NCBI GenBank assembly: GCA_905178155.1
Contig: CAJINV010000015.1
Location: 973,907 to 1,037,906 of the forward strand
Direction of reading: 5' to 3'
Source of the DNA: Amoebophrya sp. A120
Taxonomy: Eukaryota; Protista; Dinoflagellata
DNA: 64,000 bases
Below the pieces are notes generated by a model, which saw only the letters and a program-made list of their open reading frames with translations, had not been told where the DNA came from and searched no databases. The position numbers and the translations under genes were made by a program. This document shows positions 1 to 64,000 of this stretch, piece by piece; position 1 is the stretch's first letter; each line of letters opens with the position of its first letter.

Positions 1-2267
1 ACCGGGTTGTTGCAACAATTCACTCGCCGAAGTCACCAGCGTGTTGATGCCACAAGCTCCCGTCCCGCGCGCGATACGGAAATACCCCTCCTCGCCCCAA
101 TCCGCCCCCCACGAGTTCCGAATTTTCCACCATTTCATCACGACGGAGGTCGTCCCATCTTCAGAAGTAGAACCCATTTTTTCAACCATTTCCGCCACCC
201 TGTCCGCCGCGGCTCGGACGGATCCCCGGGCCATAACGCCCTCGGTCTGCAGCTGCAAGTGGTGCTGCAGCAAGCGCTTGGTTTTTCTCGGGTGCTTCGG
301 AACCATTTCCGCCCCGTCTTGGCCAAAAGCGACGATGGCAACACCGTGATCCAACTGTTCCGGGTTACACATCGAAGTTGTTTTCGGCGTAATGATCCCC
401 CCGGAATACAATCGTGTATGAAAGTGGACAACGAAGAACAACTCTCGAGTGGTCTGGTAAGGACCCCTTCAATTTTTTTGAATGTAGCGATGCAAAATTA
501 CAATAAGCTGGGTTCTATCCCTGGCGTAGTCGCACGTCGTCTTTGTCTTCTTGATGCAGGAGTGCATGCGCAGTAATACAAAAACTTTCTTCGCAATGGA
601 GCAAAAAATGACCCCATGGAGAAGCCGCAATTAGTCTTGAGCGTGCGGTCCTTTCTCTTGCTCGCATGTTGTAGACAAGAACCTAGAGTACTTCTTCTCC
701 ACTGTCGTACTGCAAACCGGCCCCTTTCGCATTGATTCCGGCTGACAAAACCCCGTACTTCATCAATGCCGCCGCGATTTCGTCTTCCACGGTGCTGATG
801 GACAAAAACTGCTGGACGAAAATGCGTTCCCGCGCCGGGTCCTGATGACAGCCGTTTCCATCCTTTCCGATGTAGGGGTAATCGCTCTCCAACTCTAACC
901 CAGTCTTCGTGGAGATCAGCCACTGCGCTGCCTGCGCCTGCAAACCCCCCTGGCACCCGAGGCTACTCGGGTGGTCGCAGTCTATCAGTTGCTGCTCAGA
1001 AAGATCGTACAGCTGCTTCAACTCCAGTAACGCCGCCCCCTCGGCATTCGCCACGGTGCTGAAGGCCCAACAGGAACCGCAGCGGCCCTGGTTTTTCACC
1101 GGGTTCGTGTACCCGTTGTCCAGCCAGGAATAACTGTCGGGTAGAGACATCTTCTTCGGGGAATCTGTCACAGTTCCATCAGTCGCTCGAGTATCCACTG
1201 CGAAGGAAAGTATCGCACTTGTCGCACAATTTGCAATCTATCGTTCGAACACAAATCTCGTTCAATTCATCCCAAGGTCAATCAGTATCAGCATGACAAG
1301 CTCCATATTTGTTCAACGAGCAAGTTTGTGAAGATGCAAGTCGTCGTACTAGTACGATGTACAACTTTTGCAAAACATACCGATCCGCGCCGAGCAAATG
1401 CGGCGCCTTCGTCGAGTGCGCCGCGACCATTTTTTTCAAATCTGCAGTGGCTATGGCGTTCTCAGCGAACTGTTACATCCTCAACTGTTACATGAATTTG
1501 TGATGCAAGAATGGCAAAAGTCAAAGGGGTGACCTTGCGCGCCTAGCATGACAGATTTGGCGCAGATTCTCCGCCTGTTTGGCTCTTCGAGAATTTGTCA
1601 TGCGAAGCAGCTTGATCGTATCAATTCTATTTCTATCTAATTGTGATTTTGCATGACAAATTCATGTAACAGTTGAGAATGTAACGCTTGAGAATGCCAT
1701 AGTGGCTGCGGCTTCGTTTTGATCCGGCGTATTATCTCCCGCGACATTCATGAATTCACGCTCCTCCAAGTCGGCGAGGGGGGTTAAGTGAGTGTGCGGA
1801 ATCCAATTGTCGTCGTTTTCGTTCAATTTTTCCAGTTTTTCGAGGTTTTTCAGGAAGATCTGCTTCCGCTTGGTCTCCTCTTCTAGTGATTCGTAGTGCT
1901 TTTTGTAGTGCTGTTTGAACTCCTGCCACTGGAGTTCGGCGAAATTAGTGTCGTCGGGTGGAGAGACTCTTTCCTTGTGAACGACTTGCTGCAAAAGGGA
2001 ATGATCTCCTCGATGTAGTAGATTTGGATTTCCACTATTCATCATAACCTGCGGCTGAAGATCCCAAGATGCTTCCTCATCGACCAAAAAACTGTTTCTT
2101 GTGGACGATGTTTTGGACATGAGACCAGTAGCACTTACTCCCATCAAGTTCATCTTGGCGGCGAGGGGCCCGGCGAAAAGAGAAGTCGTGGCGGAAAAAA
2201 CTACAGCAGCCGCGGTGCTGACCGCCGCAGGTGAATTTCTGGTTGTGGACGATATTGAGAGAACCAT
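1..2267 (-). CDS. Papain-family (C1A, cathepsin L/F-like) cysteine protease, 4 exons, 3' end runs off window
   Basis: I29 prodomain ([24 protein letters not shown]), catalytic [22 protein letters not shown] and [19 protein letters not shown]; frame restored by removing introners at 417-709, 1192-1379 and 1452-1701. Confidence 0.93.
417..709. mobile_element. Decayed introner
   Basis: Degenerate TIR TATGAAAGTGG / CCACTGTCGTA; direct repeat lost, but removing element +5 nt joins GAGL.. to LYSGGIITP in frame. Confidence 0.6.
1192..1379. mobile_element. Introner family A (degenerate)
   Basis: TATCC..AAAGTATCGCACT / ACTTTTGCAAAACATA; DR TCGAG/CCGAT; joins GAD-RATDG. Confidence 0.8.
1452..1701. 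mobile_element. Introner family B
   Basis: TIR TATGGCGTTCTCA..GTTACATGAATTTG; DR GTGGC; joins NEAAAT-ADL. Confidence 0.9.
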
Positions 2268-2533
2268 CGTGAAAAAAAAACCAAAAAAAGTTCTACATCT
2301 TGTTGGTGTTTTTATTTTGAAAGAAGAGAGAGAAACTAGACCTGGTGGTGTCCGGTGTGTTCCTGATGTAGACGTAAAGTTTACGAATAAAAGATGATGA
2401 TGATTGGTGACAAGAGGAAGCTGCTTGCGTCCTAGAGCTTGCGGTTGAGCCCCCCTGCAAAGGAAATGCATATTAAATGGCGCTCTTTGTCGTGTTGGTT
2501 CAGTAGACCAAACAAGAATGACTTTATCACGGA

Positions 2534-2698
2534 AATGAATTGTCGATCCTTCCGCCCAGTCTATGTACGTGCCAATACTTCTCTATGCGGATCTTCCGCA
2601 GAAGCTCATCGGCGGTAATAGTGAAAGGTCAAACGTGCTCCGCGAGGTCGCAACGCTGCATCAAGGAGCACCCTCGCAAGCGTGGGATGCTTGTGACA
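2534..2698. repeat. Split direct repeat B2 (165 bp)
   Basis: Matches 3171-3335 (AATGAATTGTCG...GCTTGTGACA). Confidence 0.95.
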
Positions 2699-3025
2699 AG
2701 CGCCCCAAAGCACCGATGCCAAACGCGAAGAGAGCCGGCAGAGACACGAGTCGGGATCGAAATTCACATCTTTTTCACTTCATTTCACATCACTTTTCAC
2801 ATCTCTCAACAGCTGTCAATGGCCGAGTGTACCTTCTTGTGCATGATCATGATCTCCCGTGGGGTCCTAGTGGATGCTGCCGATCAATTGGCCGGGGCAA
2901 CAGCCGGGGCAAGACGTACTAACATCCGTCATCTTTAGCACATCCAATTACACACGCGACACCGTGTACGGACGCCGCCCGCAATCACACCAACACCGCT
3001 TCGTTTTGAAGGGATGGGAGGGAGG

Positions 3026-3335
3026 GTGATTCAAAACGTGAGAACCACAGGGCTACCCGGGTGATCTTCTTAGATCACCAGAACAACAACTGTATTTCAA
3101 CGTGCTAGGACACGCGGGTATCGAAATTCATCTGCTTTTAGTCGCATCTTGTACGATTCTTTACAAGCTCAATGAATTGTCGATCCTTCCGCCCAGTCTA
3201 TGTACGTGCCAATACTTCTCTATGCGGATCTTCCGCAGAAGCTCATCGGCGGTAATAGTGAAAGGTCAAACGTGCTCCGCGAGGTCGCAACGCTGCATCA
3301 AGGAGCACCCTCGCAAGCGTGGGATGCTTGTGACA
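3026..3335. repeat. Internal junction of repeats A2 (3026-3172) and B1 (3171-3335)
   Basis: 3026-3172 matches 11294-11440; 3171-3335 matches 2534-2698; overlap AA. Confidence 0.95.
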
Positions 3336-3398
3336 TATTTTCCCATATATCCCCAAATCACCACAACTGCGCAAGCAGAACACGCGACGCAGTCCATA

Positions 3399-5843
3399 TT
3401 AATTGCTCTTCACCACCTTCTCGTTCAACTTCTGGAGCCGTATTCGCAAGTCGTCTGCAGGGATCGTCGACAAAATCAGGAACGGGGTCTCGATCGGTTC
3501 CAGCAGTACGCCATCGTCCTCGAAAGGTTGCGTGTGCGCCTTCAGAATGGAGACCTTGAAGAGCTTTGCTGTCATAAACATAAAACGAGATTTGAATTTC
3601 GGGATCAATGCAAGCGCCGCCGGTCGGTCCGCAATCCGCAGCTTGGTCCACTTCATGAACATCTTCAGGATGGGGTACACCAAGTCCAGAGACGGATGGA
3701 ACCACGACACGTGCTGCATGAGGAACTCGTCGGTCTGCTGGAAGCAATCCCAAGCCGCGTAATCGTACAGGAAGCTGTTGCAAATTGCGTTGGAGCCGTC
3801 GCGCTTCGACATCGCATCTAGCGACGGGTAGCCGCCAAGTCGTGCAAACACTGCATCCCTCGTCCGCTTCTTTAGGACCTTGTGGGGATGCATGTCTTGG
3901 AGTTCGCAGCTAAGTCGTAATCTTGACAGCATGTCCGCCACGATGTTGTTCACACCTTGAACATGTTCCGCAACGAGTGATATGCCGTGCTGCGCCAACA
4001 GGGATGCAATTTCGCGACCAGTTTCGGAAAGCACTTTGTTGTTTCCGACATAAAAGCTCAGGTAATGCTTAGCACACTTATTATCGGTTCTTACCAAGAT
4101 GAGTTGTCCTCTAACCCTATGTGCTGCTTTCCGAAACAATTCCAGCCACATGACCAGCTCTCTTCGGTTGGAGGAGGATGCGCTTGCGTCGATTGATTCG
4201 AAGGCACTCGATTCTCTCCATTCGTCACTGTTTGCCGTCACCCCCCACGCCTGCTTCGATGCATCGCCCTTCAGCTGTGTGATGCTCTTTTCCGGAATCT
4301 GCAAAAGCGTTTCTGGCTGGTCTAGTATCGAAGGCGTAAACAAAAACAGCGCCTCGTCCGCTTTTTTGTGAATCGCCAACCTCGGGATGCGTTCTAGTGT
4401 ATCTTTCCACCAAAACCAGTCCCGCAGCATACTGTCGGTCACTTTTATTCTCGGATTCGCCCGCTTGTTGCCTTTCGTCCAAAGCTTTACCGCACCGCTT
4501 TCGGCCAGGGCGTCATAAGATGCGCGCAGAAAAATACGTCCAGCTCGTACAACGAATGTACAGAACGACAATTTCCCGACCACCGTGCACAATTGCTTGG
4601 CCTGCACGTATTTGCTCTGGAACGCAAACGAAATCAACTCGGCCAGTGCTTCCAAAAACTGCTGCCTTTTTCCCTCTTCCACCAGGATTACGAGTTCGTC
4701 AAGATGAATCGTGAATCCGATCCAATCGAATCTCATTGCAGGGAAGATGTATTTGTCGAGTCTCTTGGCCTGCCACTCGTGGAGTCGAATACCTATTGCT
4801 TCAAAAACTTTTCGAAGTCTGATCATTGTCCGGTATACTGCTTCGAAGTTCGTCGGGTCGCGTCCGTCGGTTCCCCTGAAGTCGTCGACGAAGTCGAAGA
4901 GCTGAAGTTCTGGGTACAATTTTTTCGATGCTTTGATGCATTGCTTTATACTGGAATCATTGATGCCTGGTGATATCGCGAGGCCCATCGTGGCGAAGAG
5001 CAAGCTTATTACTTTTCTGCACTCGTTCATTGCTTTGTTGATTGTTTCCCGTGGTATGTCCTCTTCCGTCGTGTCGTCGTCTTCTGGCAATCTAGGATCA
5101 TTTAATCCCATTAGCCTGCGGCTCAGAGCCGCTATGAGCCAATTCCAAAAACAATCCAACGCATCGGCTCCGAATACGTATGCGAACTGCTTGAGGACCG
5201 CGAGGAAGTCCTCTATGGATCGGTACTCCGTGGGGACAGGAACAAGCAGGTCATTTAATCCCACCACCGTGAGATCAAAAACCATGCGGGGTCTGTGGGC
5301 TTTTATTATTATGTTTGCCGGCGCCACCGAGAGACTCGGCGGGGCTTTTTGCCTGTCGCCCCAAGCTATTGCTTTTCCTGTGCTAAGCAATCGCTTGATC
5401 TCCTTGCTTGCTGTTTCCCGATGCTGAGCTACAGAAGGAAAATCCGGTCTGTCGAATGCTGGTTCCTCGCCTTCCGCGGCCGCTTTTTCGTAGAATACCC
5501 CTTCCGCTGTTAATTCCAGCTCGAAACCCGCCAACCAACAGTGCTGAAAGTAGTCGTCGATCTGCAATTTGTTGATGACTTCTGGGTCTATGCTCAATGC
5601 CTTGAATGCCTGTTCGTCCTCCATTTGTCTATAGTTGTCCTGCGGTCCCGATTGGTCCTTCATGTACTGTAAGACCTCGCTCCTGTTCTTCGGTATCTTT
5701 TTTCCGTTCCAAAACCGGTCCGTCACTGGCAGTTGATCTAGCTTCTGCTTGACTTCAGCATCCACTTCGGCATCCCACTGCGGGACAGAAAGAAAGAATT
5801 TGCGACGGAGGAACTCCGCTTCCTCGTACGACAATTCCGGCAT
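3399..5843 (-). CDS. Reverse transcriptase / RNase H / DAM-like methyltransferase polyprotein (814 aa)
   Basis: RT: PRMVFDL, ADALDCFW, MGLAISP, FVDDF; RH: GDASKQAWG, NRREL, RTDNK, HVQGVNNIVADMLSR; C-terminal PSLDAMS..N..WDCF..WFHPSLDLV resembles the DIRS MT domain. Confidence 0.92.
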   Translation of the reverse strand: MPELSYEEAEFLRRKFFLSVPQWDAEVDAEVKQKLDQLPVTDRFWNGKKIPKNRSEVLQYMKDQSGPQDNYRQMEDEQAFKALSIDPEVINKLQIDDYFQHCWLAGFELELTAEGVFYEKAAAEGEEPAFDRPDFPSVAQHRETASKEIKRLLSTGKAIAWGDRQKAPPSLSVAPANIIIKAHRPRMVFDLTVVGLNDLLVPVPTEYRSIEDFLAVLKQFAYVFGADALDCFWNWLIAALSRRLMGLNDPRLPEDDDTTEEDIPRETINKAMNECRKVISLLFATMGLAISPGINDSSIKQCIKASKKLYPELQLFDFVDDFRGTDGRDPTNFEAVYRTMIRLRKVFEAIGIRLHEWQAKRLDKYIFPAMRFDWIGFTIHLDELVILVEEGKRQQFLEALAELISFAFQSKYVQAKQLCTVVGKLSFCTFVVRAGRIFLRASYDALAESGAVKLWTKGNKRANPRIKVTDSMLRDWFWWKDTLERIPRLAIHKKADEALFLFTPSILDQPETLLQIPEKSITQLKGDASKQAWGVTANSDEWRESSAFESIDASASSSNRRELVMWLELFRKAAHRVRGQLILVRTDNKCAKHYLSFYVGNNKVLSETGREIASLLAQHGISLVAEHVQGVNNIVADMLSRLRLSCELQDMHPHKVLKKRTRDAVFARLGGYPSLDAMSKRDGSNAICNSFLYDYAAWDCFQQTDEFLMQHVSWFHPSLDLVYPILKMFMKWTKLRIADRPAALALIPKFKSRFMFMTAKLFKVSILKAHTQPFEDDGVLLEPIETPFLILSTIPADDLRIRLQKLNEKVVKSN

Positions 5844-6010
5844 TTTGGTGTGCTGTCAAAGTCTATGAATAGTGATGACGCGATCGCTTAGCCTGCGGCT
5901 GTAACAAACGGCGCGACTCCCACACCACTGTTACCACGACATGAAACACCAGCCATCCGTGCGCGAGCCTTTGCTTACGCAAGAATTTGCCAATCATCAA
6001 GCTCAATTTC

Positions 6011-8431
6011 TTACACCAACTTCCTTCCTTTCAACTTGTCCATCGTGTCCACAATCGCCTTTGCTTTTTTTGAGTCACCAAAAATGTCAATTCTGTTCAT
6101 GATAGGGTTGCGCCTGGTGCAATTTTCGAGCAAAAGACTCCATTCAACTTTGTGCAATAACTCCCGGTGCTCCGACGAAAACACGTGATGAATATTTTCA
6201 ATGTTATCCATGTGTTCATCAATACGAAAGTATAAAAACTTTTCAGCTACTTTCTTTACTTGGTCTACCTTTTTCAGCTTCCCCAACACTTGTACCACGT
6301 TTCCAATTTTCCTCACCTGCTCCATGGCTTGCAACGCATACTTTGCAGCGTTAGCAATTTGGACAGGTGTACTTTTCGCGTACACCTGGTCCACCATGGC
6401 CCGGGACTTCCACCCTCCTAGCATCTGTGCTAGCTGTCTGTCGCCGGTGGCAAAAATTTCCGCGCCGGACCCCCGCAGCGAAACTCTCGGTCTTGCTGCT
6501 ATTCCTGTTTTCTTGATCATTTCCTTGATCGAGTCGTTTATTCGCTGCGCCGTCATCCTCGTGAACGTCTTCTGCGCCGCGTGGAACGAAGTGAGTAGCA
6601 GCTCATCCTGCGCTTCCACCGCTTTCTGGTTCACGTTCAGGTCCACCACCTCTAGACTGTCCTGCTCGCCCCGTGCCGTAATCACCGTCGGGTACTTCCA
6701 CTTGTACTGGTGCTGCAGCTGCTCCCTGATGCTTCGTAGTGCTTCCACCAGCTGCAGGGGCCGCGGCCGAAGCGAGTCCACATCGGGTACGACCGCATAT
6801 GAACCCACTCCCAACCGATCCGTCTTGGATTTGGCGATCTTAATCTTCACACTGTAATCTGCAAACGAGGTCGCCTCGACGTCCTGCGTTCTTATGTACT
6901 GAAGCTCGGCCTTCCGTCGCTCCGCAAGCACACCGATGCGCAGAAGAAGCATGTTTCGCACCGTCGATGCCAGCGAGGTCAATGCGTTTTTCTGCGCCTT
7001 TTTCATGGCGTACTTCTGCATTTCCGGGTCTGTCCAGCTTCTGATCATGATGCCACCGTCTGCGTGCTTTGTCCAGATGTCCCTCGTTTCTTGTAGTAGC
7101 GTGTTGTTAATCTGCACGAACTCCGACCACGAAATTTTGGATTTGATGTGGGATTCGCTTTTGCCGTGAAAGCATTTCAATTTTATTGCATCACGCAACC
7201 TGACCACGGAGGGAGTATACAAGGACCGGCAATCCAGGTTCGGAGCTTTTGTCTCATGCATAAATTTCAATGCCGACAAAAACCTGCTGAAGTACGACCA
7301 CCGCAACAATCCTTCCCCCGTTTCCCCCTTCGACACGACGCCGAATCCTTTCTCTAGTAACACTCCGTACGAAGTGTAGATCAACATCGACAGGTCGTTG
7401 GAGCTGGTCAACGGTAAGATGCTTGGAGGTAGTTCTGTTGCTTGTAGTGTTGTTTCGAGGATGCTCGTATACGATGCCTCCGTGTTCGTAGCCACTGATC
7501 TTGACCTTAACTCCTCCATCTGCGCCTGCATGGCCGTGAATGCTGTTTCCCCCATTGCGTCAATCATGGTTCGCGGGTTTTCAATTGCTCTGCACCACAC
7601 TGGTATCAGAGGCTTGCGGCTCCCTGTCGCCCCCACCGTGCCAGACTTACTGGCACTTCCTGCAAACCTGTCTTTGGCCAGCAGAAGGTGGCCGTCGTGT
7701 AGTTGTACGAAGGATAGCGCGTGCACCGCTAGATCCATCGCAACTCCGACCAACGCGGGGACCAGCGATCGCACCGACAAGCGCTTGTTCGAAATGAACA
7801 GATCAAACAAGACCTCCTTCGCCTTTTTGATAGCAGCCGTCAATACTTGTGGCATCGCTTCTCGCGGTCCAGCAAGGTTGACGCTTTCGCCTACTTCCGC
7901 AAGTCGTCTTTTGAGTTCTACATTTTTCGCCGTAAATGCTGCATCCGCTAATTCCCAAACTTCGTCGTCGTATTCCCCGTCTGTCATGCGCTTCAACCCG
8001 ATTGCGTTTAGTAGTTGTTGTGGCGGTGTTTTGCTGCTTGCTGCATCGCCGCTGCTACTTTTGCTGCTTCCTCCTATAGCCAGGTCTTGCACGATGCTCC
8101 CTAAACCCGGCAGCGAACGTTTCCGCTTGGCTGCTCTGGCACTGGGCGGCGTTGCAGAAGGTGTTGAATCTCCTTGCAGCTGGCGCCAGGCATCCGCAAC
8201 TGATCGCGCTCTCTTCGTTGTTTCCTGTACTTGTGTTATCTCCTGCTTCGGCTTGGGATGCGAGAGCACAAGCTGCTCATCGCTAGCCTCCGCCTCCTCC
8301 TGCGGAGCGAATTTATCCGCGCCTAGCATGAGTCTTAACGCATTGCTTTTATCATATTTTTCAATGAACTTTCTTTCTAACAAATCCTCGCGCTGCACCT
8401 CTTGTGCAGACGCGAATTCGTCGTCGCTCAT
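6011..8431 (-). CDS. Tyrosine recombinase with long N-terminal extension (806 aa)
   Basis: RN.LLL.IG..AERRKAEL (R), IAKSKTD (K), VSLR (HxxR variant), LGGWKS..VDQVY (W, Y). Confidence 0.88.
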   Translation of the reverse strand: MSDDEFASAQEVQREDLLERKFIEKYDKSNALRLMLGADKFAPQEEAEASDEQLVLSHPKPKQEITQVQETTKRARSVADAWRQLQGDSTPSATPPSARAAKRKRSLPGLGSIVQDLAIGGSSKSSSGDAASSKTPPQQLLNAIGLKRMTDGEYDDEVWELADAAFTAKNVELKRRLAEVGESVNLAGPREAMPQVLTAAIKKAKEVLFDLFISNKRLSVRSLVPALVGVAMDLAVHALSFVQLHDGHLLLAKDRFAGSASKSGTVGATGSRKPLIPVWCRAIENPRTMIDAMGETAFTAMQAQMEELRSRSVATNTEASYTSILETTLQATELPPSILPLTSSNDLSMLIYTSYGVLLEKGFGVVSKGETGEGLLRWSYFSRFLSALKFMHETKAPNLDCRSLYTPSVVRLRDAIKLKCFHGKSESHIKSKISWSEFVQINNTLLQETRDIWTKHADGGIMIRSWTDPEMQKYAMKKAQKNALTSLASTVRNMLLLRIGVLAERRKAELQYIRTQDVEATSFADYSVKIKIAKSKTDRLGVGSYAVVPDVDSLRPRPLQLVEALRSIREQLQHQYKWKYPTVITARGEQDSLEVVDLNVNQKAVEAQDELLLTSFHAAQKTFTRMTAQRINDSIKEMIKKTGIAARPRVSLRGSGAEIFATGDRQLAQMLGGWKSRAMVDQVYAKSTPVQIANAAKYALQAMEQVRKIGNVVQVLGKLKKVDQVKKVAEKFLYFRIDEHMDNIENIHHVFSSEHRELLHKVEWSLLLENCTRRNPIMNRIDIFGDSKKAKAIVDTMDKLKGRKLV

Positions 8432-8841
8432 GCTAAGTTGTGTGACATCTTATCGCCTGCTTCCTCCTCCATCTCCCGTCTCTCGAAGTCACTCTATTGA
8501 TTTTACAACACCTCGTTGTAAATACAACAGCCGCAGCATGCGCGAGCAGCAACTTTGCTGTCCTCGTTTGCGTGCAATCTGATTCAGTTTTCCTTATTCC
8601 TGGTTTCGTATTGTGCCTTCAAATATGTTGATGTCCTGAATTTTTTTGAGTTGTTGTTTCATGTTCATTTTGACGGACAACTTGGTCCCAGATCCTCTGC
8701 TATAATTTTATAAACAAACTAAAATAAATTCAACAGCATAATCCTGAAATTTAATATTTAAATTTTATAACAAGGTCGCACTTGTGATGTTTGTTCCCAA
8801 CAAAACCTCCCTTAGGAGGCTAATGTGCTATTTTTGCTTTC

Positions 8842-10140
8842 CTATCGTGTCGTGGTTTTCGCTTCTTTGCATTCATGGGGCCAGTGCTTATGATACTGTT
8901 TGCAACGACTACACACACCGTGAAACGCATTGCCTTTTTTTGCGCATTCTTTGTATGCATGCTGGGGCACGGATCCATCTGCAATCCAGCAGTTGCGACA
9001 ACCCGGCTTACCATAACCAAAATAATGATCCCACCACAAAAACATCATCTTTTGCGACTTCGATGCTGCCTTCTGGCACGCCTCCCGGTTGTCCCGTTGG
9101 CAGAAACTCTTGGTTTTCTCGTACTTCTGCATCAGCGGCCCGAAGATCTTGTTCATTTCCTCCCACTCCTCGGACTTGACCGCTTCGCTGTAGTCCTGCA
9201 GCGAGAAGTGCTCCCCCTCCGCGAACTTGTACTTCTTTGCTGATGGTGGTGGTGCCGCTTCCGAATCCGGTCTTGCTGCTGACGCTGATGCCATGCTGTC
9301 CCGCTCCCGTTTTCTATTTGCCAGCTTGGCCTTGTCGTCGATGCTCTGTTGCAATCGTCTGGCCGCTTCTTGCGCGGGTACGAATTCCTTACCGAAACTG
9401 CCGCCCATCGCTGCCACCTGGATCTGCAACTGCATTTTTGGTTCTGCAGCTGCTAGTTCCTTGCTGTACAGCGATTTCCACAACATGCTCTCCGCAGAGG
9501 ATGTGGCCGACTTCAGCATCAATTTCGGCTTGGAATACAACGACTTCAGGAGTGTTGCTACCCGTGTTCGCGCCGCGTGGTCCAGTTTGTCGGAGTCGAT
9601 GGAGTTCTTTTTGTCCAGCAGCTTTTTCGTACTGCTCACGCTCCACACCTGCTCTTTGATTCTGGTGCAGATAAATAATATTTCATCCAACAACGCCAGC
9701 ACCAGCGTCCTCATCTCCTCGCTCTTGAATAAGTCGAGTTTGTTGGTGTAAAACACTTTCATTTCGCCGTAGAAGGTCATGAAGTCGCTCAAAGTTGATT
9801 TCCCCGCCTGCCAGTGCTGCTGTACCGCCTCGTCGTCGGATTCCTTCAATCCTAGCGCTACGCCAAATTGGAGATGTCGTCTTGTTTTGCTGACTGCTTC
9901 TTTTGTAATTGTTTTCAATGCCTGACTGCTCTCATCGAGTGCTGAAGAGGATGCTGCCCCTGCTTCTGCTCGTAACCGCTGCTCTTTAGCTGCCTTGATT
10001 ACGAAGAGAGACTCATTGTCTTTCAGCGCTTTGACGTACTGCGGCATCATCGGGAACTTGATGCACTGCTGCGCGCGCACCAGGTCCTCCGCGCCTTCCG
10101 AAGAGCTTCTTGCTCTCGCGCAAGTCACCGCGAAACTCAT
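8842..10140 (-). CDS. Gag-like protein with two C-terminal CCHC-type zinc knuckles (432 aa)
   Basis: CRNC-x9-H-x4-C and CSRC-x5-H-x4-C; lies inside the element upstream of YR. Confidence 0.7.
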   Translation of the reverse strand: MSFAVTCARARSSSEGAEDLVRAQQCIKFPMMPQYVKALKDNESLFVIKAAKEQRLRAEAGAASSSALDESSQALKTITKEAVSKTRRHLQFGVALGLKESDDEAVQQHWQAGKSTLSDFMTFYGEMKVFYTNKLDLFKSEEMRTLVLALLDEILFICTRIKEQVWSVSSTKKLLDKKNSIDSDKLDHAARTRVATLLKSLYSKPKLMLKSATSSAESMLWKSLYSKELAAAEPKMQLQIQVAAMGGSFGKEFVPAQEAARRLQQSIDDKAKLANRKRERDSMASASAARPDSEAAPPPSAKKYKFAEGEHFSLQDYSEAVKSEEWEEMNKIFGPLMQKYEKTKSFCQRDNREACQKAASKSQKMMFLWWDHYFGYGKPGCRNCWIADGSVPQHAYKECAKKGNAFHGVCSRCKQYHKHWPHECKEAKTTTR

Positions 10141-10219
10141 CGCAACCGCGATATCTGTGTGTGAGATGTCATCCGATGATGTTCACCACAACCCAGATCT
10201 ATAAATTTGTCACAAACAA

Positions 10220-11023
10220 TTACTCATTTCCTGTCTTCATCAAATCAACTATACCATTCACAGATTCCTCCGTTATCTGGCCGCTCAACTCCTGGGTCAC
10301 TGGTTGCAAGTCTTTCCCGCCCCGCAGCAGCGCTGATTTCTCGCAGAAGTTACACACTCCTCGCTTGGGGTCCGGAAAAACAATTCGTAGTCGTGGTCCA
10401 CCCGTCATGTTGCACTCGTCGCACACTCCTATGTGCTCGCACTTGCTGCACAGCAGGTAGTCTTCCTTGTCCTGGAATCGTTGCTTGGAATGTCGCTCGC
10501 CGCAGATCTGGCACGCCATCTTCTTCAATTCGTTTTTCAATTCTTGTCGTTTCGAGTCTAATGACGCTTCTAAATTTGTATTGGTTAAGTTGATGTCCGC
10601 AAGTTCCTTGTGCACCGACACCAGATTCAAGGCCTGCTCCTGGATTCTCGTCTCCTTCGCCGATATGTCGATTTTCTTGGTTTCTAAATCACGCTCGAAG
10701 TTTTTGATCCCATCTTGGAATCCCTTCGCGATGAGCTGAATCCTGGTCATTGCTTCTTTGTTGATCATTTCCTTCCTCATTTGGTGCCTCTTGTGGTGCA
10801 GTTTTTTGTGGTCCTCCGACAATGCTGCGCACGCCGCGTCCGTGGGTTCGAGAGGGATGTTGGCTTCGACACATTCTTTCTCGATTTTCTCGACTTTCTT
10901 CCTGAAGTCTCGGCAGTCCGTTTCCTTGACGAAGACGAAATCATCACGGGTCAATTGCGGGACGTTGGCCAACAAGGCGTCAACGTTCGCGATCGCTTCC
11001 GTTTCTGACTGATCTGCGGCCAT
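10220..11023 (-). CDS. Coiled-coil plus 8-Cys zinc finger protein, first ORF of the retroelement (267 aa)
   Basis: Heptad-rich E/K region followed by CQIC, CSKC, CDEC, CNFC. Confidence 0.7.
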   Translation of the reverse strand: MAADQSETEAIANVDALLANVPQLTRDDFVFVKETDCRDFRKKVEKIEKECVEANIPLEPTDAACAALSEDHKKLHHKRHQMRKEMINKEAMTRIQLIAKGFQDGIKNFERDLETKKIDISAKETRIQEQALNLVSVHKELADINLTNTNLEASLDSKRQELKNELKKMACQICGERHSKQRFQDKEDYLLCSKCEHIGVCDECNMTGGPRLRIVFPDPKRGVCNFCEKSALLRGGKDLQPVTQELSGQITEESVNGIVDLMKTGNE

Positions 11024-11293
11024 TTTTCTATTTTTCCTTTCGCGTAATTCGGTATCCTACTACTTACATTTTCATTGATGGTTCGCTTCACCCCGCGCTC
11101 GTCGCTCATTATTTCTCATGCTGTCTCTCATTGATCATTCCCAACAAACTGATATGTGTATTTGCCCGTAAACAGAAAAACACTCACACCCGCAAACATG
11201 GAGAACAGCCGCTTAGTGCTTCTAAGTCCTTCATGTATTGCCACATCATTTCAATCCCTAGCCAACTCGGGCACCGGTGGGGTTCCGGTGTCT

Positions 11294-11440
11294 GTGATTC
11301 AAAACGTGAGAACCACAGGGCTACCCGGGTGATCTTCTTAGATCACCAGAACAACAACTGTATTTCAACGTGCTAGGACACGCGGGTATCGAAATTCATC
11401 TGCTTTTAGTCGCATCTTGTACGATTCTTTACAAGCTCAA
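11294..11440. repeat. Split direct repeat A1 (147 bp)
   Basis: Matches 3026-3172. Confidence 0.95.
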
Positions 11441-12102
11441 AGAAACTTTTGAAATAGAAATGTTCTGTTCCGAATAAATGAGCACGACCGATTCAGGAAA
11501 AGTAGAAGTGTGTAGATCATTCAGCTGTGACCACTACCGAGTTGAGTAGAACTAGTGCAAGTGCTCGATCGCCGACGGAAACCGATCTTTGAGTTCTGCG
11601 CCTCCACCACAGCGAGCTAGTGCTGGTGTCGGAGCCAAATCTGAGTTGTGCCAAACCACTTAGTATCGGCAAAAATTCATGATCGCGACCGAATTTTCTA
11701 CTGAAGGACACGTATTTTTAAGTCATCGGCGTAGTAAGTCATTGGCCTCTTTAGCACGAGACCGACACTGGACAATGCAGATCAACTTCATCACCGACAT
11801 CTTCTTCAAGATCTGCTGTCGTGGAAAACAGTGTGAACAAGAAAGCAAAAATATTTCAACGCGGGAAAGCGTCCACCTGACGGCGTTCCTGAGGAAAGGT
11901 ACATGGAAATTGCTACTTATATTGCGCGCACGCGAATAAACTTGTTGATTGCAGCTCGGTATCAAACCGAAATAAAAGTCAAAGATAATGGACGTCGATG
12001 TCGATTGTCGAAACAGAATAACCGTCATAACCCAACCACACAGCTGCGACTCCGCTGCAGACCGAAGCACAACTTGCTTCTGACAGACAGGACATCTTCG
12101 TA

Positions 12103-15100
12103 CTATACCACCTTCTTATGCACTCCCGTAATCCCGCCCACCCCCGTTAGCCCGCTTTCGTATTCTTCCCGTTTGAAGTGCAACAGCTCAAACATGTTAT
12201 CCTGTGCAAAAGTATCGCACTCGTACTAATTGCTTTTATGCATTACAAATCTTTATCTCAAGGCAAATCCGCATTACAAATTCTATCTCTCATGCTGAGG
12301 AATATTGTAATGCAATTACTACTAGTACGATGCTTTTGCATTGCATACATGTCCATAGACGCCAGATTTGCAGCCCCAAGATAAACCTCGTTCGGCTTAA
12401 TCATCGGCTCAAATTGCGGAATCGCGGTGGTTGTCGCGCCACGACCATCGGAGTTACGATTCTTATAACCTTCTCAGGTGTTACAATCTCAAACGTTACC
12501 ATAGAGTATGGAAATCTGTGATGCAAGGAATCCATTCTCTAGCCAACTCTCATGGACAGACTGCGCATGACAAGTTCCGGAGTCCCAAACCGCACTACAA
12601 TCTGGCAAAATTTGCATTGCAGAAAGTGGAATACTGTCCGAGTGGTCTGTCATGCTCATCACGCAATACAAGATCCAGATTCTATTGTAACGCTTATGAT
12701 TGTCACCTTTGAGCAGGTCATAGTTCTTCACTTCCTTTTCCTTCCTCTCCTTCTCTGTCATCAACCCGGGAATGCGAAACGTCGGCTTCTTCGCAGCTGC
12801 TCCTGTTCCCCTGACCGCATCTGCGGCGCTCTTCGAAATTTCGTCGCCGTGGTTCATGTGGTCTGCTCGTTTTGCCGGAATCAAATCCCTTAAATCTAAC
12901 GGATCATGGACGATAATGTCGAACTTCAGATACTCCAAGGGGTTCGAGAGCTTTATCCTCCCTGTCCGGCGGAATTGCCTCTGCTCTTCCTCCTCTAACT
13001 CCAACATTTTCGTTAACTCGTCCATCGACTCCATCGAGCTTGTCAGCGCATCGTTCTTCGTGGTTTTTCGTTTCCTATGTTGCAACGCTAAGTAATCGTC
13101 TTCGTCGCCTAAACAGCTATTCATCATCGCTTTCAAAAACGGCATGTCCCGCAGCTCCTGTCGTAACCGCTGCGCTAAGTTCGTTACCCTGCTCACGCCG
13201 CCCGCGAGAACTATGTTCATGAACAACTCCGGGCGGATCGGGTGATTGCTGCAGTTGATGGCGTGACAGGTTAACTCCTGGAGCGACGCTGTCGTTTTCA
13301 AAGCGCCGCCGACCTCCTCTTCGCTGCCCGAAGGTTGGAAGCTGTTTAAGGTTTGTAAATACGCTTGCTCTTCCTTTGTCAGAAGTGTTTTCCCACCGAG
13401 GTTGATCCCGCGAAGCTGCTCAAACATCTGCGGCTTGAACAACGCTTCCAGACATCTGCATCGCTCCGTCTTGATACTGTACACCCGCCCGGTCAGCTTG
13501 CACTCGTAATTTTTCGGCTGACACAACTTCAATTCCGTCATCCCGTTGGTCAGGACAAAACCCATTTTGTGCAGAATCTCCTCCGCGTTCTGTAATTGCC
13601 GCCACTCCTCGCCGAAAAACTCGATGTCGCGCTCCTCTTTGAGGATATGCATTGCAAAAGTATCGCACTCGTATAAATGCATTACAAATTTCCTCAGCAT
13701 GAGAAATAAGATTTGTAATGCAGATTTGACTTGGAAACAAGATTTGTAATGCAAGCCTTGCATTTAAACGAGTACGATACTTTTGCACAGGATAGAGGAA
13801 TTTCAGCAACAACTCCGTGATGTCCTTCCCGCCGTAGTTGTTCCGGTCCACCGTGTGGGGCATCAAATAGCCCTCGTAAATACAGCAGGCGGAGGTGGTC
13901 GTTTCCCCAATGTCGACTAAGCAGCCCGTCTTCTTCCCGTGGGCCACTAAAGTCAAAGTGGGGATCTGGGTGACACAAACCGCAATGGCGTCGAACTTGT
14001 CGAAGAGAACCCCTACCATTCTTTCCCGATCTAGCTTGCTCGTCCAGGGGGCTTCGGTTATGAGAATTGGGAAACGGTTAAGGAGAGGGTGGTCAAAAAG
14101 CTCTTCCTCTTCTTCCTCAGCTGGATTTATTCCTGGGTCTTTGTCTTTATCACCTCCAATCTCGCTCTTATTATCCCCAACACTTGACGCCGTGTCTTTT
14201 GAGCCTTTATTTTTCTTCTTTTTGCCAGTCGCGGTTGGAGGGCCCGCACCGGTGTTTGTAGTTGCCCCATTCGGATCTGATACAGCTGGTCCTGGCTCAG
14301 TTTCGTCGAAGCTTTTGTACACTGCTCTGTGTTCCCGGTACACCATTTTTGGTCTTTTCACCACGTCTAATTCCAGTTTCGGGTTCAAAAACAGCCGCTG
14401 CCACACTTTTTCCAACACTTCCCAATCTTGGACGATGCCATGGCGGATTGGGAAGATCAGCTGCATATCAACTGCAAATATGTCGGGGTCTGGAAGTAGA
14501 ACCCAAGTTTGTCATGCACATTTTGCATCATCCATGACATCTGTGATGTACGCTCTAGCATCACAGATCATTACTTGCGGCCTTCTTGATGCCTCTCCCG
14601 CATGAGAATAAATGCCCTCTCCGCATAGCAAAAACCGGACTCGTCTTCCGGATGATCATGCAAGAATTGCAAGACAAATTTTTTTCGAATACAAACGCAG
14701 CATCACAAGTTCTTGCATCCTTCCAGGCCCAGATCGATATTTGCAATGCATACTGCAGACTGTTCCGCTGCTCGTACGCCTATCCAGTGCAAAAGTATCG
14801 CACTCGTATTGCAGTCATGCATTACAAATCTCTTGCTTAAGGTAAAATAGCATTACAAATATTTCTCATGCTGAGGAAATTTGTGATGCATTTATAAAAT
14901 AGAACTATAGAATTTTTACTCGGATTTTGCGCCCCTATAAACTATAGGGGCCCCTTAGAAAATGAATTCTAGGAGAGAAGCCGTCTAGGCGCCTCCCTTA
15001 AGTGAGCTCCTAGGGGAAGCCTCTAAGGGAACGCACTAAAGAAAACGACTGGCAAGGCGGGGGCCAAAAGTCCTGCGGCACAAAATAAACAAAACCCAGC

Positions 15101-16648
15101 GGAGTGGCGCGCGGGCCTCGCCCCATGGCTTGAAGAAATCGAAAGAAAAAAGCCGGGCCAGTTTTTAGCAGGCCTATTCTGGCTACCCCAAAGCCCCGGC
15201 CCCGTTTGGGGGCGCAGGGGGGCGATAGCACCCTCCCGGCAAAACGAGACTGGGAAGGCAGCGCCCGGCCCCCCGGTAAGCCTAGGTAGAGCTAATGCCA
15301 TCGGCATCCACTGGGGGTATATCTGAAGTTATATCTGGGGGTATATCTGGGGGTATATCTGGGGGCATATCTGGGGGCATATCTGGGGGTATATCTGGGG
15401 GCATATCGATGTCTGGGGAGATATCTGGGGCTATATCTGGGGCCATATCTGGGGATATGTCTGGGGAATTTGGGTGGGTGCTTTTTGATCGGGCTCGTAT
15501 TTCGGACATCTGGAGGATTGCAATAGGGTCGCTCGTAGGAAATGGCTTGCTGGGGGCGCGCTTCCAGGAGTTTTCTCTAGGATCCGATGGAGCCCCACCG
15601 AGAAAGCTGCTGTGAGGGCGCGCTGAAGAAAACGGCTGGTATTGTGGGGGCCAAAAATGCTGTATGTGCGCCCTCCCCGCGGGTGGAAAATAGCACAGTA
15701 GTAGCGCTCTTTTTGGCTCCGATTTCTTTTCCATCCTACAGATTAGAGGGCGCGCCATAGGGGCTGAGTAGTAGGAGGGACCGTTCTAGGAGTTTTTTTG
15801 GTAGCGGCCTCACCGGGCGAGCTTCATTCTTTAGAATAAAGGGGCCGGCGAAACGGCAGAGGAGGCGCTGCGGGTGGTTCCGTCTAGAATTGAGGCAACC
15901 CACAACAGGGAAATCCATCAGGCCAAGGCCCGCGGCCGGGTGGGGGCGAGCTAGAAGCTGAGCGCAGGGAACGAAAGCGAGCGCGCCCGCTAATGTGGGC
16001 CGCTACTAGGGAAGGGCGTTGCTAGCAAGCGCGGGCTAAAACCGCCCGCCGGGTTTCTAATAGTGGCCGCGTTTGCGCTAGGTAGCAGATTCCGAATGGT
16101 AGGACTCTTTCGACTAGCCTGCACCCCTACGCTCGCCCAGTTTTTTTCTGGGCGTTTACATTTAGATTTACTAGACGACCTATCGCCGGCGTCCTGGACG
16201 CCGGCGTAGTAGTCTAGTACGAATACGATACTTTTGCAATTCATAACGCCTCGTGAAAGAACATTTCCTCCCGTTGTTTCCCGCTTGCTTCATCGAAGTT
16301 CAAGGAATACCCGAAGACATTGGGCACAATAACCCTTGGATGCTCCTCCACGTTGCGATCGACGTCCGCCGATAATCCCGCGTACATATGACTCGCGGTT
16401 TGCACGAGAACTACACAAACGGAATCGTCGTTCCCCTGGTATACCCGCTGGGCCTGGGGTCGGGCCGGCCTCGCGGATTTCTGTTTCAGCTTATTCGCCC
16501 CGGCCAGGGCCGCCGCCGCGCCGCCCTGGGCGAGGGAAGGGGGCCGGGTCGGCTTGCTGCGCTTCGGAGCCGCCTTCGGCGGGCCCGCGAGGACGGGGGG
16601 TGCAGGACCTTCGTCATCCGCTGGTTGCTCTGCTGCTTCGTCGGCCAT
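12103..16648 (-). CDS. Divergent actin-related protein, 6 exons
   Basis: PRVIVPNVFG, LIFPIRHGIVQDWE, PILITEAP, TGCLVDIGETTT, IYEGY, GGKDITE, NIVLAGGVS, YLGAANLAS, REEYE; frame restored across 5 introners. Confidence 0.9.
12198..12347. mobile_element. Introner family A
   Basis: TIR TATCCTGTGCAAAAGTATCG; DR CATGT. Confidence 0.92.
12464..12722. mobile_element. Introner family E (B-related, degenerate)
   Basis: TIR TATAACCTTCTCAGGTGTTACAATC / GATTGTCACCTTTGAGCAGGTCATA; DR ATTCT/GTTCT. Confidence 0.8.
13646..13794. mobile_element. Introner family A (reverse orientation)
   Basis: DR GAGGA; empty site in paralog near 20183. Confidence 0.95.
14466..14752. mobile_element. Introner family C
   Basis: TIR TATCAACTGCAAATATGTCGGGGTCTGGAAG; DR CTGCA. 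Confidence 0.9.
14895..16217 (+). mobile_element. Non-autonomous Helitron-like element
   Basis: Inserted between A and T of the introner sequence CATTTA^TACG; ends CTAG; hairpin CGCCGGCGTC-CTG-GACGCCGGCG 11 nt before the end. Confidence 0.78.
15311..15467. repeat. 12-bp minisatellite (CTGGGGGTATAT-like) inside the Helitron
   Basis: About 12 tandem units seen directly. Confidence 0.9.
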
Positions 16649-19600
16649 TGGCGATTGTGAATTTCAATGTCCCCCGTGTTCGATTCAGGGTTACTTGGTG
16701 AATCACCAGCAGACACGATGGCGACTAGTAAGCGCAAAATGAAAACGACTCACGTGGTCATTCGATTTCATCATGCTTTCGTGCTGAGCAGTGCCAACTT
16801 TTAGTTAGGTATAGGAAAAGAGCCTGCAACTTACTAGAGTGAGTGGCGCACCGGTGCGACAATTTTGCTCGACGGATGTTTTTTGTTGAAGCTGAAAACA
16901 ACATAGATATCGAAATCATGCACGTAGAAATAAAACGAAGCTTTGTTCCTTGGGGAATGGGAGGCTTCATCTACGAATTCGCGCATTATCTATCATTCAA
17001 GAGTTCCTTGCAGTGGAGGTCCTGTGATAGTGATAAGGAAGCGATAATAATCTTGAAACATATTAGCAACGGAAAACTGTTGTAGATGAAAATCGCGTGC
17101 ACCGATCAATTGCTATGCGACTCTAAGACCAGTCCAGGTGCTGAATGCAACTAGGATACTAATCTCTGTATCTTTTTTCTGGACGAAAGAGCATTTTGCA
17201 CGATAATGAAGCGGCGATATTTTTCCATTCTTGTCCACCGGACCGGACGAGGCACGAATGATAATTGGACGGTAGCGGAGAGACGAGCTAAAGACGAGGG
17301 CAGTCTGAAACAAAGAGACGCAACAAGAGCGTACGAAACGACACCAAATAACGACCAGAAAAACCAAAAAATCAGTCCGGAAGTTAGTATCAAGCCCGCC
17401 CCGGCGCTACTTGTTCATTTTCATCGAACATCAAAACAAGCGACAGGACACCCATCGCAGAAACGCGAAAGACCACGAACACAGCTCTAGAGGAGCTTCA
17501 TCACGGTCCCTTCGTCGCGTCTGTCCCCTGGTCCTCACACGAAAGGAGGAGGGTTTTCTGATTCTAATGTGAGATGAAAACTAAAAGTATCAATCAAGAA
17601 AAGCCGCCTGATGTTCTTTGGGTTTCTGTTTGCTGACACCTGCTATTCGTGTTCCTATCACTCTTCTTTGCTGCTGCAAGCCTAGTTGCTGTCCTTGCTC
17701 GGCGTGGTACAAAGAATTCCTCGTGTTCATCTCATCCTAGATAGCGGGTCACCACTACAAATCCAAATCGAGGAACTATTCGCAACACTTTGCACTTGCA
17801 CAAATTCAACATCTGCGTAAGTAATTCATTCAGGAGCGACAAAGACCACGGTCTACATGCAAGTGGAAAAAGCAAACTCCAGTTCTCAGCTCATCAAGTT
17901 AGCGACAATACACTTTTTCAACAAGAAATACAGTACTACTTTAAATTGGCGATGGCAAAGCTGCTCCGGAGTAACTTTGGCACTTCTAGGGCGTTCTTGT
18001 TTGACCAACTTTGTTGTAAGAGTCTCTTGTCGCTTACTTGATAAGGTATCTTCTTCATCGCAGGCATTCTTCATGTGGAAGATTTTCTACTTCTAGCTTT
18101 CTTCTCGGTGAAACGGGGGTAATACTGCTGCAGCAAATTTTGCACCTTCTATGTACACGTGCCTCTAAGATTTGTTTTTCGTAGTAGCGAAGTTGTATTA
18201 AGTACTCATGATGGGCGCCATTCATGTTGAGCGGCCAAAAGGTGAAGACAAGGGGGTCCCTCGAAACCACGTAATAGCTTTTCCTTTTTCACAACTGTGC
18301 GCTGCAACTCCCTACTGCAGAAGCTAATGGTGCTCTGAATCTGATGGCGCTAAGTACGACATCATGGATATTGATCGGAGGTACCATACGCAGTACAGCA
18401 TATCAACATTCCGTGGCAGGAGCTCCACCAGGACAATAGAATCGGATTGAAGAATTGTATTGCACCCAAGAACTACTCTACGACGTGTATAAATTTCTGG
18501 TCTGCTCTTACAAGGGGCTGGATCATCTCCGCTGCTGCAAACAGTGACCGCTAGTATCCGGAGTACTTTTACAACTAGGAGCTACCTCTTTCTGATATAC
18601 GAAACTTTGACACGAGATCGAGATGAGTACTTTCTTAAAATTTTTGTGCCTGTAGTGGTCGCACCAGAAGTTAGTTTGACTTTTTCTCTTGATGCAGGAA
18701 ACATCACATGCGCATAGACATAGAATTTTTCCTGAACTACGACTACAGACACTATCCCGATGGGGTACAACGGGAAGATAAAGTAGCAGACAGTCAGTAG
18801 AAATGCAGCTAGGCAGCGAGCGAAAATTTCAGAATCATGGCACGGCTGCTGCTCAGAGAAAGTCAACTACTAGCTTCTACTTGCTTGTGCAACTTCGGTG
18901 ACAATACTTCAAAAAGCAACATCTCAGCCTAAAAAAAAAATCGGGGGGTCGAAGATCACAAACATGTTGGAAAAACAAAAATTACGTGCTAAAAAATAGA
19001 AATACGGAATGCCGGGCACTTGCTCTGAATAGAAGGTCGTGAAGCGGATGAAGCGCCAGCTCTTTGATGTTGATAAACAAGTGCACGATAGCTCCTGCAA
19101 AAAAAAAGGAAGACAAAATGCTTTCACGGTAGTGCGAATGAACTTTGGTCTCTTTTTCGATGAAACGAGCAAATTGTGATTGATTTTTTTTTGTGAAAAG
19201 ATATTGCGCAAACGATTTTTTGGAAGTGCTACTCACTGTAACTGTTCATGGAAACGAAGAAAAATGAATAGTAAAAATAAAATGAAAAGAATTTAGAAGT
19301 ACTTTTTAAAGTTGGAATTGCATGCCGTTTGCAGTTTTTTTCGTCACGAGCAGTTCTGTTCTTTCTTATTGATTCTTCTTGTCTTCTCTTTGTATATATA
19401 ATTCGACGGCTTTGATGGAAATTGTTGCTCACGTACTTTGTTCTACTTTGTTAATTCGAATACATGCAGCAGGATCTTCGGATTCGGACTTGCATCTGCT
19501 ACTTTTCAGTTTATTACGTATTGAGATACTATTTTTTTTTGCTCTGCGCAATTCAAGGGGGCCGACGCCCCCTATCCGCCCGTCGAGACAACTGCGCATA

Positions 19601-19661
19601 GCATTTTGGTTTTGGACAAATTGAAATTTGCGGCTCCTTTTGTCATTCTCAGCAGAACTCA

Positions 19662-19824
19662 CGCAACAGAGTTACACCTGTCATGCCAGACACCCATGAA
19701 GTTCTCTTTTCCTGTGTGTTTTCCCTTACAAGCTACGCATGACAGGTTTTCTCTGTCATGTAGAGCAGATTTGTGATGCTGTCAGCAAAAGAAAGTTACA
19801 CTAACACAGTTTTCTTCTTGGATA
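19662..19824. mobile_element. Truncated introner family D (left end lost)
   Basis: Right TIR GTTACACTAACACAGTTTTCTTCTTGGATA; body similar to 59783-59999. Confidence 0.75.
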
Positions 19825-20490
19825 GCGACGCTGTCGTTTTCAAAGCCCCGCCGACCTCCTCGTCGCTACCCGAAGGTTGGAAGCTGTTTAAGGTTTGTAA
19901 ATACGCTTGCTCTTCCTTTGTCAGAAGTGTTTTCCCGCCGAGATTGATCCCGCGAAGCTGCTCAAACATCTGCGGCTTGAACAACGCTTCCAAACATCTG
20001 CATCGCTCCGTCTTGATGCTGTACACCCGCCCAGTCAGCTTGCACTCGTAATTTTTCGGCTGACACAACTTCAATTCCGTCATCCCGTTGGTCAGGACAA
20101 AACCCATTTTGTGCAGGATCTCCTCCGCGTTCTGTAATTGCCGCCACTCCTCGCCGAAAAACTCGATGTTGCGCTCCTCTTTGAGGAATTTCAGTAGCAA
20201 CTCCGTGATGTCCTTCCCCCCGTAGTTATTTCGGTCCACCGTGTGGGGCATCAAATAGCCCTCGTAAATACAACAGGCGGAGGTGGTCGTTTCCCCGATG
20301 TCGACTAGACAGCCCGTCTTCTTCCCGTGAGCCACTAGAGTCAAAGTGGGAATCTGGGTGACACAGACCGCAATCGCGTCGAACTTGTCGAAGAGAACCC
20401 CTACCATTCTTTCCCGATCTAATTTGCTTGTCCAGGGGGCTTCGGTTATGAGAATCGGGAAACGGTTAAGAAGAGGGTGGTCAAAAAGCG
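19825..20490 (-). pseudogene. Truncated paralogous fragment of the actin-related gene
   Basis: Nearly identical peptide to 13283-14100; both ends break into unrelated duplicated flank. Confidence 0.85.
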
Positions 20491-21121
20491 AACTACGAAC
20501 TGACTCTGGGGGTCGACATACTTGAAAATAATTTGAAAAGACCTAAATTACGTGCTAAAAAAAATATGGAATACCGGGATCTTGCTCTGGCTGTGAAGCA
20601 CCAGTTCTTTGATTTATAGCAAAAGGAAGAAGGAGAAAATGCTTTCACGATGGTGTGAAGGAATGTACTTCGGTTTCTTTTTCGAAACAAGGAAATTGAT
20701 TTTTTTTTTTAAAGATAACGCTGAAGCGATTTTTTTAAAGATAAAGTGCCACTCACTGTAACTGTTCATGAAAACGAAGAAATGAATAGTAAAATCAAAA
20801 GAATTGTAAATACACTTTTTTAGGTAGAAATTGCCTCCCGTTTACAGTTTTTTTTCGAGCTTTGTTCTTTCTTGTCATCTTCTTCTTGTAGACTCGACGG
20901 CTTTGTAAATTGTAATTGTGGCTCACGTACTTTGTCAAATTCTAATACACTTGCATCAACATCTGCTACTTTTCAGTTTAGTACGTATTGAGATACTTTT
21001 TTTTTTTTGCTCTGCGCCGTCGCCCCCCATCCTCCCGCCGAGACTTCTGCGCATAACACTTTCGACGAATTGAAATTTGCGGCTCCTTTTGTCATTTTCA
21101 GCAAAACTCCGCTTGCTATTC

Positions 21122-24100
21122 TCAGCAGCAGCCGAGAAAACCGCCGGAGGACTCGGTTTTAACCTCCTCCTCATCCTCTTCCTTTTCTCCGTCACCACCC
21201 CCACCAATAGCATCCCCTGGCTTAGCCACGAGGTTCCCCAAGCTGGAGACCGCTTCGATCGCCCCGCCGCTGCAGGTCCCCGCCAGAGGGGACGAAGATT
21301 CGGTCGCGTTTGCGTTAGCCGGCGCTGCACCTTCGAAGTTGCACCCGTAGATGAGGCACTGCACCGGGTTGTAGCTGAGCATGCTGCAGTCCCTTTGCTG
21401 GTCCGCCCCGACGCAGACCTTCATGCGGTCCGTGTTCGGAGACAAGTTCTCCGTGGCAAAAACGCCCTTCCAATACTCCAAGCCGGCTTTGTATGGGAGC
21501 GTCAGGATTGGAATCGTGAAAGTTGAAATGATTTGCCATGCATAAAATGCAAGACATGAAGTGCCTGTCTTGCCGAGATAGCAAGCGAGGCAGATTGTGA
21601 GCCGATTTAAGGTTTGGGACAGAGCTGCTAGAGGAGCATGACAAAAGCAGTCTTCTGTGCCCAAACAGCATGACAAACTGGATTTAGACGGTTGCGAAAT
21701 TTGTCATGCGCCGCTTGGAAATTGGGCTTCCAACTGGTACCGATTTTATGCATCACAAGTTATTTCAACTTTGTCAATTTCAATCCTGACACAACCATAC
21801 TTTGCTCGCTTCGCCCAGCATCAGGTGCGTCCCCACGTATCCACAGTAAATTTCCCGTACACGTACAAATGTGGTTTCTGCATTACAAAACTTGCCTTCA
21901 ATCCTAGTGCAGCATGACAAACTGGGCGCTGCAAGGTAGCGAAATTTGTCATGCATTTTGTACATGTACAGGAAATTTACATTGCATACCACACCCCCGC
22001 CGTCAATGAACGAGACCAGCTTATCAAATGCAAAAATGTCTGGGTCTGGAAGGATGTAACCTGTGATGCGCATTTCAGAACACACAAAAATCTCTCATGC
22101 ATAGGTAGCAAAAGCTGCTCACTTTCTGTCACCAAAATGGGGAATTTGTCATGCGGGTTCGGCATTGCGGAAGCTTCTCGAAACCTGTGATGCTAGAGCT
22201 TCCATGCCAGACCTTCCGTGTCATTCAGAAACAGCATAACTCTTGCTCTTCCAGACCCAGACATTTTTACATTTGATACAGCTCCGAACGGTCCAACTGG
22301 ACATTATCAAATACAAATATGTCTAGGTCTGGAAGCTTGTGATGCAAGTGAGTCAATAACAAATGCACTGCAATGCGCCGCCAAGCATGACAAGTTGATT
22401 CGTGCTTCTGTGCTGCGTATTCCGCATGAGAAACTGCGTTTTTGCATGACAGGCAAGATAGGCTGTTTGTGGCCACGCAATACAGATTTAAGGGCCATGC
22501 CAGATCAGCATGACAAATCTCGCAATCTTCCAGACCCAGATATTTTTGCATTTGATAGACATCAGACACGGACAACTCGACCTTATGGGTGTGTCAGGAT
22601 CGAAATCGACAAAATCGAAAAACTTGTGATGCATAAAATGCAGGGCACCGAAGGCCTGTATTGGGGGACAGGCAAATGAGGCCGATTGTAAGCCTGTTTA
22701 GGGGTTCTATGCAATGTGCTGCCAGAGTAGCATGACGGGAGCAGTCTTCTTTGTCCAAACAGCATGACAGACTGGATTTGGGTGCTCCCGAAATTTGTCA
22801 TGCCCCACTCGGAAACTGAGGCTCCCACTGGTATCGATTTTATGCATCACAAATTTTTCGACTTTGTCAATTTCGATTCTGACACTTCCATAGACCTGGA
22901 CAAGCGAGTAGTCCACAAACTTGCAGTTGCTGGAGGTGGGGCAAAACTCTTCCAGGTCCAGCGGTATGCATTGCAAAAGTAATATCGCACTCGTAGTAAT
23001 TGCAGTCACGCATTACAAATCTTCTTCTAAAGGTGAATCCGCATTACAAATTTTATTTCTCACGCTAAGGAAATTTGTACTTAATGCATTTATACGAGTA
23101 TCGGATACTTATCTTGCACTGCATAAGCGGCGATTGCTCGTACTGGAGGGTGACGGCGAAGCACTCGTCGTGCGTGTAAGTGATCGGAGTCCCGGTACTA
23201 CCGGCTTGCTCCAAAGCGTGCACGGTTTGCTGTAGTGCGTCAAGTCCATTGAATTCGTCAAGTTCCTCGTCCGCAACCAGGGCCGCGAAGCTTGCGATGA
23301 CGCTTTCAACCAGCAGAGCCTCACCGTCACCAGCTTCCGCCGTCATGTCCACGCCGCCTTTGAGCAGGCTGCACTATGGGACTCTCAAACGTTACACTCT
23401 TAACTGTTCTTGCATGAATTTGTCATGCAGAAGCACTATCACGCTTCTCACGATCAAGCTTCTTCGCATGAAAAATTGTTCTCGTCGGCAAGCTAAATTC
23501 ATAGCATCGCAATTTGTGCCAAGTCTGTAATGCAAGACGCGCAACAAGGTCACCCCTTCGACGTTTGCTGTTCTTGCATGACAAATTCGTGTAACGGTTG
23601 AGAATGTGACGTTTGAGAACGCCATATGCACCCAATCGGCCTGGTCCACGGCGCGGGGCTCTTCGCCGGGTCCCGCGGCCCGGTCCCCGTGGGGAGTTCG
23701 CCCCGGCCCGGCGCGGCCCCTTGGGGTCGTTCTTGTTCGCCAGCCGCCGGCGGGTCCCGCGGGGTCCCGCGGAGTACCGCCACCTGCACATCCGCTTCCG
23801 CAATACCAAAAATGGTCATGAGGTGGGCCCTGAGCGCCCTCGCGTCGCTGCCAGCCATCTCCACCGCTTTTATCCAGGAAAAAAACTGTGTAAGTGTAAC
23901 TTTGTAGGAAGAGCAGCATCACAAATTCGTTTTGCATTTACAGGAAAAATCTGTCATGCGCAGCTAGTACGTGCAAACACGTATGAAAGTGGCCTATGCT
24001 GCACACTCAGCATGACAAGTGCGAACTGTTTTGCATTTTCTGCATCACAGATTTACACTAACAACGTTTGTTTCTTGGATAGCTTTCGCCAGGTGTTCAA

Positions 24101-27100
24101 TTGGAACCGCCGGGACATCGAGAAGGCTGCATCCTTCGACAGTTGTATGGAGGGATTTGCAAAAGTTACACTCTGAAACTGTTGCACAAATTGGATGTCT
24201 CATGCAAGAACAGCATCTTCAACTTCAACAGTGAATCTACTTAGCGACACAAATTTGGCACAGATAAAAATGTCGATGCGGTTTAGAAGCCGCGGCCTTC
24301 GAGAGTTTGTCATGCGAAGTTGTTGTCGCTCCAGCTTGATCGCCTGGCGGATTCTGGTAGTACAAGTTTTGCATGAAAAAAAATCATGTAACAGTGGAGA
24401 ATGTAACAGCTGAGATGAGATGTATCCCATAAACAGATGGCAGCCTGCCCGGACCGTAGGCTTCCTGCCACTCCGGAAGCCTGGACGTGCAGGAAATGTC
24501 CGCGGTCTCGGTGGGCATATCAGTACCCGCATCGATGTCATTCGAGTTCGCCTGACAGACACCACCACCTTTGACGAGGCCCGAAATGCAGTTTTTCACC
24601 TTCTCCGCCGTAGTCGCGCCCATGTTGCTCCGCTCTGGACATTATCCTGTGCAAAAGTATCGCACTCGTAGTAATTGCAATCATGCATTACAAATCTCTC
24701 TCTGAAGGCAAATCAGCATTACAAATCTCATTTTTCACGCTGAGGAAATTTGTAATGCATCTATACGAGTACGATACTTTTGCACTGCATAGACATCCGA
24801 AATGCGCGTCATGCACTTTCTCCGCCTCGAAGCACTTCCCACTAAATTGCGCGGTGTTCACCATCCAGCCCTTTTCCAGCGTATTCGCGTCGCCCCACAC
24901 ACACTTCTGAAACGTCATGCCCATGTGCTCCCTCGTCAGACCGTTGCACGTCTTTTCCGCTGCAATGGCATCCGCGGTGTTGACGTCGCGGCATTCAGTC
25001 GGTGTTTTGATCTCATCTTTCGGCTTGCAGACATTGTTCTTGTTGTCCCAGGAGCACGACAAAGGGGAATCGGTCTTGCACTCGTTTTCCGTTGTCCACC
25101 TTGCACAGGGCGTCAAGGGGGGGCTCGGAGTGATGATGGTATCATTTTTCTCTCCTTTCGCACCGAACATAGGCTTCGGGTTATTGAGAGAAAAAATCCC
25201 CCCTCCCCATATTGAAAAGATATGTTTTTGTTGCTGATTTGTGACCACAAATCAGCCGCGTCTTGCAAGCCGACAAGTGCAGAGGCTGCATCCGCCCAAT
25301 TGTGAAGCGCTTTGGCATGCTGTTGGTCCTAGAGGGTAGCCGTTTGCAATGCTGAACAACTAGACCTGAGCGCTGCCACGACCCAGGCTGCCAGACATCT
25401 GGCAGGAGTGCCGTACTACTGCAAGACAAGTCGGATTTGGTTTACACAAATCAGCATCAGAAGTTGTTTCCACTTTGATATGAGGAGGGGGGATTTTTCA
25501 TTTTGATACGGGTTGGGCAGCTTCGACACGCACTTGATGGTCTGCTCTGGGTACGCAGTGAGGTTCCACTTTCCGTCGACCATCGGGATGGCATCGTCGA
25601 AGGTAGCCTTGCAGGACGACGCAAGCGCGGTTTCGCACATGTCCTTCCCTGCGGCCCCCGTGCCGCCGCCGTACGCCGGGCAACCCTATGCATTGCAAAA
25701 GTATCGTACTCGTATAAATGCATTACAAGTTTCCTCAGCATGAGAAATAAAATTTGTAATGCGGATTTGACTTAACGTTAACAAAAAGATTTGTAATGCA
25801 TGATTGCAATACGAATACTGCTTTTGCACAGGATAAACCCAGCAGAGCGGCCATCAGCCGCTGACCGCTGTAGCACTGCGGGGGAGGCATGGCGCCGGTT
25901 TTAGTACTCCGCCGCGAGGATGAAGATGATCCCAACTCCAGCAAAATGACGTTCTCCGGCAGCGATTGCGGATTTTCCTGGAGCGGGAGCAGAATCGCCC
26001 CTTCGATCGTCTCCCCCAGCTGACAGTCGACTGTGCCATCGTTGTCCACGTCCGTTTCCTCGCACTCAATTTTGGTCGTGCCCGCGCTTTTGCACCCTCC
26101 TTCCAACGGGAATGAGACCAAAGAGTCGAACGCAGACAAGTCGGGCACTTGCGGATTGTTCGCGCCCCCACCAACGCCCATGGCTGTGAACATCTGGTAA
26201 TCGTCGCTCTCGCTGTGCACGGAAACGCACGCTTTTTCTCCCGCGCTACTTTCCACGGCACGACAATCGAACTGCGCGTACATCATGCCGTCCGGGTCTC
26301 GCAGCCACTTATCGGGTTTTCAAACGTTACGCTCTCAACTGTTACACGGACGATTTCTCACGCAGCATTCTTGCCATTCATATCTTTATCTCCACGATCA
26401 AGCTGCTCCTTCGCGTGACAAGTTATCGACGCGCCAAATAAAATCAAAATCTGCGCCAAGAAACCTGTAGTTGTATATGCATTTAAACCGCAAGCTCCCT
26501 CCGTTCCGTTCGCCTTCGCTTTTTCTGTTCTTGCAGCACAAATTATTCATGTAACAGCTTTGAGAGTGTAACGTTTGAGAGTCCCGTACCACTGCCGAAA
26601 GTCGTCGAACAGATTTCCCGTGCACTCTTTCTCTCCCTTCAACGCGAATGCGGTATCATACAGAAAAAAGCAAGCAGGGCATATGCATATCCATATTTGC
26701 AACGCAAAAAATAACTACTTATGTACTTAACACAAAAATCTGTCATGGGCAAGCTCGTCATCGCATGCTGTTCAAGGCGCGCAACAAGAGCGTTCTTTTT
26801 TGTGTGCTTCATCTACATCGTTCTTTTGCCTTTACAAATATCATGCCCTGCCTGTCTTTTTCTGTGGGATATCCGGCAGCGCAAAGCGGATTGCCAATCT
26901 TTTCGTCGAACAGCAGCTGTCCCGACCACTGGCAGAAATGCGTTCCGTTGCCGGCATTAGCGGTACCGTTCCACTGCCACAGGCAACTGACAGGATTATC
27001 AGTGTTTTTTGACGCGTCCAATTGGCAGGTGTCCTCCGTTGTCTGATTGCTTATTACAGTGAAAAATGCCCCCCACCCCTGAAATTGCAAAAATTTGTAA

Positions 27101-30100
27101 TGCGAAGTTTCCAAATGAAAAGTTTTTGTCATGCATGAAAGGAGTTTGAATCTTTCTGATGCAGAGCTAAGGCGTGTATCGCATCGCTTGCATGACAAGC
27201 GCCGCTCCTGCTGGGGTTTTTTGCAATGCAAATTTTTGCTATTCACGATTGGAAACCTGTGATGCTGATAGATGCAAGAGGGCGAATGTTATATTTGGAA
27301 AGGTTTGCAATACAAATTCTCCCAAGTTCGGGGGTGGAGGCATTTTTCATTGTAATATTGTCACAGTACGCTTTCATGAAGGAGAAGGACGTCGGGGTCA
27401 AGGGGGGGCTCGGAGTGATGATGGTATCATTTTTCTCTCCTTTCGCACCGAACATAGGCTTCGGGTTATTGAGAGAAAAAATCCCCCCTCCCCATATTGA
27501 AAAGATATGTTTTTGTTGCTGATTTGTGACCACAAATCAGCCGCGTCTTGCAAGCCGACAAGTGCAGAGGCTGCATCCGCCCAATTGTGAAGCGCTTTGG
27601 CATGCTGTTGGTCCTAGAGGGTAGCCGTTTGCAATGCTGAACAACTAGACCTGAGCGCTGCCACGACCCAGGCTGCCAGACATCTGGCAGGAGTGCCGTA
27701 CTACTGCAAGACAAGTCGGATTTGGTTTACACAAATCAGCATCAGAAGTTGTTTCCACTTTGATATGAGGAGGGGGGATTTTTCATTTTGATACGGGTTG
27801 GGCAGCTTCGACACGCACTTGATGGTCTGCTCTGGGTACGCAGTGAGGTTCCACTTTCCGTCGACCATCGGGATGGCATCGTCGAAGGTAGCCTTGCAGG
27901 ACGACGCAAGCGCGGTTTCGCACATGTCCTTCCCTGCGGCCCCCGTGCCGCCGCCGTACGCCGGGCAACCCTATGCATTGCAAAAGTATCGTACTCGTAT
28001 AAATGCATTACAAGTTTCCTCAGCATGAGAAATAAAATTTGTAATGCGGATTTGACTTAACGTTAACAAAAAGATTTGTAATGCATGATTGCAATACGAA
28101 TACTGCTTTTGCACAGGATAAACCCAGCAGAGCGGCCATCAGCCGCTGACCGCTGTAGCACTGCGGGGGAGGCATGGCGCCGGTTTTAGTACTCCGCCGC
28201 GAGGATGAAGATGATCCCAACTCCAGCAAAATGACGTTCTCCGGCAGCGATTGCGGATTTTCCTGGAGCGGGAGCAGAATCGCCCCTTCGATCGTCTCCC
28301 CCAGCTGACAGTCGACTGTGCCATCGTTGTCCACGTCCGTTTCCTCGCACTCAATTTTGGTCGTGCCCGCGCTTTTGCACCCTCCTTCCAACGGGAATGA
28401 GACCAAAGAGTCGAACGCAGACAAGTCGGGCACTTGCGGATTGTTCGCGCCCCCACCAACGCCCATGGCTGTGAACATCTGGTAATCGTCGCTCTCGCTG
28501 TGCACGGAAACGCACGCTTTTTCTCCCGCGCTACTTTCCACGGCACGACAATCGAACTGCGCGTACATCATGCCGTCCGGGTCTCGCAGCCACTTATCGG
28601 GTTTTCAAACGTTACGCTCTCAACTGTTACACGGACGATTTCTCACGCAGCATTCTTGCCATTCATATCTTTATCTCCACGATCAAGCTGCTCCTTCGCG
28701 TGACAAGTTATCGACGCGCCAAATAAAATCAAAATCTGCGCCAAGAAACCTGTAGTTGTATATGCATTTAAACCGCAAGCTCCCTCCGTTCCGTTCGCCT
28801 TCGCTTTTTCTGTTCTTGCAGCACAAATTATTCATGTAACAGCTTTGAGAGTGTAACGTTTGAGAGTCCCGTACCACTGCCGAAAGTCGTCGAACAGATT
28901 TCCCGTGCACTCTTTCTCTCCCTTCAACGCGAATGCGGTATCATACAGAAAAAAGCAAGCAGGGCATATACATATCCATATTTGCAACGCAAAAAATAAC
29001 TACTTATGTACTTAACACAAAAATCTGTCATGGGCAAGCTCGTCATCGCATGCTGTTCAAGGCGCGCAACAAGAGCGTTCTTTTTTGTGTGCTTCATCTA
29101 CATCGTTCTTTTGCCTTTACAAATATCATGCCCTGCCTGTCTTTTTCTGTGGGATATCCGGCAGCGCAAAGCGGATTGCCAATCTTTTCGTCGAACAGCA
29201 GCTGTCCCGACCACTGGCAGAAATGCGTTCCGTTGCCGGCATTAGCGGTACCGTTCCACTGCCACAGGCAACTGACAGGATTATCAGTGTTTTTTGACGC
29301 GTCCAATTGGCAGGTGTCCTCCGTTGTCTGATTGCTTATTACAGTGAAAAATGCCCCCCACCCCTGAAATTGCAAAAATTTGTAATGCGAAGTTTCCAAA
29401 TGAAAAGTTTTTGTCATGCATGAAAGGAGTTTGAATCTTTCTGATGCAGAGCTAAGGCGTGTATCGCATCGCTTGCATGACAAGCGCCGCTCCTGCTGGG
29501 GTTTTTTGCAATGCAAATTTTTGCTATTCACGATTGGAAACCTGTGATGCTGATAGATGCAAGAGGGCGAATGTTATATTTGGAAAGGTTTGCAATACAA
29601 ATTCTCCCAAGTTCGGGGGTGGAGGCATTTTTCATTGTAATATTGTCACAGTACGCTTTCATGAAGGAGAAGGACGTCGGGTCTGCGCCAGCTTCTTCGA
29701 GATTCACGTTTTCGTGCATTTTGCTCTTTCCGCCAGCGCGCAAATTCTTCTTCTCCTCGTGCTCCACCAGCACACGGTGAGTTTTCTGTATAGCGTGCTC
29801 AGATGAGAATACCAATATTTTTACCATCTCGACTGCGACAATTATTCGTGATGCAAACTGCGGACGACGATCTGTCTCGCTCACTCGCCGTGGTCCTCGT
29901 GCGTACCAGCATCACAAACTTACGAAATGCGGTCAGCACCCAGTTTCAACATGTTGCGAGGGACAGCAGGGAGTAGACCTTGATACTTTGAATAGACCTT
30001 GGCCAGGCAAGACAACTTGAACTTTCACTTTGCACGGCGACGGCCTTGTAGTTATATATTACTTTTACACTGAAATGCTAAAAATGATCCCCTCCTCTGA

Positions 30101-30382
30101 GCAAGCCATAGTCCCCTGTGCCGCGATCTTCTTGGAGGTTTTCTTCTTGTTCGTGCGCTGGGAGGTGGTCTTCGCGGAGGTGCCCACGCGCGCGGTGCTG
30201 GTGTGCTGGCCCTTGTTCGTGGTCACCAGCGCAGCGTCCACCGACGTCCCAGTCGTGGCCAACAGGTGCACAACGGTGGCCCCCGCCGCTAGGGAAGAAG
30301 CCGCTCCTCCGAATGCGCGCTTCTTGTACAATTTGCCACCATGAGGGGTGGACTTGGATTCGTTTTCGTTGTAGCTCGCCAT
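21122..30382 (-). CDS. Large Cys-rich repeat protein, copy 1 (internal 2285-bp duplication; lacks a module present in copy 2; may be a pseudogene)
   Basis: Starts MASYNENESK.., hydrophobic AASSLAAGATVVHLLA, repeated C-x-W motifs, ends GGFLGCC*; about 21 introners. Confidence 0.7.
21492..21799. mobile_element. Introner family F
   Basis: TIR TATGGGAGCGTCAGGATTG; DR CTTTG; shared with 36371. Confidence 0.9.
21838..21988. mobile_element. Introner family G
   Basis: TIR TATCCACAGTAAATTTCCCGTACACGTACAAA; DR CCACG/CCACA. Confidence 0.9.
22022..22278. mobile_element. Introner family C (copy-1 specific)
   Basis: DR CAGCT; empty site near 36895. Confidence 0.92.
22305..22557. mobile_element. Introner family C
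   Basis: DR GACAT. Confidence 0.92.
22584..22892. mobile_element. Introner family F (copy-1 specific)
   Basis: DR GACCT; empty site near 37221. Confidence 0.92.
22965..23125. mobile_element. Introner family A
   Basis: DR AGCGG; shared with 37293. Confidence 0.9.
23375..23626. mobile_element. Introner family B
   Basis: DR TGCAC; shared with 41640. Confidence 0.9.
23871..24081. mobile_element. Introner family D (copy-1 specific)
   Basis: TIR TATCCAGGAAA / TTTCTTGGATA; DR GCTTT; empty site near 42007. Confidence 0.92.
24146..24431. mobile_element. Introner family B (degenerate)
   Basis: TATGG...CCCATA; shared with 42068. Confidence 0.75.
24643..24791. mobile_element. Introner family A
   Basis: DR GACAT; shared with 42601. 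Confidence 0.92.
25182..25508. mobile_element. Introner family H
   Basis: TIR TAT..GAAAAAATCCCCCCTCCCCATAT; DR CGGGT. Confidence 0.9.
25687..25835. mobile_element. Introner family A (copy-1 specific)
   Basis: DR AACCC; empty site near 44042. Confidence 0.92.
26310..26588. mobile_element. Introner family B (degenerate)
   Basis: DR CCACT. Confidence 0.85.
26654..26871. mobile_element. Introner family I
   Basis: TIR TATCATACAGAAAAAAGCAAGCAGGGCAT; DR TGCGG/TCCGG. Confidence 0.85.
27052..27357. mobile_element. Introner family J (copy-1 specific)
   Basis: TIR TATTACAGTGAAAAATGCC / GGCATTTTTCATTGTAATA; DR TTGCT/TTGTC. Confidence 0.85.
29789..30110. mobile_element. Introner family K with 8-bp DR (copy-1 specific)
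   Basis: TIR TATAGCGTGCTCAGA / TCTGAGCAAGCCATA; DR GTTTTCTG/GTCCCCTG; empty site GTTTCCTG at 52151. Confidence 0.85.
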
Positions 30383-33300
30383 GATTTTCTTCTCGTCTTG
30401 GCGCAATAAATTTGAGTAGTTTATTATTCCGGGTGGCTTAATTTCGTTGCAAAACACCGATTTGAGCAAGCCTCTCAGGGTATGAAAGGTTGTATGTTGT
30501 TAAAGAAACACGTTTTGAAAATTAGTTCGAGCTAATTTCAGGGAAAGGAAAACGTACAAAGAACTTCGTTTCGAAAGTGGTGGTTCCGAAACAAGTGTTT
30601 TCCTGTCATTTTTCAGAAAACATTTTTCGTAGAAGATGGAAGACCACGACGATCTTCGGAATCAACCACGAACTTCGAGTACAAAAGTTTTGACGAAAAA
30701 CTAAAAAGAAAAGCACCGAACCAAATAAAATGGTTTACCGTCTTCATGTTTCTTGCTGGACAACCTGCAGTACGACGACTATTCTAGTACGTTTTCCAGA
30801 CGAGGCAAAGAACGAACTACGAGACAACTGAGGGACGAAAACGCGGTCAGACGCAGAGGACTTAATATTCCTGAACGAAACCGAAAGTAAACCGAGTCAC
30901 AACTTCATCTAGGTACTTAGACATGAAGTGGTGAAAGTGCAGCTGCAATTATCTTTATGTTATCTCGTAAATCATCTACCGATAGACGCCGCGCGCAACT
31001 GACGGACACGAAAATAAGCCGCGTGTAAGTGCTACGTACGTATACCGATGCGTTTGATCTTGATGCTTTTCAGCTATCTCCTATACCTATCTACAACTTG
31101 TTTTTCTTCACGACATTAACGAGAAAATCTTGCTGCTTCCTCGACGTTTCTTCTTGGACAAAGTAAACTCAGAACAGCGGTCTTCATCTCGGGGGACAGA
31201 GGCTGTAACTCTGTTCACAATAGTGCAGCAGCAGTAAAGCATGTCAGGTGCGTTGGAACCGCGCTGCGCTTCTTCTTCAGCAGGGCTGGTGTTGCAATCT
31301 TCCACATTACTCCTACTGAGATTTCGATTTCCGCTGGGGTAACTTAAGAAAGCTCGCGTACTGAAGGTGTTTAGATCATCAGGGTTTCTGTTTACTTCAT
31401 GCACATTACACAGTGTAAAAATACATCCGGAAGACTCAAGTATTTGTCGACAGAGAAGGAGCACGCGTACCCAATGGACCATCGATGTGAAGTAAAACAA
31501 AAACATACAGCTGGTGTTGGGGTACAAGGAAGGAGAACGGTAAGAATAAATGCACTATCTTCACTTTTTCTTTTTCTTGCCCTTTCCCTTGCCGCTTTTC
31601 GGCGAGTCGTCGCCACTGGAAATCTATGCCCTGCAAAAGTTCTTGTAGTCGCACAAGCATTTGCATGATCATCAGCACTACAGCCCCTTCTCACGCAAAA
31701 ATCTGCTTAGGACATCAACATCGAAGATCTTTTTTTTCACTTGTTTGATGATGTTTCACAGACACGGGGTCTTTCTCCGCACCTTTGGAAACGAAAGTCA
31801 AAGTGCATCTCTGTCTGACTCCTTGCCAAAATCTCTGCTTGTAGTCATGCGTTTCGTGTTGCTGCAAGTTGTAGGGGGCGGGCAACATTCTATTTCTCTT
31901 TCATCATATCGTGAAGTTGTATCGAAAGCCTGCGCAAAAACATGCATCTAGTCTACTGTAAGAACAACCACTTTTGCAAAGCATACCTTCCCTCTTTTCT
32001 TTCCCTTGCCTTTTTTCCCTTTCTTCCCCTTCTTGCCTTTTTTCCCTTTCTTGCCTTTCTTTCCCTTCCCTTTGTCAGACGAATCGTCTTCGGTTTTCTG
32101 CTATCCAGTGCAAATGCAATACATGGGGATTTGGGTCATGCAATAGCTTTTCTTCCGCGAAAATTATCGTTTGCTTCATCTATGCTGATGGCTGTTGATT
32201 GTGAATATTGTGCGTGCAAAAGTGATATCCTGCAAAATTCATTTTCATACAGTGTATCAACATGACAGCTGGGGACTTTCGCAATCAAAAGAGGACCCGA
32301 ATCAGATGTGAAGATGAATTTGCAACGCGTATCTCCGTGGGTCCCACGCTCGCGGCGGTTTCGGTTTCCTCTTCGCTATGGCGCTCTCAAACCTTAGTAC
32401 ATTGATCGCCCGTACACGATTTTCATTTCTTGCTACACCAGAATGGTAAAAGTAGAAGGGGGGGAACCGAAAAGCAACAGCTACAGCTTGTGCTTACAGC
32501 TTGCGCTTACAGCTTGCGCTTACAGCTTGCGCGGCTTGCATTACAGATTGTCACGGACATCAATTCCCATACTATTGAAAATTTACCGCGTCATCTCAAA
32601 CTTGTGAAACACAGTAACTTGATTGTGTGAATCTGGAAGATCATAGTCCTCGTGGTAGTGATTTTGCATGATAACGAGAAATTATGCAACGGCGATCAAT
32701 CATGTGACATCGATCCATATTACGATAACGATCGGACGAATACTTAAAAAAAGCCAGCCACTTTCTCGCTGCAGCAAACTGCCCAGGAATGAATCATAAT
32801 ACAGTGATATAATTCGTCCCAATAGAATCACGTCAGAACTCACTGCACGATATAATTTTCACACCGGGGGTTGACAAAAGTTTCACTGCGACTGGACGAA
32901 TACGAGTGGTGATGTTGGATACTAATCTCTGTAGCTTTTTTCTAAACGAAAGAGCATTTTGCACGATAATGAAGCGGCGATATTTTTTCATTTTTGTCCA
33001 CCGGACGAAGAGGCACGAATAGTTTATGTTGGACGGTACTAGCGGAAAGAAGAGATAAAGACGAGGGCGGTCTGAAACAAAGAGACGCAAAAAGAGCGTA
33101 CGAAACGACAGAAAATAACGACCAGAAAAACTAAAAATTCAGTCCGGAAGTAACAAGTACCAGGCCCTACTTGTTCATTTTCATCGAACATCAAAACAAG
33201 CGAGAGGACATCCATCACGAGAACGCGAAAGACCACGACCACAGCTCTAGAGGAACTTCATCACGGTCCCTTCGTCGCGTCTGTCCCCTGGTCCTCGCAC

Positions 33301-35355
33301 GAAAGGAGGAGGGTTGTTTGATTCTAATGTGAGATGAAGACTAAAAGTATCAACCAAGAGCCGCCTGATGTTTTTGGGGTTTCTGTTTGCTGACATCTGC
33401 TATTCGTGTTCCTATCACTCTTCTTTGCTGCTGTAAGCCTAGTAGTTGTTGTTGCTCGGCATGGTACAAAAATTCCTCGTGTTCATCTCATCCTAGACGG
33501 CGGATCACCGCTACATGTCCAAATCGAGGAACTATTTTTCCCAACACTTTGCGTTTGCACTTGCAGAACTTCATCGGCGTAAGTAATTCATTTTCATTTA
33601 GGACGAGCGACAAATAAGAGGACCACGGTGTAGCAAGTGCAAAGAGCAAACTTCAGTTCTCAGCTCATCAAGTTAGCGACAGCGGACTTTTTCAAATTAA
33701 TACAATACTACTTCAGATCGGCGATGAAAAAGCTCCGGAGTAACTTCAGTACTAAGGTGTTCCTGTTTGACCACCCTTGTAAGAGTCTCTTCGTCGCTTG
33801 CTTGATAAGGTATCTTCTTCCTCGAAGGCGTTCTTCCTGTGGAAGATTTTTATTGGTCAAAAATACTTCTAGCTTTCTTCTCGGTGAAACGGGGGTAATA
33901 CTGCGGCAAATTTTGCACTTTCTATGTAAACGTGCTTCTAAGATTTGTTTTTCGTAGTAGCGAAGTTGTAATTAAGTTAGTACTCATGATGGGCGCCATT
34001 CATGTTGAGTGGCCAAAAAGCTGCGGAGACAAGGGGGTCCCTCGAAACCACGTAGTAAACTTTCCCTTTTCACAACTGTGCGTTGCAACTCTCTACTGCA
34101 GAAGCTGATGTGCTAAGTACGTTGATGTTGATCGGAGGTACCATACGCAGCACAACCTATCAACATTCCGTGGCAGGAGCTCAAGGACACTAGAATCGGA
34201 TTGATTTTTGTACCCAAGAACGACTACGACGTGTAATTTCTGATCTGCTCGTACAACAGACTGGACAACAACATCACCGCTGCAAAAAGAAGAACTACAA
34301 ATGCTGGCCGCTAGTATCTTCAGGAGTACTATTTACAACTAGAGGCTACGTCTTTCTGATATATAATACGAAACTTCGAGACGAGATGAGTACTTAAGCT
34401 TATACTTTCTTAATTTTTGTGCCATTATTCGCGCCAGAAGTTTGAGTCATAGATCTTGATGCAGGAAATATCAAATGCGCATTGACATTTATAATTCCCG
34501 CACTACGACTACAGACACTATCCCGATGGGGTACTACACCGGGATGATGTAGTAGACAGTAGGTTTCAGCTAAGCAGCGAGCGAAAATTTTAGAATCATG
34601 GCACGGCTGCTGCTCAGAGAAGGTCAACTACTAACTTCTGCTTGCTTCGCTTGTCGTGCAAGAACTTGTTCTGTGACAACATTACTAAATATTTCGCAAA
34701 TCAAATCTCGGTCTGCAAACTGACTCTGGGGGTCGACATACTTGAAAATAATTTGAAAAGACCAAAATTACGTGCTAAAAAAAAAAAATGGAATACCGGG
34801 CTCTTGCTCTGACTAGAAGGTTGTGAAGCACCAGTTTGATTTTGATGGATAGCAAAAGGAAGAAAGAGAAAATGGTTTCACGGTGGTGCGAAGGAATGGA
34901 CTTCGGTTTCTTTTTCGAAACAAGGAAATTGATTTTTTTTTTTTGTGAAAAGATAACGCTGAAGCGATTTTTTGGAAGTGCCACTCACTGTAACTGTTCA
35001 TGGAAACAAAGAAATGAATAGTAAAATCAAAAGAATCATACACTTTTTTAGGTTGAAATTGCCTTCCGTTTACAGTTTTTTTTCGAGTTTTGTTCTTTCT
35101 TGTCATCTTCTTCTTGTAGACTCGAAGGCTTTGTAAATTGTAATTGTGGCTCACGTACTTTGTCAAATTCTAATACATACAGCAGGATCGGCTTCGGACT
35201 TGCATCAACATCTGCTACTTTTCAGTTTTACGCATTGAGATACCTTTTTTTTTGCTCTGCACAATTCAAGGGGGCCGACGCCCCCCGTCCTCCCGCCGAG
35301 ACTTCTGCGCATAACACTTTCGACGAATTGAAATTTGCGCCTCCTTTTGGCGTTT

Positions 35356-38300
35356 TCAGCAGCAGCCGAGAAAACCGCCGGAGGACTCGGTTTTTTCCTG
35401 TATCGCGAGCAGAAATCCCCCCCCCCCATATTGGCAAGGTGCGTTTTCGAAAATTTGCGTTGCTGATTTGTGACCACAAATCGTCTCTGTGTTGCATGAA
35501 GGCAACTCTACAGGCTCCGCCGCATAATTCTACAGGCGGTTTGTCACGCTGTTGCTCCTACAGCGTGGACGTCTGTCATGCTAAGGGCCTAGGCCAAACC
35601 CTGTCTAGTACTCAGGTGGCTTGATATGGGCCATTAGATGTTGTCCTCACCAGCAAGACAAATCTGATTTGTGTACGCAAATCCAGCATCAGAAACTTTG
35701 TTTCGATATGGGGAGGGGTGATTTTTCATTCTGATATCCTCCTCCTCTTCCTTTTCTCCGTCGCCACCCCCGCCAATAGCATCCCCTGGGTTAGCCACCA
35801 GATTCCCCAAGCTGGCGACCGTTTCGATCGCCCCGCCGCTGCAGGTTCCCGCCAGAGGAGACGATTCTGTCGCGTTCCCTTCGAAGTTGCACCCGTAGAT
35901 GAGGCACTGCACCGGGTTGTAGCTGAGCATGCTGCAGTCCCTTTGCTTGTCCGCCCCAACGCAGACTTTCATGTATCAAAAGGAAAAATCCCCCCCTTCC
36001 ATATCAAAAGGAGATTTCTGATGCGCGATTTGTGTACACAAATTCACCTGTAGTATTGCTGGAAGGCAACGAGAGACATCACCCACAGCCTACCTCTAGG
36101 CACTTTGTCATGCTGTTCTGGGCAATGCAGTTGGTTCCTGTCATGCTGAAGATGCAAGGCTTACACGCGCCAGCCAGCATTGCATTACAGCCCGCAGCGA
36201 TCTCTTCCCTTCTAGCATGACAAAGTGATTTGTGATCACAAATCATGCTAGACAAATTCCACTTTGAGTATGGGGGGTGAGGGATCTTTCCTCATGATAT
36301 CATGCGGTCCGTGTTCGGAGACAAGTTCTCGGTTGCAAAAACGCCCTTCCAATACTCCAAGCCGGCTTTGCATGGAAGTGTCAGGATTGAAATCGTGAAA
36401 GTTGAAATGATTTGTCATGCATAAAATGCAAGGCATGAAGTGCCTGTCTTGCCGAGATAGCAAGTGAGGCAGATTGTGAGCCTATTTAGGGTTTGGGACA
36501 GAGCTGCTAGAGGAGCATGACAAAAGCAGTCTTCTGTGCCCAAACAGCATGTCACACTGGATTTGGACGGTTGCGAAATTTGTCATGCGCCGCTTGGAAA
36601 TTGGGCTTCCAACTGGTATCGATTTTATGCATCACAAGTTATTTCAACTTTGTCAATTTCAATCCTGACACAACCATACTTTGCTCGCTTCGCCCAGCAT
36701 CAGGTGCGTCCCCACGTATGAACTGCAAACGTATCGCACTAGTAGTAATTGCAATACAAATTAGCTCAGCACGACAAATGCGGTTTGTCATGCTGTTTTG
36801 ACTTGGGATGGAGATTTGTAATGCATGACTGCGATTACTATGAGTACGATACTTTTGCACAGCATACCACGCCCCCGCCGTCAATGAGCGAGACCAGCTC
36901 CGCACGGTCCAACTGGACATTATCAAATACAAGTATGTCTAGGTCTGGAAGCTTCCGAGACTTGTAATGCAGATTTTGCATGTTGACCCAGAACGTCTGC
37001 AATCGATGACCTAGCATCACAGATTTTTAGAGGGCTCCTTCCGGTTCATCCGGATGCCTAATCCGCATGACAAATGCCCTCCCCGCGTAGCACAAACGAG
37101 ACTTCTCTTGCTGATCATGCAATACAGATTTTTTTGGAGTCCAGAGTTATAGCATCACAAGCTCCAACCTTCCAGACCCAGACATTTTTGCATCTGATAG
37201 ACATCAGACACAGACAACGCGACCTGGACGAGCGAGTAGTCCACAAACTTGCAGTGGCTGGAGGTGGGGCAAAACTCTTCCAGGTCCAGCGGTATGCACT
37301 GCAAAAGTATCGTAGTAATTGCAGTCACGCATTCTTCTAAAGGTAAATCCGCATTACAAATTTTATTTCTCATGCTAAGGAAATTTGTAATGCATTTACA
37401 CGAGTATCGGATACTTATTTTACACTGCATAAGCGGCGATTGCTCGTACTGCAGGGTGACGGCGAAGCACTCGTCGTGCGTGTAAGAGATCGGGGCCCCG
37501 GCACTACCGACTTGCTCCAAAGTGTGCACGGCGTCCTGTAGTCCGTCAAGCCTTCCAACTTCGGCCAGTTCTATGAAGGTACGTCCGTCAGTAATAGACT
37601 ACAGTGGCACGCTTTTCAAAGTAGATGCCGCATCTACTTTTTGGTAGATACGGCTTTTAGAAATTTTGAAAATTGTATCTCCTTTCATTTCGGGCATTTT
37701 GGGATTGCTCCTTGGTTTTTCAAGGATCAATCCTTGGTAATCCAAGGATCAATCCTTGAAAGCCAAGGATTGATCCCAAAATGACCGAAATTGAAGTAGA
37801 TATGGTATTGGGAAGAAGACGCAAGCAATTTGCTGTCTCGACAACGAAAAAGAGTGCGCCACGTTGTCAGAGACAGCAAATCGCCTAAGCAAGACGAAGA
37901 AGGAGCACCCAGCAAGCAAGAAATGGGCCGCGACGATACCAGGTCCGTGCATCCAACTCCGTGGCCGGGCACTGCGCAAAGAAAGTGCTAAAGCAATCGC
38001 AAAGAGGGCGCTACTCTCGTCTTTGACTTTGGAAAAACAATCGCCGCGGGGCGTCTTCGCCCCGGTCAGGGTGCCTGCGTCCTGCAGGTGGGCTCCGACC
38101 CCATTGGCGCGCCGTGCCTTGCTTCTGCGCACGCGCCCCGCTGTTGTGTTTCTCTTGGGTTCGCTCTCGTTGATGGCTATGGCATTGCTATCGGCATGAC
38201 CACTATGAGACGAGGGCGCAGACACTGTCTGTGGCCTTGGCGCGCGGGCGTGTTCCTGTGTGTGTATGGGAATAAGTATGGCATGCGCGCGAGCACAATG

Positions 38301-41300
38301 AATGGCAGCCAAAGGGGAAGAAGGCCGCCACGGCTCTTCCTTGTTTGCGTTTAGGCCTTGCGCCTTTGTTTTCCAGTGCGGCTGTTTTGAATAATTTTAC
38401 TAGCACCCGGGAACCGGAAGCAAAGCCCAAAGCTGAGGCTTTCCCGACGGCCAAATCTCATACCCGCGAGCACGGAGTGAGATTTTCCCAGCCCCAAAGC
38501 GAAAATCTCGCGCCCTGGTGTCCAGGGCATGAGATTTTCGCTTTCCCGGCTCCAAAGTCTCATACTCGCGAACAGGGCATGAGATTTCCCCAGCTCCAAC
38601 ACCCCATGCCCTGGTGGCCAGGGTATGAGATTTTCCCGGGTCCGAAACATTATACCCGCGAGCAGGGCGTGAGATTTTCGCTTTCCCCGCTCCAAAATCC
38701 TGCTCCAATGGCCTCAGCAGGCCAGGGCGTGAGATTTTGCCAGCTCCAAAAGATCACGCCCTGGTGGCCAGGGCACGCTGGAGATTTTCCCGGCTTCAAA
38801 AAATCACGCCCGCGGGCAGGGCATGAAAGTTCTCCGGCTTCAAAACTTACGCCCAGGTGGCGAGGGCAAAGAGATTTTCCCAGCTCCAAAATCTCATGCC
38901 CGGGTGGCCAGGGTGGGCGTGAGATTTTCCCGGCTTCGAAAAATCATGCCCGCGAGCAGGGCATAAAATTTTTCCGGCCGAAAATCTCACGCCCTGGGGG
39001 CGGGGGTCGGTGTAAGATTGTCCTGGCTCCAAAGTCTCTTGCCCTGGTGGCGAGGGCATTGGGTTTCCTCGGCTCCAAAGTCTCATACTCGCGAGATGGG
39101 CATGAGGTTTCTCCGACTCCGAAAGCCCATGCCCACGAGCAGGGCACGCAGGAGATTTTCCCGACGGCAAAATCTCACGCCCTAAGGTTCACGAGCCACA
39201 CCACTTAAGCCAAGAAAGCCGAAAAAGCAATCTCAAATCGACTCCCCTGTCGTCTACCAAAACCCGCAACGCCTCCCCTTCCCCAGGCCAACCCCCCCGC
39301 ACCCCAATCCGGCCTCCACCTTCCCGCGCCCGGGAAGTTCCACCCTCCCGGGCCCGGCCTTCTCCGTCACGGAGTGGGTCTCCTCCTCCGTCCTGCGCCT
39401 GGCCTCCTCCTCCCTCGGTCGCGCCCGCCCTCCCCTTCCCCGCGCCCGAATTCTACCTTCCTTCCCGCGGGCGCCCGGCCTCCGTCGGCCTCTCCGAACC
39501 CGGGCGACCGCGATTCTGGAGCCGGGGAAACCCAACACCCTCGCCACCAGGGCATGACATTGCGGAGCCGGAAAAATCTCGCGCCCTGCTCGTCGTGGGG
39601 GTGTGTGAGGTTTTGGGGCGGGGAAAATCTCACGCCGTGCTCGCGGGTATGAGTGAGATTTGGGGGCCGGGAAAATCTCATACCATGGCCGCGCGAGGCT
39701 TCGGAGGGGGCTGGGAAGATCTCAAGCCGTGCTCGCGGGTATAAGATTTGGGAGCCGGGGAAGTTTCATGCCCTCGCCGCCAGGGCATGAGATTGCGCTG
39801 CACGGAACATCTCACGCCCACGAGCAATCAGGGCGTGAGATTTACAGCCGGGAAAACCTCATGCCCACGGGCAGGGCGTGAGATTTTGGGCCCCGACAAC
39901 TCTCATGCCCTGCTCGCGGGCATGAGATTTTGGAGCCGGGAAAATCTGCCGCGCGCCCTGCTCGTGGGCGTGAGGTTTCAGAGCCGGGAGAACCTCACGC
40001 CCTCGCCACCAGGGTATGAGATTTTGGAGCCGTGAAAACCTCACACCCTCGCCACCAGGGCGTGAGATTTTGCAGCTGGGAAAATCTCCTGCGTGCCCTG
40101 CTCGTGGGCATGCGATTTCAATTCGGAGTCGGAAAAATCTCATGCCCCGCTCGCGGGTATGAGATTTTGGAGCCGAGAAAACCCCACGCCCTCGTCACCA
40201 GGGCATGAGACTTTGGACCCGGAAAAACCTCACGCCCTCGCCGCCAGGGCGTGAGATTTTCGGCCGGAAAAGTAAAGACCTCGCGCCCTGCTCGCGGGCA
40301 TGATTTTTTGAAGCGGGGAAAACCTCACGCCCTGACCACCCGGGCATGAGATTTTGGAGCTGGGAAAATCTCATGCCCTCGCCACCAGGGCGTGAGATTT
40401 TGGAGCCGGAGAAATTTCATGCCCTGCTCGTGGGCATGATTTTTTGAAGCCGGGAAAATATCACGCGTGCCCTGGCCACCAGGGCATGAGCTTTCGGAGC
40501 TGCGAAAATCTCACGCCCTGCTCGCGGGTATAATATTTCGGACCCGGGAAAACCTCACGCCCTGGCCACCAGGGCATTGGGTTTCGGTGCTGGGCGAATA
40601 AATCTCATGCCCTGGCCGCCAGGGCGGGAGGTTTCGGAGCTGGGAAAATCTTACTCCGTGCTCGCGGGTATGAGATTCCTTTGGGGGCCGGGAAGGTCTC
40701 ACTTCGTTCCGGTGCCCGGGTGCGAGTAAAATTATTTTAAAGAGCCGCGCTGGAAAAGAAAAGAGCAAGAACTGAACTCAAACAAGGAAGAGCCGCGGCG
40801 GCCTTCTTGCCCTTTGGTTGCCATTGTGCTCGCGCGCCTGCCATGTTTCTTCTCATACACGCACAGGCACACGCCCGCGCGCCAAGGCCACCGACAGTGT
40901 CTGCGCGCGCCCCCGTCTCATAGTCATGCCGATAGCAATGCCACAGCGACCAACGAGAGCAAACCCCAGAGAAACACAACGGCGGGGCGCCGCGCGCCAA
41001 TGGGGCCGGAGCCCAATGCCAGGGCGCAGACACAGACACTGAGCGAAGACGCCCCACGGCAATTCTTTGCTCCTTCGAAGACGAGAGCGCTTGCGTTGCG
41101 ATTGCTTTAGCACTTTCTTTGCGCAGTGCCCGGCCAAGGAGTTGGATGCACGGCCCTGGTATCGTCGCGGCCCATTTCTTGCTTGCTGGGTGTTCCTCCT
41201 TCGTTTTGCCTAGGCGATTTGCTGTTTCTGACAACGTAGCAGACCCTTTTTCGTTGTCGAGACAGCAAATCGCTCGCGTGTTCTTTCAAAAACCGTATCT

Positions 41301-44300
41301 ACTTCAATTTCGGCTATTTTGGGATCAGTCCTTGGCTTTCAAGGATTGATCCTTGGACTACCAAGGATAGATCCTTGAAAAACCAAGGATCAGTCCCAAA
41401 ATGCCCGAGATCAAAGTAGATACAATTTTCAAAATTTCTAAAAACCGTATCTACCAAAAAGTAGAAACGGTATCTACTTTGAAAAGCGTGCCACTGTAGT
41501 CTAAACTGACGGACGTACCTTCATAGCCAGTTCCTCATCCGCAACCAGGGCCGCGAAGCTCACGATGACGCTTTCAACCAGAGCCTCACCGTCACCAGAT
41601 CGCGCCGCCATGTTCACGGCGCCTCTGAAGAGGCTGCACTATGGGACTCTCAAACGTTACACTCTTAACTGGTGCATGAATTTGCCATGCAGAATCACTA
41701 TCACGCTTCTCACGATCAAGCTTCTTCGCATGAAAAATTGTTGTTCTCGGCAAGCTAAATAGCATTGCAATTTGTGTAATGCAAGACGCGCAAGGTCCCC
41801 CCTTTGACTTTTGCAAATATTCTTGCATCACAAATTCATGTAACGGTTGAGAATGTAACGTCTGAGAACGCCATATGCACTGAATCGGCCTGATCCACGA
41901 CACGGGGCTCCTCGCCGGGGCTCCTCGCACATCCGCTTCCGCAATGCCAAAAATGGTCATGAGGTGGGCCCTGAGCGCCCTAGCGTCGCTGCCAGCCATC
42001 TCCACCGCTTTCGCCAGGTGTTCAATCTGAACCGCCGGGACATCAAGAAGGATGCATCCTTTGACAGTATGGAGGGATTTGCAAAAGTTACACTCTAAAA
42101 CTGTTGCACGAATTTGCTGTCCTCTCATGCAAGAACAGCATCTTCAACTTATTTAACAGTGAATGTATCTATATAAGGTGCAAGGTTCTTGCAGCTCTCG
42201 TCCCGACACAAATTTGGCCCAGATAAAAATTTCGATGCGGTTTTTTAGAAGCCGCCTTCGAAGGTTTGTCCTCATGCGAAGTTGTTGTAAGCAGCTTGAT
42301 CGCCTGGCGGATTCATTCTGGTAAAAATTTTGCATGACAAAAATTCATGTAACAGAGGAGAATGTAACAGTTGAGATGATGAGATGTATCCCATAAACAG
42401 GTGGCAGCCTGCGCGGATCGTAGGCTTCCTGCCACTCCGGAAGCCTGGACGTGCAGGAAATGTCCGCGGTTTCGGTGGGCGTAAAAGTAGCCGGATCGAT
42501 GTCGTCCGAGTTCGCCTGACACCAACCACCACCATTGGCCGAAATACAGTTTTCCACCTTCTCCGCCGTAGTTACGCCAATGTTGCTCTGCTCTAGACAT
42601 TATCCTGTGCAAAAGTATGAGTATCGTACTCGAACTCGTAGTAATAAATAAAATTCTAAAAATTGCGATCATGCATTACAAATCTCTCTCTTAAGGCAAC
42701 TCAGCATTTACAAATTTCATTTTTCACGCTGAGGAAATATATAATTTGTAATACATTTATACAAGTATCGGATACTTTTGCATTGCATAGACATCTGTAG
42801 TGCGCGAGATGCACTTCCTCCGCCTCGAAGCACTTCCCAATAAATTGCGCGGTTTTCACCATCCAGCCCTTTTCCAGCGTATTCGCGTCGCCCCACACAC
42901 ACTTCTTAGCCGCCACGCCCATGACCCAGTGCCCCGTCGTCAAACCGTTGCACGCCTTCTCCGCTGCCACCATGTCCATGCCATTGGTGTTGACGTCACG
43001 GCATTCCATCGGTGTTCCGATCACCTTTTGCTTTATTTTCGGCTTGCAGACATTGTTGATGTTGTCCCAGGAGCAGGATGCAAGCCTCTCGCAGTCGCCT
43101 GCTTCCGTCGACCCTGCACAGAACGACAAGGGGGGGCTCACGGTGATGATGGTCTCAATATCATTTCCCTCAGGTTTCGCTCCGAACATAGGCTTCGGGT
43201 TATTGAGAGGAAAAATCCCCCCTCCCGATATTGAATACGATATGTTTGTGTTGCTGATTTGTGACCACAAATCAGCCGTGTCTTGCAAGGCGACAAGTGC
43301 AGAGGCTGCATCCGCCCAATTGTGCAGCGATTTGGCATGCTGTTGGTCCTAGAGGGTAGCCGTTTGCAATGCTGAACAACTAGACCTGAGCGCTCCCACC
43401 CAGGCTGCCAGACATCTGGCAGGACGAGTGCCGTGCTGCAAGACATCAAGTCGGATTTGGTTACACAAATCAGCATCAGAAGTTTCCACTTTGATATGAG
43501 GAGGGGGGATTTTTCATTTTGATACGGGTTGGGCAGCTTCGACACGCACTTGATGGTCTGGTCCGGGTACGCAGTGAGGTTCCACTTTCCGTCGACCCTC
43601 GTATGGCGTTCTCAACTGTTACATCCTCAACTGTTACATGAATTTGTGATGCTAAAACAACCGCACCGACATTGCCATTGTCCGGCGTCGCTGGGGAGGC
43701 AAGCCTCCGCAGGGGCCAGAGCGGCATAGGGTCAGAGCCAAATGAATTTGTGATGCAAGAATGGCAAAACTCAAAGCAGGAAGGTTGCACCTGTAGCATT
43801 ACAAATTCCGCACAGATTTAGGCGCTTTTTAGCCTTGCAAAAATTTGCCATGCGAAGTAGCTTCACCTTGTGGATGTTGATGCTCATTTTGCATGACAAA
43901 TCATGTAACAGTTGAGAATGTAACGTTTGAGAGTCCCATACCTCGGGATGGCATCGTCGAAGGTAGCCTTGCAGGACGCCGCAAGCGCGGTTTCGCACTG
44001 GGCCTTCCCGTCGACCCCCGTGCCACCGCCGTACGCCGGGCAACCCAGCAGCGCGGCCATCAGCCGCTGACCGCTGTAGCACTGCGGGGGAGGCATGTCG
44101 CCGGTTTTAGTATGGATTGAAAAAGTAGTGTCTGGGTCCGGAAACTTGTGATGCTGGGTGGCGTATCATGAAGAGGCCACAAGTGCTGGCTCACCATGAC
44201 AAGCTTTTGAGCTTCTAGGTGTTGGCGTTGCCTATTCTGCATGACAAGCTGCGTTTCTGCATCACAGCAAAATGGGGCTCTTGGGTAACGTGCATGACAG

Positions 44301-47300
44301 ATTTAAGAGTCATGCCAGACAAGCATGACGAACATGCACTCTTCCAGACTCAGACATATTTGCATTTGATACTTAGTACTCCGCCGCGAGGATGAAGATG
44401 ATCTATCAAATGCAAAAGTGTCTGGGTGTGCAATGTTGCCGGGTTTGTCGTGCAAATTTTGCATGGCCCAGGATGTCTGTAATGCACGACCTAGCATCAC
44501 AGATTTTTAGAGGGCTTCCTGATGGCTACTCCGCATGACAAATGCCCTGCAAGCGTTGCACAAACTAGATTCCTGCTCTTGCTGGTTATGCAATACAGGT
44601 TTTTTTAGAGTCCAAAGTTAGCATCACAAGTTCCAACCTTCCAGACCCAGACATTTTTATATTTGATATGATCCCAACTCCAGCAAACTGGCGTCTGACG
44701 GAAGCGGTTGCGGATTCTCCTGGAGCGGGAGCAGAATCGCGTCCTCGATTGTGTTCCCCAGCTGACATATCGAATGCAAACATGTCTGGGTCTGGATGAG
44801 TGCAGAAGTTTGTCATGCATCTTTTGGATCACGCAAAGAAATGGTCTGGTCTCTAATGCACGCAAAAGCATTACAGGTTTTATTGCGCAGGCCTCTTGAT
44901 CCCTAATCCACATGAGAAAATCCCTAGTTGCGCAGCAAGAAATGGCCAGCTTTTGGCGTTCACCAAATACAAATTTTTGCCTATTCCAGAAGCCGCGTCA
45001 CAGTTTCTTGGAACCTTCCAGACCCAGAGATATTTGCATTTGATATGACAGTCGACTTTGCCATCGTCGTCCACGTCCGTTTCCTCGCACTCAATTACTT
45101 GAAACGGTTTCAGTGTTTTGCACCCTTCTTCCAACGGGGATGAGACCAAAGAGTCGAACGCCGACAAGTCGGCCTGTTGCGGATTCGCGCCCCCACCAAC
45201 GCCCATGGCTGTGACAATCTGGTAATCGTCGCTGTGCACGGAATATTCTGTGCAAAAGTATCGCACTCGTATAAATGCAAGTCTTGCATTGCAAATATTT
45301 TTCTTAACGTAAATCAGCATTACAAATTTTATTTCTCATGCTGAGGAAATTTGTAATGCATTTATACGAATGCGATGCTTTTGCAGTTCATACGGAAACG
45401 CACGCTTTTCCTCCCGCGCTATTTACCACGACACGACAGTTATGGAAGCGTCAGGATCGAAATCGTCAAAGTTGAAATAATCTGTGATGCAGAAAAGCGA
45501 TACAAGCTGGAGCCCAGTTTGCAAGTGGCGCATGACAAATTTTGGGAGCATGGAATTGGAAATCGAATTTGTCATGCTGTTTGCGCAGAGAAGACTGCTT
45601 TTGTCATGCTATCTTAGCAGCTCTACCTCACACCCCAACAAACAGGCTGATGATCGGCCTCAGTTGCCTGCTCTGCAAGACAGGCCCTTTGCGTCTAGCA
45701 TTTTATGCGTCACAAACTATTTCAACTTTGACGATTTCAATCCTGACACTTCCATAACAATCGAACTGCGCGTACATCGTGCCGTCCGGGTCTCGCAGCC
45801 ACTTATGGGGTTTTCAAACGTTACGCTCTCAACTGTTTTTACACGATTTTTTACGCAGCATTCTTGCCATTCATATCTTTATCTCCACGATCTTCAAGCT
45901 GCTTCGCGTAACAAGTTTTTATCGACGCGCCAAATAGAATCAAAATCTACTGCGCCAAGAAACCTGTAGTGGTATATGCATTTAAAGCGCAAGCTCCCTC
46001 CGTTTCGTTCGCTTTGTCTGTTCTTGCAGCACAAATTATTCATGTAACAGCTTTGAGAGTTGTCCCGTACCACTGCCGAAAGTCGTCGCTGCTGCTGCTG
46101 CTGCTGCAGCAGTGATGTTGGTTGGAAGCCCGAAAACGGCCGAAAATTGGCGCACCACACTAAACGGCTCGCAACAAGCTTAGAATGCGACACCCTTGAA
46201 AGGCGATGGGAAACACTAACACAGAGAGAAAGTGGTGGGCGGGACCATGTCCGCAGCCGACGCCCTAAAATGGGCCGGGCCTGCAAATCCCGGAAGACGG
46301 TCCGATATGATGCTGAAAGCCGGAAAGTAAAACAGCCTGAAAGCGGGCCACGATTATGATGCTGGGGGCGGATACGTGGAGAGGACGTCAATTGATACAC
46401 TCAGCCACCCCAACAACAGGTCAAGGCGAAACTGAAAGACGGCATCCTGAAACGGGCACAGACCCTGAAAGATTGTCGACATGAAGTCGGAACTTGGCAA
46501 TCTGAAGTGGGCGGAAACTTTACACCCTGAGACGGGCGCCAAAGATGTGCTGCAACAGGCAGTCTGAAAGAAAATTGCAACTCACCGCACAGCGCGGCTG
46601 TTCAATAAAATAGGACCCTTTGACCAATACCGGCCTTCCTACGACTGTGAAGCATCGCCGGCCACTGAAGTGCCAGTAGATGCAGATGCGGAAAAAAACG
46701 CGCTAGGGTGCGCAAAAATGATTGATGGCGTCTGTTCATGTCGCAGGACATGCTTGTTGGTTGCAGACCAGACTGCAGCTCTTGTAGAGGGCATGTGTGT
46801 TGGTAACAGCTTTGAGAGTCCTCCCGTACCACTGCCGAAACGAAGATCGCGGAGGTGGCGCTACTAATATCCTGTGCAAAAGCATCGTTGCTTGTTGTGC
46901 TTACTAATTGCAGTCATATCCATGACAAGTCTGCTTCTCAAGCAATATTAAAATGAGCACGACGTCGAACTCAGTTTGTAATGCTGAGCGACTTTGATGT
47001 AATGTAATTTCTTTCGCCGGCGATAAGCGCACAGGCAGAGCTGGAAAGCAACTTCCTGCCGTTGCGCGATATAAGGGGGGCTTCAGTTTCTATTTATATT
47101 AATGCGAAACCGAAAGCGATTTCTACTAAAATGCTTTCCACAGCATCTGTGGCGTACCGCCGCGGAGCGGCTTCGCGAAGGGCCGTGATGAATGCAGAAA
47201 GAAATAACCAAACCACCACCATACCGTGGGGGGAGCAGAAGCGCGGGCCGCCTTTTCCCTGCGCTGAGTAATGGGGGGGAGGGGGGGGATGCCGATGCAT

Positions 47301-50300
47301 GCATGGTTTTTGGGGGCATTACCTGGGTAATGGTCCGACTTTTGTTGGACAAGATCTAACAGCTTTGACAGTGTAACGTTTGAGAGTCCTCCCGTACCAC
47401 TGCCGAAAGTCGTCGAACAGATTTCCCGTGCACTCTTTCTCTCCCTTCAACGCGAATGCGGTATCATACAGAAAAAAGCAAGCAGGGCATAAGCATATCC
47501 TGATATTTGCAACGCAAAAAATAACTTGTACTTAACACAAAAATCTGTCATGGGCAAGCTCGTCATCGCATGCTGTTCAAGGCACGCAAGAGCGTTCTTT
47601 TTTGTGTGTTTCATCGACAACTTTCTTCGCGGATGGCGATAGCCTGTCCTCCCTCGCCCGTTCGCACGCGAATGCGCACGCTGCCGCTGGCTGGAGGGCC
47701 GACGGCGCCAACACACGACGATAAAGTCAGCCTCTGCGTCCAAGAGGTTGATTTTATGGCCGCGAAATTTCGCGACGATACAATCGACCTGTGCTTCCAG
47801 CAGGGAACAGGAATTCAGGTCTGGAGCCTGAATTCTCGTTACAGTCATGAAAAAGGACCCAAAGCTATTAGTGTACTACTAAGAGAGGAAACATAGTGCA
47901 TAAATAGCTTCTTTTTGGAGACTGCGCTTGGCGCTTGGCGCTTGGCGCTTGGCGCTTGGCGCTTGGCGCTTGGCGCTTGGCGCTTGGCGCTTGGCGCTTG
48001 GCGCTTGGCGCTTGGCGCTTGTCGCGATTCCAGTTGCATCCCCGGTGGTCCTTTACATCATTAGGCTACTATCGCGATGCGCTTCTCCACTGCCCTTGTA
48101 AGTCTTCAGCTTCATCTTCGTTGCTGCTTCCTTTTAAGAAGTAGCCTTCTGACCAACTAGTTTTATTCTGTTGATCTGCTGTCCCTTTTGCATGACCAAG
48201 AGCCCAGCTTGCTCTACCTCCCAATGTATTATGTGGAGTCACTTCCTTTTTTGTGTGTTTCATCTACAACTTTCTTTTGCCTTTTAAAATATCATGCCCT
48301 GCCTGTCTTTTTCTGTGGGATATCCGGCAGCGCAAATCGGATTGCCAATATTTTCGTCGAACAGCAGCTGTCCCGACCAACGGCAGAAATTGTCTCCAGC
48401 GGTACTGTTCCACTGCCACAGGCAACTGACAGGATTATCAGTGTGGCTTAAGGCGTCCAACTGGCAGGTGTCCTTCGTTGTCTGATTGTTACAGTTATGC
48501 ACTGCAAAAGTATCGTACTCGTATAAATGCATTACAAATTCCCTCAGCATAAAAGATGGAATTTGTAATACGGATTTAGATTAGGAGGGAAATTTGTAAT
48601 GCATGATCGCGATTACTCCGAGTACGATACTTTTGCACAGGATAGCAGTACGCTCTCATGAAGGAGAAGGACGCCGGGTCGGCTATTGCGAGGAAAAATC
48701 CCCCCTCCCCATACCAAAACGGGACACTTCTGAAAATTTGCGATGCTGATTAGAGACCGCAAATCGTCTCTGTATTGCAAGAAGGCAAATCCAAAAACCC
48801 CGCCGCGTTCTGCAGGCAGTTTGTAGTGCTGTATTGCCTACGGAGGGTATGCCTGCCTTGCTAGGCGCCTACACCAAAACGCCCCTCCTCCGGCTTTGTA
48901 TCTGCCCCTCAGTCTTCTACTGCAAGACAAAGCCGATTTGTGTACACAAATCCCGCATCACAGATTTCCATTTCGATATGGGGAGGGAGGATTTTTCCTT
49001 TGATATCGGCGCCAGCTCCTTCACCTTTGGCCGGTGCACTTCCACCCACGAGACCATCGTAGTCGCTGGGCCTTCCCGGCATGCAATGGTACTCGTACCC
49101 GCCAATCCAATTGCCTTGTTCGTCTTGCTTCACCTCGTTGTACTCCCAATGCCAGGTGCAGTCGTGGTCCGTGTTCTTGCCGCAAGTTTCTTCGGTGTCG
49201 TTTTCCGCGCAAATCTCCGTCACCCGGCCTTCGTTCACAACACACTTCTTCATCTCCCCGGGCTTGTCACTCTTGAAAATGCACCCGTCAATCTTGTTGC
49301 ATGTAGCCGCGTCCCCGCCTCCTGCTTCACACGGGTCCGTCGTCGCGCCCCCACCAACGCCCCCGAAGGCTACCACGATTCCGTACTTCTCGGGCGGAGC
49401 GTGGCGGGACTCGCACTTACCCGAGGCACCACCTTTGCTGGTACAATCGAACTGCCTGTACATCCAGGGATCGATTCGCAACCACTGCGCCGCCTCCTCG
49501 AGCGCATTTTCCGTGCACTTTTTTGTGAACCCTGCTGCGAGCTCGCAAAGCCGATCTCCCAGCTTTTTGTCGAACAGCAGCTGTCCCGACCAAGTGCAAT
49601 AGTTTTCTTTTCCACCCACACTGCCGTCCCACATCATGACGCAACTGGCACCAGCGCTAGGGCCCGCCGCATGCACTGCACTCTGACCTTGAGGCAGGGT
49701 CAAGGTGCACGTTTTTTGCCCCTGCTTTTCACAGTACTCTTGTTCCATGGAAGTCTGGTCGGGGGGCGAGACCTCCCCTCCGCGCAAGCCGTATAGAGGG
49801 ATCCACTTCGGTAACCGCGACATGCAACTGATTTCGGTCGAGTCTTTGTCCGCGAGGTTGCCGGTAAAATTCGGATCTGCAGGGTACGCGCGGCAAGATA
49901 ACCCATCCAGAGCATCCATGCAGGCCTGTTCTCCAATCTGGCCTATTGTGAGGAAAAATTCCCCCGCCCCAAATCAAAACGAGCAATCGCATGCTGGATC
50001 TGCGTAACGCATAAATCACACTTATCTTGCGGGAGGGAACTGCAGGCCCATGCCAAGCCTGAGTAGAAGGGTTTCGGTCTAGGCGCTTTGCATGAAAAAC
50101 GTCCGCGCTGTATTAGGCCCAGCAGCACCATAGCAAACCGCTCGCATAATGTTGCGGCGGAACCTCCTGTGGCGTTGCCTTCTTGCAAGAACGACGTGGT
50201 CTGTGGTCACAAATCAGCAACACAAATTTTCGGAAACGTGCCTCCTTGTCAATATGACGAGGGGGGATTTTTCCTCACAATATGGCCGGTCTGCTTCGTG

Positions 50301-52419
50301 CCGTTCGTGCCGAATTTCGCGCATTCAAATTGCGCGTCTGCCACTTCGTTTGTTTCGAAGCATTTTTCGACGTAAACTGCCGGATATACACCCCACCAGG
50401 ACGGCCACTTGTATTCGCCCCACGCGTATCCTAAGTAAATAATTTCCCGTACACGTACAAATGCGGAGGTCTCTGCATGACAAATTTGGGCTTCCGATCC
50501 GCTTCGATCCTAGTTTAGCATGACAAGTGTGCTGGCAGCGCTCCAAATTGGTGAAATTTGTGAAGATGCATCTTGTACATGTACGAGTGGAAATTCGTAT
50601 TGCATAACGCGCATTTCGGGGTCATGGCCGTGTTCGGGAGAATGATTTTGGTGCACTTCGCCTCCTCCTCGATCGTGCTGCAGTCAGGCGAGCTGCCCTC
50701 TATCGTAAGGAAACATCCCCCCTCTCCATATCAAAACACAGAAAGCTTCTGATGCTGGACTTCCGTACGCAAATCGGATCTCTCTTGCAGTAGAGGAATG
50801 CGAGCATATGCCGCGCCTGAGTGCAGAGCTTCTGACGTGGGCGCCCAGCATCGCAAATGTCTAAACAGTAGCCCAAGCAGCATCACAAACCGTCCGCGTA
50901 AGTAATGCGGCGGAGACTGTAGAGTTGCATTCTTGCAAGACAAAAAGATTTTTGTGGTCACAAATGAGCCAAAAATTTTCTGAGGGGTACCTTTTTGATA
51001 TGGGGAGGGGGATTTTTCCTTACGATACTGCCCCCTGCTCCCGAGCCGGGTGGAACAATGACGGGACCTCGGGTTTGGACGTACGGCTCCTCCTCGGGCA
51101 GCCGGGCTTGGCAAAGCACCACATCCGATTCCTCGACGGAGGTTTTGGCTGAATCTTCCAAGTACGCTTGGCAATCGTCTTCCACACGCGTTTCTGTGCA
51201 TTGCTCCACCGCCTTTTGTCCCATACCTCCACCCAGTTTCGGGCACGCCTCGGCAGCGTTTTCCAACGCCGTCACCTCGAAGCACTCCGGCTGCATTTGA
51301 GTAGTAGAAAAGACCCATCCAAACTTCGGCTTTTTGCCTTTTCCGTCCCACTGGCACATCCGGTTCAGATGTTGGTCTGTGATCGCGTGGCAGCGTTTTT
51401 CCGCATCCGCCACGTCCTCCCCGTCCTTCACGATCACGCTGTCGCACGCCGTGGGCTGCTTCCACTCGCATTTTCCGTTGGACCACTGACAGACGCCTTT
51501 CACGCGCTGCTCTATGGAGTTCTCAAACGTTACATTCCCAACTGTTACATGAATTTGCAGTGCAGAGCAGCAAAAGTGGAAGGGAGGGTCTTGCAACTCT
51601 AGCATCACAAATTTTGCACAGATTTCCATGCTGTTCCGTCCTTCGCGAATTTGTCATGCGCAGCCGCTTGGTCGTGTGGTTCTGGTTGCTTATGGCAATT
51701 TTGCATGACAAATCATGTAACAGTTGAAAATGTAACGTTTGAGAACGCCATATGCTCCGTGTGGTCGTTGCATGGCTTTTCTTCCACGATTGCCTCGCAA
51801 GTTTTGTCGAGGTCAATATCAAATGCAAATATGTCTGGGTCTGGAAGAATGCAAGTTTGTCATGCTTGTCTCACATGACTCTTAAATTTGTCATGCACAT
51901 TACCCAAGACCCCCATTTTTCTGTCATGCAGAAACGCAGTTTGTCATGCAGAGTAGGCAACACCAAGAAGCTCAGAAACTTGTCAACATGCTGAGCCAGC
52001 ACTTGTAGCCTCCTCATGATACGCCGCACAGCATTACAAGTTTCCAGACCCAGACATTTTTACAGTTGATAGTCAATGAAGATGTGCATTTTGCTCTTTC
52101 CGCCAGCGCGCAAATTCTTCTTCTCCTCGTGCTCCACCAGCACACGGTGAGTTTCCTGTGCCGCGATCTTCTTGGAGGTTTTCTTCTTCTTCGTGCGCTG
52201 GGAGGTTGTCTTCGCGGAGGTGCCGACGCGCGCGGTGCTGTGCTGGCCCTTCGTGGTCACCAGCGCAGCGTCCACCGACGTCCCGATGGCCAGCAGGTGC
52301 ACAACGGTGGCCCCCGCCGCGAGAGAAGAAGCCGCTCCACCGAGGACTGCGCGCTTCTTGTTGCAGTTGTTGCCACCATGGGGGGTGGACTTGGATTCGT
52401 TTTCGTTGTAGCTCGCCAT
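35356..52419 (-). CDS. Large Cys-rich repeat protein, copy 2 (about 26 interruptions)
   Basis: MASYNENESK.. start, GGFLGCC* end, Cys-rich exons such as 49006-49943 and 51028-51512; colinear with copy 1. Confidence 0.75.
35401..35736. mobile_element. Introner family H (copy-2 specific)
   Basis: H-type TIR; DR TCCTG/TCCTC. Confidence 0.87.
35974..36299. mobile_element. Introner family H (copy-2 specific)
   Basis: DR TCATG; empty site at 21421. Confidence 0.9.
36371..36678. mobile_element. Introner family F
   Basis: DR CTTTG; left end reads CAT instead of TAT. Confidence 0.9.
36717..36866. mobile_element. Introner family A at the site where copy 1 has family G
   Basis: A-type TIR; DR CCACG. 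Confidence 0.9.
36921..37199. mobile_element. Introner family C
   Basis: DR GACAT. Confidence 0.9.
37293..37431. mobile_element. Introner family A
   Basis: DR AGCGG. Confidence 0.9.
37572..41525. mobile_element. 3954-bp non-autonomous foldback TIR element
   Basis: TIR TATGAAGGTACGTCCGTCAGT..; about 830-bp diverged inverted arms; inner arrays of GGGC(A/G)TGAGATTT; perfect TSD GCCAGTTC; no transposase ORF recognised. Confidence 0.93.
41640..41875. mobile_element. Introner family B
   Basis: DR TGCAC. Confidence 0.9.
42068..42395. mobile_element. Introner family B (degenerate)
   Basis: DR GACAG/AACAG. Confidence 0.75.
42601..42789. mobile_element. Introner family A
   Basis: DR GACAT. Confidence 0.88.
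43201..43524. mobile_element. Introner family H
   Basis: DR CGGGT. Confidence 0.9.
43602..43940. mobile_element. Introner family B with internal insertion (copy-2 specific)
   Basis: DR CCTCG; empty site near 25581. Confidence 0.88.
44111..44371. mobile_element. Introner family C (copy-2 specific)
   Basis: DR TTTAG/CTTAG; empty site near 25900. Confidence 0.88.
44404..44668. mobile_element. Introner family C (copy-2 specific)
   Basis: DR TGATC. Confidence 0.9.
44768..45045. mobile_element. Introner family C (copy-2 specific)
   Basis: DR TGACA. Confidence 0.9.
45244..45392. mobile_element. Introner family A (copy-2 specific)
   Basis: DR CGGAA. Confidence 0.9.
45441..45756. mobile_element. 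Introner family F (copy-2 specific)
   Basis: DR ACAGT/ACAAT. Confidence 0.9.
45804..47396. mobile_element. Introner family B with triplicated right end and two filler insertions
   Basis: Right junction ..CCCGTA|CCACTGCCGAAA at 46069, 46828 and 47396. Confidence 0.8.
47462..48322. mobile_element. Introner family I with a ~620-bp insertion
   Basis: Same termini as 26654-26871; insertion flanked by a 31-bp duplication. Confidence 0.85.
47924..48021. repeat. (GCGCTTG)14 heptamer tandem repeat
   Basis: Seen directly. Confidence 0.95.
48496..48644. mobile_element. Introner family A (copy-2 specific)
   Basis: DR ACAGT/GCAGT. Confidence 0.9.
48684..49005. mobile_element. Introner family H
   Basis: DR TCGGC. 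Confidence 0.9.
49944..50282. mobile_element. Introner family H
   Basis: DR TGGCC. Confidence 0.9.
50427..50606. mobile_element. Introner family G
   Basis: DR ACGCG. Confidence 0.85.
50701..51027. mobile_element. Introner family H with 8-bp DR
   Basis: TATCGTAAGGAAA / TTTCCTTACGATA; DR CTGCCCTC/CTGCCCCC. Confidence 0.88.
51513..51752. mobile_element. Introner family B
   Basis: DR TGCTC. Confidence 0.92.
51817..52071. mobile_element. Introner family C
   Basis: DR GTCAA. Confidence 0.92.
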
Positions 52420-54707
52420 GGTTTTCTTCTCGTCTACTTGGCGCAATAAACTTGAGTAGTTTATTATTCCGGGTGGTTTAATTTCGTTGCAAAACACCGA
52501 TTTGAGCAAGCCTCTCAGGGTATGAAAGGTTGTTGTTAAGAGAAACAAGTTTTGAAAATTAGTTCGAGCTAATTTCAGTGAAAGGAAAACGTAGAAAGAA
52601 CTTCGTCTCGAAAGTGGTGGTTCCGAAACACGTGTTTTCCTGTCATTTAGGTTTAGAAAACATTTTAGTGGAACAAGATAGAAGACAACGATTTTCGGAA
52701 TCAATCACGGAATTCGAGTACAAACGAAAAGCACAACGAAAAGCAAAAAGAGAAGCACCGAACAAAAACTTTACCGTCTTCATGTTTCTTGCTGTACAAC
52801 CTGCAGTACGACGACTATTCTAGTACGTTTTCCGGACGAGGCAAAGAACGAACTACGATACAACTGGAGGACGAAAACGCGGTCGGACGCAAAGGACTTA
52901 ATATTCCTGAACGAAAGTAAACCGAGTCACAACTTCATCTAGGTAGACATGAAGTGGAAGTGCAAGCCAAGTGCTGCAATTATCGCGTACTTAAATCATC
53001 TACCGATATTACGCGCCGTGCACAACTGACGGACACGAAAGTAAGCCGCGTGTAAGTTCTACGTACGTATACCGATGCGTTTGCTTTTCTGCAGCCACTT
53101 CCTATACCTATCTACGACTTGTTTTTCTTCACGACATTAACGACGAACCGCCCTTGCAGTAGTTTCCTTGAGCTTTCTTCTTGGACGAACACGAAGGAAA
53201 AGAGTACGTTAAAAACTCAGAACAGCGGTCTTCTCGGAGGCCAGAGGCTGTAACTCTGTTCAAAATAGTGCAGCAGCAGGAAAGCATGTCAGGTGCGTTG
53301 GAACCGCACTGCGCTTCTCTTTCACCTTGTTCAGGGATGTGGCAATCGTCCGCATTGCTGAGATTGCTGCTGGGATAATTCAAGAAGAGCCGTGGTGTAG
53401 TAGGAGTTTAGAATTAGTAGATCAGGGTTTCTGTTTACTACATGTCCATGATACACCAGTGCAATTAATTTTACTTAAACCCGAAAGAAACTCAAACACA
53501 ATGACCCAAGGTCTGACTTTGCCAACCGGGCAGCAGCACGCGCAGCCAGAATCGAAATTGGTCCAGGTAATGAAGTAAAACATGCACTTGAAAGTCGTGA
53601 TACAAGAAAAACGATCCTCCAACGCTGCAATATCTTCACTTTTTCTTTTTCTTTCCTTTTCCCTTCCCGCTTTTCGGCGAGTCGTCGCCGCTGGAAATAT
53701 ATGCCCGGCAAAAGTTCTTGTAGTCCCATATTTGTACTTCTGATCTATCATCAGCACGAGAGCCCCTAGGATATCATCAATGAGTTTTTTTTCACGTGCT
53801 TGCTTCAGAGACACAGGGTCTCGCTCAGCAGCGTTTCAATCGCAAGTGCGTCTTTGCCTTTCTCTGACTCGTTGCAAAAAGCTCTTCTTTTAGACATGCA
53901 TTTCGTCTTGCGGCATGGGGGGCCAACATGCTATAAACAAAGAAGTGTCGGACGCTTGTACAAAAACATGCATCTAGCCTACTGTAAGAACAACAACTTT
54001 TGCAAAGCATACCTTCCCCCTTTTCTTTCCCTTGCCTTTCTTCCCTTTCTTCCCCTTCTTGCCTTTTTTCCCTTTCTTGCCTTTTTTTCCCTTTCCTTTG
54101 TCTGACGAATCGTCTTCGGTTTTCTGCTATGCAGTGCAAATTCAATACATGTGGATTTTTTGGGTCATGCAATAGCTTTTCTTCCGCGAAAATTATCGTT
54201 TGCTTCATCTATGCTGATGGCTGTTGGTTGTGAATATTGTGCATGCAAAAGTGATATCCTGCAAAATTCATTTTCATACAGTGTATCAACATGACAGCTC
54301 TGTACTATTTCGCTATCAAAAGAGGACCCGAATCAGGTGTTGTGAAGATGAATTTGCAACGCGTATCTCCGTGGGTCCCACGCTCGCGGCGGTTTCGGTT
54401 TCCTCTTCGCTATGGCGCTCTCAAACCTTAGTACATTGATCGCCCGTACACGATTTTCATTTCTTGCTACACCAGAATGATAAAAGTAGAAGGGGGGGAG
54501 CCGAAAAGCAACAGCTACAGCTTGTGCTTACAGCTTGCGCGGCTTGCATTACAGATTGTCACGGACATCAATTCCCATACTATTGAAAATTTACCGCGTC
54601 ATCTCAAACTTGTGACACACAGTAACTTGATTGTGTGAATCTGGAAGATCGTGGTCCTCCTGGTAGTGATTTTGCATGATAACGAGAAATTATGCAACAG
54701 CGATCAA

Positions 54708-55670
54708 TCATGTAAACTCCTTGAGAGTGCCATACTCGCCCTCACTGCTTTCGGACTCGATCTCATTGTCCTTGTTGAACTTGTCCTCCAAGTCTTTGCG
54801 TTTTTTCCGCAGCAGGTGGTACCGATACCCGAGACAGGACGACGCCCCCGCAGCCAATCCAAGAGCGATCGTATGGTGTTCTCAAACGTTACATCTTCAA
54901 CTGTTACACGAAGCTGTAATGCAAGAATGGCAAAAGCCAAAGGGGGAAGATTGCAAAAATTGCATTACAAATCTCGCGCAGATTTAGGTGGTGTTTAGCC
55001 CTTCGCAAATTTGTCATGCGAAGCAGCTTGATCTTGTGGATGATGATGGTAGTTTTGCATGACAAATTCATGTAACACTTGAGAATGTAACGTTTGAGAA
55101 CTCCATAGATCGAAGAGACCACCTCGAACACGGAGGGCGTCATCTTCATCGCCTTCTCCTTCGCTTTCAGCACCGCGGACTCCTCCCGTAGCGGCCGCCA
55201 GAACTGCTGTGCCTTGGACTCGCGAATGTTCGGGCAGGACACTTTATCCTGTGCAAAAGTATCGTACTTGTATTGCAATCCTGAATTGCAATTTTTTTTC
55301 CTAAGGTAAATCCGAATTTACAAATTTTATTTCTCATGCTGAGGAAATTTGTAACTAATGCATTCATACGCCGGGTACGATACTTTTGCAATGCATATAC
55401 TTCAATCACGTAGCCGGGGTCTTTCAGGGGGTCGGGAATGGAAATGAAAGAGGATGCTGTACATCGCTTGTGCTGGTGTACATTAGCTGCTGTGGATGAC
55501 TTTGTCATGCTGAGAAACGATGGGAGTAGCCCGTTGTGATGCCCGAAAATGCTGCAAGTTTGCTGCTCTGTCGTCGAGCTTTTGTCATGGTCTTCAGCGA
55601 AAAGCTGGGCCAACCGGATTCCCGCCCCATCGGTGGAAGACGGACTACAGCTGAAGGCGTGGTGAGGCAT
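54708..55670 (-). CDS. Hypothetical single-pass membrane protein (5' end uncertain)
   Basis: Spliced ..GYVIEV-SCPNIRES..VFEVVSSI-ALGLAAGASSCLGYRYHLLRKKRK..EFT*; hydrophobic segment followed by basic residues. Confidence 0.55.
54872..55107. mobile_element. Introner family B
   Basis: DR GATCG. Confidence 0.92.
55245..55397. mobile_element. Introner family A
   Basis: DR CACTT/TACTT. Confidence 0.9.
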
Positions 55671-56514
55671 GCTGTGTGCGTCTGGAGCGTATGTAGTTTC
55701 TTCTGCTGTTTCGAAGTACTGGTGGCGAGGTTTGTTTAATGCGTCCTCTTCAACAAGAACCGTGCTACGAATATGTGATTTTCATTTTTGTAGAACAGGT
55801 GCTGATCAACAAAACAGATTCATTTTCAACCGACAAATGTATCGCCACGATCTGGTCGTGCTGGAAAGACTGCAAGACCACAGACCACGACTACTTGTGC
55901 ATTTATTACTTGCACAAGATCATGACAACGACACTGACGACACCGACCGAGATCACGACCCAAGACGAAACGAGGACTCTGCTTCTTGTACTTTTTGCAC
56001 CGAGGTTGTGAAGAGCTCGCCAGATGAAACGAAATTTTCGCAGAATTTATTTCACGGTGAGTTTGGTTTCACCCAGAAAGACGACGATGACGATTTAGTA
56101 CTGCAGCTGAAACGGTACGGCCCTTACGATTGTGACGGACCATTTCTTCCTTCCAGCGATACTTTGTCGGGACCTAAACATGCCGAGACGACAATGATCT
56201 TCTATTCAAACCGAAATAGTCCATAATAGTGGCTCGACCCATGAGGACCGCAACCATCTCAACAGTGCTTGTACTACTAGAACCGCGCATAATATGCGTT
56301 CTGGCGTCTGTCCTCGTGTGAAAATGTAGCACACATCCAGCAGCTACCCAGGCAGTCATTTGCTTTTTCTTAGGTTCGTTTGGAAAAGATGAAAATCTGA
56401 CAGCTTCACAAACTACAACTTGAATGTTCACACAACCACTCGCCGGCATGGCAAGTCTGAATTTCAAGACTTTCCCGTGCCTCATCCAGAAGTATCATCA
56501 TCTTCAAGCAGCTG

Positions 56515-58836
56515 TCATGACGTCGCAGCTGTGGTTGCAGCTGCCACAGCAGCAGGAGCTTCTGTTTGCATGCTGTTCGTCGCTTTCATTGCAGTTTCTT
56601 GCGCGCCACCCACGCCCTCAATCGCCTCCACTCTTCCCTTGATTCTCTCCACAATTTCCCCCATGCGCACGACCAATGCCGGGTCCTTTATTTTCGTGCC
56701 CCGCTCTCCGGCCAAGCCGACGTCCTTGTCTAAGGGGATCGAACCGAGAAATTCCAAATCGTAGTCCTTGCACATCTTCTTCACCCCCTCGGAGGAAACG
56801 CCGAGAAAACCCTGCATGTTTTCGATCACACCGATGATCTCCACGCCGGTTCGCTTGCAAAAATTCACTTCCTTCCGCACGTCGGCTAAAGCGACTTCTT
56901 GGTATGGATTGCAAAAATGTCTGGGTCTGGAAGATTGCAACTTGTCACGCTGAAACCGAATCATGCAAAAGTCTGTGTTGCATGACTGCCGAAAGCTGCC
57001 CACTTTCGACCAAGTTGGGAGGGAGTTTCTCATGCAGGATAGGCATGACAGAGACCTCACGGACTCTGTCATGCTAGGTCCCGCATTCCAGACCTCATGG
57101 GTCATGGAAAACCTGCATGACAAGTTTACACCCTTCCAGACCCAGACGTTTTTGCATTTGATACTTGGGGCGAAGTGACAATCACGGCGCCGGTGATTTT
57201 TGCGTCGTTTTATCCTGTGCAAAAGTATCGCACTCGTATTGCAATCATGCATTACAAATCCCTGTGGTAAGGTAAATCCGCATCACAAATTTTATTTCTC
57301 ATGCTGAGGAAATTTGTAATGCATTTATACGAGTACGATACTTTTGCAGTTCATACGTTTAGATACCCGACGATCGCCATGTGTTCGTCGCTGGTACCGG
57401 GTGGGGTGTCGACGAAGAGGTAATCTAGTTTTCCCCAGGTCACGTCGGTCAGAAACTGCCGAATCAAACCGTTTTTCCGTATCCTGTGCAAAAGTATCGC
57501 ACTCGTAGTAATTGCAAATATGCATGACAAATCTTTTTCTGAAGCCAAATCCGCATTGCAAATTTTATTTCTCACGCTGAGGAAATTTGTAATGCATTTA
57601 TACGAGTACGATACTTTTGCACAGCATATTCCGCGGCCCGCGCCAAATGATCGCGTCGTCCTCGTTCGGCAGCATAAAACCGATCGACATCACCGCCAAA
57701 TGCTCATTCAAGTACACTATGAATTGCAAAAATGTCTGGCTCTGGAAGATTGCAACTTGTCATGCTAAATCTGCAGCATGCAAAAATCTGTGTTGCATGA
57801 TTGCCAAAAGTCGTCCAGTTTTGACCAAGTCGGGAGGGAGTTTCTCATGCAGGATAGGCATTAGAAAGGTCTCGCAGAATCTGTCATGCTAGGCCCTGCA
57901 TTCCAGACCTCATGGATCATGGAAAAGCAGCATGACAAATCGCGCATTCTTCCAGACCCAGAGACTTTTGCATTTGATATACACCGGCGACCATCCCGCG
58001 TTCGATTGGTGGACCTCATGCCCCTTCAACCCGAGCATGGTGGGCAAACTCGGGCCGCAGATGTCAATGTCCAACAGCCCCACGTCGGCGTTCGGTTCAA
58101 CGTGTTCTACTGTGTGGTCTTCTTCTTGCGGATTTCGATTTACAATCACTTTATCCGGCGCCGAAGAGAATGCGAAGGATAATTGGCAGGAGACTGTCGA
58201 TTTCCCCACGCCACCCTTCCCCGACAGCACTAAAATCTTCCGCTTCACCTCTTTCAAAACTTCTGCGACCTGCGCGACGGCGGGATCGGCTTTTTTCGCC
58301 TCGCCGCTCGCACAAGCGCCCTGGTTCGGGCAGCCGGCGCAACCGGCGGCCTTCCCGGCTTGTTCGGAATCCACCCCCACGCAGTCCTGGTTCGCATTGT
58401 CCGGAATGTGGATCTTGCTTTCTTGGTCGTCGTTGTTGTGCTCCGCTTCTGCTGATTCGGCGCTTTTAGAAGATGAAGATGTTGTATTCTGTGGTCCATC
58501 ACGATCACCTGCTCCTCCAGCTTCTGCAGTTCTTTTCGAACCCGTTTTATTTTTCTTGTTCTCGAACTCGATTACATCGCTGTCTGATTCCTCTTCTGAA
58601 GACGACGACGTCGCAACATTCCCCTCTCTAGCAGCAGCCACAACGAGCTTCACGCCGAACCCCTGCTCTGCGACATGGGAGATTTTCTCGAGCAAGTATT
58701 TCTTCCCCTTTTTCCATTTTTTTGGGTAATAACTCGCGTAGGCCGCGGTGGCTGCGAAGGCGAGGGTGGTGGTGGTAAGAAACGCGGCGGTCGTGGCCGT
58801 AGAGGAGGAGGAGGGGGAAGATTTTGTGGTCGCCAT
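56515..58836 (-). CDS. NBP35: Cytosolic Fe-S cluster assembly factor NBP35 (Mrp/NBP35 P-loop NTPase), 5 exons
   Basis: C-x13-C-x2-C-x5-C ferredoxin-like motif, [57 protein letters not shown]. Confidence 0.95.
56903..57163. mobile_element. Introner family C
   Basis: DR CTTGG; splits TSPQ-EVAL. Confidence 0.93.
57211..57355. mobile_element. Introner family A
   Basis: DR CGTTT. Confidence 0.93.
57480..57628. mobile_element. Introner family A
   Basis: DR TTCCG; splits WRGPR-KNG. Confidence 0.93.
57718..57979. mobile_element. Introner family C
   Basis: DR TACAC; splits WSPVY-LNE. Confidence 0.93.
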
Positions 58837-59610
58837 GGTGTTTTTTTGTTTTCCAGTGCAGTTCTTGTGGGGATAAAACTAACTAGTTAGGCAGGAAGCG
58901 GAATGAAAATTCTAGGTGGTGCTAGAAGTAGTGAACATCATTGAACCTAGGAAAGACCGTGCGAGAAGTTGGTGAGGTCCAATGCATTTTACAAGCTACA
59001 ATGAGGGGAGAACTGGTTACGTAAAATGGTTATTGACACAGCATCACGCAATGGAGTATGGTATCCTTACAACATCTTTGGACTGCACCTGGTCTGGATC
59101 GTTCGCAGATCGTAGTACCAATTCCAATTTACTGTCTGATCTCGTCAAGGTACTAGATCGTCCGCTTTCAAGTTCAATCATCTCTGAGTGTTGGTGTTGT
59201 TCCCAGCACCTACCACAAAAAATACCCCGTCCTTCACACTCACTAGAGATCCGATTCATCGCGACGATCGTCTTAGTTTTTATGTTTTCACACACAGCGC
59301 CTGGAAAGAATCATCTCGAATGTACAACAGACTCACGTAAGGTTCCAAGGATCTTCCTTTCCATTCAACTTGCAATATCCTAGTAGAAGAAGTCGCTGAT
59401 CATCTCGTGGCCTAGAAAGAACTTCCTCGACGTTCCGCGTACGAAGCATTGTGCCGAAGGTGCTGCTCCTGCTCATGGGCACATTTTTTATGTCCTACGA
59501 CGACAGTACTTGCAGTCATGATGTGCATGTGCGCTGTGGTTTCTCGTTGATGTCTTTTTTAACGTTGAGGTTGACCCGATGAAAACATCTTGCGTGTATA
59601 CTAGCCGTGC

Positions 59611-61800
59611 TCACAAACCCGCCACGCAGATCAAATACCACTGCCGGAAAAAGGAATGTTTTACGTAGTAGTCTTCGCGTTTCCGTCCTATCCTCAGACA
59701 GTTATCCCGGAAATCGGACCCGACCCGCACGCCTTGATACATGTTCAGTAGCAGCTCTTCGTACTGGTTCTGGATACTCTGATATGCGAGAAAAAAATTG
59801 CGAAGGTGTAACCCTGTAATGCAGAACATGCAACAGAGTTACGCCTGTCATGCCAGACAGCCACGAAGTCCTCTTTGCATGTGTGTGCTTTCCCTTACAG
59901 TTACGAGCCACGCATAACAGGTTTACTTAGTCATGTAGAGCAAATTTGTGATGCTGTCAGCCAAAGATGGTTACACTAGCACAGCTTTTTTCTTGGATAT
60001 CTGGCACGCTTTCCGCAACGCTTGCTTCAACTCCATTTGCTCGTTGACCAACTGATCGATATGAATTGCAAATATGTCTGGGTCTGGGAGATTGCGAGAT
60101 TTGTCATGCTAATCTGGCATGACTCTAAACTCTGTATTGCGTGCCCGCGAAGAGGTCCTCTTGTCTGTCATGCAAAAACGCAGTTTCTCATGCGGAGTAC
60201 GCAACTCTGACCAACGGAAAAACTTGTCATGCTGGGAAGCGCATTACAGTGTGCTCAATATTCGTCCCTTCCTTGCATCACAAGTTTCCAGACCCAGACG
60301 TTTTTGCATTTGATAATCGATCAACTGCGACAACTCCTCGGTTTCCGTTTCGTAGAAGTGTCGGATCATGGAAATCGATTGCGCTTTCTGCGTGGACTCC
60401 TTGTAGTTTTTGTCGATCAACTTGTAGTTCAGCTGCACTTCCTGGTTTTGCTGCTGCAAGGTTGTGTTTTGCTCCTTCAGTTTCTTGTTCTCCGTATCGA
60501 GGGAAAAGACCTGGGTTCGAAGTTTCTCCACCTGTTTCCGGAGCTGCTTGTAGTCCGCTGCAATAGAAGTAGAACCTCCACCTGTACCATAGTACGTGCC
60601 GTCGTTGGCGGAAAAGCTTCCTGCTCGGGTTTTCCCCTGCTTCGTAAAACTACTGTTCGACCGGCTACTAGGGGAGAAGCTTTTCTTCCTTGGGATGGGT
60701 AAGGCAGACGCCGGTGGGGGTCCTCTGGGAGCTGATGCACCGCTACTTAATGCAGCACCACCTCCGGTTGTACTTGTACCTCCTGGCGGTTTATTTGTCG
60801 TCCCACCTGATGCAGCGCCACGACCGCTCCCCGGTGCATTATTCCCCTGCTTCGGTGGAAGTCCTGCTGACGAGTTATTTGCTGCAGCCCCAGCACCCCC
60901 TGGTGGGTCCCGTGAGAACAGAAATGCCGTTTGCTTCGAAGAGCTGGGTCGCGGGTGCTGGTCCGCGAACGAAAACCCCGAAGCTGCTGCTGCTTGTGGT
61001 CCTCCCGAATAAGTAGAAGACGAAACGGGCTCGAGTCTTTGCCGGGACGACGAGCTCGTTTCCTCGCGATACAACCTCTCGTGGATCGGAATGCGCGACG
61101 AAGAGCTGTAGCTATTACTGTAGCCACCACCATATGCATTGCAAAAGCATCGTATTAGTATAAATTGCAATACAAATTGGAGGCTCAGCATTACAAATTT
61201 AATTTGTAAAGCGGATTTCCCTCAACCCCTAGATTTGTAATGCATAATTGCAATTAGTACGAGCACGATGCCTTTGCACTGGATACACCACGACGAAGCG
61301 GCGAATTGGCGGACCGGGAACGCTCGCGGGCGATACCTTGATTGATGAAAAAGAGTCGTGTAGCTGCTCATCAAGTGAAGTAGAGAACATTCCAGTGCCA
61401 GCAAGCGGCACGATAATGAATCTGTGTGTAGTGGTTCCAAGATGAACGTCACTTGTTCTGTATGATCGGCGAAGTATCAAGAACATTTCCGCAACACAAA
61501 CGCGGCCAACTACAGCGTCATGTAAAAAACAGAACCAACCTGCAATCGATGCCGTTCCTTGCTCTAAATCCTCCAGCAGGTTCTGAATCTTCGACAGTTT
61601 TTCCTCCTGTTGGTCTAGATCCGTTTGCAGCCCGTCCCCGTTTTCGGCGAGTGTGTGCAAAGTGTTCTGCACGGAATCCACGTGAGAAGCAGAGCCAGCT
61701 TGTTGTGCGCGGTGCGGGTAGGAATGTGGTCCAGCTCGACCCCGGGAGGAGGAAGAACTGGAAGCGGTGCTGTGATGTTGTGCGTCAATTTGACGAGCTT
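59611..61800 (-). CDS. Hypothetical low-complexity / coiled-coil protein (start not identified)
   Basis: Frame continuous across three introners and one predicted GT-AG intron (61337-61539); coiled coil YKQLRKQVEKLRTQV..; no in-frame ATG found. Confidence 0.65.
59783..59999. mobile_element. Introner family D
   Basis: DR TCTGA/TCTGG. Confidence 0.85.
60060..60315. mobile_element. Introner family C
   Basis: DR ATCGA. Confidence 0.92.
61133..61285. mobile_element. Introner family A
   Basis: DR CACCA. Confidence 0.88.
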
Positions 61801-64000
61801 TTGTTCATTTCCTACTTGCTCATTCTTACCAACAAGATGAAGAAGGCTTCATGGACTTCAACACATCATCTCAGTAGCTGATGCTGTAAGCGAACAAGGG
61901 GAAACATGCGCCACAAACTCAATTTGTTTCCACAAACGGAGAATTATACCTCCTCACCCCAATCCCGCGCTCCCCAGGGACGAAAGAAGTCGCCGAGGTT
62001 TTCAATTGTGCGAGTAGACTGTCACCCTCTTGGACCAGCTCGCGGAGCTCCCGATCGAAGTCCATGTTGGCTGCTGTTGTTACGCTGGTACAACTCTAGG
62101 TCTAGTGCCGCACTAACCAACCGCCCCTAGGAGACAGCCTTTGTATTGTACGAGCCCGCAGGAAGCCGCTTCGAGCGTGTCCTCTTGCAGGCGCTTGTAG
62201 TTGCGGAAACAACAGCGGAGGTCGTGATGAAGACGGGGCTGCGGCTTATCTCTCGCCGTGATGTGCTATCTTTGCCCGGGACTTTGACTCGCCACCGCCC
62301 AACCTATGCTCTCGTTCTGCGAAAAGATTTTTTCAAACAGAATAAACGGTACGTGCTTACTAGATGCTTATGCTAACGTTGATGGTGACGAAGGGGAAGG
62401 CCATCCCAAGAGAACGGCTGTATGCCAACTGTACTCGATGGCTCCACAATGACGCGAAAGAAGAACGCCCAAAACGTCAATAACTCTGGTGCTGCTGGGT
62501 AAACGAAAACAGACGACTCCGCCAGCATAATTGCAGGCTCTTGCATGATCCAATACCACTCAAATCTTTCGATTGCTCATCTTGGCTCTGTACTGCGCTC
62601 GTGTTGCAAACATCGATTCACCGGTACACACGCAATTGGAACAGAACTAGCTGGTTTTTGTCGTCAAACACGAAAGGTCTGCGGTCCTGGGGGCGGCCCA
62701 CGACCCGCAAGAGAGACAGCCCAAAAGCCGACGCGCTACGTTTTTTTCTTTCTTTTGCTGAAACGTTTTCTGCGAAAATTCCGAGTTTCATCAAATAGGC
62801 CGTCTGACACATCTCAAAAGTAGAATTTAGGCAATTCTATTCCATAGGACGGTTGGTGCGGTCAGAACTTTTCCACCTATTGATCACCTCCATCGGGGAA
62901 AACGAATATCAGATACGCCCTACTGATCGAGAAAATAGAAGTGCAGCCGTTTTGTTTTACCGAGCCAATGCTACTACAAAGGCTCCAGACATGGGGTAAA
63001 ACAAGTCTACTAGTACCTCTGCAAACACTAAAATCGGGCTGTAAAAAGACGAATTTAGGTTTTTCGTCCTCAACAAAGAAAAGAGTGTTCGCAGGTGGAA
63101 GTGTGGTAGAAGGTGCAACTATTCTGACAACAAAGCAATATCGGACAATCGTTTGCAGAAAGTGCTGTTTTCATGCTGTAACATCAGAGGCAATAGATCT
63201 GCCGGGGACAATAGAGCTCCAGCGAAAAAGTATAGCAAAGATGTCTTACAACACAGCAAATTTAGAAAATCTTCCAAAACAGGCAGAAACGGAGGAGTCG
63301 TTGGATTTTTGATGTCACAACTGACATCTTCCGTATCACCCGCTCTAGAGAAGTCGAACTAAAACTGTGTGTAATTTCGATATAGAGGGTTGATGTCGTG
63401 GGTGACACTTAATAAAATCTTGGAAGGCGTTCGAAAATTTAAGTGAAGCCGTTTTAGAAAATTATATTGTAGTCGAATAGAAACATACATATCTTCCTCC
63501 TGTGTCTTTGTCCTATCTGTGCCTATTATGCTGTTGTGCCGCTATAGAAGTCCTCAGTTTTGCTTTTGCACGGACGTTGTTGCTGTCGTGCAACAATCCG
63601 GAAATAGTACTGTTTTTAGCTCACGAATAGCAGGACTTCTACAGCGGATAATTTTTCATCTCTGGTGTTCTGTGCAATATCAGATTCCTCTCGGAGAAGT
63701 GTTTTGTGTTTTGCCTTGGCAAAAACTTTATGTGGTCAGACCGATTGCACGCAAGCGTTTTATTCCTCCATAAGCAGTCCGATTTTTAAATGTTCGTGGC
63801 ACAAATAGTTATTTGCTTCTTGGTCGAAAATTTTCTGAAACCGTTGATACAGTCCTAGTTTGATGTCTTCACGATAAAATAACCTGATCGTAATCTAGTA
63901 GTAAATTTCGTAAAAATTTTGCAATAGTAGTTACTAAAAGTTGAAGTCGTTGCGATAGCGCGATGTTGAAAACGCTTGAAGATGTAGCCTAAAATTTGTA

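Follow-up and report, generated by a model that had tools for sequence, protein, structure and literature searches.

Host genes and inserted elements

The window, i.e., the whole 64-kb stretch of Amoebophrya sp. A120 DNA analyzed in this study (64,000 nt), carried host genes on the minus strand only, interrupted by elements (Table 1). Deposited A120 proteins were identical to window-encoded proteins, with 100% identity for an exon from gene A. The curated catalogue contained 69 elements covering 24.0 of 64 kb; five were members of a 2285-bp tandem duplicate, and 64 remained without it. A sequence-only reading had proposed about 60 mobile introns of about 10 families, with actin among the hosts. 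The mobile introns were real, their number slightly exceeded 60, and the supposed actin was a 741-aa actin-related protein. About 14–16 families were present (clustering by ends gave 14, by whole sequence 16–22), and 47 elements fell in five of them. Family A occurred in both orientations (12198 vs 13646), as that reading had stated.

Table 1. Host genes and elements, by window position. DR, direct repeat; register, nucleotides taken from the upstream side; skipped lengths in nt.
Feature	Position	Strand or orientation	Remarks
Host gene, papain-family protease (Peptidase_C1 + I29)	1..2300	-	extends beyond window
Host gene, actin-related protein	12106..16663	-	frame 741 aa once 5 elements removed
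Host gene A, Cys-rich protein	21125..30418	-	frame 1324 aa once 21 elements removed
Host gene B, paralogue of A	35359..52458	-	exons 91% alike; frame 1509 aa once 26 elements removed
Host gene, Lys-rich protein	53639..55781	-	frame 285 aa; frame test non-discriminating, junctions from contigs
Host gene, NBP35-like P-loop NTPase	56518..58878	-	frame 508 aa once 4 elements removed
Host gene, coiled-coil protein	59614..61367	-	frame 371 aa once 3 elements removed
Element, single family	417..709		TAT..GTA; decayed DR, 1/5 matching; register 0-1
Element	1192..1379		DR with 2 mismatches; register 0-4
Element, family D	1452..1701
Element, family A	12198..12347	+
Element, D-type ends	12464..12722		DR with 1 mismatch
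Element, family A	13646..13794	-	empty site in gene fragment near 20185
Element, family B	14466..14752
Element, family A ends	14781..16245		1.3-kb insert nested between ends
Element, family E	21492..21799
Element, minor family	21838..21988		paralogue has 36717, other family, at same site
Element, family B	22022..22278		paralogue site empty
Element, family B	22305..22557		shares site with 36921; interior differs
Element, family E	22584..22892		paralogue site empty
Element, family A	22965..23125
Element, family D	23375..23626
Element, minor family	23871..24081		paralogue site empty
Element	24146..24431		8-bp DR, 6/8; 5 nt go with element, +1 codon; register 0-1
Element, family A	24643..24791
Element, family C	25182..25508
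Element, family A	25687..25835		paralogue site empty
Element, family D	26310..26588		TAT..GTA
Element, minor family	26654..26871		DR position 4 mismatched; register 0-1
Element, C-type ends	27052..27357		DR with 2 mismatches; register 0-3
Element	27467..27793		tandem-duplication copy of 25182
Element	27972..28120		tandem-duplication copy of 25687
Element	28595..28873		tandem-duplication copy of 26310
Element	28939..29156		tandem-duplication copy of 26654
Element	29337..29642		tandem-duplication copy of 27052
Element	29789..30110		8-bp DR, 5/8; paralogue empty site 8-bp; 5 nt go with element; register 1-3
Element, minor family	31625..31985		DR decayed; paralogue 53700
Element, minor family	32102..32331		TAT..GTA
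Element, family C	35401..35736		DR with 1 mismatch
Element, family C	35974..36299		paralogue site empty
Element, family E	36371..36678		CAT..ATA
Element, family A	36717..36866
Element, family B	36921..37199
Element, family A	37293..37431
Element, foldback-like, TAT..ATA	37572..41525		3954 bp; 1.6-kb arms 78% alike; 8-bp DR perfect
Element, family D	41640..41875
Element	42068..42395		insertion shared with 24146, yet DR 5 bp
Element, family A	42601..42789
Element, family C	43201..43524
Element, D-type ends	43602..43940		sole GT..AG reader among 64 in 1+4 register
Element, family B	44111..44371		DR position 5 mismatched; paralogue site empty
Element, family B	44404..44668		paralogue site empty
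Element, family B	44768..45045		paralogue site empty
Element, family A	45244..45392		paralogue site empty
Element, family E	45441..45756	-	paralogue site empty
Element, paralogue of 26310	45804..47396		nested DNA enlarges to 1593 bp; missing from deposited protein
Element, paralogue of 26654	47462..48322		enlarged to 861 bp; register 0-1
Element, family A	48496..48644	-	joint skips 154; register 1-5
Element, family C	48684..49005	+	joint skips 327
Element, family C	49944..50282	-	joint skips 344
Element, minor family	50427..50606		joint skips 185
Element, family C	50701..51027		8-bp DR, 7/8; 332 skipped, element+5; register 0-1
Element, family D	51513..51752		joint skips 245
Element, family B	51817..52071		joint skips 260
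Element	53700..54011		decayed DR; joint 53695>54013 unambiguous, register exactly 1+4; unspliced contigs too
Element	54128..54365		TAT..GTA; unspliced contig only (2 differences, may be paralogue)
Element, single family	54411..54734		partly kept in contig lacking 54872 and 55245
Element, family D	54872..55107		joint skips 241 (X4 only)
Element, family A	55245..55397	+	joint skips 158; register 1-5
Element, family B	56903..57163		in NBP35
Element, family A	57211..57355		in NBP35
Element, family A	57480..57628		in NBP35; predicted fold a long stem, z -7.1
Element, family B	57718..57979		in NBP35
Element, minor family	59783..59999		DR with 1 mismatch
Element, family B	60060..60315
Element, family A	61133..61285	-

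The first scan ignored terminal letters and used a perfect DR of at least 5 bp and a terminal inverted repeat (TIR) of at least 13/20 as thresholds. It returned 163 matches, 40 with TAT..ATA ends; five dinucleotide shuffles gave 32–44 matches each, none with TAT..ATA or a TIR above 15/20. Among the 64 elements, the proposed TAT start and ATA end held for 58; five were TAT..GTA and one was CAT..ATA. The DR, proposed as 5 bp and sometimes 8 bp, was perfect at 5 bp in 41/64, carried a single mismatch in 14/64, and was 8 bp in four (24146, 29789, 37572, and 50701); several DRs had decayed. Since the curated list was partly chosen on DRs, a second, DR-blind scan was performed. Among its 52 matches (45 catalogued elements and 7 internal sub-repeats), 5-bp DRs were perfect in 32 and had one mismatch in 7, 8-bp DRs had one mismatch in 2, and a perfect DR of 4, 6, 7, or 9 bp never occurred. 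The ungapped TIR had a median length of about 28 nt (maximum 57), predicted stems were strong (z −7.1 and −8.0), and an internal motif was common to elements found here.

At 14 window elements the paralogue site was empty, with the duplicated target in single copy. Genes A and B carried different families at one site, 21838 (minor) and 36717 (A). The elements were inserted with target duplication, mostly of 5 bp, which agrees with the MITE-like insertion proposed earlier.

Absence of the elements from spliced contigs

Contigs assembled from a single sample (X4–X6), putatively RNA, were compared with region 48330–56100. Joints of exactly element+5 nt were found at 10 of 12 catalogued elements, which supported the proposed removal from RNA; 54128 and 54411 had no skipping joint among X4–X6 contigs. 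At 53700, depth was 2.9–4.9 for unspliced and 6.3–8.6 for spliced contigs. The NBP35 contig lacked 837 nt, equal to 817+20 and accounted for by four elements. The junction peptide was present verbatim in deposited proteins P0001–P0003 for 37/68 elements, with 5 nt removed in all; one match came only via a paralogue's protein, and the remaining elements lay outside P0001–P0003. The deposited proteins derive from transcript alignments and may share an RNA source with X4–X6. Removing element+5 nt gave long reading frames back in six host genes (one without gain, one truncated), and the NBP35 motifs WRGPRKNG and TSPQEVAL were regained as predicted. The elements are absent from spliced contigs, and the removal unit is element+5 nt. 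Both orientations were removed in family A (48496 vs 55245) and family C (48684 vs 49944 and 50701), supporting the claim of orientation-independent removal.

IES-like removal from DNA in some cells, instead of from RNA, was judged very improbable. No record declares X4–X6 to be RNA, and the joint table of X1, a DNA-like run, was swamped by repeat joints, leaving room for rare element-free DNA. However, X1 contigs retained the elements, crossing their ends with 0–1 differences at a depth of 42–48, like unique flanks. In X7, which is sparse, 0/10 exon joints were present, and depth in X4–X6 was zero in intergenic bin 52750–53009. A single X4 contig had lost two elements and retained some of another, the pattern expected of a partly processed transcript.

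The use of ordinary GT/GC-AG sites near the ends deserves almost no credence. The TTTTGCA tract at each family A end and the 5/63 elements that could read GT/GC..AG in some register speak for it; however, joints lay at element+5, rejecting such sites for the ten junctions observed, and the fitted register gave GT..AG in just 1/64. Base counts over 63 elements agreed with the earlier statement that GT/AG is not fixed. Intron +1 was G22 A18 C14 T9 and the final two bases were AG in 5/63 in the window; outside loci gave A19 G15 T15 C14 and 4/63. The first exon base was without bias, and +2 was T in 63/63. Removal needs neither GT, AG nor matching repeats.

Register of the cut

Nine sites with mismatched DRs were informative for the register. 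It was obtained from contigs at 53700, 50701, 48496, and 55245, and from deposited proteins at 417, 24146, 26654/47462, 27052, and 29789 (Table 1). Register 1 alone was compatible with 9/9 sites (about 0.003 under random registers), and the mirror register was ruled out at 7/9; only 53700 fixed the register by itself. At 29789, the mirror register would cost fewer exonic changes relative to the paralogue's empty site, but the deposited protein rules it out. The junctions examined fit an intron that reads N-TAT...ATA-NNNN along the transcript, with 1 nt before TAT and 4 nt after ATA. Since all host genes lie on one strand, we infer the dependence of the register on transcript direction. The earlier claim that strand-specific signals are impossible was too strong: the TIRs give the same TAT/ATA either way, and the cut is asymmetric.

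The sequence-only reading and the 2021 paper discussed below imply that the DRs set the junction, the element leaving with one repeat and the junction free to shift within it. Any register fits at the 41/64 perfect DRs, and removal of 53700, whose DR is decayed and whose gene has weak coverage, was incomplete. However, 417 and 53700, with 1/5 matching bases, still lost exactly 5 nt, and the testable 8-bp-DR elements (3/3) lost 5 nt instead of 8 and gained a codon. Moreover, 50701 was removed despite its mismatched DR in the same high-depth contig as elements with perfect DRs. This reading is already largely refuted and is improbable: 5 nt leave with the element at a fixed register, at any DR length or identity. 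Since 1+4 = 5, a 5-bp duplication vanishes without trace and an 8-bp duplication leaves an extra codon; duplications of 4, 6, 7, or 9 bp would shift the reading frame and are expected to be eliminated from exons. Fixed-distance removal would explain harmless landing within genes.

Mechanism and known systems

The elements are probably A120 introners, non-autonomous DNA transposons sitting in exons, with a 1+4 cut, a stem ruler, and a relaxed spliceosome. The two element ends would pair as a predicted stem in the pre-mRNA, and the cut distances are likely measured from its base-paired ends. The two ends carry an identical TAT, so the element works in either orientation. Cutting and joining are likely performed by a relaxed spliceosome. 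Within this model, a modified spliceosome has an even chance, a protein nuclease-ligase somewhat less, and something else a small one.

A different reading, possible but clearly weaker than the model as a whole, keeps the ruler geometry and has a dedicated non-spliceosomal protein system recognize the TAT/ATA stem base and release circles or linear RNA. It agrees with the unbiased +1, last two intron bases, and first exon base, the strong predicted stems, and U1, which was not found in A120. The Euglena code likewise combines a paired triplet with spacers that are fixed and asymmetric, and non-spliceosomal proteins are favored for it by the authors (PMC12501133). Against it stand +2U/+3A in both strains and an apparent imbalance of terminal variants along the transcript: in a set of 20 variants from 321 outside elements, third-base changes numbered 7 in the 5' arm and 2 in the 3' arm (L051 was taken as 5' from its reading frame; numbers are small and several strand calls weak). 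The window adds 3 independent third-base events, all 5'. This 5'-arm excess is the opposite of the prediction from G-U tolerance in the stem.

The relaxed spliceosome is favored by the register, which gives +2U and +3A, matching GUA. A120 has U2, U4, U5, and U6 along with most proteins of the spliceosome. Spliceosomes, to our knowledge, show some preference for G+1 and AG, and its complete absence here counts against the relaxed spliceosome. Lariats, circles, and a responsible enzyme were not observed. Table S4 of Farhat et al. (PMC7789003) lists nine top A120 motifs starting only with N-T and A25 motifs only with TT, where repeats begin TTA; these start motifs depend on aligner placement of ambiguous junctions.

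The introner system itself was already published (Farhat et al. 2021, PMC7789003), and the link drawn earlier to the introners of Amoebophrya was upheld. A120 introners were described with TAT-starting inverted repeats, 3–5-nt DRs, many families, and RNA-seq support; families end TAT + 7 nt + AAA, so the common TAT...ATA grammar had been reported before, and transposase is absent inside. The present elements agree in strain, ends, DRs, many families, RNA-level removal, and lack of an internal transposase. According to the legends of Fig. 3 and S23, splice sites vary in position with respect to the hairpin and the border is unknown, whereas here a single register fits, DR identity is dispensable, an 8-bp DR adds a codon, and an internal motif is shared. 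The cut register was not found in print.

MITEs and integrase-related (Ginger-like) DNA transposons are similar in TIR, target duplication, and non-coding nature. A120 introners were reported to carry TIRs and LTR-related ORFs, with an A120 element without Ginger termini and TSDs (PMC12130899); an autonomous partner element was not found here. In other algae and dinoflagellates, introners with canonical ends are also TIR/TSD transposons made introns, at times adding codons; they either bring GT/GC/GA and AG with them or co-opt these signals (Gozashti et al. 2022, PMC9860276), whereas the A120 elements need none of these. Non-canonical introns of Fritillaria borealis (PMC11282704; 10.1101/2025.08.15.670264) share MITE origin, TIR with target duplication, and non-GT/AG ends. 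In that species the TIR provides the terminal dinucleotides (AG-AC, AG-AT), and a modified U2 spliceosome has been reported; the outermost bases here, in contrast, are arbitrary sequence derived from the exon. Nonconventional introns of Euglena (Nomura et al. 2025, PMC12501133) use CAG/CTG with 3 and 5–6 nt spacers, a code tested through knock-ins, and circles were reported. They resemble the present elements in a paired triplet at fixed unequal junction distances, TIR/MITE origin, and slidable DRs hiding the register. In contrast, the A120 elements use TAT/ATA with 1 and 4 nt, and the first exon base follows no purine rule.

Element ends and removal from transcripts

A scan of the window that was blind to terminal letters found 163 inverted repeats flanked by direct repeats (DRs), of which 40 were TAT..ATA. 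In five shuffles of the window, this class gave 0 matches. Relaxed scans and reading by eye yielded a list of 69 elements (64 without five in a tandem duplicate; coverage 24.0 kb). The sequence-only reading of a shared TAT...ATA with a DR of about 5 bp in about 60 elements of many families was borne out: the termini of the 64 elements were TAT..ATA in 58, TAT..GTA in 5, and CAT..ATA in 1, and the 5-bp DR had at most one mismatch in 55 (perfect in 41, one mismatch in 14). In logos of 63 elements, TAT was followed by A at positions 11–13 in 45, 44, and 57 elements. A DR-blind scan of the window showed a length peak at 5 bp and a small peak at 8 bp. Five families (A–E) comprised 47 elements, and both orientations occurred in all five. 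Clustering gave 14 groups by element ends and 16–22 by whole sequence.

Outside loci (550 kb) were fetched by the family A pattern from one assembly record set; selected by family A content, they are a non-random sample. Here, 277 (distinct) of 311 matches with a perfect 5-bp DR were TAT..ATA, and only one TAT..ATA had a perfect 8-bp DR. Among 63 one-mismatch DRs in these loci, the outer positions held mismatches above expectation (35/63, p 0.014). The family A pattern had no match in viral contigs. For 14 window elements, paralogues had empty sites with a single target copy, so the DR arose by genuine duplication of the target. This feature and three others (terminal inverted repeats, absence of coding sequence, and multiple copies) are shared with MITEs.

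Deletion of the elements with 5 nt each opened frames of 741, 1324, 1509, 508, and 371 aa and completed a papain domain. Deletion lengths other than 2 modulo 3 gave much shorter frames in the actin-related gene, the paralogous genes A and B, and NBP35. The frame test had less power in the papain gene and in the last gene, and did not discriminate in Lys-rich genes; a truncated Lys-rich copy at 31.4–32.4 kb gave no long frame. In outside loci, +5 fitted 69 of the 81 confidently framed elements.

The reading that the elements are removed from transcripts was supported by contigs X4–X6, which come from one sample, are assembled contigs rather than reads, and are putatively RNA, with zero depth in one intergenic bin. 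Over 48330–56100, joints of exactly the element plus 5 nt skipped 10 of 12 elements; those starting at 54128 and 54411 had no joint in the covering contigs. These joints were tabulated without the repeat-rich run X1. Five of the 15 joint rows were found only in X7, a sparse further run, and joined ends of different elements. One contig lacked all four NBP35 elements and 20 extra nt. The deposited protein also lacked two enlarged elements, of 861 and 1593 bp. The raw RNA runs X8 and X9, which carry the same species label, gave 98 and 5 matching reads, nearly all partial and within elements and none over the exons, and were uninformative on splicing.

The DNA-like run X1 read through element ends at the ordinary depth of unique sequence. 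Ciliate-type IESs are defined by their elimination from bulk DNA. The window elements differed from them in being kept in X1, rare excision aside.

Position of the cut

Perfect DRs conceal the cut position. The register was read from nine sites with mismatched DRs, as the nucleotides lost upstream of TAT. Contig joints gave exactly 1 for the element starting at 53700, 0–1 at 50701, and 1–5 each at 48496 and 55245. Deposited proteins gave 0–1 each at 417, 24146, and 26654/47462, 0–3 at 27052, and 1–3 at 29789. A tenth site, 1192, allowed 0–4. The sole value fitting every site was 1 (about 0.003 if registers were random), on evidence from one RNA sample, contigs, transcript-built protein models, and host genes all on one strand. 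Therefore, the intron reads N-TAT...ATA-NNNN. At a second locus, L028, the only protein match began downstream of the junction and was thus silent on the register.

The DRs of elements 417 and 53700 matched at 1 of 5 bases, so DR identity is dispensable. Elements 24146, 29789, and 50701, which have 8-bp DRs, lost 5 nt and left one extra codon. The removed unit was thus not the element plus one repeat, as had been proposed. This test covered three of the four 8-bp-DR elements; the fourth, of 3954 bp, lies outside RNA and protein coverage.

One exon of gene A matched a protein on deposit for Amoebophrya sp. A120 at 100% identity. In the accessible parts of Farhat et al. 2021 (PMC7789003), A120 introners have 8–20-nt inverted repeats starting with TAT, 7 nt, and AAA, and 3–5-nt DRs; their removal is backed by RNA-seq, and neither a transposase nor U1 snRNA was found. 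The window elements shared with them the TAT + 7 nt + A-run ends and the DRs, and were likewise familial, removed from transcripts, and located in A120. The earlier statement that non-canonical introners are on record for Amoebophrya was therefore correct. The window elements are a real, previously described system, and the TAT...ATA grammar is already published, since that paper describes it.

A120 intron borders are reported there as variable and without clear signature. No fixed A120 register was found stated in the open introner literature, as distinct from subscription journals and theses, or in the accessible text of PMC7789003, PMC12501133, PMC12130899, PMC9860276, PMC11282704, and 10.1101/2025.08.15.670264; figures 3 and S19–S25 of PMC7789003 may show it. 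The fixed splice register is thus probably a new rule, and it is directly testable. If true, N-TAT...ATA-NNNN would reduce the many dinucleotide classes on record to a single code, and tens of thousands of introns could be annotated exactly. It would also indicate where lariats or circles should be sought, and predict that exons tolerate target duplications of 5 and 8, not 4, 6, 7, or 9.

Mobilisation and genomic setting

The motif GCAT[CGT]ACA was about 40-fold enriched in the elements (136 copies in 14.7 kb versus 9 in 40 kb outside) and was common to all large, unrelated families. At least one copy was found in 282 of 292 outside elements. It occurred in either orientation, frequently about 50 nt from the element end. 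Judged from sequence, it is likely a candidate transposase-binding site common to the families. Arrays of GCATNACA, a candidate binding motif, and integrase-like ORFs may be the marks to look for in TAT...ATA elements. No autonomous transposase element was found in the window. Outside loci held five long DR-flanked candidates, and of the two inspected (L051 and L078), neither was recognisable as a transposase element. L051 was rejected because two small elements had been paired by chance. L078:476-2934 belonged to family B; its 5-bp DR was perfect, and it enclosed a 2.2-kb insert carrying a 415-aa stop-free frame.

The DR of one and the same insertion was 8 bp long in gene A (24146-24431) but 5 bp in gene B (42068-42395), and family C (e.g., 50701-51027) had DRs of both 5 and 8 bp. 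A single transposase may therefore make duplications of variable length, which are then filtered by selection.

Further features of the window are listed in the table. Foldback-type transposons carry very long modular inverted arms. Such arms were found in the foldback-like element: 1.6 kb long and 78% alike, with ~46-bp periodic arrays of a related motif. Deleting it from the sequence together with 5 nt left gene B in frame. The DNA nested in three elements included short tandem repeats and another TAT-starting end near 46868; nothing else in the window or the outside loci matched it over a long stretch.

Genes A and B had different elements at 2 of 10 shared insertion sites, which suggests either insertion hot spots or gene conversion that replaced one element by another. 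The tandem duplicate may be an assembly artefact, since the deposited protein P0001 carries one copy only. The stretch at 17–21 kb resembled 32.8–35.4 kb, and the region was a patchwork of segmental duplications. The intron-free ORF block is possibly one mobile block; three of its ORFs were scanned and gave no Pfam match.

Features of the window and their positions
Feature	Position	Strand	Observation
Gene A	21125..30418	-	
Gene B	35359..52458	-	Paralogue of gene A
Foldback-like element, TAT..ATA ends	37572-41525		3954 bp; perfect 8-bp duplication
Unrelated DNA nested in elements	14890-16220; 46080-47340; 47600-48240		
Shared site, genes A and B	21838-21988; 36717-36866		Different families, 60% alike
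Shared site, genes A and B	22305-22557; 36921-37199		Ends match, interiors 56% alike; B copy 79% like 44404
Tandem duplicate	25102-29670		2285 bp, 99.6% identical
Actin-related gene fragment	19740-20490		Without element 13646; adjoins half element ending 19824
Truncated copy of element 54411	32379-32700		Within broken Lys-rich gene
Possible degenerate element	55439-55770		5' part of Lys-rich gene; covering contigs all unspliced
Intron-free ORF block	3399-11056	-	Four long ORFs (818, 812, 446, 278 aa); element-free; flanked by repeat copies near 3030-3170 and 11300-11440

Removal mechanism and relation to known introns

U2-type spliceosomal introns have a branch point, leave as lariats, and carry a GT/GC donor and an AG acceptor; this donor-acceptor combination was found in 1 of 64 elements. 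In the window and outside loci, +1 was not biased towards G, the intron end not towards AG, and the base after the junction not towards a purine; on these base counts, the idea of selection for a +1 G was discarded. GCAT[CGT]ACA was also rejected as a fixed branch point because its distance and orientation vary. Whichever way an element lay, its ends were predicted to pair in a strong stem (z -7.1, -8.0). Such a stem would bring the two ends together and act as a ruler, and the cut would be measured 1 nt before TAT and 4 nt after ATA.

A relaxed spliceosome has roughly an even chance of being the enzyme. In its favour, +2 is U and +3 is A in the fitted register, and terminal variants seemed lopsided along the transcript, a weak trend. 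The accessible parts of PMC7789003 add that the top non-canonical motifs of Table S4 have T at +2 throughout in A120 and in A25, a second Amoebophrya strain, and that the spliceosome other than U1 is present in A120. Cutting and joining by a protein nuclease-ligase is a serious contender, though short of an even chance. It is favoured by the entirely free outer bases and by likeness to the Euglena system, for which the authors, in the accessible text, favour non-spliceosomal factors (PMC12501133). A far-reaching reading is tentative and rather unlikely as a whole: an A120-specific RNA cut-and-join machine, independent of the Euglena system, would treat any TAT...ATA stem as an intron, measure 1 and 4 bases, and serve as a general antidote for multi-family transposons in coding DNA, with 5-/8-bp footprints and lengths up to 4 kb.

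In Euglena, a CAG/CTG pair with 3- and 5–6-nt spacers was proven by knock-ins, according to the accessible text of PMC12501133. The window elements had N1-TAT / ATA-N4 instead of the euglenid nonconventional signature N3-CDG / CH'G-N5-6. They also differed from euglenid introns, which are further marked by excision as circular RNA, in showing no rule for a purine at the first 3'-exon base: one stood there in 39 of 63 against an exon background of 56%, and in 34 of 63 in outside loci. If the fixed register is true, an alveolate would join Euglena, giving a second lineage in which splicing follows a code of stem and spacers.
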